DNA of 64,000 nt. Source: Raja brachyura. Its lineage: Eukaryota. The DNA lies in the NCBI GenBank assembly GCA_963514005.1, contig OY740785.1, forward strand, positions 108,066,001 through 108,130,000, read 5' to 3'. Positions 1-64,000 of this stretch are shown here, piece by piece (within the stretch, counting starts at the first letter, position 1; the number at the start of each line of letters is the position of its first letter). The notes under the pieces are model-generated. The model saw only the letters and a program-made list of their open reading frames with translations. It was not told the DNA's origin and made no database searches. Made by a program: the position numbers and the translations under genes.

Positions 1-184
1 ATTATTTTCTGTGTGTAGGCATTTTATCTGTTCATTAAACCTTTTTAATCCAAAGCTAGAAGATTGACAAGGCAAAACATTTATGTGCTGTTACATTTTT
101 TGAATGTAAGTTGCTTTTATATACTGGTTATAATGCATGTATGTACACTATATAGACACAACAGACACTCAAATACATATGTGT

Positions 185-330
185 TTAAGAAAGAACTGCA
201 GATGCTGGAGAAATTGAAGGTAGACAAAAATGCTGGAGAAACTCAGCGGGTGAGGCAGCATCTAGGTGACCGATTCCTTCGCTCCATAGATGCTGCCTCA
301 CCCGCTGAGTTTCTCCAGCATTTTTGTCTA
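185..330 (-). mobile_element. Fold-back Penelope-derived short element (44-bp perfect inverted repeat plus ~36-nt tail)
   Basis: 221-264 is the exact reverse complement of 287-330; 185-220 is the family tail seen in other copies. Confidence 0.8.
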
Positions 331-334
331 ACCT

Positions 335-385
<51 letters not shown>
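335..385. repeat. Compound (CA)8(TA)15 microsatellite
   Basis: Directly visible. Confidence 0.97.
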
Positions 386-509
386 GCTCAGTAAATATAT
401 TACATAACAAATAAAGATTGATTGTGCTCTTTATGGGGGAAAGAAAAGACCGATCCTGGTATAGGTGTATTCATTTTAACAGCTCACAATGATTAACAGT
501 AATGAATAC

Positions 510-661
510 CTGAACAGATAGAGGTTTTGTTGCTCAATGTTTGGCAGGGTGAGCAAAGAGGAGTCATGTACCCATCTGCCTTGAATCACCATCTGAATCA
601 GGTTGATTATGTTCAGTGCTGTCACAAGCCAGCCATTATTTGCAGCCACATCCAGCATAGC
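510..661 (-). CDS. ASCC3: ASCC3 internal coding exon (Sec63-2 region: AMLDVAANNGWLVTALNIINLIQMVIQGRWVHDSSLLTLPNIEQQNLYLFR)
   Basis: Translation resembles vertebrate ASCC3 (MLDVAANxGWLV..QMVIQGRW..DSSLLTLPNIE); acceptor tttatttag|GCT at 662-663, donor AG|GTATTC at 508-509; 152 nt, begins in phase 0 matching the upstream exon. Confidence 0.95.
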
Positions 662-1647
662 CTAAATAAAGTCAACAGAGAAGACAAAAGATATTATGTT
701 CAATTTGAGGATAAGAAACGCATGACAAGCCAATGGATGATATTTTAATTCCACATTTCCTATTAAAACGGAGGTATTACATTGATCACTTAATAGTAAG
801 TAATTACATATATCAGAACAATTGAGCCAGATCCTTGAGCCAAATCTGTGCAGATGCTGGAAATTTGAAATAAGAACAGAAAATGCTGCTAACATTCAGC
901 AGGTCAGGTAACGTTTATGGATAGAGAACCCGTTAATGTTTCCTCTATTTAACTCATCTCACAAATGGGGTCTCCAATTTAACTGGTTGTCTTTCTGCAG
1001 AACATGCCTGAACTGCTGAGTAGGTCTGGCAATTATTTTTGACCACAGACCTTTTTATTGTTATGATGTATTTGTTTTTCAGCTCCTGCTTAAATTATTC
1101 CAATTTTATATATATATCTTTCAACTATATATATATTTTATAAATTCAAATTATATATATTTTATATGAACTATTCCAATTGATATATATATTTCTACAT
1201 GCCTGTTAACTGGAACCATTGTGACTGCAGCAGTTCCAATCCTTCTAAGCGGCATTCAAAACCCTGTGTCCAAGTTCCAACCCTCCACATCTATCTCTGA
1301 ATGTCTGACATTATAGATCAGAGATAATCTTATCGCCACTTACAGGAGTGATTGTGATCTGATACTCGATTAATGTTCAACTTTTGCATGTAAAAATGTT
1401 TCCACATTTTTAAAGATATATTTCTCAGAAGTTTTATTATGTTAAGTAAACAGAGAATAAAACCCCACTTTCACTGGTAGATGCCTCCTTATTGCAGACT
1501 CTATTCTTTCTCCAATGATCCCTGCCCCTTCCATTTAAATCACAGCATTTCAGTTAGCTGCAAATTTATTAAGAATTTTCAATGTTCTTTTCCTAACTGG
1601 ATTCTTTTCACTATAGATGCCCAATCTCTTAAATATTCAATTCTATG

Positions 1648-1991
1648 TCAGGGTGGCGAAATTGCCCTCTGGTTTACACTCAGAAGGTGGATGGCATAAC
1701 CGGGAGGGAGCTGGAGACATCGGACGCGAGGAGCAAGGGCCGGTAGGAGGGTGAACCAGGGTAATGCATCCAGCGCCTTCAAAGTTGGCGATCCCAGGAC
1801 ACAAAGATGGCCGGGCGAGGAGAGGAGAGGGACGTCGGTTCGCGGGAACTGCTCCAGTACATCGAGCGAGTGAGCCGGCCAGACTTCCGATTTTGAATAA
1901 TGCCGTTCAAACATGGCGGCACTCGCATGTGTAATGTATGCAAAAAGAATTTCACTGTGCAGTACCATATGTGACAAATAAAGCACCATTG
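1648..1991 (+). mobile_element. CpG-rich non-coding retroposon with ...GTGACAAATAAA tail (Rex1/L2-type tail)
   Basis: GC/CpG-rich body ending aagaatttcactgtgcagtaccatatgtgacaaataaa, a tail type shared with Rex1-like remnants in this window. Confidence 0.45.
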
Positions 1992-2166
1992 AACTGTTGG
2001 TTTTTCGAACATCTACATATTGTATGTAGAACATATCTTGATTGGTTGCATCTTTGGACTGGCGTGGCACTTCCAAGAGAAAGGAATGCAAGAGGCTAGA
2101 GAGTGGTGGCCCCTTCCCAACCGTTGGAAGCATCTACATGGGGCCTTGTCTCAAGACGGGGGCATC

Positions 2167-3274
2167 TATTGGGTGTAGGGTTTTGACATGGATAGAAAAT
2201 TGGTTGGCATACAAGAAACAAAGAGTAGGGATTAACGGGTCCCTTTCAGAATGGCAGGCAGTGACTAGTGGGGTATTGCAAGGCTCGATGCTGGGACCGC
2301 AGCTGTTTACAATATACATCAATGATTTAGATGAAGGAATTAAAAGTAACATTAGCAAATTTGTAGACGACACAAAGCTGGGTGTCAGTGCGAACTATGA
2401 AGAGGTTGCTATGAGGATGCAGGGTGACATGAACAGGTTGGGTGAGTGGGCAGATGCACGACTGATACAGTATAATGTGGATAAATGTGAGGTTATCCAC
2501 TTTGGTGGCAAGAACGTGAAAGCAGATTATTATCTGAATGGTGTCAGGTCAGGAAAAGGGGAAGTACAACAAGACCTGGGTGTCCTTGTACATCCGTCAC
2601 TGAAAGCAAGCATGCAGATACTACAGGCACTGAAGAAAGCTAATGGCATGTTGGCCTTCATAACGAGTATAGAAGCACAGAGGTCCTTCTGCAGTTGTAC
2701 AGGGCCCTGGTGAGACCACACCTGGTGTATTGTGTGCGGTTTTGGGCTCCTAATTTGAGGAAGGACATTCTTGCTATTGAGGGTGTGCTGTGTGGGTTCA
2801 CGAGGTTAATTCCCGGGGTGACAGGACTGTCATATGATGAAAGAATGGAGCGACTGGGCTTGTATTCATTGGCATTTAGAAGGATGAGAGGCGTTCTTAT
2901 CGAAACGTAAAATTATTGGGAATGAACGCTAGATGCAGGAAACATGTTCCCAATGTTGGGGGAGTCTAGAACCAGGGGCCACATTTTAAGAAGGGGTAGG
3001 GCATTTAGAACTGAGATGAGGAAAATCTTTTTCACACAGAGAGTTGTGAATTTGTGGAATTCTCCACCACAGAAGGCAGTGGAGGCCGATTCGCTGGATG
3101 CATTCAAAATAAAGTTAGATAGAGCTCATAGGGCTCGCTGAATCAAAGGATATGGAGAGAAGGCAGGAACAGGGTACTGATCGTGGATGATCAGTCATGA
3201 TCACATTGAATGGCAGTGTTGGCTCGAAGGGCCAAATGGCCTACTCCTGCACCTATTGTCTATGTATCTATGTA
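2167..3274 (+). mobile_element. CR1-clade LINE, 5'-truncated, frameshifted RT/C-terminus
   Basis: SGVLQGSMLGPQLF, FVDD, CR1 C-terminus RVVNLWNS, 3' UTR ending (TCTATGTA)n-like repeat. Confidence 0.92.
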
Positions 3275-3279
3275 TCATC

Positions 3280-3660
3280 AAGGATCCTACCATCATTGCC
3301 ATGCCCACTTAATGTTTGTACCGTCAGGCAGGAGATAGAGAAGTCCCACACCACCAGGTTGTTCTACACTTACAATCATCAGGTTCCTGAACTAACCTGC
3401 ACAACCTTAATCTTACCTCAGCAGTGGAACACTACGCACTATTTCTTGTACTATAATGGACATTTTCTAATTTGTTGTGCACTATTGTTTTGCAATGATT
3501 TTCTTTTAACTGTCTTGTGGAATATTTGTAATTTACGTATCATTTTTGTATTTATATGCTGTCTTAGTCTATGAGCCTGAGATGCTGCTGCAAGCAAGAT
3601 TCTCACTGTGCCTGTACCTCTCTGTTCTTGTGCATTTGACAGTAAACTCAACCTGACTTT
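3280..3660 (+). mobile_element. Rex1/Babar-type 3' remnant
   Basis: atcatcaaggatcc..cacc motif and ttgacagtaaa tail shared with other Rex1-like remnants. Confidence 0.55.
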
Positions 3661-4235
3661 CTTTGACAAAGGCCTGAGCAGTCCCCTCTATCACCACCAT
3701 CCTTCGTCTTGTCGAACTTGTGCTCAGATTGAACTCCCACATCAGATATGAAATTATAATACTCATTTGACTGCAATTTGTACCAGTCTCTTTTGAGGGA
3801 TACGTGGAATACGTGTACTTGGATGACTGTATTAGAGTTTTTGTTCTCATACGGAAACTCTACTGCCATTTCCACCCCCATTCCTGCTTCCATGTTCTTC
3901 ATCTCTGACTCTTCCTTTCCCTTCCATTTTTCAACCTCTATTTCCATTCCACTGTATAAAATAGGAACCAATAGTGGGGTGTAAAGTAGGTGCTGGCTCG
4001 AAGGGCTGAATGGCCTCCTCCTGCACCTATTTTCTATTTTTATTTCCTATGTTTATCGCAACCTCACACAACTGCTGACTCATAGCGAGAAAGATTACAA
4101 TTTTCACTTTCCCCCCTTTTTCTTACAGAGGTTTAGTTATACTGTGCGGCTTGTTTCAACTTTTCAGCTGCACAGCTTTCAAGCATTTAAGTTTATCGTC
4201 ATGGGTAGCGTGAAAATCTGGAGAAAGCCGAGTTA

Positions 4236-4728
4236 AGGGGCTGTTCCACTTGGGTGACCTTTGGCGAGTTTAGAAGAGTTTGAAAAAAATGACATGTTGA
4301 AGACATCCTTCAACTATGTAGAAGACCTCCTTTGATTATGTTGAAGACCAGCTTCGACTAACTTCGGGAAAATTGGACACCAAATAGTGGAGAGTGAAGA
4401 CGACCTTCACCTCGCTTCGATCTCCCTTCGACTATGATGACTAACTACGACTACCTTCGACTACCCACGACTAACATGCCGACCTACTACGACTAAACCT
4501 ATGAGTAAAAATAGTTTAAATTCTTCCATGGCAACCTTTTTTTACTCAAGGGCATTTTTCGTACACATTGAAAAAATGCCGTGACCTAGCTGAGGCCTCG
4601 AGTACGCGGAGACCACTCTCGAGCATGAAGGAGAGTTACGAAGACCTCCTACAACCATGCTGCGAGTATGAATCTAGGGCAAACTCTCCAGAACTCGCGG
4701 ATTAGGTCGCCCAAGTGGGACAGGCCCT
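4236..4728. mobile_element. PIF/Harbinger-type MITE (493 bp), TTA TSD, inserted in a Penelope-derived remnant
   Basis: TIRs AGGGGCTGTTCCACTTGGGTGACCT / AGGTCGCCCAAGTGGGACAGGCCCT; TTA on both sides; flanks rejoin to family consensus GAGTTACTCCAGC. Confidence 0.85.
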
Positions 4729-5489
4729 TTACTCCAGCCTTTTGTGTCTTTCTTCGGTGTAAACGAGCATCTGCAGTTCCTTCTTACACGTATGCCGACC
4801 AGTGTGAGGAGTGCAATTAAGGAAATCGATTAGTCTTGAACAGGAAATTCACAATTCCGGATTCATGCCAGAATCGCAAACACACAGGTATTTGCGCACG
4901 AGAAATGCCAACAGCTCCTAGAGTGGAACTGACATCAGTTCCCTGCATCTTCCCTGCCCATTATACTGCTGCCACTAAAATCTAATTGATATTACATAAC
5001 TGGAGTTTTGAATTAGCCATTAATTTGTTATTTACTGCATAACTATCATAGGTTAGATACATCGAGAGTTTAATTGGTGTTTAGAATTATAGGGGAAAAA
5101 AAACGCAGTAAGCTTCACAGGCCTCCCTCTGCTTGAAATCAACTTGAAAAGGGCATTCTGGCTTAAAGATTGGATGAAAAAAAGATTCATAATTCTGAAC
5201 AAGCTACATGGGTTTTAAATTGAGAGATTGTTCTTGTCAAAACCATCCCAGTATTTATGATCTGCTTTCGGACAGAGATCAGAATGGCTTAAGCCAAATG
5301 ATTCTTGGATTTTTTGATTCAAAGTTGTACAGCTTATGACAATACTGACTTGAGATAAAGTCAAGTGGATAGAAATTGAACTAGCCTTGCACGTTTAAAT
5401 TCACAATATAAGAATGGGTATGCACAGTACTCAGCTTCTCAAGATTGGTTTAAAATTAATTTGAATGGAATCCCCCCCCCCCATTTCGG

Positions 5490-6195
5490 ATGAACCTCAC
5501 CTACTTCATCTGGTGTTCCTGCGTCCTCCTTTACATCGGTGAGACCAAGTGTAGACTAGGTGAATGTTTTGCCGAACACTTGAGTTGTTGGATCTACCAG
5601 TTGCTAAGCATTTTAATTCCCCTTCCGACCTTTCTGTCCTGGGCCTTCTCCAGTACCAGAATGAGGGCACACGCAAACTGGAGGAAGGGTACCTCATATT
5701 CTGCTCGAGTAGCTTACAACCTAACGGTATGAACAATGAATTCTCAAATTTCAGGTAACTAACTTAGAAACACATACCCTCCCCCATATTTCCCCCTCCC
5801 CTTCTTCCCTGTGGCCCACCTAGATGCACCCACTTCTCCGCTTCCATCTCCCCTTGTCCGCTTCCACCTATATTCCTTCCTCTACCTTCACAATTCGCAC
5901 CACTTCTATCTGCATTTCACACTATTTGTCTCTTCATCTCTGGCCTTTGTCCAGTCATCTACCTTTCACAAATTTCACAAATTTCCCTCTCCTGTATCCA
6001 AATATAATTTGCCAGGCTTTGCCTTGTCCCCATCTCTCTGCTAACTTTATACCACCCCCCCTCCCCCTCACCCACCACAATTAGGCTGAAGAGGGATCCT
6101 GACCCAAAGCATTCTCCAGAGGTGCTACCGTGCCCGCTGAGTTACTCCGGCGCTTTGTGTCTTCTTTTGTAAACCAACATTTGCAGTTCCTTCAG
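5490..6195 (+). mobile_element. Penelope-like element 3' fragment (degenerate GIY-YIG endonuclease, CT-rich UTR, decayed hammerhead)
   Basis: LLYIGETKCRLGECFAEHL / LPVAKHFNSPS..RKLEEGYLIF..LQPNGMNNEFSNFR; family tail at 6085-6195. Confidence 0.85.
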
Positions 6196-7009
6196 TCTCC
6201 ATTCCACACAAGAACCTTGTTTAAAAATCACTTTAATGCAATTCTACTCTATAAATCCGAGATTTTCACAAAGTATGCAGTAGAGGAATTAATATTATGG
6301 GTCCACAATGGCAGCTGGCCACTAACATACATGGGGGATCTGCTTCATGTAAAGACTGCAACCTCTACTCACTGCCATTCATATTATCATAGCAGTAGCC
6401 CAAGCTATTTAATCAGATCTCGCAGCTTTTGTTAAAGGACCTGTCTGCAAGAAGAGTGCCTATTTTAAATTTTAATGAAATGCTCAGCTGTCCCCAAAAG
6501 CCTTTTATTCCTCACCGTCCTGTTTATTTGCAAGTCCTGGCTTTAGGTGTAAAGGGTCAGTGATTAGATGAAAGAAGCAATTTTTCCCCCCTCTGCTTAC
6601 TGCGTCCAGAAAAAAATTGATTATCTTTATACACAGCAGCTCATTCAAAAGTCATACAAGTGCCGGCTCAATGTACAGAAGTTTATATTAGACTGTTTAT
6701 GTAATCACAACTTAAAGAAGAAGCAAGAGGGCTGCATTTACTGAAGGCAAACAAGCCACTAAAATCCTTTTTAAACAGTGGTATTGTTTACACATGCAGG
6801 CAGCAATTCAATTAAAATTTGATGCATTCTTCCGGTATTACTCCCAGCCATTTCTGGTATTACACATGTAATTTCTTGCCCACTGTTCATACATGAACAA
6901 CTTCTACATAATATATAAATGAATATATAGTGCAGAACCCGCTGCTGTGGGTGGGTGGTTGAGGCAGTTAGGATTGTGGCATTTAAGAGACTTTTTATGT
7001 TCAACTGTT

Positions 7010-8400
7010 CGAGGAGCAGAATAAGGCCATTTGGCCCATCAAGTCTACTCCGCCATTCAGTCATGGCTGATCTATCTTTCCCACTCAACCCCATTCTCCT
7101 GCCTTTTCCCCATAACGCCTAACACCCGTACTAATCAAGAATATATCAATCTCCACCATAAATACATCCATTGACTTGGCCTCCACAGCCTTCTGTGGCA
7201 ATTCCACAGATTCACTACCCTCTGACTAAAGAAATTCCGCCTCATCTCCTTTCTAAAGGTATGTATTTTTATTCTGAGGCTGTGGCCTCTGGTCCTAAAC
7301 TCTCCCACTAGTGGAAACATCCTCTCCGCATCCACTCTATATTCAGGCCTTTTGGACAGGCATATGGATATACAGGGATTCCCTCAGAATCCTCTCCAGT
7401 AATTTTCCTAACAGATATGTTAGGCTTACTGGTCTATAGTTCCCTGGCTTTACATTGCAGCCCTTCTTAAATGGAAGCCAACATTAGCCACCTTCCAGTC
7501 CTATGGTATCTCACTCATAGCGTCAGAGTCTTTACAGCATGGAAACAGGCCTCTCCCTCGTCCCAACTTGCCCACACTGACCGACATGTCTCATCTACAC
7601 TAGTCCCACCTGCATGGGTTTTGCCCATATCCCTCTAAACCTGTCCTATCCATTCACCTGTCTAAATGCACCTGTCTAATCCCTGCCTCAATTACCTCCT
7701 CCGACACCTCGTTCCCACCACCCTTTCTGTGAATTGGCCTATACTTGAATTTACCCCTCAAGTTCCTATTAAACACTTCCCCCCTCACCTTAAATCTACG
7801 TCTTCTGGTTCTTGATTCCCCAATTCTGGGCAAGAGACTCAGCATGTTTACCCAATCTATTCTTCTCATGATTTTGGACACCTCTATAAGATCACCCCTC
7901 AACTTCCTGCGCTCCAAGGAATAGAAACCCAGCCTACTCAACGTCCCCCTATAGCTCAGGCCATCGAGTCCCGGCAATATCCTCGTAAATCTTCTCTACA
8001 CCCTCTCCAGCTTGACAACATCTTTCCTATAACAAAATTGAACACAATAATCTAAATGCAGCCTCACCAACATCTTATACAACTGCAACATGACCTCCCA
8101 ACTTCTTTATTCAATACACTGACTGATGAAGGCAATGTCACCCATGTCTAATGATGAATCATATAAAATAGCCGTGGCTCCTGCAATTCTTCCTCCAGCT
8201 TCCCAGTGTGTCTCAGGATATACTTGATCAGGCCTGAGAGATTCATCTACTTTCATATATTTTAGGACATCCAGCACCTCCTCGGCCATAATACAGACTG
8301 TCCTCAAGACATCACCATTAACTTTCCCAAGTTCCATAATCATGCCTTTCTTTGCAGTCAAAACAGAGGAGAAATATCTCCGGAGGACATGGACAGGTGA
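7010..8400 (-). mobile_element. Cluster of CR1-clade LINE fragments
   Basis: ORFs 7135-7335, 7654-7977, 8107-8403 carry CR1 ORF2 motifs (RTRGHSLRI, YSLERRKLRGDLIEV, FSSVLT). Confidence 0.85.
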
Positions 8401-8555
8401 CACTTCAGGTCAGGACCCTTTTGCAGTCTGAAAAAGGGTCGCAACCCAAAACGACACCTATCTAAGTCCTCCAGGGATACTGCTTAACCCGAGGAGTTAC
8501 TCCAGCATTTGGTGTTCTAAGCACCATTCCAGTATCTGCAGTTCCTTGTGTCTAC
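8370..8555 (+). mobile_element. Degenerate fold-back Penelope-derived short element
   Basis: ggtgacacttcaggtcaggaccc..gtctgaaaaagggtcgcaacccaaaacgacacc..gagttactccagca..tctgcagttcc. Confidence 0.6.
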
Positions 8556-8599
8556 AATATTTGAATAAATTATTAGACAAATTATTTGATACATTCAGA

Positions 8600-9460
8600 C
8601 AAAAGTGGTGGTGCTGTGCCACAAGACCTGCTGTCCTTGTGTACTAGTGGCTGAAAGCAAGTATTCAGATGCAGTATGCAGTTAGGATGGCAAATGGTCA
8701 TCCCTGCAACAGGATGTGTACAGGAGGAAGGATGTCTTGCTGCAGCTGTTGAAGGCTTGGTCAGACCCCATCAGCAAGAAAATGAAAGACCCGCAGATGC
8801 TGGAAAAGGGCCCCAAACCTGAAACACTAACTGTTTCTTTCCCCATAGATGTTGCCTGTCAGCTACATCATTCAGAATTTTTCGTTTTTATTTCTGCCCC
8901 ATATCTATTTTTATGTGCAAGTAAGGATGCTCTTACCAGAGAGGCAATGCAACAAAGTTTTACCAGACTGAATCCTGGAATGGCAGAACAATGAGAAATA
9001 GGGAATAAATTGCCCTATACTTGAATTTACAAAAGATGAATGGAATGGGAAGATTGGGAAAAAGGGAAGACTGGGCATACACTGGAATTTACAAAAAATG
9101 GGATAGATGTCATTGAAGCTATGACATTCTAACAGGCGTGCACCAGATGTTCCCAGTGGTTCGGGTGTTCACAACTGTGAATCTCAGCCTCAGGATATGG
9201 GGTACAACAGTTAGAACAAACCAGGAGACATTTACTACACTTGAACCTATGGAACTTTATACCATGGAAGGCAAATAAGGCCAAATCATTAAATATATTC
9301 AAGAAATAGGTAGATATATTTCTTACTGGTAAAGATATCAAGGTAGATGGGCATAAAATTGAAATCAATTACTTAGGTGGATGATCAGCAGTAATCACGT
9401 TGAATAGCAGAACAGATCTGAAAGGCCAAATGGCCTACTGATGCTTCTGTTTTATGTACT
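8600..9460 (+). mobile_element. Old CR1 remnant
   Basis: YRRKDVLLQL, SFTRLNPGMA and decayed CR1 3' UTR. Confidence 0.6.
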
Positions 9461-10829
9461 TTATCTGCTTTCTATATCAAAGAGTCGAAATTATTAGATT
9501 GGAGCATTGTTATCATTATCAGCTCAATTTGTTAATACCACAGCATGAAATTTATGCAAATGGACCAAAATAGTCATTAAACTGGATAAAATAAATTGGA
9601 TAAATAGCGATAAAACGGTTCTATGTTCAATTGTTTCAAAGAGACAAAAATATTCTCCTCTCCTGTTGCTTGCACAGTGGTGCATTACTGTGAGTGAATG
9701 TGAATAAATGACTTGCATCTGAGCATATCTTATAGAAACGTTGTGCAACGTCCGAGCGACTTTTTCTAACACACATTTTCTCAAATTAATGATGCTTCTT
9801 TGCAATTAAATGATTTTAAAAAAGGGTCCTGTTGATGACATTTGCTCTTTTACCACAAATGCAGCTGGCAGCACAGTCTCGCTTGTTTTAAGTTCTGCTA
9901 TTGTCTGTTGTTACTTTGTGAACCTTCATCTAGATAGGTTACCAATCAGGAAGCTCAGCTGCTGTCTAACAACGTTAATTAATCAAAAAGTCATTTCCTT
10001 GCTGTAACTATGACTAAAAACCACTTCAAGTATGCCAGCAAACCTACAAGTTAATCAAAATGCTAATGCTGTACAAATTAAAGTTGTGATTAACATTTCA
10101 CAGTAGCTGCTTGAACAAATTGATCACACAAATGGGTTACACATTACTCATTTCCTCCCAGACCGAAATGTAAAAAGGTTTGTTATGTGTTGAAGATGGA
10201 TTGCTCATACACATCCTATCGCCATTAAACTGATAAGGATAGAGCATTTTAAAAACACGTACAGAAATTCAACATATAGAATTTAATGTATGGAATTCAC
10301 TAGTTTTAGGATTTTACAATTATGTTCAACAAAATGGTGGTCATTATTAAACAGTTCGATAAAGACCTGAGCAAAACCTCCGACTAAAACCCATAGACTG
10401 AGCTGAGCATTGCCAAGCTGAGTAATTAACACATTAAATTGTTGGAAAGAAAAAACAAATCACACTCTTGATTGGCAGTGGTTCCTGAATCAAAGCCCAC
10501 TCTGGAAAGTCGAAGGCTGTCCTCACTTAGAACTCAGTGACCCATCAACAGATAGCATCAGCACCCTGACAATGAGTCACTCGTAGTTCCTCTATCTTTG
10601 GAGCTGGCGAGGGAAGTTTCAAGCATGAGGCAACAACACTTATTAAAGCCATATTTGTAGCTTTCGTACATGTCCTCAAAAGCAGTTTTCAAAAATAAGC
10701 ATGATTCTATTGCAGCCTTATCTTTACAAATCCCAAATGAGAGAACAGTGTGCCAAATATATTCATTATGTCTATTAATTCGGTAAACTGTCCAGTATTT
10801 ACATTTGTGGAGGGCAGATTCTGTGCCAG

Positions 10830-11250
10830 TTACTGGTGCGATCCTGACTACGGGTGCTGTCTGCACACAGTTTATACGCTCTCCCCGTGACAGCGTGGGT
10901 TTCCTCAGGGTGCTCTGGTTTCATAGAAACATAGAAAATAGGTGCAGGAGGAGGCCATTCGGCCCTTCGAGCCAGCACCGCCATTCATTGAGATCATGGC
11001 TGATCGTCCCCTATCAATAACCCGTGCCTGCCTTCTCCCCATATCCCTTGACTCCATTAGCCCCGAGAGCTCTATCTAACTTTCCTCCCACACTCCAAAG
11101 ATGTACAAAATTGTTGGTTAATTGGCTTCTGTAAATTGTCCGAAGTGTGTAGAATAGTGCTAGTGTATGGGGTGATTGTTGGTCGGCATGGACGTGGTGG
11201 GCTGAAAGGCCTGTTTCCACACTGTATCTTTAAAGTTTAAAGTAAAGACT
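10830..11250 (+). mobile_element. HE1-like tRNA-derived SINE interrupted by an antisense CR1 3' tail (about 10922-11080)
   Basis: atcctgactacgggtgctgtc..gcgtgggtttc body, (TAAAG) tail; inserted ATAGAAAC CR1 tail flanked by TTTC. Confidence 0.75.
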
Positions 11251-11309
11251 GTCATGTGGCAACATTCACACATGTTCAGTTTGGGTTTTACCAGGACCAG
11301 GGAAAACAA

Positions 11310-12165
11310 AAAGGTCCTTGGACTCACAATGTCTGTGCCAAATATGATGCCAAATTAAACTAATCTCTTCTGCCTGCATACAGTCCATTTTCTTCCACTC
11401 CCTGCATATTCATGCGCTTACCTTAAAGCCTCAAACGACATTATCATATCTGCATCCACCATCACTCCAGAGAGCACCTTCCAAGTACCAACCACTCTGT
11501 GTAAGAAAAAAACCTGCCCCACACAATCTCCTTTAAACTTTCCCCCTCTGACTTTAAAGCTATGCCCTCTAGTCGTTGATATGTAAACTCTTGGAAAAAG
11601 ATTGCGCCTATCTACCCTTTTCCTGCCTCCCATGATTATAGATACTTCTACCAGGTGTCCCCAGCCTCCAATGCTGCAGAGAAAACAAAGTCTAACCCCT
11701 CCTTATGGCTAATACTTTCTAATCCAGGCAGCATCCTGGTAAACCTCCACTCCATCCTCTCAAAAGCTTCCACATCCCCTTCTAATGTTGTGACACAAAC
11801 TGGATGCAATACTCCAAATGTGGCCTCACAAAAGTTTTAGAAAGCTTCAATATGAAGTCCTAACTCATCAACTCAATGCCCCGATCAATAAAGGCAAGTG
11901 CACCATACACCTTCTTTACCACTCTCCACTTGTGTTGTTATGGACTTGGACTCCAAGATGCATCAATGCAGTTATGGGCCTTGTTGTTAACTGTGTACTT
12001 CTCCCTTACATTCAATCTCTTAAAGTGCAATATCTCAAACTTTATTGGACTAAATTCCACCTGCCATTTCTCCGTCCAAATCTATAACAGGTCTCTGTGT
12101 TACTATATCATTTGACAGCCTTCTTCACTGCCCACAGCTCCACCAATTTTGGTGTCATCTGATAA
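11310..12165 (-). mobile_element. CR1-clade LINE remnant
   Basis: TTRGHSFKVRGGKF, ADDTKIGG-like sequence at ~12140-12160. Confidence 0.75.
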
Positions 12166-13249
12166 CATCTGTGGGAAGAGAAACACCGTCAATGTTTCAA
12201 GATGAAGACTCTGAAATGTTAGCTATGTTAATCTTCCCACAGGTACGGCCTGACCTGTTGTGCATTTCCAGCATTTTCTGTTTTTTATTTCACCAGGTCT
12301 ACTTGCCTTCAGACCTCATCGGTGTCTTACTCTAAACATGAACAAAATAAATGAACTCAAGGCAAGATGAGAAAGACTGCTCTGGATGTCAAGACAGTAG
12401 GGGAAGCAAGGAAGGTAACAGACACTGGTGTAGGAAACACATCTGCTGACTCCACTGTTAGGTTAATGCAAAATAAGTGGCAGTGACCATCGGTCCCTGA
12501 AAGGGTCATTAGTTAGGTCATATAATGATGTAAACTGACCTGGTGCCTCCTCCACTGTGTTTTTTTGATGATATCCTGAGAAACTAATTATCATCTTTTC
12601 AGCTTTCCACATTATAAAATAAACTAAATAAGTTCATTTTTAAAACGCATCATTCTTCCCTCAAAACAATTCACGGAATATGTTCTTGAAATAAAACTGC
12701 TGGAATAATTAAGTCTTAGCAAAGCAAAGCTTAGCAATAAAGCAAACTAGCCAGGATAAACACATTCTTTCTTAGCTGTGGACACTGTTGAAATTGCCTG
12801 GCCAAGTCTGGATGCGCAAGTTGCAAGGTCCTTACTTCCGTTTAGTAAAGTTAAATAATACTCTCAGCATTTAAGTTAAAGGCAACATTAGAGGCAGGTA
12901 AGTAACTTGATACTTATTCAATACTTCATAATATAAATCTCAATATAAACCTAAAACATCGCCCCCTGCCTCCTTCCCCTCAGCACTTCCACCATCTCCC
13001 ATCACTAATTCACCCTGCCCCTTCTCTATCCTCTGTATATTTATCTCCCACCCAGATTGTCTTGCTGCCCTTTTAACCCCTCTCTTTCCCCTCCCGTCTG
13101 TTTTTATATTTCACACCTCCACATTTTTTTTTTTTAACGCCCTAATGTCTCAATTTCACCTCTCCCCTTTATCACTTACTTCGCCCATGTGTCAATCATG
13201 CACCCCCCCCCCCCCCCCCGCCCTCACCTGTGTCCACCTATCACTCGAA

Positions 13250-13452
13250 GTCCAAGAGTAACACAGCAGATAAGGCAGCATCTCTGGAGAAAAAGGATGG
13301 GTGACGTTTCGGGGTTGAGACCCTTCTTCAGACAAGACGGGTCCCAGCCCAAAACATCACCCAATCTTTTTCTCCAGAGATGTTGCCTGACCTGGTGAGT
13401 TACTTTGTGTCTATCTTCCAGATATACCAGCATCTGCAGTTCCTTTCTACAC
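13250..13452. mobile_element. Fold-back Penelope-derived short element with hammerhead core (minus 13303-13331)
   Basis: Inverted arms; minus strand reads CTGAAGAAGGGTCTCAACCCCGAAACGTC. Confidence 0.75.
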
Positions 13453-13499
13453 ATTCCACATCACTTGCTCGGCCTTGCGCCACTCCCATCTCTCTTACG

Positions 13500-14360
13500 A
13501 CACGATACAATACAATACAATAGAACGTTATTGATCCCAGGAGGGAAATTGATCTGGCAACAGCCATAAAAACACAAACTACATGAAACATGAAATTAAA
13601 GTGATGAGTGGAAAGGATTGGGACTGTGCAAGTATTTGGAGGGGGAGGGGATAGTCTACCCCATGACAGAAGGGGGAGGGGTTGTAAAGTTTGATAGCCA
13701 CAGGGAAGATGATATCCTGTGGCGTTCTGTACTGCATCTTGGTGGAACCAGCCCGTTGTTGAAGGTATTCCTCAGGTTGACCACTGTGTCATGGAGGGGG
13801 TGAGCTGTATTGTCTAGGATGCTCCGCAGTTTGAGGAGCATCCTCCCCACCAAGACCACCTCCCACGAGTCCAACTCCGCCCCCAGGACGGAGCTGGCCT
13901 TCCTGACGAGTTTGTTGATCCTATATCCGTCCGCCACCGATTGGTAGAACATCTGCAGCATCTTGCTGCAGACGTTGAAGGAGTGGAGCCTTCTCAAAAG
14001 GTACAGCCGGCTCTGTCCCTTCTTGTTCAGGGCCTCAGCATTCCTGGACCAGTCCAGTTTACTGTCTAGGCACACTACAAGATATCTGTACTCCCTGGTA
14101 AACTGCACACCCACAACATTGATGGAGACAGGAGACAAGGGTGTTCCTCTCCTCCTAAAGTCTGTCACTAACTCCTTGTCGGTGTTGAGCTGCAGATAAT
14201 TCAGCCCACACCACTCAAAAAAGTCATTGGCTACACCTTCTGTATTCAGTTTCCCTCCCCTCACTGATACAGCCCACAATTGCACAGTCATCTGAAAACT
14301 TCTGCAGGTGGCAGGAGCCCGAGTTATATTTGAAGTCCGAGGTGTAGATGGTGAACAGGA
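13500..14360 (-). mobile_element. Rex1/Babar LINE, 5'-truncated
   Basis: CHLQKFSDD, KELVTDFRR, LDSKLDWS, KKGQSRLYLLRRL.SFNVC; (TATTG)n tail at ~13503-13522. Confidence 0.88.
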
Positions 14361-16168
14361 TGTTTTCCAGCTTTCTGCCCTCCCATTCCATCAGTCTGAA
14401 GGATCCCAATTCGAAATGTTGAGTGTCCATTTCCATGCACATACTGTATACTGCCTCACCCACTCTGTTCCTCCACTTCCTTTTCATAGAACTAGAAAAT
14501 GTAACTATGTTTATTTCTAGCCAGATGCTATTTAACCTCAGATTTTTTCAGATATTTTGTTTTTATTTAAGTTATTTAACTTTGATATCAATAATAATTA
14601 TTTCCCACATACACTTGGAATAAAAGAGAAGCATTATGACCCAACAATGCACACTGCCAGTTAACCAGTAACTGTAATTAAAAAACAATTTTGATGTGGA
14701 TTTGTTTTGTACTGTGACTCAACAATGTACTGTACTGCATGACCAGCCTATAAAATGCACCCCTTGTAATGGGTGATCTAGCATTCAATAATAATTTTTA
14801 TTTTCACTCAAATTCTGTGTCTGGCTGCATTAAGTTCTTCTGATAAATGCTGGATTAGTAATTTCAGGCACCTTTGAAACCGATTTGGTCGGAATGCAAT
14901 GTTAGTGAGACTGATTACACTCATATTCACTTACAGCATCAAATTGCTCTAGGAATGGAAAATACAATGAAATGCGTATTATGTCCACTAAATGTTGGAA
15001 GTATAACTGTTTGGATAAATGAAGGCAAACAATGAGAAATGTCAAGGGGTAGCAGGCTTTTTTTTTTACAAATAGAGGATGCCGGGATGCAACTTTAAAG
15101 CCACATGAATCAACAGCAGCCTGATTTTAAGACAGAACAATTTCCACAGTCTGACAGAAAAGAGACATTTATACTCACAGGACATGCATGGACAATTAGT
15201 AGCAGATACGTAAGCTTGCACTTCAGTCTTTCTGTGGTGTGATAAACAAGGCGATTCCCTGGACAGCAGTTAAGACAGCCCTGCTCAGACATCTTTTATG
15301 AGGTAGTTGGTTACCATGTCACTGTAGCTGGCTGTAAATTATGCTAACTATACCACAGCTTTACCCTTTTTTCTGTTTCCAAAATAAGAATCTTCCTTAG
15401 CTTCAAATATGTCAGTCTCAACAGTAGCAGTACAATATTTAATGCTACATATAATACAGCAGATTTAAAAGGTGTATTTTGTAATTGGGTGCCAGTTCCC
15501 TCATGCACTCATAAATTTAAAAAGAAACGATGTATAAAATGACAAGGATGTTTTATATATGCATTCATTTTGTTTATGGTCATGGACGCTGAAATCATTT
15601 ATTTAGATGAGTGATTTCACCCCAAATTAATTCCACTTCTGTGCGGAAAATGCACCTTAACTATACCCACTACCAGCACAGTTTTCTGTGCAGAACAGAG
15701 GCCATTAATTAAAGTGATTCCCAATTAAATGTTGCCATTTGATGCTGAGATGTGGGTTACTAAATTGACCAGTTTGCAGTGAATTTTCAGCAGCAGCGAC
15801 CATAAGTAATCCGGCCTTAGCTAAGGTGTCACGCATCATACGCTGCCATTTTACACTAGCAAAATAGATTTTTTGCCAGTGTTCTATTTTTATTGTGGCT
15901 TACTTTACCAATACCACGAGTTAAAACTATGCTTCGTATGGTTGGTCGAAAAAAGAGGGACGCAAAAGTTCACCTCTTGTTGATAATTTTGGCGCTGATG
16001 CTGTTTATTATGCAAGGAGCTGGAGCTATAAACGGTGAGCAACCTTCAAGGGTCAGTTAACACAAATGGTCACATTCATTAACAAGCATTGTAGTCCAGT
16101 AATAATGAGCACCACCATTTAACATTAATGAATAGCTATTCTGACTAAATTAAATGACAGTAGACTAA

Positions 16169-16754
16169 AGGGCCTGTCCCACCAGCATGCAACTCTATGC
16201 GATGAACGCGATCAAACCGGCAGCGGGGGCCGCGCGTAGGTCGGGTGATCCCCTGTACAGGGCAGTTCCCACCAGCATGCGCCTGCATGCGGCAAGCGCA
16301 ACTAAACCGGCAGCGAGGGCTGCGCAGAGGTTGGGTGAGTGGCGCAACGCGGCGCAAAGCGAGGCGAACTTGAAGCAAGTCCAAGGTAAGTTCGCCAGGA
16401 CTTAGAGGGGTACACAGAGAGGGGCACCGAGACACACACACATACAGGGCCATGGAGCCACACACATAGAGGGTCACGGAGGCACTTACAAATAAGTTCA
16501 CGGAGGCACGATGTCCGGGCAGTGTGTAAATGTCGAGGCGACTGCGAGCCGACAAGCCGTTGCCGCGCGGGATTTTTAGACAGTCGGTTTTTCGGAGCCC
16601 CGCGCGGTGTCGGGACGATCTCGGGATGAACTCCGCACAATTCCGTGCGGCACCGGCGACCGATGTGGGACCGGCCCCGCGACGCCGGACGGCTCAATCG
16701 ACCACGTTAGGTCGCGCTAATCGCGTAGAGTTGCATGCTGGTGGGACAGGCCCT
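16169..16754. mobile_element. PIF/Harbinger-type MITE (586 bp, CpG-rich), TAA TSD
   Basis: TIR AGGGCCTGTCCCACCAGCATGCAACTCTA at both ends; TAA 16166-16168 and 16755-16757; internal second TIR-like copy near 16260. Confidence 0.9.
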
Positions 16755-16794
16755 TAAATCAAGTCTACCCACCGTTCCAACAGCATGTGCAAGA

Positions 16795-17300
16795 CTAGAG
16801 TCATGGAGTAATACAGGTTGGAAACAGGCCCTTCGGCCCAACTTGCCCACACCAGCCAACATGTACCTATCCAAAAGTCACAATCGTATCGGTTCTATAA
16901 CCACGAGGCCCAAGCTTAGATCGTCATAGAATCATGGAGTTCTTTAGTGTGGAAGCAGGCCCTTCGGCCCATCATGCCCACACCAGCCAACATGTCCAAG
17001 CTACACTAGTCCCACCTGCCCGCGTTTGGTCCATATCTATCGAAACCTGTCCTATCCATGTACCTGTCCAACTGTTTCTTAAATTTTGGGATAGTCCCTG
17101 CCTCATCTACCTTCTCTAGCTGGCAGCTTGTTCCATACACCCACCACCCTGTGTGTGAAAAAGTTACCCCTCAGATTTCTACTAAATCTTTTCCCCTTCA
17201 CCTTAAACCTAGGTCCTCTGGTCCTCGATTCACCAACTATGGGCAAGAGTCTCTGCATCTACCCGATCTATTCCTCTCATGATTTTATACACCGATCTAT
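16795..17300 (-). mobile_element. CR1 3' remnants
   Basis: ggaaacaggcccttcggccc..ctagtcccacctgcc CR1 3' UTR in antisense, twice. Confidence 0.75.
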
Positions 17301-17959
17301 TCAAACCGTGACGTTATACACACTAAAGGCTTTTTGATTGGGCATCTCAGCATAAATAACAATCTGCTGGAAAACGGCATTGCTCGGAGGAATAGGACTA
17401 TTCAGCTCTCAGTTTAGTTTGTGTCGGAGCCCAGGTGGAGAACACAGCAAACATTCTGATAATCCAGCATCCTTGGGACAGGCAATTTTCTGGACCATTG
17501 GTTTTTACTCCAATGAGCATCCTAAAACACTTTTAACTCAACTGTTGTTTGAGTTGTTGCCTAGTAATGTAATACATTTTCCACTGAACCCAGTGAGTTT
17601 AAAGGAGCGTGGGAAACAAGGGATCCACTTATCCTAAAGGAAACGTGGGCTTGTCGAAATTAAAAGTTACGTGTGAAATGGGGCCTCAGTGAGCTCGTCG
17701 CAAGCAGGCAAAACAGGTCTCCGATGAACTCAAAGGTAGTTTGTACACGGGGAGAGCTGGAAATGGGGACCCCTGTGTTTTTGTACACTAATATTACAAA
17801 CAAAATGATGGGATTATGATATTTGTGTGTGTATTGCATTTATGAGTCAGATAAGATTTATGCTGCATGTAAGAACTTCATCATTCCGTTGTCAGTAGGC
17901 ATGGCAATTAAGCAGTCTTGACTCCCGAGTGGCAAACAGGGCACTCATAAGAACATATA

Positions 17960-19030
17960 CAGAACATAGAACAGTACAGCACAGTAAACGACCCTTCAGT
18001 TCACAATATCCATACCGGATGACACAAAGTTGGGTGGCAGTGTGAGCTGCGAGGAGGATGCTATGATGCTGCAGGGTGACATGCCCTGGGTGTGCTTGCA
18101 CATCAGTCACTGAAAGTAAGCATGCAGGTACAGCAGGCAGCAAAGAAAGCTAATGGCATGTTGGCCTTCAGTGCAAGAGGATTTGAGTATAGGAGCAAGG
18201 AGGTCCTACTGCATTTGTAGTGGGCCCTGGTGAGACCGCACCTGGAGTATTGTGTGCAATTGTGGTCTCCTTATTTGAGGAAGGACATTCTTGCTATTGT
18301 GGGAGTGCAGCATAGGGTCATGAGGTTAATTCCCGGGACTGAATAAGGGGAAGGCCATTTAGGACTGAGATGAGGAAAAGCCCCTTAATCCAGAGAGTTG
18401 TGAATCTGTGGAATTCTCTGCCACAGAAGGCAGTGGAGGCCAATTTACTGGGTTTGAAAGAGAAAGTTAGATTTAGCTCTTAGGGCTAAAGGAATCAAGG
18501 GATATGGGGAGAAAGCAGGAACAGGGTACTGATTGGGGATGTTCAGCCATGATCATATTGATTGGCAGTGCTGGCTCGAAGGGCTGAATAGCCTACTCCT
18601 GCACCTATTTTGGCTATGTTTCTATGAACATGATGCCGTTAAACTAATCTCCTCTGATCTATAACCCTCCATTCCTTGCATATCCATGTGCCTATCTAAA
18701 AGTCTCTTAAATGTTTCTAACATAACTGACTCCAGCACCACCATGGCAACGTGTTCCAGGCACCCATCGCTCCTAGTAAAAAAACTTGCCCCACGCATCT
18801 CCTTTAAAGTTTGCTCCTCTTATCATAAAGCTGTGCCCTCTAGTTTTGACTATCTACTCAACGTACGCTCTCATAATTGTTCATAATCCTATGTTCTCCC
18901 CACAACATCCAATTCCAGAGAAGATCCAAGTTTGTCCAGTCTTTTAGCTAATACTCTTTAATGCAGGCAGCATTCTGGTGAACCTCTTCAGCACATTCTC
19001 TAAAGCTTCTAAATTCTTCCTGTAATGGGT
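17960..19030. mobile_element. Antisense CR1 remnant with nested sense CR1 (about 18018-18627)
   Basis: DDTKLGG..CR1 3' tail on plus splits a minus-strand CR1 3' end. Confidence 0.75.
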
Positions 19031-19189
19031 TGATCATTAAGATGAACAAAAATGGGAAATACGGCCCTGGGGAGGTTAGACGGAGAGTTGCAAATGGAGC
19101 GCTAGTGAGTTTGATGAGAGCATGGGTAATGGGATTCTAGTAAATTTAAGCAGGTGCAATTAGGCTGATGGTAGGTTAAAAGGAAGGTC

Positions 19190-19605
19190 ATAAGTGATAG
19201 GAGCAGAATTAGGCCATTTGGCTCAAGTCTACGCCGCCATTCAATCATGGCTGCTCTATCTCTCCCTCCGAACCCCAACCTCCTGCCTTCTCCCCATAAC
19301 CGCTGAGACCCGTACTAATCAAGAATCTATCTATCTCTGCCTTAAACATACCTAGTGACCTGGCCTCCACACCCTTCTGTGGCAAAGAATTCCACATATT
19401 CACCACCCTCTAACTAAAAAAATTCCTCCTCATCTCCTTCTTAAAGGAACGTCCTTTAATTCTGAGGCTATGACCTCTGGTCCAAGACTCTCCCACTAGT
19501 GCAAACATCCTCTCCATATCCACTCTATCCAAGCCTTCCACTGCGTTTCAATGAGGATCCCCCCTCATTTTTCTGAATTCCAGCGAGTACACGCCTAGTG
19601 CCGTC
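19190..19605 (-). mobile_element. CR1 3' fragment
   Basis: Same family as 7010-7345 and 46450-47070. Confidence 0.8.
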
Positions 19606-20719
19606 AACAACTTGGGAAATGAGAGCCAGAAGCTGAGACACTGGGATACTTGAATCATCAGGCAGTAGATTATCAGAGTTTTTTGGTATCCCTTAACCGT
19701 TTTTCGGGATTACCTACTTTCTTGCTGTTTCAGCCTCTTGTATTACCTTATTTCAGAACTTAGCTTTACTTTGGTAAGATGCATAACAAATCTATTTTCT
19801 GAGGCTGAAAAGTTCACAAAAAGCACAAGTTACACATCAAACTGGTGTATCGTATTGTAGAAAACGGATATTCACTCACAGTTTTCAACATGATATATTT
19901 TGGATAGTTTATTGAATAAATTGTATTGTGACAGGCGATGTCTTTTGAAAATAGTTGAGTCTATTGTTATATTGAATGGGATTTACATTTTGTTTCTTTT
20001 ACCGCACAACATATGCCAATACTTCATGTTGTGCGATGTAGTGAAATCACAGGCATGTCATTTTTATCTTTTGTATTCTACTGACTATTCCTCTTTTAAA
20101 TTTATACTTTCTGCCTGAGCATTCAATGAAATATATCCTCTCTCTTGTGATCACGAAACACAGTTAAATCTGAACTGGGCATTAATAAACCATTAATGCC
20201 ATGTGTCTGCATGCAAGTGTTAATATGTTATCAATTCTACTACATCATCAGACGGCTCCATTTCTTGTTCCAACTTACTGTTGGTTGTTCGTTCCCTTCC
20301 CCCTCCTCTGACTTTAAATCCATTTATGGCCACCAAATGCTATTATTAGTTTTCCATCGAATTGTAAACCACCTTATCTGCATTTTCCTTACACTGTCTT
20401 TCCTTTTTGAATTGTATTTTTGTCTCCACAGATGTCAGAATTTCCCTCCTAAACCTCCTTTAGCATGTAACCCCCTCAGACTGAAATAACTGGTCACTAG
20501 AGAAGCCCATTGTCCACTGAGGAGCATGTAATTCGTTCAATAACTCTATTTCCTCTTTCCTTCTTTGCCCCACATATTTTACCCTCATCGCTGTTTATCC
20601 TTCCTCTCCTTCCCATTTGTCCACCTATTTGCTTTTAGTCTTCCCTCAACCATTTCCTTTACTACATTTGCTTCATTATTCTACCCTCAAACTTAGCCTG
20701 GTGTTTGTGCGACATAATG

Positions 20720-21090
20720 AGGGAGAGGAAGAGAGGAAATGTTACAAAGGGATGGGGGAGAGCGATTAAAAGTTGTGGGGCACAGGGACAGGGGAAAGGG
20801 GGTGGGAGAGGGATGGAAGGGGGCAGGAGGGGAAAGGGGAGTGGGAGAGGGAGGGAAGGGGAGGGAAGAAAAGGGGTGGGAGAGAGAGGGAAGGGGGAAG
20901 GAGGGGGAAATGGGGTGGGAGAGAAAGAAATGTGAGGGAGAGGGAGTGAAAAGGCAGGAAAGGGGGGGAAGTGGGTGGGAGAGGGAGACAAGACAGCGAG
21001 AGAAGGAGTGAAGAGGGTGAGAGAGGGAGGGAAATGGATGGGAGAGGAAGGGACGGAAAATGTGGAAAGGGGTGGGAAATATGGGGCAAG
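20720..21090. repeat. Polypurine (GA-rich) low-complexity tract
   Basis: Almost exclusively G/A on plus strand. Confidence 0.9.
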
Positions 21091-21259
21091 GAGTGATATT
21101 TCATTCTTAGAGCGATGCATTTTCTCAACCTTTTCCATTTTAAATTCTAAAAGTTAACATTTAGGATAAACTACATTTGTCAGGGAATAACCGTGTTTTT
21201 ATCAGTGGAAGTGCTGTATTGCCACCATTGACGAAAGGATGTAACTACATTTCTAAGGG

Positions 21260-21388
21260 TTAAAGAAGGAACTGCAGATGCTGGAGAATCGAGGGTTACA
21301 CAAAAAGCTGGAGAAACTCAGCGGGTGCAGCAGCATCTAAGGAGCGAAGGAGATAGGCGACGTTTCGGTCCGAGACCCTTCTTCAGAC
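21260..21388 (-). mobile_element. 129-bp young Penelope-derived mini element (hammerhead core + tail) with 12-bp TSD
   Basis: CATTTCTAAGGG at 21248-21259 and 21389-21400; minus strand starts GT-CTGAAGAAGGGTCTCGGACCGAAACGTC. Confidence 0.88.
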
Positions 21389-21950
21389 CATTTCTAAGGG
21401 CCTGTTTCAATTATAATTGTACAGGCAGGGTATTTTCACTGCACTTACACATATGAAAAATCAAGATCACTTATGTCCTGGACTGGTTTAACTTTTCTAA
21501 ATGCGTCACATTACATTTGTTTGAATTAAGTTCCACCTGGCTTTGCTTTGAAAACTTTTCCAGTTGGTCAAGATCCTATTTCAACGTAGTCAACCTTCAC
21601 GGTCCACGATGCCTCAGATTTTGGCGTCATCTGCAAACCTACCTGAAAACCTAGTGGTGTGTTCCACTGTTATTGCAATTTATACCTGTCCAGCTCTACG
21701 TGTAATACCATGATTTTGCTCTGTTGATTCGACCAGCAACATTTATATTTGATGAAATGTTACCAATTACTGGTTATTGGTTGGAATACCACCTCCATTC
21801 TCATCCAAATAATCAATATAGGCGTGATACAGCCCACCACTGATCTCCGCAGCAGAATACTGGTCACATCTTCTTTTATGAAAACTAACTCTCTGGTACA
21901 CTCTCTGCCTCCAAATAGTGCCAACCACCAAGCCAAATTTGTATCGAATT

Positions 21951-22413
21951 GATAGACACAAAGTGCTGGAGTAACTCAGCGGGACAGGCAGCATCTCTGG
22001 ATAGAAGGTATGCATGACGTTTCAAGTTGAGATCCTTCTTCAGACTCCCTCTCCCGCCCATTTCTCTCCCCCCTCCCACCCCCTTTCCCTGCTCTTTCCC
22101 CTTTCACTCCCTCTCCCACCCTCTTTCCCACTCCTGCCCCGTTCCCTCTCTCTCCCACCCCTTTCCCTCCCGCTTCCAAACCCTCCCCTCATGCTCCCAC
22201 CCCCTTTCCTCCCTCTCCCACCACTTTCCCTCCCTCTCCCACCCGCCTCCCTCTCGTACCCCCTTTTCTCCTGCCCCTTTCAGACTGAAGAAGGGTCTCG
22301 ATCCTAAATTTCACCCATTCCTTCTATCCCGAGATGCTGCCTGTTCCGCTGAGTTACTCCAGCATCTTGTGTCTATCTTCAGTGTAAACGAGCACATGCA
22401 GTTCCTTCCTATC
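21951..22413. mobile_element. Fold-back Penelope-derived element with CT-rich spacer
   Basis: Inverted family arms 21951-22045 and 22281-22378 around a polypyrimidine tract, followed by tail. Confidence 0.75.
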
Positions 22414-22429
22414 TAATTGAATAGCATAT

Positions 22430-22735
22430 ATACAAATCAAGGACCACCTCCAGCAGGCAGGGCTAGTCTCAAAAGAACTGGAAACCTGTGCCAGTGACAT
22501 GGCTGGTTGGCATACAACCACTAGGAAGGCGGTCAGTAGATTAGAAGATAATTACCAAAGCTGACTCATTAGTGTCAGAGACAGGAGGAAGACTTCCCAC
22601 AGAGGCCTTCATGTGCCCCAACTGCCCCCGCGTGTGAGGCTCGCGAATCGGATTCGTGAGCCACACTCGACTCCACAAGACATGAGACATGCACAACCAT
22701 GCTACCGTCGTCTACGATGGGCCACCCGCTGGATG
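22430..22735 (+). mobile_element. RTE-clade LINE 3' remnant
   Basis: Translates FMCPNCPRV*GSRIGFVSHTRLHKT*, the C2H2 CxxCxRxCxSRIGLxSHxRxH terminus typical of RTE/BovB-like ORFs. Confidence 0.65.
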
Positions 22736-22934
22736 CCATGTGTTCTAACATTCCAGGCCAAGTTATTGAGCAGGACCTTATCAAAGGCCTTGCTAAAGTT
22801 CATGCAGACATTGTCTATCACTCTTCCCTCGTAAAGCCTCTTGGTCACTTCTTCAAACTTGTGAGACATTTCCCATGTGAAAAGCCATGCTGACTATCTA
22901 ATCAGTCCCTGTCTTTCCAAGTGCAAATAAATCC

Positions 22935-23590
22935 CGTACAGCTGGCAGTGAATAAAGCTACTGGCATGTTAGCCTGCATAGCGAGAGCATTTGAGTTTAG
23001 GAGCAAGGAGGTCCGACTGCAGTTGTACAGGGCCCTGGTGAGACTGCACCTGAAATATTGTCTGCAGTTTTGGTCTCTTAATTTGTGGAAGGACATTCTT
23101 GCTATTGGTGCAGCGTAGGTTTACAAGGTTAATTCCTGGGATGGCAGGACTGACATACAATGAAAGAATGGGTCCAGTGGGTTTATATTCACTGGAATTT
23201 AGAAGGATGAGAGGGGATCTTAAAGAAACATATGAAATTCTTAAGGGATTGGACAGGCTCGACGCAGGAAAACTATTCCCGATGTTGGGGGAGTCCATAA
23301 CCATGGGTCACAGTTTAAGAATAAGGGGTAGGCCATTTAGGACTGAGATGAGGAAAAACATTTTTACCCAGAGAGTTGTGTATCTGTGGAATTCTCTGCC
23401 ACAGAAGGGAGTGGTCACTGGATGTATTCAAGGGAGAGTTGGATATAGCTCTTCGGGCTAACGGGATCAAGAGATATGGGGAGAAAGCAGGAACGGGGTA
23501 CTGATTCTGGATGATCAGCCATGATCATATTGAAAGGCGGTGCTGGCTCGAAGGGCCGAATGGCCTACTCCTGCACCTATTTTCTATGTT
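22935..23590 (+). mobile_element. CR1 3' fragment
   Basis: KATGMLACIAR, QRRFTRLIPGM, YSLEFRRMRGDL, CR1 tail. Confidence 0.9.
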
Positions 23591-23975
23591 TAAATCAGTA
23601 TTAACATAATATGCCTATTTAACAATACAATCCGTGTGCACATTTCCAGGGGGAGGAATGTTAATTTCCCCCCCCAATCATTGCGCAATTCAGATCTGAG
23701 GCGAAGTTTACACTTGACAAATTAACAATTTCTATTTTACCATTTAACAAAATATACATCTGTTTTGCAGTTAAGATGAATCCATTAAACATATTTGCAA
23801 TTCATAACAATTGAATTCGTGTGCAAAACTACCGTCAAATGAAATAACACTACAGCAATGAAATGCAACAATCCTTAAATAAATTAAAAGCAGCATCTTA
23901 AAAAATGTGTTGAAGAAATATCAACTAATTTGAATATTCCGTTTCAAATACCAGGCATTGCTCAAATGTTCTTAC

Positions 23976-24200
23976 CTGACAGATTCGAATGGATTGATCT
24001 AGTACGGACTTTGTATCTGTGGCATAATCAGGAGATGGCAAGCTAGCTCGGCAAAAGTGTGCTTGGAGCAACAAGTGGGCTTTGGTGTGTGCGCTGTCAA
24101 AAGAATGTGGGCTCACTTCAAGAGGCAGCCGCTTTGCAAGCTCGCTATTTAGCTGGTCTTCGTTGTGTCGGACTGGAAGGTCTGCATATTCTGTAGCTTC
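23976..24200 (-). CDS. ASCC3: ASCC3 internal coding exon (EATEYADLPVRHNEDQLNSELAKRLPLEVSPHSFDSAHTKAHLLLQAHFCRASLPSPDYATDTKSVLDQSIRICQ)
   Basis: Sec63-domain motifs LPVRHNED, HTKAHLLLQAH, DY.TDTK.VLDQ; acceptor ctctcttctgaag|GAA, donor CAG|GTAAG; 225 nt, phase 0/0. Confidence 0.96.
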
Positions 24201-24281
24201 CTTCAGAAGAGAGTGAATAAGACAATTTTGAGTTTAAATTTGGAAGAAACCAAACTAGACATATATTAACAGCAGACAAAA

Positions 24282-24510
24282 TGTGCAGGAAGGAACTGCA
24301 GATGGTGGCTTAAGCCAAAGATAGACATAAAAAGCTGGAGTAACTCAGCGCGCCAGGCAGCGTCTCTGGAAAGAAGGAATGGGTGACGTTTCGGGTCGAG
24401 ACCCTTCTTGAGACTGAAATCTGAGTCTGAAGAAGGTCTCGACCCGAAACGTCACCCATTCCTTCTTTCCAGAGATGCTGCCTGTCCCGCTGTTACTCCA
24501 GCTTTTTGTA
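24282..24510. mobile_element. Fold-back Penelope-derived element with two opposed hammerhead cores
   Basis: Inverted arms ~24328-24412 / 24427-24508; imperfect TSD ATTAACAGCA(G/T)ACA at 24265 and 24514. Confidence 0.8.
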
Positions 24511-25227
24511 TAAATTAACAGCATACATCACAAACTCACAATAAAGCACAATGGATCAGATAATACAATGACCTAGGATGTTTGATGAAAATCTGTTAAG
24601 ATTTAAACTTAATTTATTCCACATTTACCAATATGAAAAGTCTTAAATGCAACAATACCAATTATGTTTTAATCATTTTCACTGGGTGGGTATATATTAA
24701 CAAGGACCACAGTTTTATAATAGTACAGACTGAACATATTTTTATTCGTTCATACATTTTGTTTCCACTGGCTATTTGTAAACAGATTTAAATGCTCATT
24801 TTGTTTGATTAAACAGTATACTCCTAATAACTTAATGATTTAACTTTAATAACACGATAATAATTTATCATCCACCAAATACCCCAGCATTTTGTGTCTA
24901 CGTCACCTTTGTCACCCATTCCTTCTATCTAGAGATGCTGCCTGTCCCGTTGAGTTACTCCAGCATTTTGTGTCGGATGCTTCGGTTTAAACCAGCATCT
25001 TCAGTTCCATCCTACGCATAATAATTTCTCTAACTGATAGATGACCAATGCTTAAGAAAGAACTGCAGATGCTGGAAAAATCAAAAGATGACCAATACTA
25101 AGATTTTTTGTGCATTTTTTCCTATTATACTGTTTTTTAGATTGTTACATATCGCTTTGAAAAATGAGCAATATATTAAACAAATATTGTGTATATATCC
25201 AGAAAGGATAAATACACAATTTAAGTA

Positions 25228-25620
25228 GGCCCCTCACGGTCATGACTGACCATGGGTGATGCATCTTGGTCGGATGCAAGCCTGGGAGATGTAATATGGA
25301 GGACAAGCTGTTGCCCATGCAGCATGTTCCCCTCTCAACGTCGCTGATCGATCCAAAGGAACAGCAGGGCCGTTACAGTTTGGCACCAGCGCTGTCGCAG
25401 GAGCTGCCAGAGCGAGGTTGTAGATAACGACGAACTGCCTTAGGGGCTCCGACTCTTGAGGTTTACTCCTGGAGCCTTTTCCATGACTGGATGTGGCCAC
25501 AAGGCAGTGGAGGTTTCAAATCAGAGTTTTCCCTCTCCTAGATGGACTGCCTTCCCAGGCTGACGAGCTCCATCTGCCTGAGACTCGTGGGGGCGGGAGT
25601 GTCTACCTTCCCGTGCAGGT
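25228..25620. mobile_element. Unclassified GC-rich interspersed repeat fragment
   Basis: Abrupt GC-rich block in AT-rich intron; no host-like ORF; family not firmly recognised. Confidence 0.35.
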
Positions 25621-25914
25621 CTATAGCACCTGCCCACTGCCCAAACATTACACAATAATTATTAGATTGTTGCATATTGCTCTCATAATGATTGTGTCTG
25701 GAATTTATGACATTTGACATTATGACATTTATTTGTAACAAACTTCTATACCATTGATTGAAACTTTAAATTTCACCTGTGGCCTGTTCCAATAAATTCT
25801 TCGATTAAGTAATCATGCTCTCATGACTTTTTTGTGTTTTCCTTCGCAGTCAGAAAATTTTGGGTGCAAGACTCACTTCAGAGAACAGACTACAATTGCC
25901 TGAGCAGAAACGTA

Positions 25915-27180
25915 CAGTGCCCTCAAAGTGTTTGGGACACAGTAATGTCATGTAAATTAAAGTAGCCATGTTTAGTATTTTATTCGATATTCTTTGCATG
26001 CAATGACTGCTTGAAGTCTACGATTCATGGACATCACCAGTTGCTGGGTGTCTTCTCTGGTGATGCTCTGCCTGGTCTGTATTGCAGCCATCATTATCTT
26101 ATGCTTGTTTTCAGGGCCAGTACCCGTCAGATTTCTATTCAGCATATAAAAGGTATGCACAATTGGGCTCAGATCGGGTGATTGACTTGGCCACTCAAGA
26201 ATTGAGCATTTTCTAGCTTTGAAAAACTCCTTTGTTGGTTTAGCAGTATGTTTGGGATCGTTGTCTTGCTGTACAATGAACTGCCGGCCAATTAGTTATG
26301 AGGCATTTGTTTGAACTTGAGCAGATAGGATGTGTTTATGCACTTCAGAATTCATTATGCTACTACCATCAGTCATTGTATCATCAATGAAGATAAGTGA
26401 GCCAGTATCTTCAGCAGCCATACATGCCCAAGCCATAACACCCCCATCAACGTGTTTCACAGATGAAGTGGTATGCTTGGGAGCTTGGACAGTTCCTTCT
26501 CTCCTCCTTACTTTGCTCTTGCCATCACTCTGCTATAAGTTAATCTTCGTCTCATCTGCCCACAAGACCTTTTTCCAGAACTGTGGTTGCTCTTTTAAGT
26601 ACTTCTTGGCAAACTGTAACCTGGCCATCCTATTTTTACCGTTAACCAGTGGTTTGCATCTTGCAGTGTTGCCTCTGTATTTCTGTTCATGAAGTCCTCT
26701 GCGGACAGTGGTCATTGACAAATCCACACCTGACTCCTGAAGAGTATTTCTGATCTGTCGGACAGGTGTTTTTTTCCCTTTATTATAGAGAGAATTCTTC
26801 TGTCATCAGCTGTGGATGTCTTCCTTGGTCTGCCAGTCCCTTTGTGATTAGTAAGCTCACCAGTGTTCTCTTTCTTCTTAATGATGTTCCAAACAGTTGA
26901 TTTTGGTCAGCCTAAGGTTTGGCTGATGTCTCTACCAGTTTGTCTTGTTTCTCAGTCTCATAATGGCTTCTTTGACTTTCATTGGCACAACTTTGGTCCT
27001 CATGTTGATAAACAGCAATTAAAGTTTCCAAAGGTGATGGAAAGACTGGAGGAAAGACTAGGTCCTGAGAGCTCTCTTATATTTGCATGAAGGAGGCAAT
27101 TAAACGCACCTGAGCAATTACAAACACCTGTGAAGCCAATAAATGATGGGTTTTTGTCCCAAACATTATGGAGGGCATTG
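25915..27180 (-). mobile_element. Tc1/mariner transposon (Tc1, DD34E type), both ends present, transposase pseudogenised
   Basis: TA TSDs; TIRs CAGTGCCCTC..TGTTTGGGACA / TGTCCCAAACATTATGGAGGGCATTG; transposase remnants GRPRKT, WKKVLWADETKINL, QQDNDPKHT, WPSQSPDLSPI(V) with stops/frameshifts, ATG ~27003 to stop 25972. Confidence 0.93.
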
Positions 27181-28203
27181 TATGCTACTGAAGATGTGCC
27201 TTGTGTATTGGATGGAATTCTAAACTAAGAATCGCCTTGTTATCCTTAGTGCACAGGTCAATAATTATCTGAAAATCAGCATCTCTAGGGGAAACAAAAT
27301 GTGATTGTTACAGTTTCTTGTGTTTATTCTAACAGATTTCCTACATTGCACAAGAACCAGAGAGCAGACCTGCGCAACTATCTACCTCATTGCAGACCCC
27401 CGGACTATCTCTGATCGGACTTTACTGGACTTAAAGTTATTTACGTTATTCCCTTTATCATGTATCTGTCCACTGTGGATGGCTCCATTGTAATCATGTA
27501 TTGTCTGTCCTCTGACTGGATAGCACGCAACAAAAGCTTTTCACTTCACCTCGCTACACGTGACACTAAACTAAACTCTAACTCAAACAAGAGTGACCGT
27601 GTGTCGGAAGTACAGCCTTTTACGTGCTTCAGGCGATTCCGAAAGGTCCAATAGAAATGTAAGTCCATTGTTCCCCTTCCATGCCAGTTTTCTAAAATGT
27701 TACACACATTTCCTAAATTGATCCTGCAGAGGGAGAACAAAATGCTAATAATCTAATGAAAATTCATCAGGTACAGGCACCGAAAGAGAGTTGCTGCCTT
27801 ACAGCGCCAGAGGTCTGGGTTCAATCCTGACTACGGGTGCTTTACAATCCCTGGATCTGGAGGTGTGCGTTTTCACACTTTGGTCCTGATGGATTTCTAT
27901 CAGAAAATGAAGGATAATGGCTCTTACAGGATTGGCATACCACGTAGAAAGAAAAACAAGTGAGCAAATGAAGAGCAAATTTGCAGATTTCTGCAAGTCC
28001 TCTTGATAGTTCTTGACTGAATGCCAGGACATTGACCGTGACATTTACATTTCATCAAGGCATATGAGATTCATTGAGTAACCAATGTGTACAATTAAAT
28101 CCTTGACAGTGAAAAAGACCGAGGTATTTATAAGCACAAAGGAAAAATAAAGATTCCAATTTCTACAAATATCCTAATTTTCCACTCCAATTTGGGAATC
28201 AAG

Positions 28204-29589
28204 ATCATAGAAACATAGAAACATAGAAAATAGGTGCAGGAGTAGGCCATTCGGCCCTTCGAGCCTGCACCGCCATTCAATGTGATCATGGCTGATCATC
28301 CAACTCAGTATCCCGTACCTGCCTTCTCTCCATACCCCCTGATCCCTTTAGCCACAAGTGCCACATCTAACGCCCTCTTAAATATAGCCAATGAACTGGC
28401 CTCAACTACCTTCTGTGGCAGAGAATTCCAGAGACTCACCACTCTCTGTGTAAAGAATGTTTTCCTCATTTCGGTCCTAAAGGAATTCCCCCTTATCCTT
28501 AGACTGTGACCCCTTGTTCTGGACTCCCCCAACATCGGGAACAATCTTCCAGCATCTAGCTTGTCCAACCCCTTAAGAATTTTGTAGGTTTCTATAAGAT
28601 CCCCCCTCAATCTTCTAAATTCCATCGAGTACAAACCGAGTCTATCCAATCTTTCCTCATATGAAAGTCCTGACATCCCAGGAATCAGTCTGGTGAATCT
28701 TCTCTGTACCCCCTCTATGGCAAGGATGTCTTTCCTCAGATTTGGAGACCAAAACTGTACGCAGTACTCCAGGTGTGGCCTCACCAAAACCCTGTACAAC
28801 TGCAGTAGAACCTCCCTGCTCCTATACTCAAATCCTTTCGCTATGAATGCTAACATACCATTTGCTTTCTTCACTGCCTGCTGCACCTGCATGCCTACTT
28901 TCAATGACTGGTGTACCATGACACCCAGGTCTCGTTGCATCTCCCCCTTACCTAATCTGCCACCATTCAGATAATAGTCTACCCTCATGTTTTTGCCACC
29001 AAAGTGGATAACCTCACATTTATCCACATTGTACTGCATCTGCCATGCATCTGCCCATTCACTCAGCCTATCCAAATCACCCTGCAGCCTCCAAGCATCC
29101 TCCTCACACCTAACTATACCCCCCAGCTTGGTATCATCTGCAAATTTGGAGATGTTGCATTGAATTCCCTCGTCCAAATCATTAATATATATTGTAAATA
29201 GCTGGGGTCCCAGCACTGAGCCTTGCGGCACCCCACTAGTCACTGCCTGCCATTCTGAAAAGGACCCGTTTACTCCTACCCTTTGCCTCCTGTCTGCTAG
29301 CCAGTTCTCTATCCACATCAATACTGAACCCCCAATACCGTGTGCTTTAAGTTTGTATGCTAATCTCTTATGCGGGACCTTGTCGAAAGCCTTCTGAAAG
29401 TCTAGATATAACACATCCACTGGTTCTCCCTTATCCACTCTACTAGTTACATCCTCGAAAAATTCTATCAGATTTGTCAGACATGATTTACCTTTCGTAA
29501 ATCCATGCTGACTTTGTCCAATGATTTCACCACTTTCCAAATGCGCTGCTATCCCATCTTTAATAACTGACTCTAGCAGTTTCCCCACT
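28204..29589 (-). mobile_element. Young CR1 LINE, 5'-truncated, open RT reading frame (427 aa)
   Basis: QHGF..YLDFQKAFD..GVPQGSVLGP..FADD; (TTTCTATG)n tail at 28204-28230. Confidence 0.96.
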
Positions 29590-32444
29590 CCCCACTATCA
29601 ATTTTCCTTCTTCCATAAACATAAACTAGCACTGATCCAGAATTTTCATAATAGTTTATTGTCAAATCTAAATACATCTCGCGAACATAAAGAGGAGAAA
29701 AATTGATGTATACTAATGTTAAAGTCATAAGGTAGAGTTCCGTCCGCTAGGATCAAGTGAGTAATGTAATTGTGCAAAGAACAGATGGTTGCAGGTTGGA
29801 TGAATGGTTGTGCTGAGGTATTTAATCTCGCTCTGCCAACTGTTGAACATATCTCAACTTTAGTGATCGCGGGTTAAAGAGTAAAAGGTTAAAAACAAAT
29901 CTGATGTCTTACCACTAATTTCTAACAGGTGATTCCTCCTGAACTATGTTTGGATATACATAAATCTATCTTGAGTACAACTTTCATGTTGATGATGTAG
30001 AAACACCCCAAATGTTATAAACGAGCTGGGTAAGAAGAAACAAATAAAATAGACAGATAAAGAAAGGGAACATTTTTATTTTGGGCAACAGGCTTTGTGA
30101 AAATAGAGCTGAAATTGCTGAAACTTCACATAATATCAAACGTGTGAGGTAGGTAGTGGGAAAACAGCCTTACATTGGAAGACCAAAGAGGATTTAAATC
30201 TAGATAGGTGATGGGTTGGGAATGGGAGTTAGAAAAAAATATATAGATGGCAAGGTCATAAAATAACTTGAAGATAAGAATTTTAAATTCATTGCAGTGG
30301 GATCATTCACATATCACGAGCTGATTGGATGATGGATTAGGAGGGCAAGCTAAGGAAAGGTGAAATTTATGAGGCATGGAGGATGTAGATTGGCAAAGAT
30401 CATGCTGGATAAGGCAAAATAAAGTGTGAATAATGAATGTTATGGTGGTCAGCCTGGATTTGGAGAGGGACATAATGTTAGATCATGACAGATTGGACTA
30501 TGTCATCATGTAATTTCTCACATGCAGAATGTGCAGTTTGCTGAATTCCTGAGGTACTTAAGAAAATGTTTGTACTTTCAAGAAAAGAGAACTGAAAAGG
30601 GGTTAAAAACGGAACAAAATGAATAGACATGCAAATGATTTTATAAAATCAGAAAATTCTGACTAAAATAACAGGAAACTGACTAGAACCCATTTTCATT
30701 AAGAACACAACTGGAAAGAGATTTTGATCTCTGTTGTCTTTTGCAGCTTTTGAAACGTTTCGGCATTCCAATCGAGGAATGCAGTGTCATATTTACTCTG
30801 AACTCTTTGGACGTTTATTTGCACTGTTTCCTTTCTTTGGGACATTTTCCTTTTTAAGACTCTTCAGACTCTCTGCTTTCTATTTACTGAGGTGCTATTG
30901 ACTCATTTTCAAATCTCATCAGTCTTGAAGGAATGCCCTATCTTGGTTATGTTGTCGTTAAGGGCATATTCTTTTGCCTTTTTTTTGCAAATGATAGACT
31001 TCATTTACTTCCTAGTCATTTAAGAACTAATACTTCTCCACTTGAGTTCTAGACTACATTTGTAACTGGGACGTAAGTGAGGTTCATTTTCTTATCTGCA
31101 TCATGCCACTAATTAAAGTAAATTGACAACAGGGACTAAAGCTTTTTGTGTAACAGAGAATGGAATTGAATGGAGTGCCAAAAGGTCGCCATATCCCATT
31201 ATATTCCTATGTGAAGGGCTGGCTTCTATGTCCTGCCCTTGTTTGTTTTGTGCAGTCCAAGCAAATTGCTTACTACTCGTCTGCATCTCTGGTTTGCCCA
31301 GCTGTCTTTGAATAAAGACATCGACTCTCGCAAATGTTAACGGACAGTGATTGACAATCTCGTGATGAACACTGGTTCCAACTCAGCTACTGCTCTTCAA
31401 GTCTGCGGCAGAATGGAGTGAATACGGTGACTGTGCTTCACGCTGACATGAGCAAGCCTCCTGTTCCCGCAGCTCCTTCCATATTGCTCTGCGCCCCTTG
31501 AATGAAAACCTCAATCTGTGCAGCAAATGGCTTACAACAAGGCAACCTTGGAGCCACTCGGCAGGTCATTTTTAGATTAGCCAGACACAGAACAAGACCT
31601 TTTCCATTTTTGAAATCTAATGATTACGGGTTTTGTGTATTAATTATTAATATAAACAAAACAACAGAATACACCAGGTATATTATAATTTAGCATGTTA
31701 TCTCAGAGAAATTAATTTCTTGTTCATGTGCATTTTAAATTAACCATGTCATATTTTCTTCCATTCTTGCCTTTGTTATATAAACAATCAAAACTCCATT
31801 AAGATGTATTAACGAAACAAGGAGACATAATGTAAATCTGAATTGTTGTGGATGGTTAATTTCATATTTTGTTTCGACATTTATTGCTTCATAAGGATTC
31901 CAGTCAGGTTTTGAATTAGCAAATCAGTGTCAGTATTTAGGGCCAATTTTAGTTTCAGCTGAAAAATTTACAAATTTCAAGAGTGCATACATGCTCTCAC
32001 TGTGCAGAAGGGTTAAAGTGTTAACATAATTTGTGCTATTCCACATTGCAATAATGACTATTTTACTGAATATTTCTATGTTAATATCCTCAAATGCCCC
32101 ATACAATATAAAGAAGATGAGAGTACTTTTTTGTGAAATTGTCACCCATTATTATTTTGACCATTTCTTCCGAAAAACCCAGGCATATTCAGGATCTTAA
32201 AGTTGAAGACCAGGATTTTGTTTTAGCTAAAAGGCAAATGCCTATTCAACAGCAGCATTTAAGAATGAGCAGCCATGTGCAGTGCAACAATATAGGTTTT
32301 GCACAAAATCAAGACATGAAGTGACTGTGGTCCAAGCGCAGATTTGCTGATTGACTGAATTAGTATAAATAGCACACCGATGAACAAAAAGGAAATTCGG
32401 GACTGCGCTGCAATATCAAATATAACAATAACATCTCTATAAGG

Positions 32445-32610
32445 TAAGATGCAAAAAACTGGAGTAACTCAGCGGGTCTTACAGCATCTCTGGAGAAAAG
32501 GAATAGGTGATGTTTTGGGTCGAGACCCTTCTTCAGACTGAGAGTAAGGGGAAAGGGAAACGAGAGGTATAGACGGTAACATAGAGAGATATAGAACAAA
32601 TGAATTATGC
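32445..32610 (-). mobile_element. Penelope-derived short element with mutated hammerhead core
   Basis: Minus reads CTGAAGAAGGGTCTCGACCCAAAACATC. Confidence 0.75.
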
Positions 32611-33569
32611 AAAGGCAGGTTCATTCTCTTGTTAAAGATGCCTTTTTTGCAGCTGTCCTTTCAAGTTACAATCATTAAAAATTATTTCCTACTCCATTTT
32701 CCTTCGCCATCCCCTCTCTTCCTTGCTAAAATACAGTTCCCTGACCACAATTTAAAACACATTTCAAAAACATCATCTTGATATCATAGACCCACTACCC
32801 TGTGTGTAAAAAAGTTGCCCTCAGGTTCCTGTTAAATCTTCCCCCTCCCTCACCGTATTGTGGGTAAGTCTTCAGGGAACAAAGCAGCTTTTTAAATTTT
32901 TTTAAAAAAGGGCATATCAAACAGAAAACCATAATTTATCCCCATTGGTGTAATTTGAAATTGAGTAATGTTGTTTGAGAAAATTGTGAATACTTGCTTT
33001 TTCAAAAGTTGTTACAACACTTTGATGCGAATTCAAAAATAACCACAAGAAAAACAAATAGATTTGTTCCAAAAATTTTATATTCTCATGACAGGGTAGA
33101 ACATGTTGCCTGTAAAGCAATCCACCGGAACCTTTCCCCACTAATTTAAAAGGTTAGGAAATAATGCAGCTAGTCAGTCAGTGTTATGAAAAATAATCCT
33201 TTCACTCCAAACTTACTCAGCGTGAGACTACCTAGACAATGGGATTTTAAAAAAATTGCCTCCATGTTTCTTCTGTGAGAAGATACAAGAAGCAGCTTTG
33301 GAGACCATCCCTAACTCTGTCTTTAGAATACAAAACACGCACATTTTTATGTGTGTCATCGAAATGTGTGTTGATACCAACTCCACTGCTTCATGATGCC
33401 TGCTTGGTACAAAAGAGCAAGCAAATGTAAGCCAACCATTAGTCTTCCTTGCACTATTCCCGTCACACCATCAAGTCCACCTGCCACTGTCTTCTACGGA
33501 CAGTATGGGAACGTCAAATGGTGGCGTAAGGAATTTTCTTGCAGAGCAACTGTAGTTCTATCCTATACA

Positions 33570-33775
33570 AGTATACATTCTCCTTGTGACCGCGTGGGTT
33601 TCTCTGGGTTTCCTCCTACATTCCAATGATGTACAGGTTTGTAGGTCAATTGGCTTTGGTAAAATTGTAAATTGTTCTCAGTGTGGATAGTGCTAGTGTA
33701 AGGGGTGTCACTGCTTGGCACGGACTCAGTGGCCGTAGGGCCTGTTTCGGCACTGTATCTCTAAAGTCTAAAGCT
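33570..33775 (+). mobile_element. HE1-like SINE (5'-truncated)
   Basis: gtgaccgcgtgggttttctc..acaggtttgtagg..gggcctgtttc..ctaaagtctaaag. Confidence 0.75.
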
Positions 33776-34554
33776 CATTTGGATCAGATCCTTAGTGTGC
33801 ACCTTACATGCTTCAGCCAATAGAAACTAAGAAAATCCAGTGCAGGAATAGGCCATTCGGCCCTTCGAGCCAGCACCGCCATTCAATGTGATCATGGCTG
33901 ATCATTTAATACTAGTACCTCGTTCTTGCTTTTCCCCCCAAATCCTTTTAGCCCTAAGAACTAAATCTAACTCTCTCTTGAAAACATCCAGTGAATTGGC
34001 CAGTCAATTTAACTGGGATCCTTCCTGCATATGACTTCCATATCTACAGAGATGCCATTGATGTCAAATGAGATGCTATGTATGTTTTGACATTGTTTGT
34101 GTGAATTAATTTGGATGAATGAGGCCCACGAAAGGCACAGGCTACTCATGCCTAAAAAAGAGCAAGTTTAAAGGGGACCGATATTAGCACAAATTCTGTT
34201 GAACCTGAGGTGTGAACTTTTTGTGCAGGTGGATCATTCTTGAAGCACTTTTCGCATCTTCCATGTCATTAGACATTCTACTCATGTCTGCAGTGAATAA
34301 TCCTTTGGTCTCCGCATCGAGGGTCCAATCAGCTTGTGTGCTCAAGCACCTCACCCCTAGATGGTGAGTTCATCTACCTCTTATATTCCACCTTGCTCTG
34401 GACAGAATGGATGCACAAGCCTCACATCCTCACCCCCATTCAACTACATGTCTGGAACTCCCATCGCTGATGCCCTGTCCCCTGAATTTCCTAATGCTCC
34501 TTAACTCAACATGTGACGCTCCTGCTTTTATTCTCTACCCTCGAGGTTCTTCCT

Positions 34555-34690
34555 CCAGTCTAAAGAAGGATCCTGACCCAAAACATAATCTATCCATGTT
34601 CTCCTAAGATGCTGCCTGACCTACTGAGTCACTCCAAGGCGGTGTGTCCTTTTGTGTATTAACCAGCATTTGCTGTTCATTGTTTCTCCA
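34555..34690 (+). mobile_element. Decayed Penelope-derived short element
   Basis: gtctaaagaaggatcctgacccaaaac..agatgctgcctgacc..accagcatttgc. Confidence 0.6.
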
Positions 34691-36189
34691 TTCCTCCTAC
34701 CAGCAAGAATCCTAGCCTACCCGACCCACCAACATTACAACAGCAGTGCAAGGAAATTTATCAGTTCACTCAGGCAGGCAAGTTGAATTGCTTAATTGCA
34801 ACAGGTTTTGCACAAAACTCTTTTTGCTGCCTGTGAACATGCAAAAAAAAGTACCACTTGCTCCCTGAACAGGTTCTTCCACCATGGAAGAATTTCCATC
34901 CCACTATTTTACTTAGTGAGATCGACCGGACACAAATGTGACCATGCACTCAGTTTGCCTGCAGCAATTTTTGATGTATAAAGTTAACCATTCAAGATAC
35001 TGGAGGTCTACCTAAATGCCACAGGGGTGTAAGGTGAAGTTGCCTTACCACTTCATCATCTGGCTATTGAAAGTGAACAAGACCTAATCTTTAAACTGTT
35101 TGCCTGATGAGAGATGTGCAATAAGGTTGTAGTTAATGGACACCAGACTTTAGGGCAATGTTGATTAATCTGTAACACATGAAGGTGACAAAACAAGACT
35201 TCATTATTTCTACACATTCCAGTGTGTACACTGGAGCACAGGTCTTTTTGTAGCTGCATTATAAATGTTACCTTGAAGGTCTTAATGTATGCATCATCTA
35301 CACCAAATCACGAACTACAAAATAGTTTGATCTGAAGTCAAATCTCGACTACGGAGAGAAACGCGTTAAAGAAGGATCTTATGTAAGTTTTACACATCAT
35401 CAGATAAGATAAATCCTCATTAATACTTTAACAGAAAAAAAGCTAAGAAATCAACCCTGGAGGGTGTAAACATAAATTAGTGAAAAATTAATTTCAATAA
35501 GATACGAGGAGGAATTCCTTCTTGCAAAGGTGGAAACAAATATAGTGTTAAAAGTTATTATAAACACTGCTGATAACAGGGAACATTGTAAAACTGGGAA
35601 GTCAGGAATTGATGGAACAAATAGCCATTCAACTTCCAAACTTAAAAAAAAAACCTTTTAAGGGCAACTTATTCGACCCATAATAGAATTACATAGAATT
35701 GTAACACCCAGATGATTAATCTAAGAATAGCTAAGAGTTGATTTTTCAAAGTAAATTTTATTGCTTTGTTTGTTTATTTCTAGGACGTTGATTTTGTTGG
35801 CAACATCATCATTTATTCTCTGTTCCTAATTGTCCCTGAATGGAGTTAAAAGATGACCACAATGATGAGTTTAAAATGACACTAACATTATTTCCATTCC
35901 TGAAATAAAAGAGAGAATCTGATTTTATTTGAAAGACGATCCAATAATGAAGATTTATTTAATGATTTAATATCTCTCAGTCATGGTGGGATTCAAAGTC
36001 ATGTTTCACGATCGATGGCCCTGAGATCTGCTACAAGCCGAGTAATTCAGCCACTGTTCCATGGAAGTGGTAGAAGAGAAGGAGGGCATGTAAGGGAGGC
36101 AATGCAAAAAACGTTTCAGAATGAATAGATTGGGAAAATGGGATGTAACGCCCACACTCCTCTGCAGAGTAATCTTATTCAACTATAAT

Positions 36190-36460
36190 AATAGAGTTGC
36201 TGCCTTACAGCATCAGGGACCAGGGTTCTATGATGACTATGGGTGCTGTTTGTAGGGAGTTTGTACGTTCTACACATGACTGCATGGGTTTTCTCTGATT
36301 TCCTCCCAAACGCCAAAGAACTACAGGTTTGTAGGTTAATTGGCTTTGGTAAAGATTGTAAATTATCCCGAGTGTTAAGGATAGTGCTGGTTTACGGGGG
36401 ATCACTGGTCGGTGCGGTCTCGGTGGGCAAAGGGCCTGTTTCTGCGCTGTACCTCTCAAC
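36190..36460 (+). mobile_element. HE1-like tRNA-derived SINE
   Basis: tagagttgctgccttacagc..gggttc head and conserved body; tail resumes at 37381 after the Vingi insertion. Confidence 0.8.
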
Positions 36461-36461
36461 T

Positions 36462-37372
36462 TCTTCTTCGAGTCCATTGCAATCTCAGATGTCGTTCTGC
36501 CAGTATCTGGTGCAGGTCACAGCTGGTCGGGCCGGTTCAGCCAGGTCCTGGGGGCAGCACTGGGGGGCATCGTCACACTCCAGTAGGTGGGACATTGTTT
36601 GTACTGCTCCACAGCTGCATGTGTCGTCTGCATGGTACTTCCATGCTTTCGTAAGTGCTTTGCACCTCCCCTGCTCCACTCATAATCTGTTGAGGGTCTT
36701 CCAGGTTGGCCATGGGAGGTCGTGCCCGCTGGCGAGGCATTCAGTCGCAGTGAATCCTCTCTCCATCCAGTCGTGGGCTCGTGTGTTGAGCTGGTTCCAT
36801 TCATCTTTCCAGATGTTGGTCCTTGCTGTTTCTTTGGTTGTCTGGAGAGGTGGGACTGTCAGCAAGAAACTGGCTCTGGATTTCAGTCGGGGTGTAGGTG
36901 CTGTGTGTCCGTGCAGGGGGTGCCTGGTATCGATTTCTTGTGCTCTCCGCTCGTCTTGGGCGACGATGGATCGTCTGATATGGGGGGGGGGGGGGGGGGG
37001 GGGGAGCAATACCAGCTTGGGCGTAGAGGCACGGGACTGGCGTTGTTCTTATGCATCCCGCGATAATGCGGCAGGTGTCGTTGAGGGCTGTGTCAACCAG
37101 TTTGGTGTGGTGGGAGCAGCTCCAGCTTGAGCACGCGTATTCAGCTGTGGAGAAGCACAGGGCTAGGGCAGTTGCACGGATGGTTGGTGGATCAGCGCCC
37201 CGCTTTGAGTTTACCAGTTTGCGCAGGATGTTGTTGCGAATGTTGACCTTGGCTTTGGTGTTGTGAAGGTGGGTTTTGAAAGAGAGTGTCCTGTCGAGTG
37301 TGACTCCGAGGTACACGGGGTGGAAGTGGTTGGAGAGTTTGTGGCCATCCCATGAGACGCTCAGTTGTTTTT
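36462..37372 (-). mobile_element. Vingi/Ingi-clade LINE, 5'-truncated, 9-bp TSD
   Basis: PVYLGVTLDRTLSF..ALALCFSTAEYA..WKTLNRL..CSCGAVQTMSHLLEC (CCHC); (GAA)n 3' tail; CTCTCAACT at 36453-36461 and 37373-37381. Confidence 0.82.
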
Positions 37373-37879
37373 CTCTCAACTGAACTAATACTACAACAAT
37401 TGTTTCCAGCAGGTATGAAAATTTTTATTTTTTAATCTGGGAAATCAAAATTTTGGGCCATTTTGCCCAGTAACAAAAACATTTTTTTATTTTTGATTAA
37501 TATTGTACAACGAATAATTTATTTTCTAATGTCTGGAATATGATTGTATTTCTAAGCCTATAGTCAAATCCCTTGGAAGATATGGTTGAAAGTTAGGAGA
37601 GTAAAATCAAAGGCTCTGTGCCAAATGTGACTGAATGAAAAGAATAGCTCTCGGCAAGTTCAACACAGGAAGTTGGGTCCTATTAGAAACAAAATTATTA
37701 GTTCTGAAAGATTCAGAAGATCAAGTTAAGACATAAACATCTGTAATATGTTTTAAATATTAGTTTGATAATTATGCTCTTTCTTTCCTCTTTTTCTTAC
37801 GCTGAGAAATTTTCAATGCAACTAACCATTAAGCCAGCTTGAATAACATCACCACTGCCAAATGCAGAGAGAGCCTGAA

Positions 37880-38770
37880 CTGCCCCTGATCAGTAAAGGC
37901 AAGGCCAGCAGCATAATCAAGAACAAGTTGCACACTGGCCACCCCCTCTCTCCCCCTCTCCCCCCCTCTCCCATCAGGCAAAAAGTATAGGAGTGTGAAA
38001 ACTGACACCTCCAGATTCAGGAACAGTTTCTTCCCAGCTGTTATCAGGCAACTAAATCATCCTACCACAACCGGAGAGCAACGTTGAACTACTATCTACT
38101 TCTTTGGTGACTCGGACTATCCTTGATCGGACTTTGCTGCCTTGCACGAAACAATATTCCATTATCATGAATGAATATTTTATTGTCACATGTGACAAGG
38201 CAATGAATGTTTTTGCTTGCAGACACAAGGTATGCAAAAGTCCCCATATCATGGTGCTGCCAAAGTTACAAAGTATCCATGCCGGATCCCAAATTGTTAA
38301 TTGTTCCCCCCCTCTCCCCCCGAGGCCCTCCTTTGTGCTTTCCCTCGTCCGTTGACCGATGCCCCTATCGACCGCCGCACCGTCCTCTCTGGACACCTCC
38401 GTGACGCCGATGCAGGCCTCAACAGCATGGCTCTGTCGATTTACGATCTCGGCCACGGGCTCTGACCTCAACCTCTGCCAAACCAGGCTCCGTCAGGCGT
38501 GGGCTACGACCTAGGCCACAGTCTCCACCGGCCCTGATGCGCGGGGGCTACAACCGCACCGCTTTTGTCAGCCATGGGTTCCGACCCGCGGGCGCTCCGC
38601 CTTCGGCTACTCCACGGCCTGATGGGAGGTGTCTACTGCAGCAGCACGCCCGGAGGCGACTATGTATCTGTACACTGTAAATGGCTCCATTGTAGTCATA
38701 TATTGTCTTGCTTGCAACAAAGGCTTTTCACTGTACCTCGGTTCACATGTGAATAAACTAAGCTGGACTA
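37880..38770. mobile_element. Rex1-type remnant split by an antisense CpG-rich retroposon (~38165-38660)
   Basis: ccagcagcataatcaagaac..ccagattcagg..ttcccagctgttatcagg resumes at ~38661 and ends gtgaataaactaa; insert begins ttttattgtcac. Confidence 0.6.
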
Positions 38771-39084
38771 AATTTTAAAGGGGACATCAACATTCAAAAT
38801 CACTGGATCCCATGGTGCAGGTTTGATTGAGGTCATCATTTGCTAGTCACTGAAAATCCAGGGTTCATATCCCTTTCGCCCTTGCATGGCTCAGAAATTA
38901 ATTTTTAGCCATTGCCATGTTCTCAGAATTCCTGAAACAATTAATGTTGAACCAATACTTTAAGGGAGACACAAGCATAAAGAGCTAGAGATCAAGCAAA
39001 AGAATGTCTAAGCCACAAAATAACTTGAAGTATATTTTCAATGACACGAACTGAGATGGCAACTCAAGATGGAATTCAAATGGA

Positions 39085-39555
39085 TATAAGGAACTGCAGG
39101 TGCTGGTTTACAAATCAAGACAAAGTGCTGGAGTAACTCAGCGGGTTAGGCAGCATCTCTGGAAAACATGGGTCGGTGACGTTTCGGGTCGGGACGATTA
39201 TGGGGAGAAGGCAGGAGAATGGGGTTTGGAAGGAGTGATAGATCAGCCATGATTGAATGAAGGAGTAGACTTGATGGACCGAATGGCCTATTATCACATG
39301 ATCTTAAGACTGATTGTGGGTGGGGGAGCAAGAAAGCTGGAAGAGAGGAGGGGCAGAACAAAGCCTTGTGGGTAATAAGTTGATACAGATGCTGGGGGGG
39401 GGGGTGGGGGGGGGGGGGTGGGGGGGGGGGGGGTGGTTGATAGCAGATGGTGGACAAAGGCCAAAGATGATGTTTCGGGTTCCAACCCGAACCATCACCT
39501 ACCCATGTTCTCCAGAGATGCTGCCTGACCCGCTGAGTTACTCCAGCACTGTGTG
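39085..39555. mobile_element. Fold-back Penelope-derived element with nested CR1 tail (~39197-39300)
   Basis: Tail and arm at 39085-39195, complementary arm at ~39495-39552. Confidence 0.7.
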
Positions 39556-41823
39556 TAGGATTGTTTAGTTATTGCCTTAATAATGTACAAGATGAATGAG
39601 AATGCTACCAATGGCTTTGGTTATTTTTGCATGGAATCAAGGCATCTTGCATATTGAAGCAGTGTGTTCAATCAATTCAATAACTCATTACCTGACAACA
39701 TAACCAAGCATATAACAACATCATGGCCCTAATATTTAAGGAGGGGGCTGCAGCAGCTGGGAAACCACTAATGAAAGTAAGTATGGAAGTGTGCCAAAAT
39801 TAACAAAATTGAACTAATCTCCATGGAAAAAAGTAAAAAAAAAAGGACGTGCTTTCTTCAGTTTGTGGTATGATTTGCTATTAGGTGTAATTCTATTGTT
39901 CTTATTTAAATGCATTTAACCTTCTGGACCTAGACACTATACATATACCATGTCATCTCCTGTTCATGTTTCTCTTTTATTTTTGTTATTCCACTTGGCG
40001 AAATTATAATACCCACTTCCTTGTTTTTAATGACTTAGTTACAACAAGGTTAACATCCCTTGCCTGGTGTGTCGATTTAAAGAGATCCTGCTCTCAAGAT
40101 GGAGCTATTGTGACTAACACATCTTGACAGATGTAATTGATCTTCACTGTATTAGTTGTGGCATTGGAGAAACTGGCTGCAGTGTGCATTTTCATTGCTT
40201 GAATCGGCTTGAAACTTTTTTTTGTAATCCTCGTGAATTCGCTTTGTTTTAAAACCTAATACAAGTACCAAATTTGTGAAGGAAAATAAATGTTTAAATA
40301 TCTCAAAATGTAAGATGGGTACCAATTATTTGTTGTTTGGAATTTTCAGATGCAAGTATGTTCACAATTGCAGTGAACATACACCCTGGCAGGATTTTTA
40401 AATGCAAAAAAATTGAAAAAGTGCAAACCAAGTTCATAATCCCATTAGCTTTAACTAATATCGACAGTCAAATCGACTGGAACAAAGCCACAATTTGATA
40501 TTTTTATGATTAGGTAACCTACTCTCCACATTAAGAAGATAAAGAGCTGGGGAAAGTCTTTAACACATAGAAAGTATGAGAAGTGATCTTAAAATTATTA
40601 GTAACAACTAAGTTCCAAAATTCCTGATTGCTGAAACGGAGTTTGCAAAAATACAAACAGTTATTCTGCAAAACACACACCAAACAAGCCACATAAAATA
40701 ATGTTAACTGGCTGAAATGTTCCCGAGACTGATCAGATTGTCACTTTATTGGCCTAAAAATCTTAAAGAAAATTCTAACCATTCGGTATTTTCATTATTT
40801 CTCACCTCCAAATTGTTAAATATTCGCTAGAACACAATAACACAGTTATGCAAGATATTAAGGTAAATACAATTTTTTTTAAAGTGTTTTATATTTGTTA
40901 CAAAATTCTGCATGTAATTTCTAAAAATGTTAGAATACAAAATGTTAATACAATAACATTCATAACATGAATTAACTTAATTTATCAATTTGTCAGCTGA
41001 CGTTAGCTATGGTCAAAAGGTGCTGGTGCTTGAAATGAAAACATCCTATTCACTGCCAGAATCTTTCTGAGAGCTATTGGAAGTAGAAGTTGTCATCTTA
41101 TCCAAGCTTTTGTTACTTTAAAAACCTTAAATCCAAGATTTTGATCTGTTCAGCAGAACGCTACTTAATAACAAAATTTCCACACCAGAAAAAAATTGCA
41201 TTGATAGATTTCATACGACAACTCAAATATCATGTTGCTATTTACAGATACAAAGAATCTTATGATATTGGAACCACTAAAATATTAAGAGTTTTACCTC
41301 TAGAGTGGGTATACGGGTAATTCTTACACCTATATCAATATGGTAAGTTAATGAGAAATTTGGACCAGGGGGTCAGAGTCAAACAGCTCAATATCCTCAT
41401 TAAATCCTGAGGGGGTTTCAAGTTGCACATTCACCACCCATTTTGAAGTGGAAAATACCTTTTGCTGATGGTTTTATTGATGACTGGGGTCAGAAGTTTG
41501 ACTGAGCAAGGCTACTGTGCAAAGAGCAGCAAGAGTTCAGCGGATGGAGAGGGTGAGAACAGGTCACATGAACAAACATTTGGCTAAAGTGACAAGGTGG
41601 ATGCAAACCATTCCTTTAAGCTTAAGGTCACAGTTGAAAATAATATAGTGTATCTTGACAAAAGCATTAAAGACTGTTGTGGATTAGATGGGTTTTAAAT
41701 TTAATGAAGACAAAGGTAAAAAAACAAGAATATTTTGAGAAATTGAGCATAGTCAACTAACAAAACAGGACATTAACTGTTGCCATATTGCTATATCGCT
41801 CAAAAGTGTAAGCTTTGCTAAAG

Positions 41824-41955
41824 AGGTCTGAAGAGCGGTCTCGACTCGAAACGTCACCTATTCCTTTTCTACAGAGATGCTGTCTGACTCGCTGAGTTAC
41901 TCCAGCTTTTGTGTCTATCTTCAGTTTAAACCAGCATCTGCAGTTCCTTCCTGAG
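41824..41955 (+). mobile_element. Penelope-derived mini element beginning at a hammerhead core (41828-41855)
   Basis: AGGT-CTGAAGA-GCGGTCTCGACTC-GAAACGTC-ACCT then family body and tail; TTGCTAA at 41815 and 41958. Confidence 0.8.
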
Positions 41956-42667
41956 CATTGCTAAGTTTGTTTTATTAGAATTCAACCAAGGGTTTTTACA
42001 AAGCTACATGCTTCAAAGTATAGAATTCTGATAAATGTCCTCCCCAGGTTTCGCTGCTGAGAACAGTTTGGAAACCGAACTGTTCGCAAGTCGGAAATGC
42101 AGCTGCGTACAAGAGTTGCAACACGGTAGAACACTGCTGCAGCTCTGCAGCAGCCGGCAAATCCATGCCGCCGGTCCCCCCAAATGCTGGTTCATGCGGA
42201 CTGGCACTATCTAAGTCAGGCATTCATAAACTAGGGAGGACCTGCGTTTAGTATTCACAAACAAATTCTTTACACAGCTGCATTTTTGAAATTGTGTTCT
42301 GGGAATCAAAGTGCTAAATAAACACAAAACTGATAGCTGTAATATTACCGAGAAGGTGAACAGCAGGTGACCCACAAGCTGGCAAGTCAGAATTGTTCAG
42401 TTAATTCCACCACATTAGATTTATTTATCCGAGTCAGATCAAACAGACAAGCATCAAACAATAGCTGTACTATTTCTCACTGAGAGGTGCAGTATTAATG
42501 GGAAAACCTCTCATGCAGATTCTAAATATCAAAGTAACAAGTTTTATAGGCTTAATAAATGGCTACTATTATTTAAGGATGGAACACTTTGGTGCCGTAA
42601 AGATTTGACCTGCAGCAACTCATTAAGACCATGTATCCTTCTTTGCAAGAACTTGTTAACTATCTTG

Positions 42668-43256
42668 GGTTACACAAAAAGCTGGAGAAACTCAGCGGGT
42701 GCAGCAGCATCTAAGGAGCGAAGGAGATAGGCGACGTTTCGGGTCGAGACCCTTCTTCAGACTGGTCAGGGATCAGGGAAACGAGAGATATAAACAGTGA
42801 TGTGGAGAGATAAGGAACAATGAGTGAAAGATATGCAAAAAAGTATTGGTGATAAAGGAAGCAGGCCATTGTAAGCTGTTTGTGGTGTGAAAATGAGAAG
42901 CTAGTGCGACTGGAGGGGGGGGGGGGGAGATGGAGAAGGAATGTCATGGCCAGAGGGCTGAGGGAGAGGTGGGGGGGAGGCAGTCTGGGTTAACAGAATT
43001 GAGAAAATTCAATGTTTAAGCCCAGAGGATGCAGACTCCCCAAGCGGAATATGAGGTGCTGTTCCTCCAACTTGCGGTGTTGATCACTCTGGCCGTGGAG
43101 GAGGCCCAGGACCGAGAGGTCGGATACAGAGTGGGAGGGGGAGTTGAAGTGCTGAGCCACCGGGAGGTCGGGTTGGTTATTGCGGACCGAGCGGAGGTGT
43201 TCGGCGAAACGATCGCCCAGCCTACGCTTGGTCTCACCGATGTAGATCAGCTGGCA
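42668..43256 (-). mobile_element. Young Penelope-like element 3' end: open GIY-YIG C-terminus (42990-43256), UTR, hammerhead core
   Basis: Manual translation CQLIYIGETKRRLGDRFAEHLRSVRNNQPDLPVAQHFNSPSHSVSDLSVLGLLHGQSDQHRKLEEQHLIFRLGSLHPLGLNIEFSQFC*. Confidence 0.92.
42733..42760 (-). ncRNA. Minimal type I hammerhead ribozyme core (Penelope-type), sense to ASCC3 pre-mRNA
   Basis: CUGAAGA-A-GGGU(CUCG)ACCC-GAAA-CG-UC; all conserved core nucleotides present, palindromic ACGU stem III; stem I weak; activity untested. Confidence 0.7.
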
Positions 43257-43448
43257 TCAGCTGGAACGGCCTGGAGGCGGGCTAATTTCAGGTCCTTGGT
43301 GGAGGTAAGATGGGACAGGAATTGCTGATTGAAGCGGTGGATCTTCCGTTAACAATCTTGTTGTACAATACTGGCCACTGTCCAGGTGCATAGATATGAA
43401 AGGTTTAGAGGGATAGGAGCCAAATAAGGGCAAATGCAATATAACAAA

Positions 43449-43572
43449 AAGGAACTGCAGATGTTGGCTTATACCAAAGATAGACACAAAATGCTGGAGT
43501 AACTCAGCGAATCATGCTGCATCTCTGAGGAAAATCGATAGGCAATGTTTTAGGTCGGGAACCTTCTTCAGG
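43449..43572 (-). mobile_element. Decayed Penelope-derived short element
   Basis: ggaactgcagatg..tagacacaaaatgctggagtaactcagc..ccttcttcag. Confidence 0.7.
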
Positions 43573-43734
43573 CAAATGTAACTGGCTCAGCTAGATAGAC
43601 ATGGATGAGTTGGGACAAAGGGCATGTGTTGTCGTGCTGCATAGTTCTATGATTCAGTGACAGCAAATTACAGCTTTCGAAGAGCTACTGACTGGAGCTA
43701 CACAAAATATGGTTCCATTGCAATTTTGCTGTGA

Positions 43735-44050
43735 TCTTTCAGAGATCTGGTCTCTGCCACACAGGAGCAGCTAGAGATCTTTGTGCAGATGCAGACTGTC
43801 CTCCTCTCTGGACGGTTCGTTCGCTTGTGTGTCAGATGACGTTCTGCTATCGCTTTGCCACAGCCAGTGCCACATCTGTGCCTCTGCGGAGATCGTCCGC
43901 AGTGCTTCTCCTCCGCCGCAAGTCAGTAGGTGGGTGGGCCATTGTCTGTACCTCTCCACAGTTGCACTTGTCAGACGGTGAGATTGGTAAGTATGTGCAC
44001 CAAGGATGGCAGCAGACAGCTTTGAAGTCTCCACATCCGCCCAGTGCCTA
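43735..44050 (-). mobile_element. Old Vingi/Ingi-like 3' remnant
   Basis: Minus frame gives SDKCNCGEVQTMAH, resembling the CCHC terminus of the 36462-37372 element. Confidence 0.5.
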
Positions 44051-44235
44051 CTAGACTGCTGACGGCAGGATTCTCTTCATGTTTTTCACTGTGATATTGG
44101 TATTTACATAGGTCTTGTATCTCATTTAGCTGCAGATGAGTTTGAAAGCGCAGTACTGAGGGGAATCAGGGAAGACTATAGCCAATGTTCCACGGTATCC
44201 ATTCCTCTAATGCTACCCATCAAGTCTGTGCTTAA

Positions 44236-45271
44236 AGTAGGTACGTTACAAAACTTACCTTGAGCAGCGCTGCAGTTCTGCCGCTCCCCGTGTGCGCGAC
44301 TTTGGCGCCTTTCAGAGGGGGGGCGGGCTTAAAGTGCCGTTTTTCCACAGGCAGGAAAAATCGATCAATGTCGGGCGATTTCGTTGCGGAAGAAAAATCG
44401 CTCCGACATTTCATGAATGAAAGTATTTTTAAATTACTCTAAATTATTTATTAACTAGAGTAATTTAAAAATCACCTTCAAAAGCCGTGAGCGCTGACAA
44501 CCGGAAGGATTTTGCGTAGGGGAGAAAAAAAGGTAAATAGTTTATTTTTATATTAAAAGTTGGTTTTTCGGGAGGCTTTAATAACATTTTCATGTTGCGA
44601 AATGGGATCCAAAAAAATGTATGAACAAACAGTATTTTTCCTCCCGACTTCACCGCTAACCACAACGTTCCAATCCACCGCATTCCACTAAAACCCACTC
44701 GCTAGTTGATTTAAATGGCCATTAATTTACAGGAATCAAACACTAAATTCCTTCCATTTGGCCCAGAAATTCATGAAAATGAGATTTAAAAATTATGTTA
44801 TATTGTGGATTATTGTGTGAATGTTATTTGGACACTTAAACAATTTTAAAAAAGTTTATCTTTTCTTAAGAAATGGATAGATGTTTAGATCTACTCATTG
44901 AATTTTGTAATTAGCTACAATTAGATAACGAACTAATTATATGCTTTAATTTCAGGTCATCCAAGTAAGATTGTTTCATATTTGTTTCAGAATGCTTCAA
45001 TCTATAATAACTGAAAATTTAATTGAGTTCTCTTAATTTTTAAGAAAGTTATGGGCTTTTAACTGTTCCAGATCACAGCTTTTGAGTTTAGTCAATTGAA
45101 AGGCAGTGGGGAACAAGATGCTAAGTTCCGAGTATGAAAATGGCCATAACTTTCTTAATACTGAAGATATGAAAGTGAATGAGGTGTCAAATTAAACTTT
45201 TTATGCTTTATCTGATGGGATAAATTGCAGACTTGATTTTTAAAATCTCGAAATTTTGTAACATTGCTACT
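44236..45271. mobile_element. Non-autonomous TIR DNA transposon (~1036 bp; Harbinger- or Kolobok-like target)
   Basis: TIRs AGTAGGTACGTTACAAAA / TTTTGTAACATTGCTACT; flanked by (T)TAA and TAA; no transposase ORF. Confidence 0.7.
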
Positions 45272-45869
45272 TAAAGTCTCAGGGGAAAAGTCAATCTCTC
45301 CACCGACTCGTGAAGGTCCTTGAACCATAACTGGTTCAAGTGGAAAAGTAGCACCCGGATGGCACTGAGAACACTGAGCCCATGTATTGGGAGTACATAG
45401 AAGCTCAGAGCAAACAGTAGGAGGAGGATATCATCTCACAAACTACCCACCTGATTCGGCCCTCTCGCTCCAGCTGTGGATGGGTCTGCAGTTATGACAT
45501 GGGCCTCCTCAGCCCCCTCAGAATCCACAAAAGCAGAGTGCAAACAAGTCACCCAGGTCCTCAGGACCCGAGCAATTACCATAAACCTGAACCCCTACTC
45601 TCTGCAACAGTTCCTCAGCCATGCATTCATCTGCTCTAGAGTCCTATTTTCACTCTCACTGGTGCATGGCCCCAGAACTAATCTAGGGTGTCACTAATCC
45701 TGAGATTCTCAGTGTTCAACTTTTTCTCTTTTAATTTCAGGTTTTCAGTATTTGTGGGTTTAGATTACGGAGAGTCGGTATGTCAAGGAGGACTCTCTCT
45801 AACTTTTACAGGTGCACAGTAGCGAGCTTGCTGACTGGTTGAATCGTGGCTTGGTTCGGCAATTTGAGC

Positions 45870-46350
45870 ACCCAGGAGCGGAAAAGACTACAAAAAGTAG
45901 TAAACACTGCCCACCCAGTCCATCATCGGCTCTGACCTCCCTACCATCGAGGGGATCTGTCGCAGTCGCTGCCTCAAAAAGGCTGGCAGTATCATCAAGG
46001 ACCCACACCATCCTGGCCAAACACGCATCTCCCTGCTACCTTCAGGTAGGAGGTACAGGAGCCTGAAGACTGCAACGTCCAGGTTCAGGAATAGCAACTT
46101 CCCCACAGCCTGTTCCACACCCCATCCGGCTATTAAACTGAAACAAAACTCTGAACATTAATAGACCATTATCTGTTTATTTGCACTGTATCTGTTTATT
46201 TATTCATGTGTGTATATATTTATATAATGGTATATGGACACACGGATCTGTTCTGTATTCATGCCTACTATATTGGGTTGCGCTGAAGCAAAGGAAGAAT
46301 TTCATTGTCGTATCTGGGACACATGACAATAAATTCTCTTGACTTGACTT
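45870..46350 (+). mobile_element. Rex1/Babar-type 3' remnant
   Basis: AGSIIKDPHHPG..LLPSGRRYRSL..SRFRNS-type sequence; catgacaataaa tail with (CTTGA)n. Confidence 0.75.
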
Positions 46351-46449
46351 AATTGTGGAAATATGATGACGTAACTATTAGTTAAAGAAAGTTACTTTCA
46401 CCTTTGTAATATTGGTAGTAAAGAAGGCACAATTTCATAGCATTTGTTT

Positions 46450-47070
46450 CAAGAGGGCTGAAATACAAACATAGGGATGTAATCCTGAGGCTATGTAAGG
46501 CGCAGGTCAGGCCACATTTGGAGTATTGTGGGCAATTTTGGACACCATATCTGAGGAAGGATTTGCTAGCTCTGGAGAGGGTCCAGAGGAGGTTTACAAG
46601 AATGATCCCAGGAAAGAGTAGGTTAACCTATGATGAGCGTTTGTCAGCACTGTACTCGCTGAAATTTAAATGAATGAGGGAGGATCTCATTGAAACGTAC
46701 CGAATAGTGAAAGGCTTGGATAGATTGGATGTGGAGAGGATGTTTCCACTAGTGGGAGAGTTTAGGACTAGAGGTCATAGCCTCAGAATTAAAGGACATT
46801 CCTTTAGGAAGGAGATGAGAAGGAATTTCTTTAGTCAGGGGGTGGTGAATTTGTGGAATTCTTTGCCACAGAAGGCTGTGGAGGCCAAGTCGATGGATAT
46901 TTTTAAGGCAGAGAAAGATTAAGATAGATTCTTGATTAGTACGGGTGTCAGGCATTATGGGGAGAAGGCAGGAGAATGGGGTTAGAAGGGAGAGATAGAT
47001 TAGCCATGATTGAACGGCGGAGTAAACTTGATGGGTTAAATGGTCTAATTCTGCTCCTATTCCTTATGAC
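46450..47070 (+). mobile_element. CR1 3' fragment
   Basis: DLIETYRIVKGLDRLD..RTRGHSLRI..VVNLWNSLPQ. Confidence 0.88.
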
Positions 47071-47755
47071 TCCCTCTTCTCTCCTCTCCTATCACTACGT
47101 ACAGATGTGTGAAAACACCTACCTCCAGATTCAGGGACAGTTTCATCCCAGCTGTTATCATGCAACTGAACCACTCTTGTCAACCACTAGGGAGTGGCCC
47201 TGAGCTATCATCTACATCATTGGAAACTTTCGGACTATCTTTAATCGGACTTTACTGGACTTTATTTTTGCACTACATGTTGTTCCCTTTGTCATGTAGC
47301 TGTGTACTGTGACTGGCTCGATTGTTTTCATGTATTATTGTCTTTCGGCCGACTGATTAGCAAGCAACAAAAGCATTACACTGTATCTCGGTGCACGTGA
47401 CAATAAACTAAACTTCAAACTTCCCTCGGTCTCCGGGGACTGCTGAGAAAGAAAACTCCTCCAGCCAGTGCCAGAAGCTGAAAATGTTCCTCAGAATAAA
47501 GCCATCACGTATGCTTACTAGAAACACGGCACTCTACCTTCCTCACACCCATGACTATGTGACTAAGCTCAGCTCCAAGGCCCTGGGGAGCACACATCTG
47601 GAGTATTGTGTGCAGTTTTGGGCTCTTAAAGAAGGACATCTTTGCTATTGAGGCAGTGCAGCGTAGGTTCACGATGTAAATCCCCGATATGGGGACTGCC
47701 ATATGAGGAAAGATTGGAAAGACAGGGCTTGCATTCACTGGAATTTAGAAGGATG

Positions 47756-50325
47756 GACCTCCTGTTAGGAAATGAGACGGGACAGGTGGCGGAGGTATGC
47801 GTTGGGGAGCACTTCGGGTCCAGTGATCACAATACCATTAGTTTCAAATATAATTATGGAGAAGGACAGAACTGGGCCTAGGGTTGAGATTTTTGATTGG
47901 AGAAAGGCTAACTTTAACGAGATGCGAGATGATTTAAAAGGAGTGAACTGGGACATTTTGTTTTATGGGAAAGATGTAGAGGAGAAATGGAGGACATTTA
48001 AAGGGGAAATTTTAAGAGTACAGAATCTTTATGTTCCTGTTCGGTTGAAAGGAACCAGTAAAAATTGGAAAGAGCCCTGGTTTTCAAGGGAAATTGGACA
48101 TCTTGTTCGGAAAAAGAGGGAGATCTACAATAATTATAGGCAGCATGAAGTAAATGAGGTGCTTGAGGAGTATAAGGAATGTAGAAAGAATCTTAAGAAA
48201 GAAATTAAAAAAGCTAAAAGAAGATATGGGGGTTACACAAAATGCTGGAGAAACTCAGCGGGTGCAGCAGCATCTAAGGAGCGAAGGAGATAGGCGACGT
48301 TTCGGGTCGAGACCTTGAGTCTGAAGAAGGGTCTCGACCCGAAACGTCGCCTATCTCCTTCGCTCCTTAGATGCTGCTGCACCCGCTGAGTTTCTCCAGC
48401 ATTTTGTGTAACCCTCGATTCTCCAGCATCTGCAGTTCCTTCTTTAACTAAAAGAAGATATGATGTTGCTTTGGCAAGTAAGGTGAAAGTAAATCCAAAG
48501 GGTTTCTACAGCTATATTAATAGCAAAAGGATAACAAGGGATAAAATTGGTCCATTGGAGAGACTGAATGGACAGCTATCTGCAGAGCCAAAAGAGATGG
48601 GGGAGATATTGAACAATTTATTTTCTTCGGTATTCACCAAGGAAAAGGATATTGAATTATGTGAGGTAAGGGAAACTAGTAGAGTAGCTATGGATACTAT
48701 GAGTTTGAAAGTAAAAGAAGTACTGACACTTTTGAAAAATATAAAAGTGGATAAGTCTCCAGGTCCTGACAGGATATTCCCTAGGACATTGAGAGAAGTT
48801 AGTGTAGAAATAGCCGCGGCTATGACTGAAATTTTTCAAATGTCATTAGAAACGGGAATAGTCCCCGAGGATTGGCTTACTGCGCATGTTGTTCCATTGT
48901 TTAAAAAGGGTTCTAAAAGTAAACCTAGCAATTATAGACCGGTTAGTTTGACTTCAGTGGTGGGCAAATTAATGGAAAAGATACTTAGAGATAATATATA
49001 TAAGTATCTGGATAAACAGGGTCTAATTAGGAACAGTCAACATGGATTTATGCCTGGAAGGTCATGTTTGACTAATCTTCTTGAATTTTTTGAAGAGGTT
49101 ACTAGGGAAATTGACGAGGGTAAAGCAGTGGATGTTGTCTATATGGACTTCAGTAAGGCCTTTGACAAGGTTCCTCATGGAAGGTTGGTTAAGAAGGTTC
49201 AACTGTTGGGTATAAATGCAGGAATAGCAAGATGGATTCAACAGTGGCTGAATGGGATAAGCCAGAGGGTAATGGTGGATGGCTGCTTGTCGGGTTGGAG
49301 GCAGGTGACTAGTGGGGTGCCTCAGGGATCTGTGTTGGGTCCTTTGTTGTTTGTCATGTACATCAATGATCTGGATGAAGGGGTGGTAAATTGGATTAGT
49401 AAGTATGCAGATGATACCAAGATAGGGGGTGTTGTGGATAATGAAGAGGATTTCCAAAGTCTACAGAGTGATTTAGGCCAGTTGGAAAAATGGGCTGAAA
49501 GATGGCAGATGGAGTTTAATGCTGATAAATGTGAGGTGCTATACCTTGGCAGGACAAATCAAAATAGGACGTACATGGTAAACGGTAGGGAATTGAAGAA
49601 TACAGTTGAACAGAGGGATCTGGGAATAACCATGCATAGTTCCTTGAAGGTGGAATCTCATATAGATAGGGTGGTAAAGAAAGCTTTTGGTATGCTAGCC
49701 TTTATAAATCAGAGCATTGAGTATAGAAGCTGGGATGTAATGTTAACATTGTACAAGGCATTGGTGAGACCAAATCTGGAGTATGGTGTACAATTTTGGT
49801 CGCCCAATTATAGGAAGGATGTCAACAAAATAGAGAGGGTATAGAGGAGATTTACTAGAATGTTGCCTGGGTTTCAACAGCTAAGTTACAGAGATAGGTT
49901 GAATAAGTTAGGTCTTTATTCTCTGGAGCACAGAAGGTTAAGGGGGGGACTTGATAGAGGTCTTTAAAATGATGAGAGGGATAGACAGAGTTGATGTGGA
50001 CAAGCTTTTCCCTTTGAGAATAGGGAAGATTCAAACAAGAGGACATGACTTTAGAATTAAGGGACAGAGGTTTAGGGGTAACATGAGGGGGAACTTCTTT
50101 ACTCAGAGAGTGGTAGCGGTGTGGAATGAGCTTCCAGTGGAAGTGGTGGCGGCAGGTTCGTTGGTATCATTTAAAAATAAATTGAATAGGCATATGGATG
50201 AGAAGGGTATGGAGGGTTATGGTATGAGTGCAGGCAGGTGGGACTAAGGGAAAAAAGTTGTTCGGCACGGACTTGAAGGGCCGAGATGGCCTGTTTCCGT
50301 GCTGTAATTGTTATATGGTTATTAT
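47756..50325 (+). mobile_element. CR1 LINE ORF2 (end of APE domain through RT and C-terminus), few disablements
   Basis: HFGSSDHN, PWF, KSPGPD, NYRPVSLTS, QHGF, YMDFSKAFD, YADD; 3' tail ttatatggttattat. Confidence 0.95.
48229..48447 (+). mobile_element. Young fold-back Penelope-derived element: 85-bp perfect inverted repeat, hammerhead core 48321-48348, 33-nt tail, 15-bp TSD
   Basis: CTAAAAGAAGATATG at 48214-48228 and 48448-48462; arms 48230-48314 / 48330-48414; removal restores CR1 frame KAKRRYDVALASK. Confidence 0.93.
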
Positions 50326-50556
50326 AGAGGGGATCTTATAGAAACATATGAAATTATAAAAGGACTGGACAAGCTAGATGCTGGAAAAATGTTCCCAATG
50401 TTGGGGGAGTCCAGAACCAGCGGCCACAGTCTAAGAATAAAGGGGAGGCCATTTAAAACTGAGATGAGGAAAAACTTTTTCACCCAGAGAGTTATGAATT
50501 TGTGGAATTCTCTGCAACAGAAGGCAGTAGAGGCCAATTCACTGGACGAATTTAAA

Positions 50557-50906
50557 TATCTGGCCCCTCTCACCCTGGCCACAAACTCTTTGAATCACTT
50601 CCCCCTGGAAGGTGACTCCGGACTGTCAAAGCTGCCACAGCCAGAGATAAAAACAGTTTTTATCCACGAGTAGTTGCTCTACTCAACAGCCAAAAATCTG
50701 TAGCCTCCCTATGATCTGGTATTTAGTTGGTTCACATGCTTGATCAATGGTGTTTTATCATTAATGTTTTATTATTATTAATGTTTAGTGTTTTCTGAGT
50801 CATTCGTAACTGTCACTGTATGTCATGTTGTTAATTGTCGGCGGAGCACCAAGGCAAATTCCTTGTATGTGAATACTTGGCCAATAAACTTACTTACTTA
50901 CATACT
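50557..50906 (+). mobile_element. Rex1-type 3' remnant with (CTTA)n tail
   Basis: caccctggccacaaactctttgaatcacttccc..; aataaacttacttactta. Confidence 0.65.
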
Positions 50907-51089
50907 TAAAAGAGTTAGATAGAGCTCTAGGGGCTAGTGTCTAGAGGCACGGGTTACTGATTGTGGATGATCAGCCAAGATCACAATGAATGGCGGTGCT
51001 GGCTCGAAGGGCCAAATGGCCTCGTCCTGCACCTATTTTCTATGTTTCTATGGTTCTATTTACAAACAAAATCACCAATGACACTCACT

Positions 51090-52740
51090 GTTGGTCGCTG
51101 AATCATAGATGGTGATGAGTCAACATGCAGGAGTGAAATAGAACAGATGGTTGAATGGGGACACAACCACAACTTCTCGCTCATTGTCACCGAGACCAAG
51201 AAACTAATCATTGACTTCAGAAAGGGGAAGTCAGGAGGGCATGCGACAGTTTACGGCAGTGGGTCAGTGGCGAAGGGAGTTAGCAGCTTCAAGTTCTTGG
51301 ACATCAGGGTGGTGGGTGTATGGAACAGAATCATGAGAAGAATAAATTGGGTAGACATGCTGAGTCTCTTGCCCAGAATTAGGCAATCAAGAACCAGAAG
51401 ACTTAGGTTTAAGGTGAGGTGCGGTAACTTTTTACACAGAAAGGGTGGTGTGAAAAATGATTTTCTCATCTCGGTCCTAAAAGACTTCCCCCTTATCCTT
51501 AAACAGAGACCCCTTGTCCCGATGTTGGGGAAGTCCAGGACAAGGGGTCACTGTTTAAGGATAAGGGGGAAGTCTTTTAGGACCGAGATGAGAAAATCAT
51601 TTTTCACACAGAGAGTGGTGAATCTGTGGAATTCTCTGCCACAGAAGGTAGTTGAGGCCAGTTCATTGGCTATATTTAAGAGGGAGTTAGAGGTGGCCCT
51701 TGGGGCTAATGGGATCAGGGGGTATGGAGAGAGGGCAGGTATGGGATACTGAGTTGGATGATCAGCCATGATCATGTTGAATGGCGGTGCAGGCTCGAAG
51801 GGCTGAATGGCCTACTCCTGCACCTATTTTCTATGTTTCTATGTCTATGAACGAGCTGTTGGAGGAGGTAGTTGATGCAGTGACTATCCCAATATTTAAG
51901 AAACAGACAGGTACATGAATAGCACAGCTTTGGAGGGATATGGACCAAACGCGGGCAGGTGGGACTGGTGTAGCTGGGACATGTTGGCCGGTGTGGGCAA
52001 GTTGGGCCGGCGTGGGCAAGTTGGGCCCAAGGTCCTCTTTCCACGGCGTCACGCTGTATCATTCTATGTCTCTATGACTCTATCAACAACTCGGATAACT
52101 TGTCCAGGGCAGCACATAGATGTTACCATGAAGATGTTTAAAAAGTTTTAGTATGTTTCCGAATACACTAACAAACCTTTACAGATGTATTGTGGAAAGT
52201 ATCCTGACTGGTTCCATCATGGCCTGGTACAGCAATTCCAACACAGGAATTCAAGAGGCTGCAGAGAGTGGTGGCTTCAGCCTGGCCCATCATAAGCACA
52301 GACTCTCACACCATGCAAACCATCTGTGTGACATGCTTCCTCAATGAGGTGGTACCCATCCTCAAGGATCACCATCACCCAATTCATACCCTCTGCTCAC
52401 CGCTACCATCGAGCAGGAGGCACAGAAGCCTGAAGTCCCACACCACTTGGTTCCAACTTTTCTGCAACTATTAGGCTCTTGAAACAACTCACACAATGCT
52501 AATCCTATCTCGAAGTGTAACACTGCAGTCAACACGTGACAATAATAAACCTGAACCATTCAATTTTCTTTTTTAAATATGATTTTGCATTTCCTTTGTT
52601 TTTTCGTTGTCTTTCTTTCAGAAACTTTATGTGAACTTATGTAGAATTTAACATGTGTTTGTCAATGTGCCTGTGATGCTGCTGCAAGCAATATTTTTCA
52701 TTTTACCTCTACCTTACTGTACTCGACTTAACTAGACTTA
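51090..52740 (+). mobile_element. Nested Rex1 remnant / CR1 / CR1 cluster
   Basis: ETKKLIIDFRK..SFKFL (Rex1) interrupted at ~51305-52080 by a CR1 3' end, itself interrupted at ~51448-51848 by a CR1 with 5' fold-back; Rex1 resumes LYRCIVESILT. Confidence 0.75.
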
Positions 52741-53939
52741 TCACCTGCATATTAAGCAAGCATAAACCTCTCCTGCTCATAAACAGGTCCAGGTTAGTAA
52801 GGGCAACCTTAATGGGCATGTGAGTGCAATTAATGGTTGCATGCACGTGGGAAGCCAGCAACGACACATGTTCTCACTAAAATCAAAATAGACAAAATAA
52901 TTTCTCGACAAATGCAATGCCTGGTAACCTCTGTGTTGCAGTAATGAGCAGCAAATTGATTTGCCAAAGTGCATTGCCCCCTATAATGTGTGAGCCCAGA
53001 CCAATATCTCCGTTGGCAAAAATTTCACCAGAAATTATCTCCACTATGAATAAAGTCGAAATAGATGACGCAGCACGAAAGCACGATTGGTTTCTTGGCA
53101 GAGGGGCTTAAAAATGTTCAAAACTGCTTGTTCTTCATCCTGCACTTTTCAAACGTCAAGTTTTAAAGGAAAATCTGGTCCTTTAAAGTGTTATCAGATA
53201 ATCACCAAACTATTAAGCAAAATATATGTGGTGTTTTGAACTTTGCAAATTTAACAGATGTGGTCCTCGTTGTATTATGAATCAAACTTCAATCCAGCCA
53301 CTTATTTTGTCAGGAAGTCTGGGCAATCATATGCACAGAATAAAAATCTCCTTTGGGGGAAATGAGCTGCAGTTATCTATTGAGACTTCTAACAACATCA
53401 CTTGTTTTACTTAGCATCTGAAAATGAACTAATAGTGTTGCATATTTCTTGATCTGCCACTCATGCCTTAAGAATTAGTGGGACCACCTGAGTTTGTTTT
53501 TTAAGCATAACTAAAATTAATCTCTCCCGACAATTTTCCCACTGGGATACTTGAGAATAATGATTTCCCTTTTAGACTGCCCTCCCTGTCTACTGGAGAA
53601 ACCACTCTTCTCCAACATAGCGGATAAGATGGAAGATAAAATTCTGGCTGAGGATTAACAGGGAGTCAGGGATCCATCTGCTCATTCTGACTGAAGCATG
53701 ATTGCCCAATTACTGAAGCATAAGTATCTTGGCTAGTGCCTTCTCATTGAAAACCAGGTATATTAGCTGCTTATCTCTATCATCAGTGAAAGTTATAAAC
53801 ACAACCAAATTAAATCACAGAAACATGTGTTTGGAGTGGTTACAAAGCAATAGTTTACCATCAACCAGTAGTTTGAAGAAGAAAATGTTGAAGTTATTAA
53901 CAGAAAGGAGATGGGGAGGAGAGTAAAAGATGAGAGGAA

Positions 53940-54545
53940 GTTTAGTTTAGGGATACAATATGGAAATAGCCATTCGGCCCTCCCACTATGATCATCCGTA
54001 GACTAGCTCTATGGTATTGCACTTTTGCATCCTACACATTAAAGATAATTTACAGAAGCCAACCGATCTACAAACCTGCAGGTCTTTAAAATATGGGGGT
54101 GGGGGGGGGGGGGGGGAAACAGAATCATCCAGAGAAAACCGACGCGGTCACAGCAAGAGCATACAAATTCCGCACAGACAGCACCTGCAGTCAGGATCAT
54201 ATCCGGGTTTCTGGCGCTGTGAGGCAGCAGCTCGACCGCTGCGCTACTGTGCGCAGATGGAACAAAAGTGATAAGCATGGATATTTAGTTTACCGAGTCC
54301 GCACCGACCAGTAATCCCCACACATTAACACTATCCTACACGAGAGAACATTTTTACATTAATACCAAGCCAATTAACCTACAAACCGTGCACATCTTTG
54401 GAGTGGGGAAGCAAACTGAAGTTCTCGGAAACACCCACGCAGGGCACAGGAAGAACATACAAACTCCGTACAGACAAGCACCCGTAGCCAGAATCGAACC
54501 TGGGTCTCTGGCGCTGTAAGGCAGCAACTCTACCGCTTGCGCCTG
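53940..54545 (-). mobile_element. Two tandem HE1-like tRNA SINEs
   Basis: Reverse complements read gcggtagagttgctgccttacagcgccagagacccaggttcgattc (tRNA A/B box-like). Confidence 0.8.
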
Positions 54546-56479
54546 CCAGCCGCACACATATTTTGTGGAGCTGTGACTGTGAGGTTTGGGCAAGTCACCC
54601 ATATCACAATGATTCAACTATATTTTATTGTCAAATGTACCTAGGTGCAGTGCAATGCTTTATTTTGCATACAATCCAGTGAAATCATATAGCAGATCTC
54701 ACCTAGGCAGTACGGTAAAGATAGCGGAGTCAGGGGATATGGGGAGAAGGCAGGAACGGGGTGCTGATTGGGGATGATCAGCCATGATCACATTTAATGG
54801 TGGTGCTGGCTCGAAGGGCCGAATGGCCTACTCCTGCACCTATTGTCTACTGTACGCGAGTGTTGCCATGTTCTGTGGCGCCGACAAAGTTGCCAAAGTT
54901 CACCGTTCAGAGCTATAACTCCCTGTCTCCCTGTTGGCAGCAGGCCTACCCCACCCTTCCCTGCCGGGTCCCCCTTCGTTCTCGGTGGTCTGCCCCCTGC
55001 TGGGTCCCCCATCACCACATGACTACCACTGTTTCTGAGACTGCATTTCTCTCTAGTGGTCTACCTACAATTGTTTCATGCTCATAGTCTCTTTCTTCTC
55101 CTGCTTTTCTGCAGCAGTCATTCAACAAGAGGAAAAATGTGGACATTCAGTTTGCACATGGACTAACCTGGGCATGGATAAAACATTGGAGCTTGACTCG
55201 CACATTCAGTGTTTGCCGCACCATTGAAACATATTTTTTACCTTGAGGAGACATCCAGGTGCTGGATCTTGCACAATCAGAAAGACCCTGAGCAATACAG
55301 GGACTACTAGCAGTTAAACCAGCTTCAGCAGCTGGCTACGACACACTCACCGATTAGATTGGTTGTGAAAGAATTTAAACGCCTTGTAGCAATATCCACA
55401 TTTGGTAAATGAATTAAATGTTCTACTTCCAAAGCAATATTTAAAAATATTGTTAATAGTCATGTCCATCAAGTTACAGGATACCTCATCACACCCGCAT
55501 GGTGTTCAAACAACTTATTGGCCAGGTCAATACTTTCATTTCAAATCCATGAACTGAAAGTTATGAGGAACTTTCTCAAATAAAAATCCACATAAATAAC
55601 AGTCATTGCTGTTCCCCTGTGCACTACCTTTAGATACCCCTTCAAATCAAATTTGCCAGATGTAACACACCCACTACAAATCCGTGCAGGTGCTGCTTTA
55701 GGCCCAGATTATTCCATGCACGTATTTCTGCAGGAATCAGTGACAGATGTCATATTAGCAAAGACATTATTACACGCATGCAGCTAACATCGACCACAAG
55801 TATTCAGAGTGGGCAGAACACGTTGTTAATCAGCGGACAATACTGATTTGATGCAGTCAATGAACCTTACACAGCTGAACACCAGCGGAGTAGTCAGGAC
55901 AATATCATGTCAGCTCAATTCTTTAGGTATTGGCCAAGTTCTCTTGGTCGTAATCACAACCTGCACAAATGATAGGTGCGTACAACAGTGCAGTCGAGTT
56001 GCAAAATCTAACATGCAGTGAGAGCAGAACTGAACTGCTGCACATTTCCAACACGCGGATTTTGAACCATTCACTGGAACATAAATGGGCATTCACTTGA
56101 ATTACAGAATGATTGAGCTCAGGCCTCGCTGGGTGGGACAAGTTGCTGGATAACAAGATGTCAACTTAGCAGAAATAAAAGGCATCAGAAAGTAAATATT
56201 TTAAATCACATCTATAAATTAAACTCGACATTTAAAACAAATATTCATATGAATTCTTACTCCTTGCCTTCCACGTATGTGATTTTGTCTGTTCAATGCA
56301 TGTATGAAATGCTACTCCATGCTGTAGCCAATGCAGTGTGGTATTCAAATTTGATTTTAGGTTAGCATTACCAGTCATTACTAGATTTCATTACTAGTTT
56401 AGCATAAATTTGTTAATTTTTAATTCAATACTACTGGAAGTAAACACTAGTTCTCGGTTTATTTTTGAGGAAGTGGCCA

Positions 56480-57075
56480 TCAGTCAGAGTATTGAGTATG
56501 GAAGTTGGGAGGTCATGTTGTAATTATGTTGGTGAGATTGCATTTAGAATATTGTGTTCAGTCTGGGCACCATGTTATAGGAAAGATATTGTCAAGCTTG
56601 AAAGGGTTCAGAAAAGATTTACGAGAATGTTGCCAGGACTGGAGGGTGTGAGCTATAAGGAGAGGTTGAGTAGGCTGGGTCTCTATTCCACGGAGCATAG
56701 GAAGATGAGGGGTGATCTTATAGAGGTGGTACAAAATCATCACAGGAATAGATGGGTAGATGTACGGTCTCTTGCCCAGAGTCGGGGAATCGAGGACCAG
56801 AGGATAAGGGGAAAGGGGAAATGATTTAATAGGAATCCGAGTGGTAACGTTTTCTCGCAATGGGTGGTGGGTGTATGGAACAAACTGCCAGAGGAAGTAG
56901 TTGAGGCTGGGACTATCCCATCGTTTAAGAAACAATTAGACAGGTACATGGATAGGACAGGTTTGGAGGGATAAGGACCATACGCAGGCAAGTGGGACTA
57001 GTGCAGCTGGGACATTGGTGGTCGGTGTGGGCAAGTTGGGCCGAAGGGCCTGTTTCCACACTATCACTCTATGAC
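56480..57075 (+). mobile_element. CR1 3' fragment
   Basis: WAPCYRKDIVKLERVQKRFTRMLPGL, CR1 3' UTR. Confidence 0.88.
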
Positions 57076-57357
57076 TAAGTACCATAACATATTTTATATC
57101 TACCGAAGGAGGCAGATGGGGCTCTGTTTAGCTTCTTAACTGAAGGATTACAGTGCTGCATGAAAGTAGCAGCCAACTGTATGTATTTAATGGGCTTGAG
57201 ACCACTGACTTCTTATAAAAGGTGCAAGTTCTACTGGTGAAAATGTGAAGTTCTTTTATTCTTTTTAAACCTCAATCTAAAACATTAGTAGAAATAAAAC
57301 ATACTCACAGGTGACACAGATTGGAGACAAAACTAGCTTCATGCTTTGGTCACAATG

Positions 57358-57628
57358 TAGTTTAGTTTAGTGATACAGCGTAGAAAAAGCCTTTTGCCCC
57401 ACTGAGTTCACACCGACCAGCAATCCCTGCATACTAGCACAATCCTACACACACTAAAGATAACATAATTTTCCCGCAGCCAATTAACCTACAAACCTGT
57501 ACCTCTTTGTATTATGGGAGGAAACTGGAGCACCCTGAGAAAACCCACAGGTCACAAGGAGAACATACAAACCTTGGTCTCTGGTGCTGTGAGGCAGCAA
57601 CTCTATCGCTGTGCCAACATGCCATCCT
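57358..57628 (-). mobile_element. HE1-like tRNA SINE
   Basis: (TTTAG)n tail and tRNA-like head in antisense. Confidence 0.75.
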
Positions 57629-57679
57629 AAATCTTTAACTATGCAATTTGGAAGCATATTTGATTTATTTCTATCAGGA

Positions 57680-58083
57680 CTGAGGACATAATATACCGAT
57701 TAAAAACTTCTCCCGCCCGAGATGCGGGGTTGAAAATTACCTGCAGCGGGGGCCTTACATGGACCGACGCGGCTTTAATGGCCGTGGGACTTGCTAGTGC
57801 CCGCCGGGGGCTCTAACATCAAGACCTGGAGCGCGGCCTTGCATCGAATAGCCGCGGGACTTATTTACCATCGCCCGACAGTGCCTTTGACTCTGACATC
57901 GGGAGGAGAATTGGGAGTGCAGGGGAGAGATAAGACTCTGCCTTCCATCACAGTGATGAGGATGTGTGTGTAAATTGTGTTGTGTCTTGGTTCTTTTCTT
58001 GTTTGTATCACTGCAGAAACTAAATTTCGTTTGAACCTCAATGAGGTTCAAATGACAATAAACGGTATTGTATTGTATTGTAT
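57680..58083 (+). mobile_element. CpG-rich retroposon with ATGACAATAAA-(TATTG)n tail
   Basis: tttcgtttgaacctcaatgaggttcaaatgacaataaa hairpin-plus-tail and (TATTG)n as in the Rex1 at 13500. Confidence 0.6.
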
Positions 58084-58214
58084 TAAAAGGCAATTTGTAT
58101 TTCACAGTCTATTCTTTTTGAACAATTCCTATGGATGAGGAAGAGCCTGTTTTCAAATTCCAACAAATGGAATAAAATTGCAATAAGTTTGGGTTTCCAC
58201 CAGTTAGAACTCAC

Positions 58215-58349
58215 CGTTAGAACTGACAGCAAGTCCTCCACATGGCAATCTGCATTCATTTTCTTCTTGAACATGCTCACTGTCGGGTGTTTCAGATAAT
58301 AGTAAGAGGCTATCCGGCCTAAATCCAGTGACTGGAGGCTACGATTGTC
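58215..58349 (-). CDS. ASCC3: ASCC3 internal coding exon (DNRSLQSLDLGRIASYYYLKHPTVSMFKKKMNADCHVEDLLSVLT)
   Basis: GRIASYYYLKH motif of Ski2-like/Brr2-type helicases; acceptor cttgcag|GAC, donor ACG|GTGAGT; 135 nt, phase 0/0. Confidence 0.96.
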
Positions 58350-58973
58350 CTGCAAGATAATTGTGAGTTAATAGAAAAATAAATTAAAATGTAAAAGTAC
58401 TTTATATTTTTCTGAATTTTAGACCATAAGATGTACTATCAAAATTAGGCCATTTAGTCCACTGAGACTACTCAGCCATTCAATCACGGCTGATCTATCA
58501 TTTCCTCTCAACCCCATTCTCCTGCCTTCTCCCTGTAACCTTTGATGCATATTTTCTGAATTTTGCTGTTAAATTTTACAGTAAGTGCATTTGCCCGCAT
58601 TAGGAGAGTATCCTTCTGTGCCTTGCCTATGTAGGAGTCCATCTGAATATCTGTTTAACATAGTAATGGTTATCTCATTCCACCGCCTATTCGTGTTCCA
58701 GATATCAGCCACTCTCTGTGTAAAAGAGAAAGTTAGCATGCAGGTATAACAAGTAGAACGCTGACTTGTATTGAAAGGACGATGGAGTACTAAATTAGGG
58801 AAGTCTTGTCACAACAAAGGGCGGGGTGGGAGATTGCAACCTTCACGTGGTCCGGCTTGTTTCAACGAATACAATCAACTTGGCGTGCACAATCAAATAA
58901 GATCAAATAGGACAAATTGTCCTACAACTTTAGGCTGTGCACGCCATACGCAAGAAGAAGAAGACAACAAAGA

Positions 58974-59640
58974 GCGGCACGGTGACGCAGCGGTAGAGTT
59001 GCTGCTTTACAACACTCGGGGTTCGATCACCACTACGGGTGCTGTCGGTACGGAGTTTGCACGTTCTCCGCATGACCGGGTGGGTTTTATCCAAGATCGG
59101 TTTCCTCCCACACTCCAAAGACGTACAGGAGTGAGCAACACCGCAAGTTGGAGGAACAGCACCTCATATTCCACTTGGGGAGTCTGCATCCTCTGGGCTT
59201 AAACATTGAATTTTCTCAATTCTGTTAACCCAGACTGCCTCCTCTCCCTCCCCACCTCTCCCTCAGCCCTCGGGCCCTGACATTCCTTCTCCATCTTCCC
59301 CCCCCCCCCACCCAAGTCGCACTAGCTTCTCATTTTCACACTACAAACAGCTTACAATGGCCTGTTTCCTTTATCATCAATAATTTTTTGCATATCTTTC
59401 ATTCATTGTTCTTTATCTCTCCACATCACTGTCTATATCTCTCGTTTCCCTGATCCCTGACCAGTCTGAAGAAGTGTCTCGACCCGAAATGTCGCCTATC
59501 TCCTTCGCTCCTTAGATGCTGCTGCACCCGCTGAGTTTCTCCAGATTTTTGTGTAACCACAGGTTTGTAAGCTCTTGGGCTTGATATAGGTGTAAATTGT
59601 CCCCAGCATGGGTAGGATAGTGTTAGTGTGCGATAGTGCT
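58974..59640 (+). mobile_element. HE1-like tRNA SINE interrupted by a Penelope insertion
   Basis: gcggcacggtgacgcagcggtagagttgc..ggttcgatc head; body resumes at 59559. Confidence 0.8.
59130..59558 (+). mobile_element. Young Penelope-like element 3' end with hammerhead core (59466-59493), 5-bp TSD
   Basis: Near-identical to 42668-43085 (reverse complement); QHRKLEEQHLIFHLGSLHPLGLNIEFSQFC*; ACAGG at 59125-59129 and 59559-59563. Confidence 0.9.
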
Positions 59641-60199
59641 AAACTGCACAGGATGATGATGATGTGACCATACCCGCAGTTTCAATCTTTTATTTTGAAA
59701 GAGATATTCTTGCATTCAATTTTAAGCATATTTGTTGTTGTTTCCCAATTTGCAAAAATTGCATGATGAGGAAGGATTGAGCAGTTGTAAATACGGAAAA
59801 ATAAGGGGGATCTTGTTGAATAGAATAAAATGCCTTTTATTGTCATTCAAACAGCTTGGTTTGAATGAAATTGCATTTCGACAGTCTTGTACAGTACAGA
59901 AACATACAATTCTAGAGGGGCTTAACAAGACATAAATGTTTCCCTTAAGGGGAGCTCATCCCAGGGCACCAAAGCCGCAACCCTCAACCTCCTTCCTCCC
60001 CCTCTTTCCTCTACTGAGCCAGGCGTTGTTTATCTTCCGTGGCTGTGAACTGGTCACTTTTCCACAGGCGGATTCTGACTAATCAGCGTGATAAGATGGC
60101 AATCCTTTATTTCAGATACCCCAGACCGAGGGTAGAGCAGTGGCGCAGCTGGTGGAGCTGCAGCCCCACAGAGCTAGTGATCCAGGTTTGACCCTGACC

Positions 60200-60507
60200 T
60201 TTAGCTTAGAAATACAGCTTGGAAACAAGCCTTATGGGCCGCTGAGTTCACAGCAACCATCGATCCCCCCTTCTACGTTATCACACTTTATCATCCACTC
60301 CTTAACACACTAAGGGCAATTTACAGAGGCCAAGCAACCTACAAACCTGCACGTCTTGGGAATGTGGGGGCACCTGGAGGAAACCCACGTGGTCACAGGG
60401 AGTACGTACAAACTCCACACAGACAGCACCTGAGGTGAAGATTGAAACTGGATCTCTGACGCTGTGAGACAGCAAGCAGCTCCACTTGCTGCGCCACGGT
60501 GCCGCCC
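60200..60507 (-). mobile_element. HE1-like tRNA SINE
   Basis: Reverse complement begins gggcggcaccgtggcgcagcaagtggagctg..ccagtttcaatc. Confidence 0.8.
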
Positions 60508-60673
60508 TTTTATACAAGGAAAATTCCTCGTCTGAACGTAGGAACTTTTCATTTACAACTGTCCTAAATGGCCCACATTTCCAACCAAAGCTCTGCCTAT
60601 AGACAATGAAATGAAGATGAAAACGTAATCATATTATGGCACAAGAAGAGCAATTGTGCATAGTGAGCCTTAC

Positions 60674-60785
60674 CTCCCCCACTGATATGCAATAGGAACA
60701 TTCCAGTTCTGCAAGAGACTTCTCCACGAGGTTGGACAGATATTTGTTCATGTTTTCATGGTTAATATCATCCAAGTTATAATAA
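60674..60785 (-). CDS. ASCC3: ASCC3 internal coding exon ((S)YYNLDDINHENMNKYLSNLVEKSLAELECSYCISVGE)
   Basis: Resembles ASCC3 NPSYYNL..LSxLVEKSLxELExSYCIxxGE; acceptor tttctcacag|T, donor GAG|GTAAG; 112 nt (phase 2/0), joins the DNRS exon in frame. Confidence 0.94.
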
Positions 60786-61344
60786 CTGTGAGAAAGCAGA
60801 CAGTAGAAAAGCATTAGAAATCTAAATGGACAGCTATGCTCCACTGGGTTCACAAATCAGCACTTTCAAGGCATTTTCTTGGAAAATTGTATTCATCCTC
60901 TTCTCATGACATTCCATAGTACTTACGATGCTGATATTAATTATTACAAGTGCGAACAAAAAACAAACAAAACATTATTCCAAAAGCACCATTATCATTA
61001 TCTCAAAGGATTCGCTGGCAACAATCCAAGAGCAGTTTCAAATGGCAAAATTATGACCTTTTATCTTGAGCTAACAATCTGTTCTGATTTTGCCTTTGAG
61101 CTAGCTTTAGGGTTTGCCTTTGGAGTATTACAAGAGAAAAGATGCTAGATTGCTACTGGGAATTCATTTGGAAAGTCTGAGTGTAAGAAATTTCTCTACT
61201 CCAGATTGAGTTTATTTACAACCGTACAGCCCACTATTTTTTTGGAATCACACAAAGGAATTACCAAAGCCCTGTATCCAGACAGGACAGGAATAGATTT
61301 TCCAATAAAAATCAGTAGAAAACCACAGGAGAACATCAATTGGA

Positions 61345-61875
61345 CAGGAAATACATTCTTGCCATAGAAGGAGTACAGAGAAGGTTCACCAGACTGATTC
61401 CTGGGATGGCAGGACCTCCATATGAAGAAAGACTGGATAGACTCAGCTTGTACTCGCTGGAATTTAGGAGATTGAGGGGGGATCTTATAGAGACTTACAA
61501 ATTTCTTAAGGGGTTGGACAGGCTAGATGCAGGAAGATTGTTCCCGATGTTGGGGAACTCCAGAACAAGGGGTCACAGTTTAAGGATAAGGGGGAAGTCT
61601 TTTAGGACCAAGATGAGAAGATCATTTTTCACACAGAGAATGGTGAGTCTGTGGAATTCTCTGCCACACAAGGTAGTTGAGGCCAGTTCATTGGCCATAT
61701 TTAAGAGGGAGTTAGATGTGGCCCTTGTGGCTAAAGGGATCAGGGGGTATGGAGAGAAGGCAGGTACAGGATACTGAGTTGGATGATCAGCCATGATCAT
61801 ATTGAATGGCGGCGCAGGCTCGAAGGGCCAAATGGTCTACTCCTGCACCCATTTTCTATGATTCTATGATTCTAT
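61345..61875 (+). mobile_element. CR1 3' fragment
   Basis: ILAIEGVQRRFTRLIPGM..GYGEKAGTGY; (TTCTATGA)n tail. Confidence 0.92.
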
Positions 61876-61888
61876 AATTGCAATTTAG

Positions 61889-62826
61889 AGGGTGGCACAG
61901 TGGCACAGCGGTAGAGTTGTTGCCTTGCATATCCAGAGACCCAGGATTGATCCTTAATATGGGTGGTGCTGGCTGTACAGAGTTTGTACAGTATGTTTTC
62001 CCTGTGGAATGTGTGAATTTTCTCCGACTTCTTTGGTTTCCTTCCGCATTCCAAAGACATACGGGTTTGTAGGTTAATTGGCTTCGGTAAAAAATGTAAA
62101 TTATCCCCAGTGTGTGGGGGTAGTGCTAATGTACGAGGATCACTGGTCGGTGTGGACTTGGTAGTTGTACAGGTAGTTGTACCAGTTGTACAGGGTTTTG
62201 GTGAGGCCACACCTGGAGTACTGCATACAGTTTTGGTCTCCAAATCTGAGGAAAGACATCCTTGCCATAGAGGGGGTACAGAGAAGATTCACCAGACTGA
62301 TTCCTGGGATGTCAGGACTTTCATATGAGGAAAGATTGGATAGACTCGGTTTGTACTCGATGGAATTTAGAAGATTGAGGGGGGATCTTATAGAAACCTA
62401 CGAAATTCTTAAGGGGTTGGACAAGCTAGATGCTGGAAGATTGTTCCCGATGTTGGGGGAGTCCAGAACAAGGGGTCACAGTCTAAGGATAAGGGGGAAT
62501 TCCTTTAGGACCGAAATGAGGAAAACATTCTTTACACAGAGAGTGGTGAGTGTCTGGAATTCTCTGCCACAGAAGGTAGTTGAGGCCAGTTCATTGGCTA
62601 TATTTAAGAGGGCGTTAGATGTGGCACTTGTGGCTAAAGGGATCAGGGGGTATGGAGAGAAGGCAGGTACGGGATACTGAGTTGGATGATCAGCCATGAT
62701 CACATTGAATGGCGGTGCAGGCTCGAAGGGCCGAATGGCCTACTCCTGCACCTATTTTCTATGTTTCTATGTTTCTATGTAGGCTGAAGGGCTTGTTTCC
62801 GCACTCTATCTTTAAACTAAACTAAA
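61889..62826 (+). mobile_element. HE1-like SINE interrupted by a young CR1 (about 62165-62778)
   Basis: gggtggcacagtggcacagcggtagag head; SINE end resumes gctgaagggcttgtttcc..taaactaaactaaac; GTAG at both junctions. Confidence 0.85.
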
Positions 62827-62909
62827 CGAAATAATTGTTACAAAGTAAAAATGAGCTTTCTGTATACTCACTCGCATTTAACAATTGCTTTCTTTGGAAA
62901 AGCTCATAG

Positions 62910-63570
62910 TGAGAGGATTTGAGTATAGGAGCAAGGAGGTCCTACTGCAGTTGTACAGGACCCTGGTGAGACCACACCTGGACTATTGTGTGCATTTTTG
63001 GTCTCCTAATTTGAGGAAGGACATTCTTGGTATTGTGGGAGTGCAGCATAGTTTCACCAGGTTAATTCCCGGGAATGGCGGGACTACCATATGATGAAAG
63101 AACGGGTTGGCTGGGCTTGTATTCACCGGAATTTAGAAGGATGAGAGGGGATCTTATAGAAACCTATAAAATTCTTAAGGGATTGGACAAGCTGGATGCA
63201 GGAGAAATATTCCCGACGATGGGCGAGTCCAGAACCAGGGGTCACAGTGTAACAATAAGGGGTAGGCCATTTAAGACTGAGATGAGGAAAAACGTTCTCG
63301 CCCAGAGAGTTATGAATCTGTGGAATTCTCTGCCACAGAGGGCAGTGGAGGCCAATTCACAATGTTGTCAAGACATTAGATATAGCTCTTAGATATAGCT
63401 CTATAGAGTTAGATATAGCTCTTAGGGCTAACGGAATCAAGGGATATAGGGAGAAGGCAGGAACAGCCTACTAATTTTGAATGATCAGCCATGATCATAT
63501 TGAATGGTGGTGCTGGCTCGAAGGGCCAAATGGTCTATTCCTGCACCTATTTCTATGCTTATTTTTCCTA
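62910..63570 (+). mobile_element. CR1 3' fragment
   Basis: RGFEYRSKEVLLQLYRTLVRPHL..RVMNLWNSLPQ, CR1 3' UTR. Confidence 0.9.
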
Positions 63571-63805
63571 TTGCTATTGACTATAAGTTGGCGATATGCA
63601 GAGTACTGCCCTGCCGACTACAAATTCAGAAGGTTCAGAAGGACTACAGTTAACAATATTGATTTGGGCATTTTTCAGTTGAGTTGAAGGCAGCATCGGG
63701 AAAGCCGGCATGAATGAGAAGTTAAGATACGCATTAATATATAGATTTTATTTTGGATGCTTTCCCACATATTTAGGGTCAATCAACCTCCCCCCACCCT
63801 AAATC

Positions 63806-63900
63806 CAGTCTGAAGACGGGTCCTGATGCAAAATGTCACTAGTCCATGTTCTCCTGAGATGTTGCCTGACCTGCTCAGCTACTCCAGCACTGTGTCTTCA
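63806..63900 (+). mobile_element. Decayed Penelope-derived short element
   Basis: cagtctgaagacgggtcctgatgcaaaatgtcac..gagatgttgcctgacctgctcagctactccagcac. Confidence 0.6.
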
Positions 63901-64000
63901 TCAGGAGTATTAGAAGTGAGGCAGAAGGAGAATGCTTGTGTTTGTACAATTGGAGAGTTGGCAGGAATTCTCCACTCAGGGTTCAGTGTGTGCTGGATTT

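Follow-up and report, generated by a model that had tools for sequence, protein, structure and literature searches.

Hammerhead motifs in ASCC3 introns of Raja brachyura as pseudo-LTR pieces of a Neptune-type Penelope-like element, probably copied from uncut RNA

Described hammerhead elements and the motif in the window

Minimal hammerhead ribozymes (min-HHRs) with a type I core are known from the pseudo-LTRs of metazoan Penelope-like elements, for which Cervera and De la Pena (2014, PMC4209133) describe an extra base between positions 9 and 10.1, a G10.1-C11.1 pair, a palindromic stem III, copies that are mostly solo or in opposite-strand pairs, and an occurrence in fish Neptune elements. The motif studied here is alike in all these respects. 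The role of the hammerhead in endonuclease-bearing (EN+) Penelope-like elements has been called unclear (Craig et al. 2021, PMC8557442). The Poseidon element PAc of Anolis (Frangieh et al. 2024, PMC11167929) probably shares with the present element two internal starts of reverse transcription that define its tail, an uncut RNA template and a cut site without copy ends. Note, however, that PAc belongs to a different clade, that its ORF begins inside the hammerhead while the start codon here lies at +164, and that both reverse transcription starts here would lie in the 5' leader. A type I hammerhead and an origin in Penelope-like pseudo-LTRs are also features of non-LTR retrozymes (bioRxiv 10.64898/2026.07.22.740005), with one chondrichthyan case reported, but their units, each with a hammerhead, are arrayed head-to-tail, whereas the copies here are solo or head-to-head. 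A retrozyme is recognised by two or more successive tandem units that each carry a complete hammerhead, and the copies in the window (the whole 64-kb stretch analysed) were solo, truncated or head-to-head. A search of main texts in the open-access literature yielded no account of this family from cartilaginous fishes.

The sequence-only reading had listed 10 main and 6 decayed copies of a 28-nt motif in ASCC3 introns, and all were found, each within 1 nt and all 16 intronic. The window held seven matches at ≤3 mismatches against none in 100 dinucleotide shuffles; the copies at 13303 (1-nt insertion) and 24427 (1-nt deletion) score 7 mismatches when aligned ungapped because of their indels. A family HMM raised the total to 28 copies, 12 sense and 16 antisense to ASCC3. 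Exact matches numbered 50,608 genome-wide, and stretches sampled evenly over the genome, 600 kb in all, contained 151 motifs at ≤7 mismatches (1 per 4.0 kb; none in 200 kb after shuffling), bearing out the proposed very high copy number of roughly one motif per 4 kb. The window has this same average density, so ASCC3 is not enriched and a link to that gene is not supported. Extrapolation from 21 strict matches in the 600 kb gives ~95,000 strict motifs genome-wide, compared with ~4,000 in coelacanth and ~9,000 in Xenopus (PMC4209133), although the descriptors differ. Head-to-head hairpins account for about half of the copies (66 such pairs among 268 copies), and the 600-kb sample also held 19 same-strand neighbour pairs within 300 bp. 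A strict descriptor found no other hammerhead family in the 600 kb.

The earlier parse of the motif as a hammerhead was correct in both catalytic boxes, the extra base, stem II, the palindromic stem III and the cleavage triplet, and its assignment to a minimal type I ribozyme of a Penelope-like retroelement is supported. The full set of min-HHR elements was intact in copies 42733 and 48321. Stem I was 2 bp in 16 of the 21 strict matches, short of the 4-5 bp of a min-HHR; since a 2-bp helix I is described for a D. virilis variant (PMC4209133), the motif was filed as that reduced form, and cis cleavage would, as had been cautioned, probably be weak. An Rfam search, proposed earlier as a check, gave no hammerhead match at gathering score in the window and, in 42400-43700, none to any hammerhead family even at E ≤ 10, and the fold z of the leader was only -1.6.

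The parent element and its insertions

The motifs could be traced to a unit of ~4 kb with a single frame of 1,192 aa (most relatives matched have ~650-1,100 aa) that carries reverse transcriptase and GIY-YIG endonuclease. The whole protein matched RVT_1 at residues 676-844 (E 2e-4) and, at 1096-1128, GIY-YIG (E 2e-3), neither reaching its Pfam cut-off, and two partial frames of the element gave no Pfam match. There were 1,354 relatives at E ≤ 1e-30 and, among the matches listed, most carry RVT_1; the matches included no named reference element. The endonuclease has a CCHH zinc motif whose two Cys lie between GIY and YIG (residues 1097-1112), with two His downstream, and the RT and endonuclease domains are joined by a CX2-5CxxC linker at residues 1059-1067, which is a feature of the Neptune clade common to Nematis (PMC8557442). 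Judged by motifs, of which the linker would fit Nematis too, the element is a putative Neptune-type EN+ Penelope-like element. It differs from the Neptune/Nematis-type elements described (PMC8557442) in its long Pro/Ser-rich N terminus and in the predominance of very short, leader-only insertions. Units of 3,965 bp occur as a tandem array in the genome, along with a partial tandem; the distance from stop codon to motif is 233 nt and, in tandem copies, the motif precedes the start codon by 163 nt; copies terminate at two fixed 3' points, +94 and +127. The pseudo-LTRs, the tandem and inverted arrangements and the 30-40 bp tail of EN+ Penelope-like elements were all found. The motif had been taken as a retroposon system of its own, but it sits in the pseudo-LTR of an ordinary protein-coding element, as already published (PMC4209133), and is not new. 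The host exons and the copies in the window are as follows.

ASCC3 exons near 60799-60674, 58358-58200, 24212-23976 and 661-509, minus strand: host context
58215..58349, minus: ASCC3 exon match, host context
42667..43348, minus (sense to ASCC3): young 5'-truncated Penelope-like copy with the end of the GIY-YIG domain (43268-42993), 3' UTR, intact motif (42733-42760) and 3' end at +94
59129..59558, plus (antisense to ASCC3): young 5'-truncated copy of 430 bp with the last 33 codons and 3' UTR; motif 59466-59493 with stems II and III broken
21248..21400, minus: solo short copy, -2 to +127 (21388-21260), with a stem II mismatch
48214..48462, both strands: head-to-head pair in a single insertion; minus short arm ends at +94, plus long arm runs from -3 to +127
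13243..13439, both strands: head-to-head pair including motif 13303, predicted -92 kcal/mol hairpin
24290..24527, both strands: head-to-head pair of 24385 (minus, box I changed) and 24426 (plus, 1-nt deletion), ~80 nt from an ASCC3 exon
21939..22400, both strands: head-to-head pair of 22016 (minus) and 22285 (plus), spacer ~235 nt
8373..8540, both strands: old head-to-head pair of 8399 (minus) and 8428 (plus)
39104..39561, both strands: old head-to-head pair, both arms beginning within the motif; absent from the earlier list
32443..32605, minus: older-subfamily copy continuing into the upstream pseudo-LTR, with changes in box II and stem III
41826..41950, plus: older solo short copy beginning at -2; stem II broken
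43455..43573, minus: old short copy on the strand of 42733, 811 nt upstream of it
5493..6190, plus: old copy with a GIY-YIG fragment (64-68% identity) and a decayed motif at 6086
34557..34670, plus: old decayed copy (family HMM)
63807..63912, plus: old decayed copy (family HMM)

The copy at 42667..43348 matched residues 1101-1192 at 96% (tblastn) and the full unit at 98% over 605 nt (blastn), and its motif has no mismatches. Copy 21388-21260 is directly flanked by 12-bp target-site duplications (21400-21389 and 21259-21248). The pair at 48214..48462, which interrupts a LINE reading frame, has an intact plus-strand motif (48321-48348) and a 15-bp duplication (48214-48228 and 48448-48462).

Relatives at ~45-55% protein identity retain the hammerhead fold with strong covariation. 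For 14 aligned motifs the covariation score was 0.68 against 0.18 when shuffled (0 of 500 shuffles reached it) and ≤0.09 in slid controls, with rows picked by a descriptor that requires stem II but not stem I. Seven of eight pairs had changed on both sides, box spacing varied from 12 to 17 nt, and it was the pairing and not the letters that was kept. Stem I was 3-5 bp in 14 of 16 matches from relatives, compared with 2 bp here. The five sites that differ between subfamily consensuses are all fold-compatible (two in loop II, two U-A to U-G changes and one cleavage nucleotide). In single copies, conservation of the core was 0.95 against 0.83-0.88 for the tail (179 of 266 rows, filtered on motif identity), which is not proof of selection on the core, because the rows were motif-filtered, the core is A-rich and blocks of the tail are equally invariant. 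One row (L208) of alignment A2 was out of register and left gaps on one side. The ribozyme fold appears to be under selection in the clade, yet is predicted to be mostly off in this family.

Where copies begin

The 5' ends of young copies accumulate just ahead of the core, a difference from the published min-HHRs (PMC4209133). Genome-wide, 6,969 ends were counted 2-3 nt upstream of the catalytic core for the youngest subfamily (2,615 at -3 and 4,354 at -2), often with an added G; three consecutive upstream mismatches were required, and the counts were compared with 45,393 tail matches using anchors unequal in length and place. No peak was seen at the cut site in this subfamily (158 ends, against 160 at control position +32), and only ~12 of 30 young cut-site loci, judged by eye, were simple truncations. 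At 98 loci without box II in register, the number of true 5' ends stayed level across +25 to +36 (of 66, 6 fell at +29 and 11 at +31). A tail-anchored sample gave 39 of 66 copies starting at -7 to +1 (~5 of them another subfamily running on upstream), 11 running on and two starting at +29. The older subfamily had ~225 true ends at +29 and ~159 at +32, counted with unequal anchors, and there may be a small excess of 5' ends at the cut site. A raw older-subfamily count of 520 there was discarded as inflated, since 17 of 30 loci retain the motif upstream, many of them with 12 nt lost between a pair of 4-nt repeats. A control at +26 (359 matches) was likewise left out, as it mostly registers point changes at +24.

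Where a target duplication cleanly bounds the insertion, the final extra base ahead of -2/-3 was G in 8 of 11 cases (p 0.003), and in 5 of the 6 with a single added base. This sample is small and some of its loci had been selected with exclusion letters; of 138 simple insertions, 112 were set aside with no clean duplication by the rule used. Inverted junctions and self-duplications account for much of the raw excess of G (16 of 30 and 20 of 30). In L1, capping is marked by an extra G (PMC11702581), and the bases upstream of the motif fit the initiator consensus BBCA+1BW (PMC5580651). Contigs of two related organisms gave the same depth step and loose ends at -2 to -4 and +127, which have no bearing on transcription or cleavage.

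Taken together, the integrated DNA was likely copied from RNA that begins just ahead of the core and is uncut. The interpretation we favour, with a probability of roughly three in four, is that the motifs are pseudo-LTR pieces of a young, abundant Neptune-type element whose hammerhead is likely the first 31 nt of a capped RNA and is likely copied uncut. Reverse transcription would begin inside the element RNA at +94 or +127, as in the anole Poseidon. A start in the 3' pseudo-LTR would give long or 5'-truncated copies, such as 42667-43348 and 59129-59558, and a start in the 5' leader would give copies of 95-130 bp with target duplications, such as 21260-21388, often doubled head-to-head. These short copies would be run-off products of an uncut, capped RNA start. 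The ribozyme would be mostly off, its stem I held to 2 bp by an RNA start at that point, with need of a dimer or a protein and a core predicted to pair with the tail. Uncut RNA was the main substrate in the anole study (PMC11167929).

A fuller version leans only slightly to our side of even. In it, the transcript start inside stem I would have shrunk that stem to 2 bp, and the two leader sites of reverse transcription would make ~700,000 stubs, solo or as hairpins, a SINE-like product made in cis that records a capped, uncut template; the ribozyme, if it acts, would decap or disarm its own RNA as a self-limiting switch held off by tail pairing.

Competing explanations and the host gene

It could be that the hammerhead, aided by a protein or as a dimer, cuts tandem read-through RNA, and that unit-length RNA is circularised and copied across the re-ligated junction, leaving no end at the cut site (the model of PMC4209133). 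This is possible, if doubtful: the fold covaries in distant relatives, the subfamily differences all respect it, tandem arrays are present and the anole hammerhead cleaves once protein is added (PMC11167929), but the -2/-3 peak and added G go unexplained, stem I is shorter than in relatives and a cut in the 3' pseudo-LTR would separate the reverse transcription starts from the ORF. Cutting and circularisation can coexist with the copying of uncut RNA. A different reading of the -2/-3 boundary itself, as a 3' splice acceptor, an endonuclease cut or a microhomology hot spot, is unlikely. In every subfamily seen, run-on copies do have a pyrimidine run and AG ahead of the motif, the start codon is overlapped by a donor-like site, and a Penelope intron of D. 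virilis ends at helix I (PMC4209133, PMC2377424); against this, the leader end was joined at -1 in 0 of 347 copies, clean copies adjoin their target duplication with no common first exon, and the whole sense strand is pyrimidine-rich.

It is very unlikely that the motif is retained chiefly at the DNA level, serving as an internal polymerase II core promoter with an initiator and MTE/DPE-like positions rather than as a ribozyme. With A(-3) as +1, positions +18 to +22 match the revised MTE consensus CGANC (PMC5580651), and Penelope possesses an internal promoter (PMC2377424). The promoter-only reading appears weakened by the subfamily that alters the A of the MTE match and keeps the base pair, and by the relatives, with their conserved pairing and variable letters and spacing. 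It is highly improbable, too, that the short copies have master genes of their own and form a distinct non-autonomous family, a retrozyme or SINE. Short units do predominate, the same-strand neighbour pairs would suit it, and contigs of related organisms have some head-to-tail joints with 20-36 nt between. However, short copies are 98-99% identical to the leader of the coding element and have its subfamily changes and 3' ends, their junctions are individual, and the 600-kb sample contained no short-unit arrays.

The strong form of the sequence-only reading, in which ASCC3 pre-mRNA is cleaved by its sense copies, monomeric or dimeric, with an effect on the gene, has very little to commend it and is the kind of claim we would hardly credit. 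Among the sense cores it named (13303, 21359 and 42733), 42733 is intact and without an inverted partner, and stem III could pair in trans with identical copies in other transcripts; 13303 is buried in its predicted hairpin and 21359 has a G-A mismatch in stem II, so that neither stands. Copies 24385, 32509 and 43545 have catalytic-box changes, and with box II and stem III broken the copy at 43455..43573 offers 42733 no dimer partner. In its context, stem II of 42733 is predicted to be unformed (p ~0.02); predicted stem II pairing is ≤0.02 in six of seven sense copies, the seventh having a broken box II, and the 4-bp stem III duplex is worth only about -3 kcal/mol by prediction. In the published cases, monomers were uncut and dimers weakly cut (PMC4209133). 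The average motif density and the 12 sense to 16 antisense copies also argue against an effect on ASCC3. The exon at 23976..24200 (second Sec63 domain) matches human ASCC3 chain 8alz_B (E 2.4e-35), and an assembled contig encodes a protein that joins the four window exons in order. Ribozyme action within ASCC3 is unlikely because stem I is 2 bp, about half the copies are head-to-head and 42733 is the sole sense copy both intact and unpaired; the intronic copies are likely inert passengers.

The motif class and its pseudo-LTR home are already published, and the added value is the copy-end result. Head-to-head pairs would place many hairpins of ~100 bp in intronic RNA. The copy-end reading agrees with the sole biochemical study, made in another clade (PMC11167929), and tens of thousands of near-identical young insertions amount to an in-genome test of the role of the hammerhead.

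Carrier element, copy number and host gene

The motif positions of the sequence-only reading were reproduced, with all 16 listed places recovered to within 1 nt. Seven motif copies were present in the window at ≤3 mismatches, with none in 100 shuffles, and a family profile detected 28 copies (12 minus strand, 16 plus strand). The host gene had been correctly named as ASCC3, on the minus strand, as judged by exon matches and by four window exons mapping in the correct order. The exon at 23976-24200 matched human ASCC3 with an E value of 2.4e-35, compared with only 1e-13 for SNRNP200, and its top named match was Callorhinchus milii (87%), indicating a cartilaginous fish.

The very high copy number that had been proposed, roughly one motif per 4 kb, also held. 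The 2.70-Gb genome contained 50,608 exact matches (reversed control, 0), and sixty 10-kb stretches chosen at round coordinates contained 151 motifs at ≤7 mismatches in 600 kb (shuffled 200 kb, 0). This corresponds to 1 per 4.0 kb, or ~680,000 by extrapolation, and there is therefore no enrichment in ASCC3.

Loci around exact matches carried reverse transcriptase (RT) and GIY-YIG frames on the same strand, ending ~240 nt upstream of the motif, and the attribution to a minimal hammerhead of Penelope-like type is upheld, the motif lying in the pseudo-LTR of an RT/GIY-YIG element. Full copies had a single 1,192-aa frame with its start codon at +164 (+1 being C3 of the hammerhead, where the 28-nt motif begins) and 233 nt between stop codon and motif, and tandem units measured 3,965 bp each. 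The protein gave weak RVT_1 and GIY-YIG matches in Pfam, and it contained both a CX4CxxC linker and two cysteines within GIY-YIG; a linker of this type and cysteines inside GIY-YIG are marks of Neptune/Nematis-type elements in the available text of PMC8557442. The identity of the element, its copy classes and its end positions are established. Two 5'-truncated copies were assigned in the window by sequence match to the element:

42667-43348, 5'-truncated copy including the end of the 1,192-aa frame
59129-59558, 5'-truncated copy including the end of the 1,192-aa frame

Elsewhere in the genome, loci L043-L044 (G000:C18:46.36-46.38 Mb) formed a head-to-tail array of four 3,965-bp units and five motifs, with near-identical 1,033-codon open stretches.

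The ASCC3 introns in the window were filled by several LINE subfamilies, which we take to be CR1-type. Two LINE 3' ends, at 28206-28802 (-) and 62183-62779 (+), were 99% identical and inverted, 33 kb apart, and pieces of other non-LTR retroelement families lay at 36237-37424 and 13659-14390. A young LINE reading frame at 47769-49841 (+), with a 484-codon RT stretch, was broken by a head-to-head Penelope pair (48229-48447) with a 15-bp duplication; the pair is therefore younger than the LINE copy.

Retention of the hammerhead fold

Minimal hammerheads are known from Penelope-like pseudo-LTRs, fish Neptune elements among them, and are described in the available text of PMC4209133 as having an extra base and a palindromic stem III, with monomers that do not cut and dimers that cut weakly. 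Relatives of the element (80 metagenome loci, ~40-60% protein identity) were searched with a descriptor that required stem II, not stem I, giving 16 matches in 13 loci, 14 of them sense, compared with 0-1 per shuffle (five shuffles). When 11 relatives' motifs were aligned with three copies from the Raja brachyura genome, 7 of 8 base pairs showed changes on both sides, all four stem I pairs covaried, and the covariation score was 0.68 versus 0.18 shuffled and ≤0.09 slid. Subfamily majorities within the genome differed in the motif only at +13 and +14, in the loop, at +17 and +29, both U-A to U-G, and at +28. The covarying pairs in relatives and this confinement of subfamily changes argue that the clade keeps the hammerhead fold. 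Stem I was 3-5 bp in 14/16 matches from relatives and, as had been noted for most copies, 2 bp in the Raja brachyura family (16/21 strict matches).

Copy ends and a proposed mechanism

The 3' ends of copies clustered near +94 and +127, a spacing that gives a 33-nt tail like that of the two internal RT start sites of an anole element (PMC11167929, available text). Young-copy 5' ends, counted genome-wide where the three upstream bases were all unlike the element, numbered 2,615 at -3 and 4,354 at -2. At the predicted cleavage site, between +28 and +29, there were 158, versus 160 at the +32 control (tail matches, 45,393). A genome search gave 956 copies without box II in register; 98 were examined, and 30 retaining the motif and two tandem duplications were set aside. 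No peak at +29 was found among the 66 true ends that remained (+25 to +36: 4, 2, 5, 1, 6, 2, 11, 8, 5, 2, 7 and 13, the last bin taking in ends up to the anchor). The 5'-end counts at +29 rule out a strong cleavage footprint. In an older subfamily, raw ends numbered 520 at +29 versus 191 at +32, of which 13/30 and 25/30 checked loci, respectively, were true ends; the corrected figures, ~225 versus 159 with unequal anchors, leave room for a small excess at the cleavage site.

Simple insertions bearing a 9-18 bp duplication and ≤3 added bases made up 26 of the 312 copies inspected, and 17 of them began at -2 or -3. The last added base was G in 8/11 simple insertions with such starts; an extra G of that kind has been tied to the mRNA cap in L1 (PMC11702581, available text), and the bases around -3 match the vertebrate initiator consensus as excerpted from PMC5580651. 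Contigs of two related organisms had loose ends at -2 to -4 and +127 and a roughly thousand-fold depth step over -4 to +127 versus the ORF start; these contigs may not derive from RNA.

Sequence runs X1 and X4, aligned to locus L046 (7588-7719), are contigs of related organisms joining +127 to -4 via 20-36 other bases, and may represent short units arranged head to tail in the genomes concerned. The opening bases of the motif, from a few up to a dozen, were repeated at many 5' junctions (loci L150, L156, L169 and L174), a pattern resembling backward slippage of the copying enzyme at the RNA end. Fifteen of 98 loci (L331, L333, L345 and 12 others; ~150 genome-wide) held a short copy that begins near +8 and has a target duplication of its own, nested in another dispersed repeat of at least 760 bp and 97% identity, and the two had multiplied together.

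These data suggest a scheme in which transcription would start at -3/-2, making the hammerhead the first 31 nt of the element RNA and, because of that start, leaving stem I without room. The 5' box of the leader is predicted to pair with the tail end (z -1.6), which would hold the ribozyme off, and uncut RNA would be the template for reverse transcription. The element protein would prime at +94 or +127, in the leader to give stubs of 95-130 bp and in the 3' pseudo-LTR to give longer copies.

Read-through RNA may also be cleaved and then circularised, a route that would leave no end at +29. The -2/-3 boundary is less likely to be a splice acceptor: L046 has a splice-donor-like site at +158 to +168, overlapping the start codon, but none of 347 copies joins that site to the motif. 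A role for the motif as promoter only is weakened by the relatives' motifs, which count against it.

Improbable cleavage within ASCC3, and significance

Hammerhead cleavage in the ASCC3 introns probably does not occur, judging by copy sequence and predicted folding. The 600-kb sample held 268 copies, with 66 neighbour pairs lying head-to-head within 300 bp, and therefore 132 copies in inverted pairs. Three sense cores had been proposed as transcribed ribozymes, at 13303, 21359 and 42733; the first belongs to a head-to-head pair (predicted -92 kcal/mol) and the second has a stem II mismatch, leaving 42733 as the only copy in the window that is at once intact, sense and unpaired. In the copy nearest to it on the same strand, stem III is broken, and copies 24385, 32509 and 43544 have altered catalytic boxes. 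Predicted stem II pairing probability, in 400-nt context, was ≤0.02 in 6/7 sense copies.

A search of open-access literature, as far as its listings and passages of one hit show, returned no paper treating this element family in a shark or skate. Both the motif and its carrier have already been published, as has the arrangement of inverted copies, and to these the copy-end statistics are a useful, testable addition.
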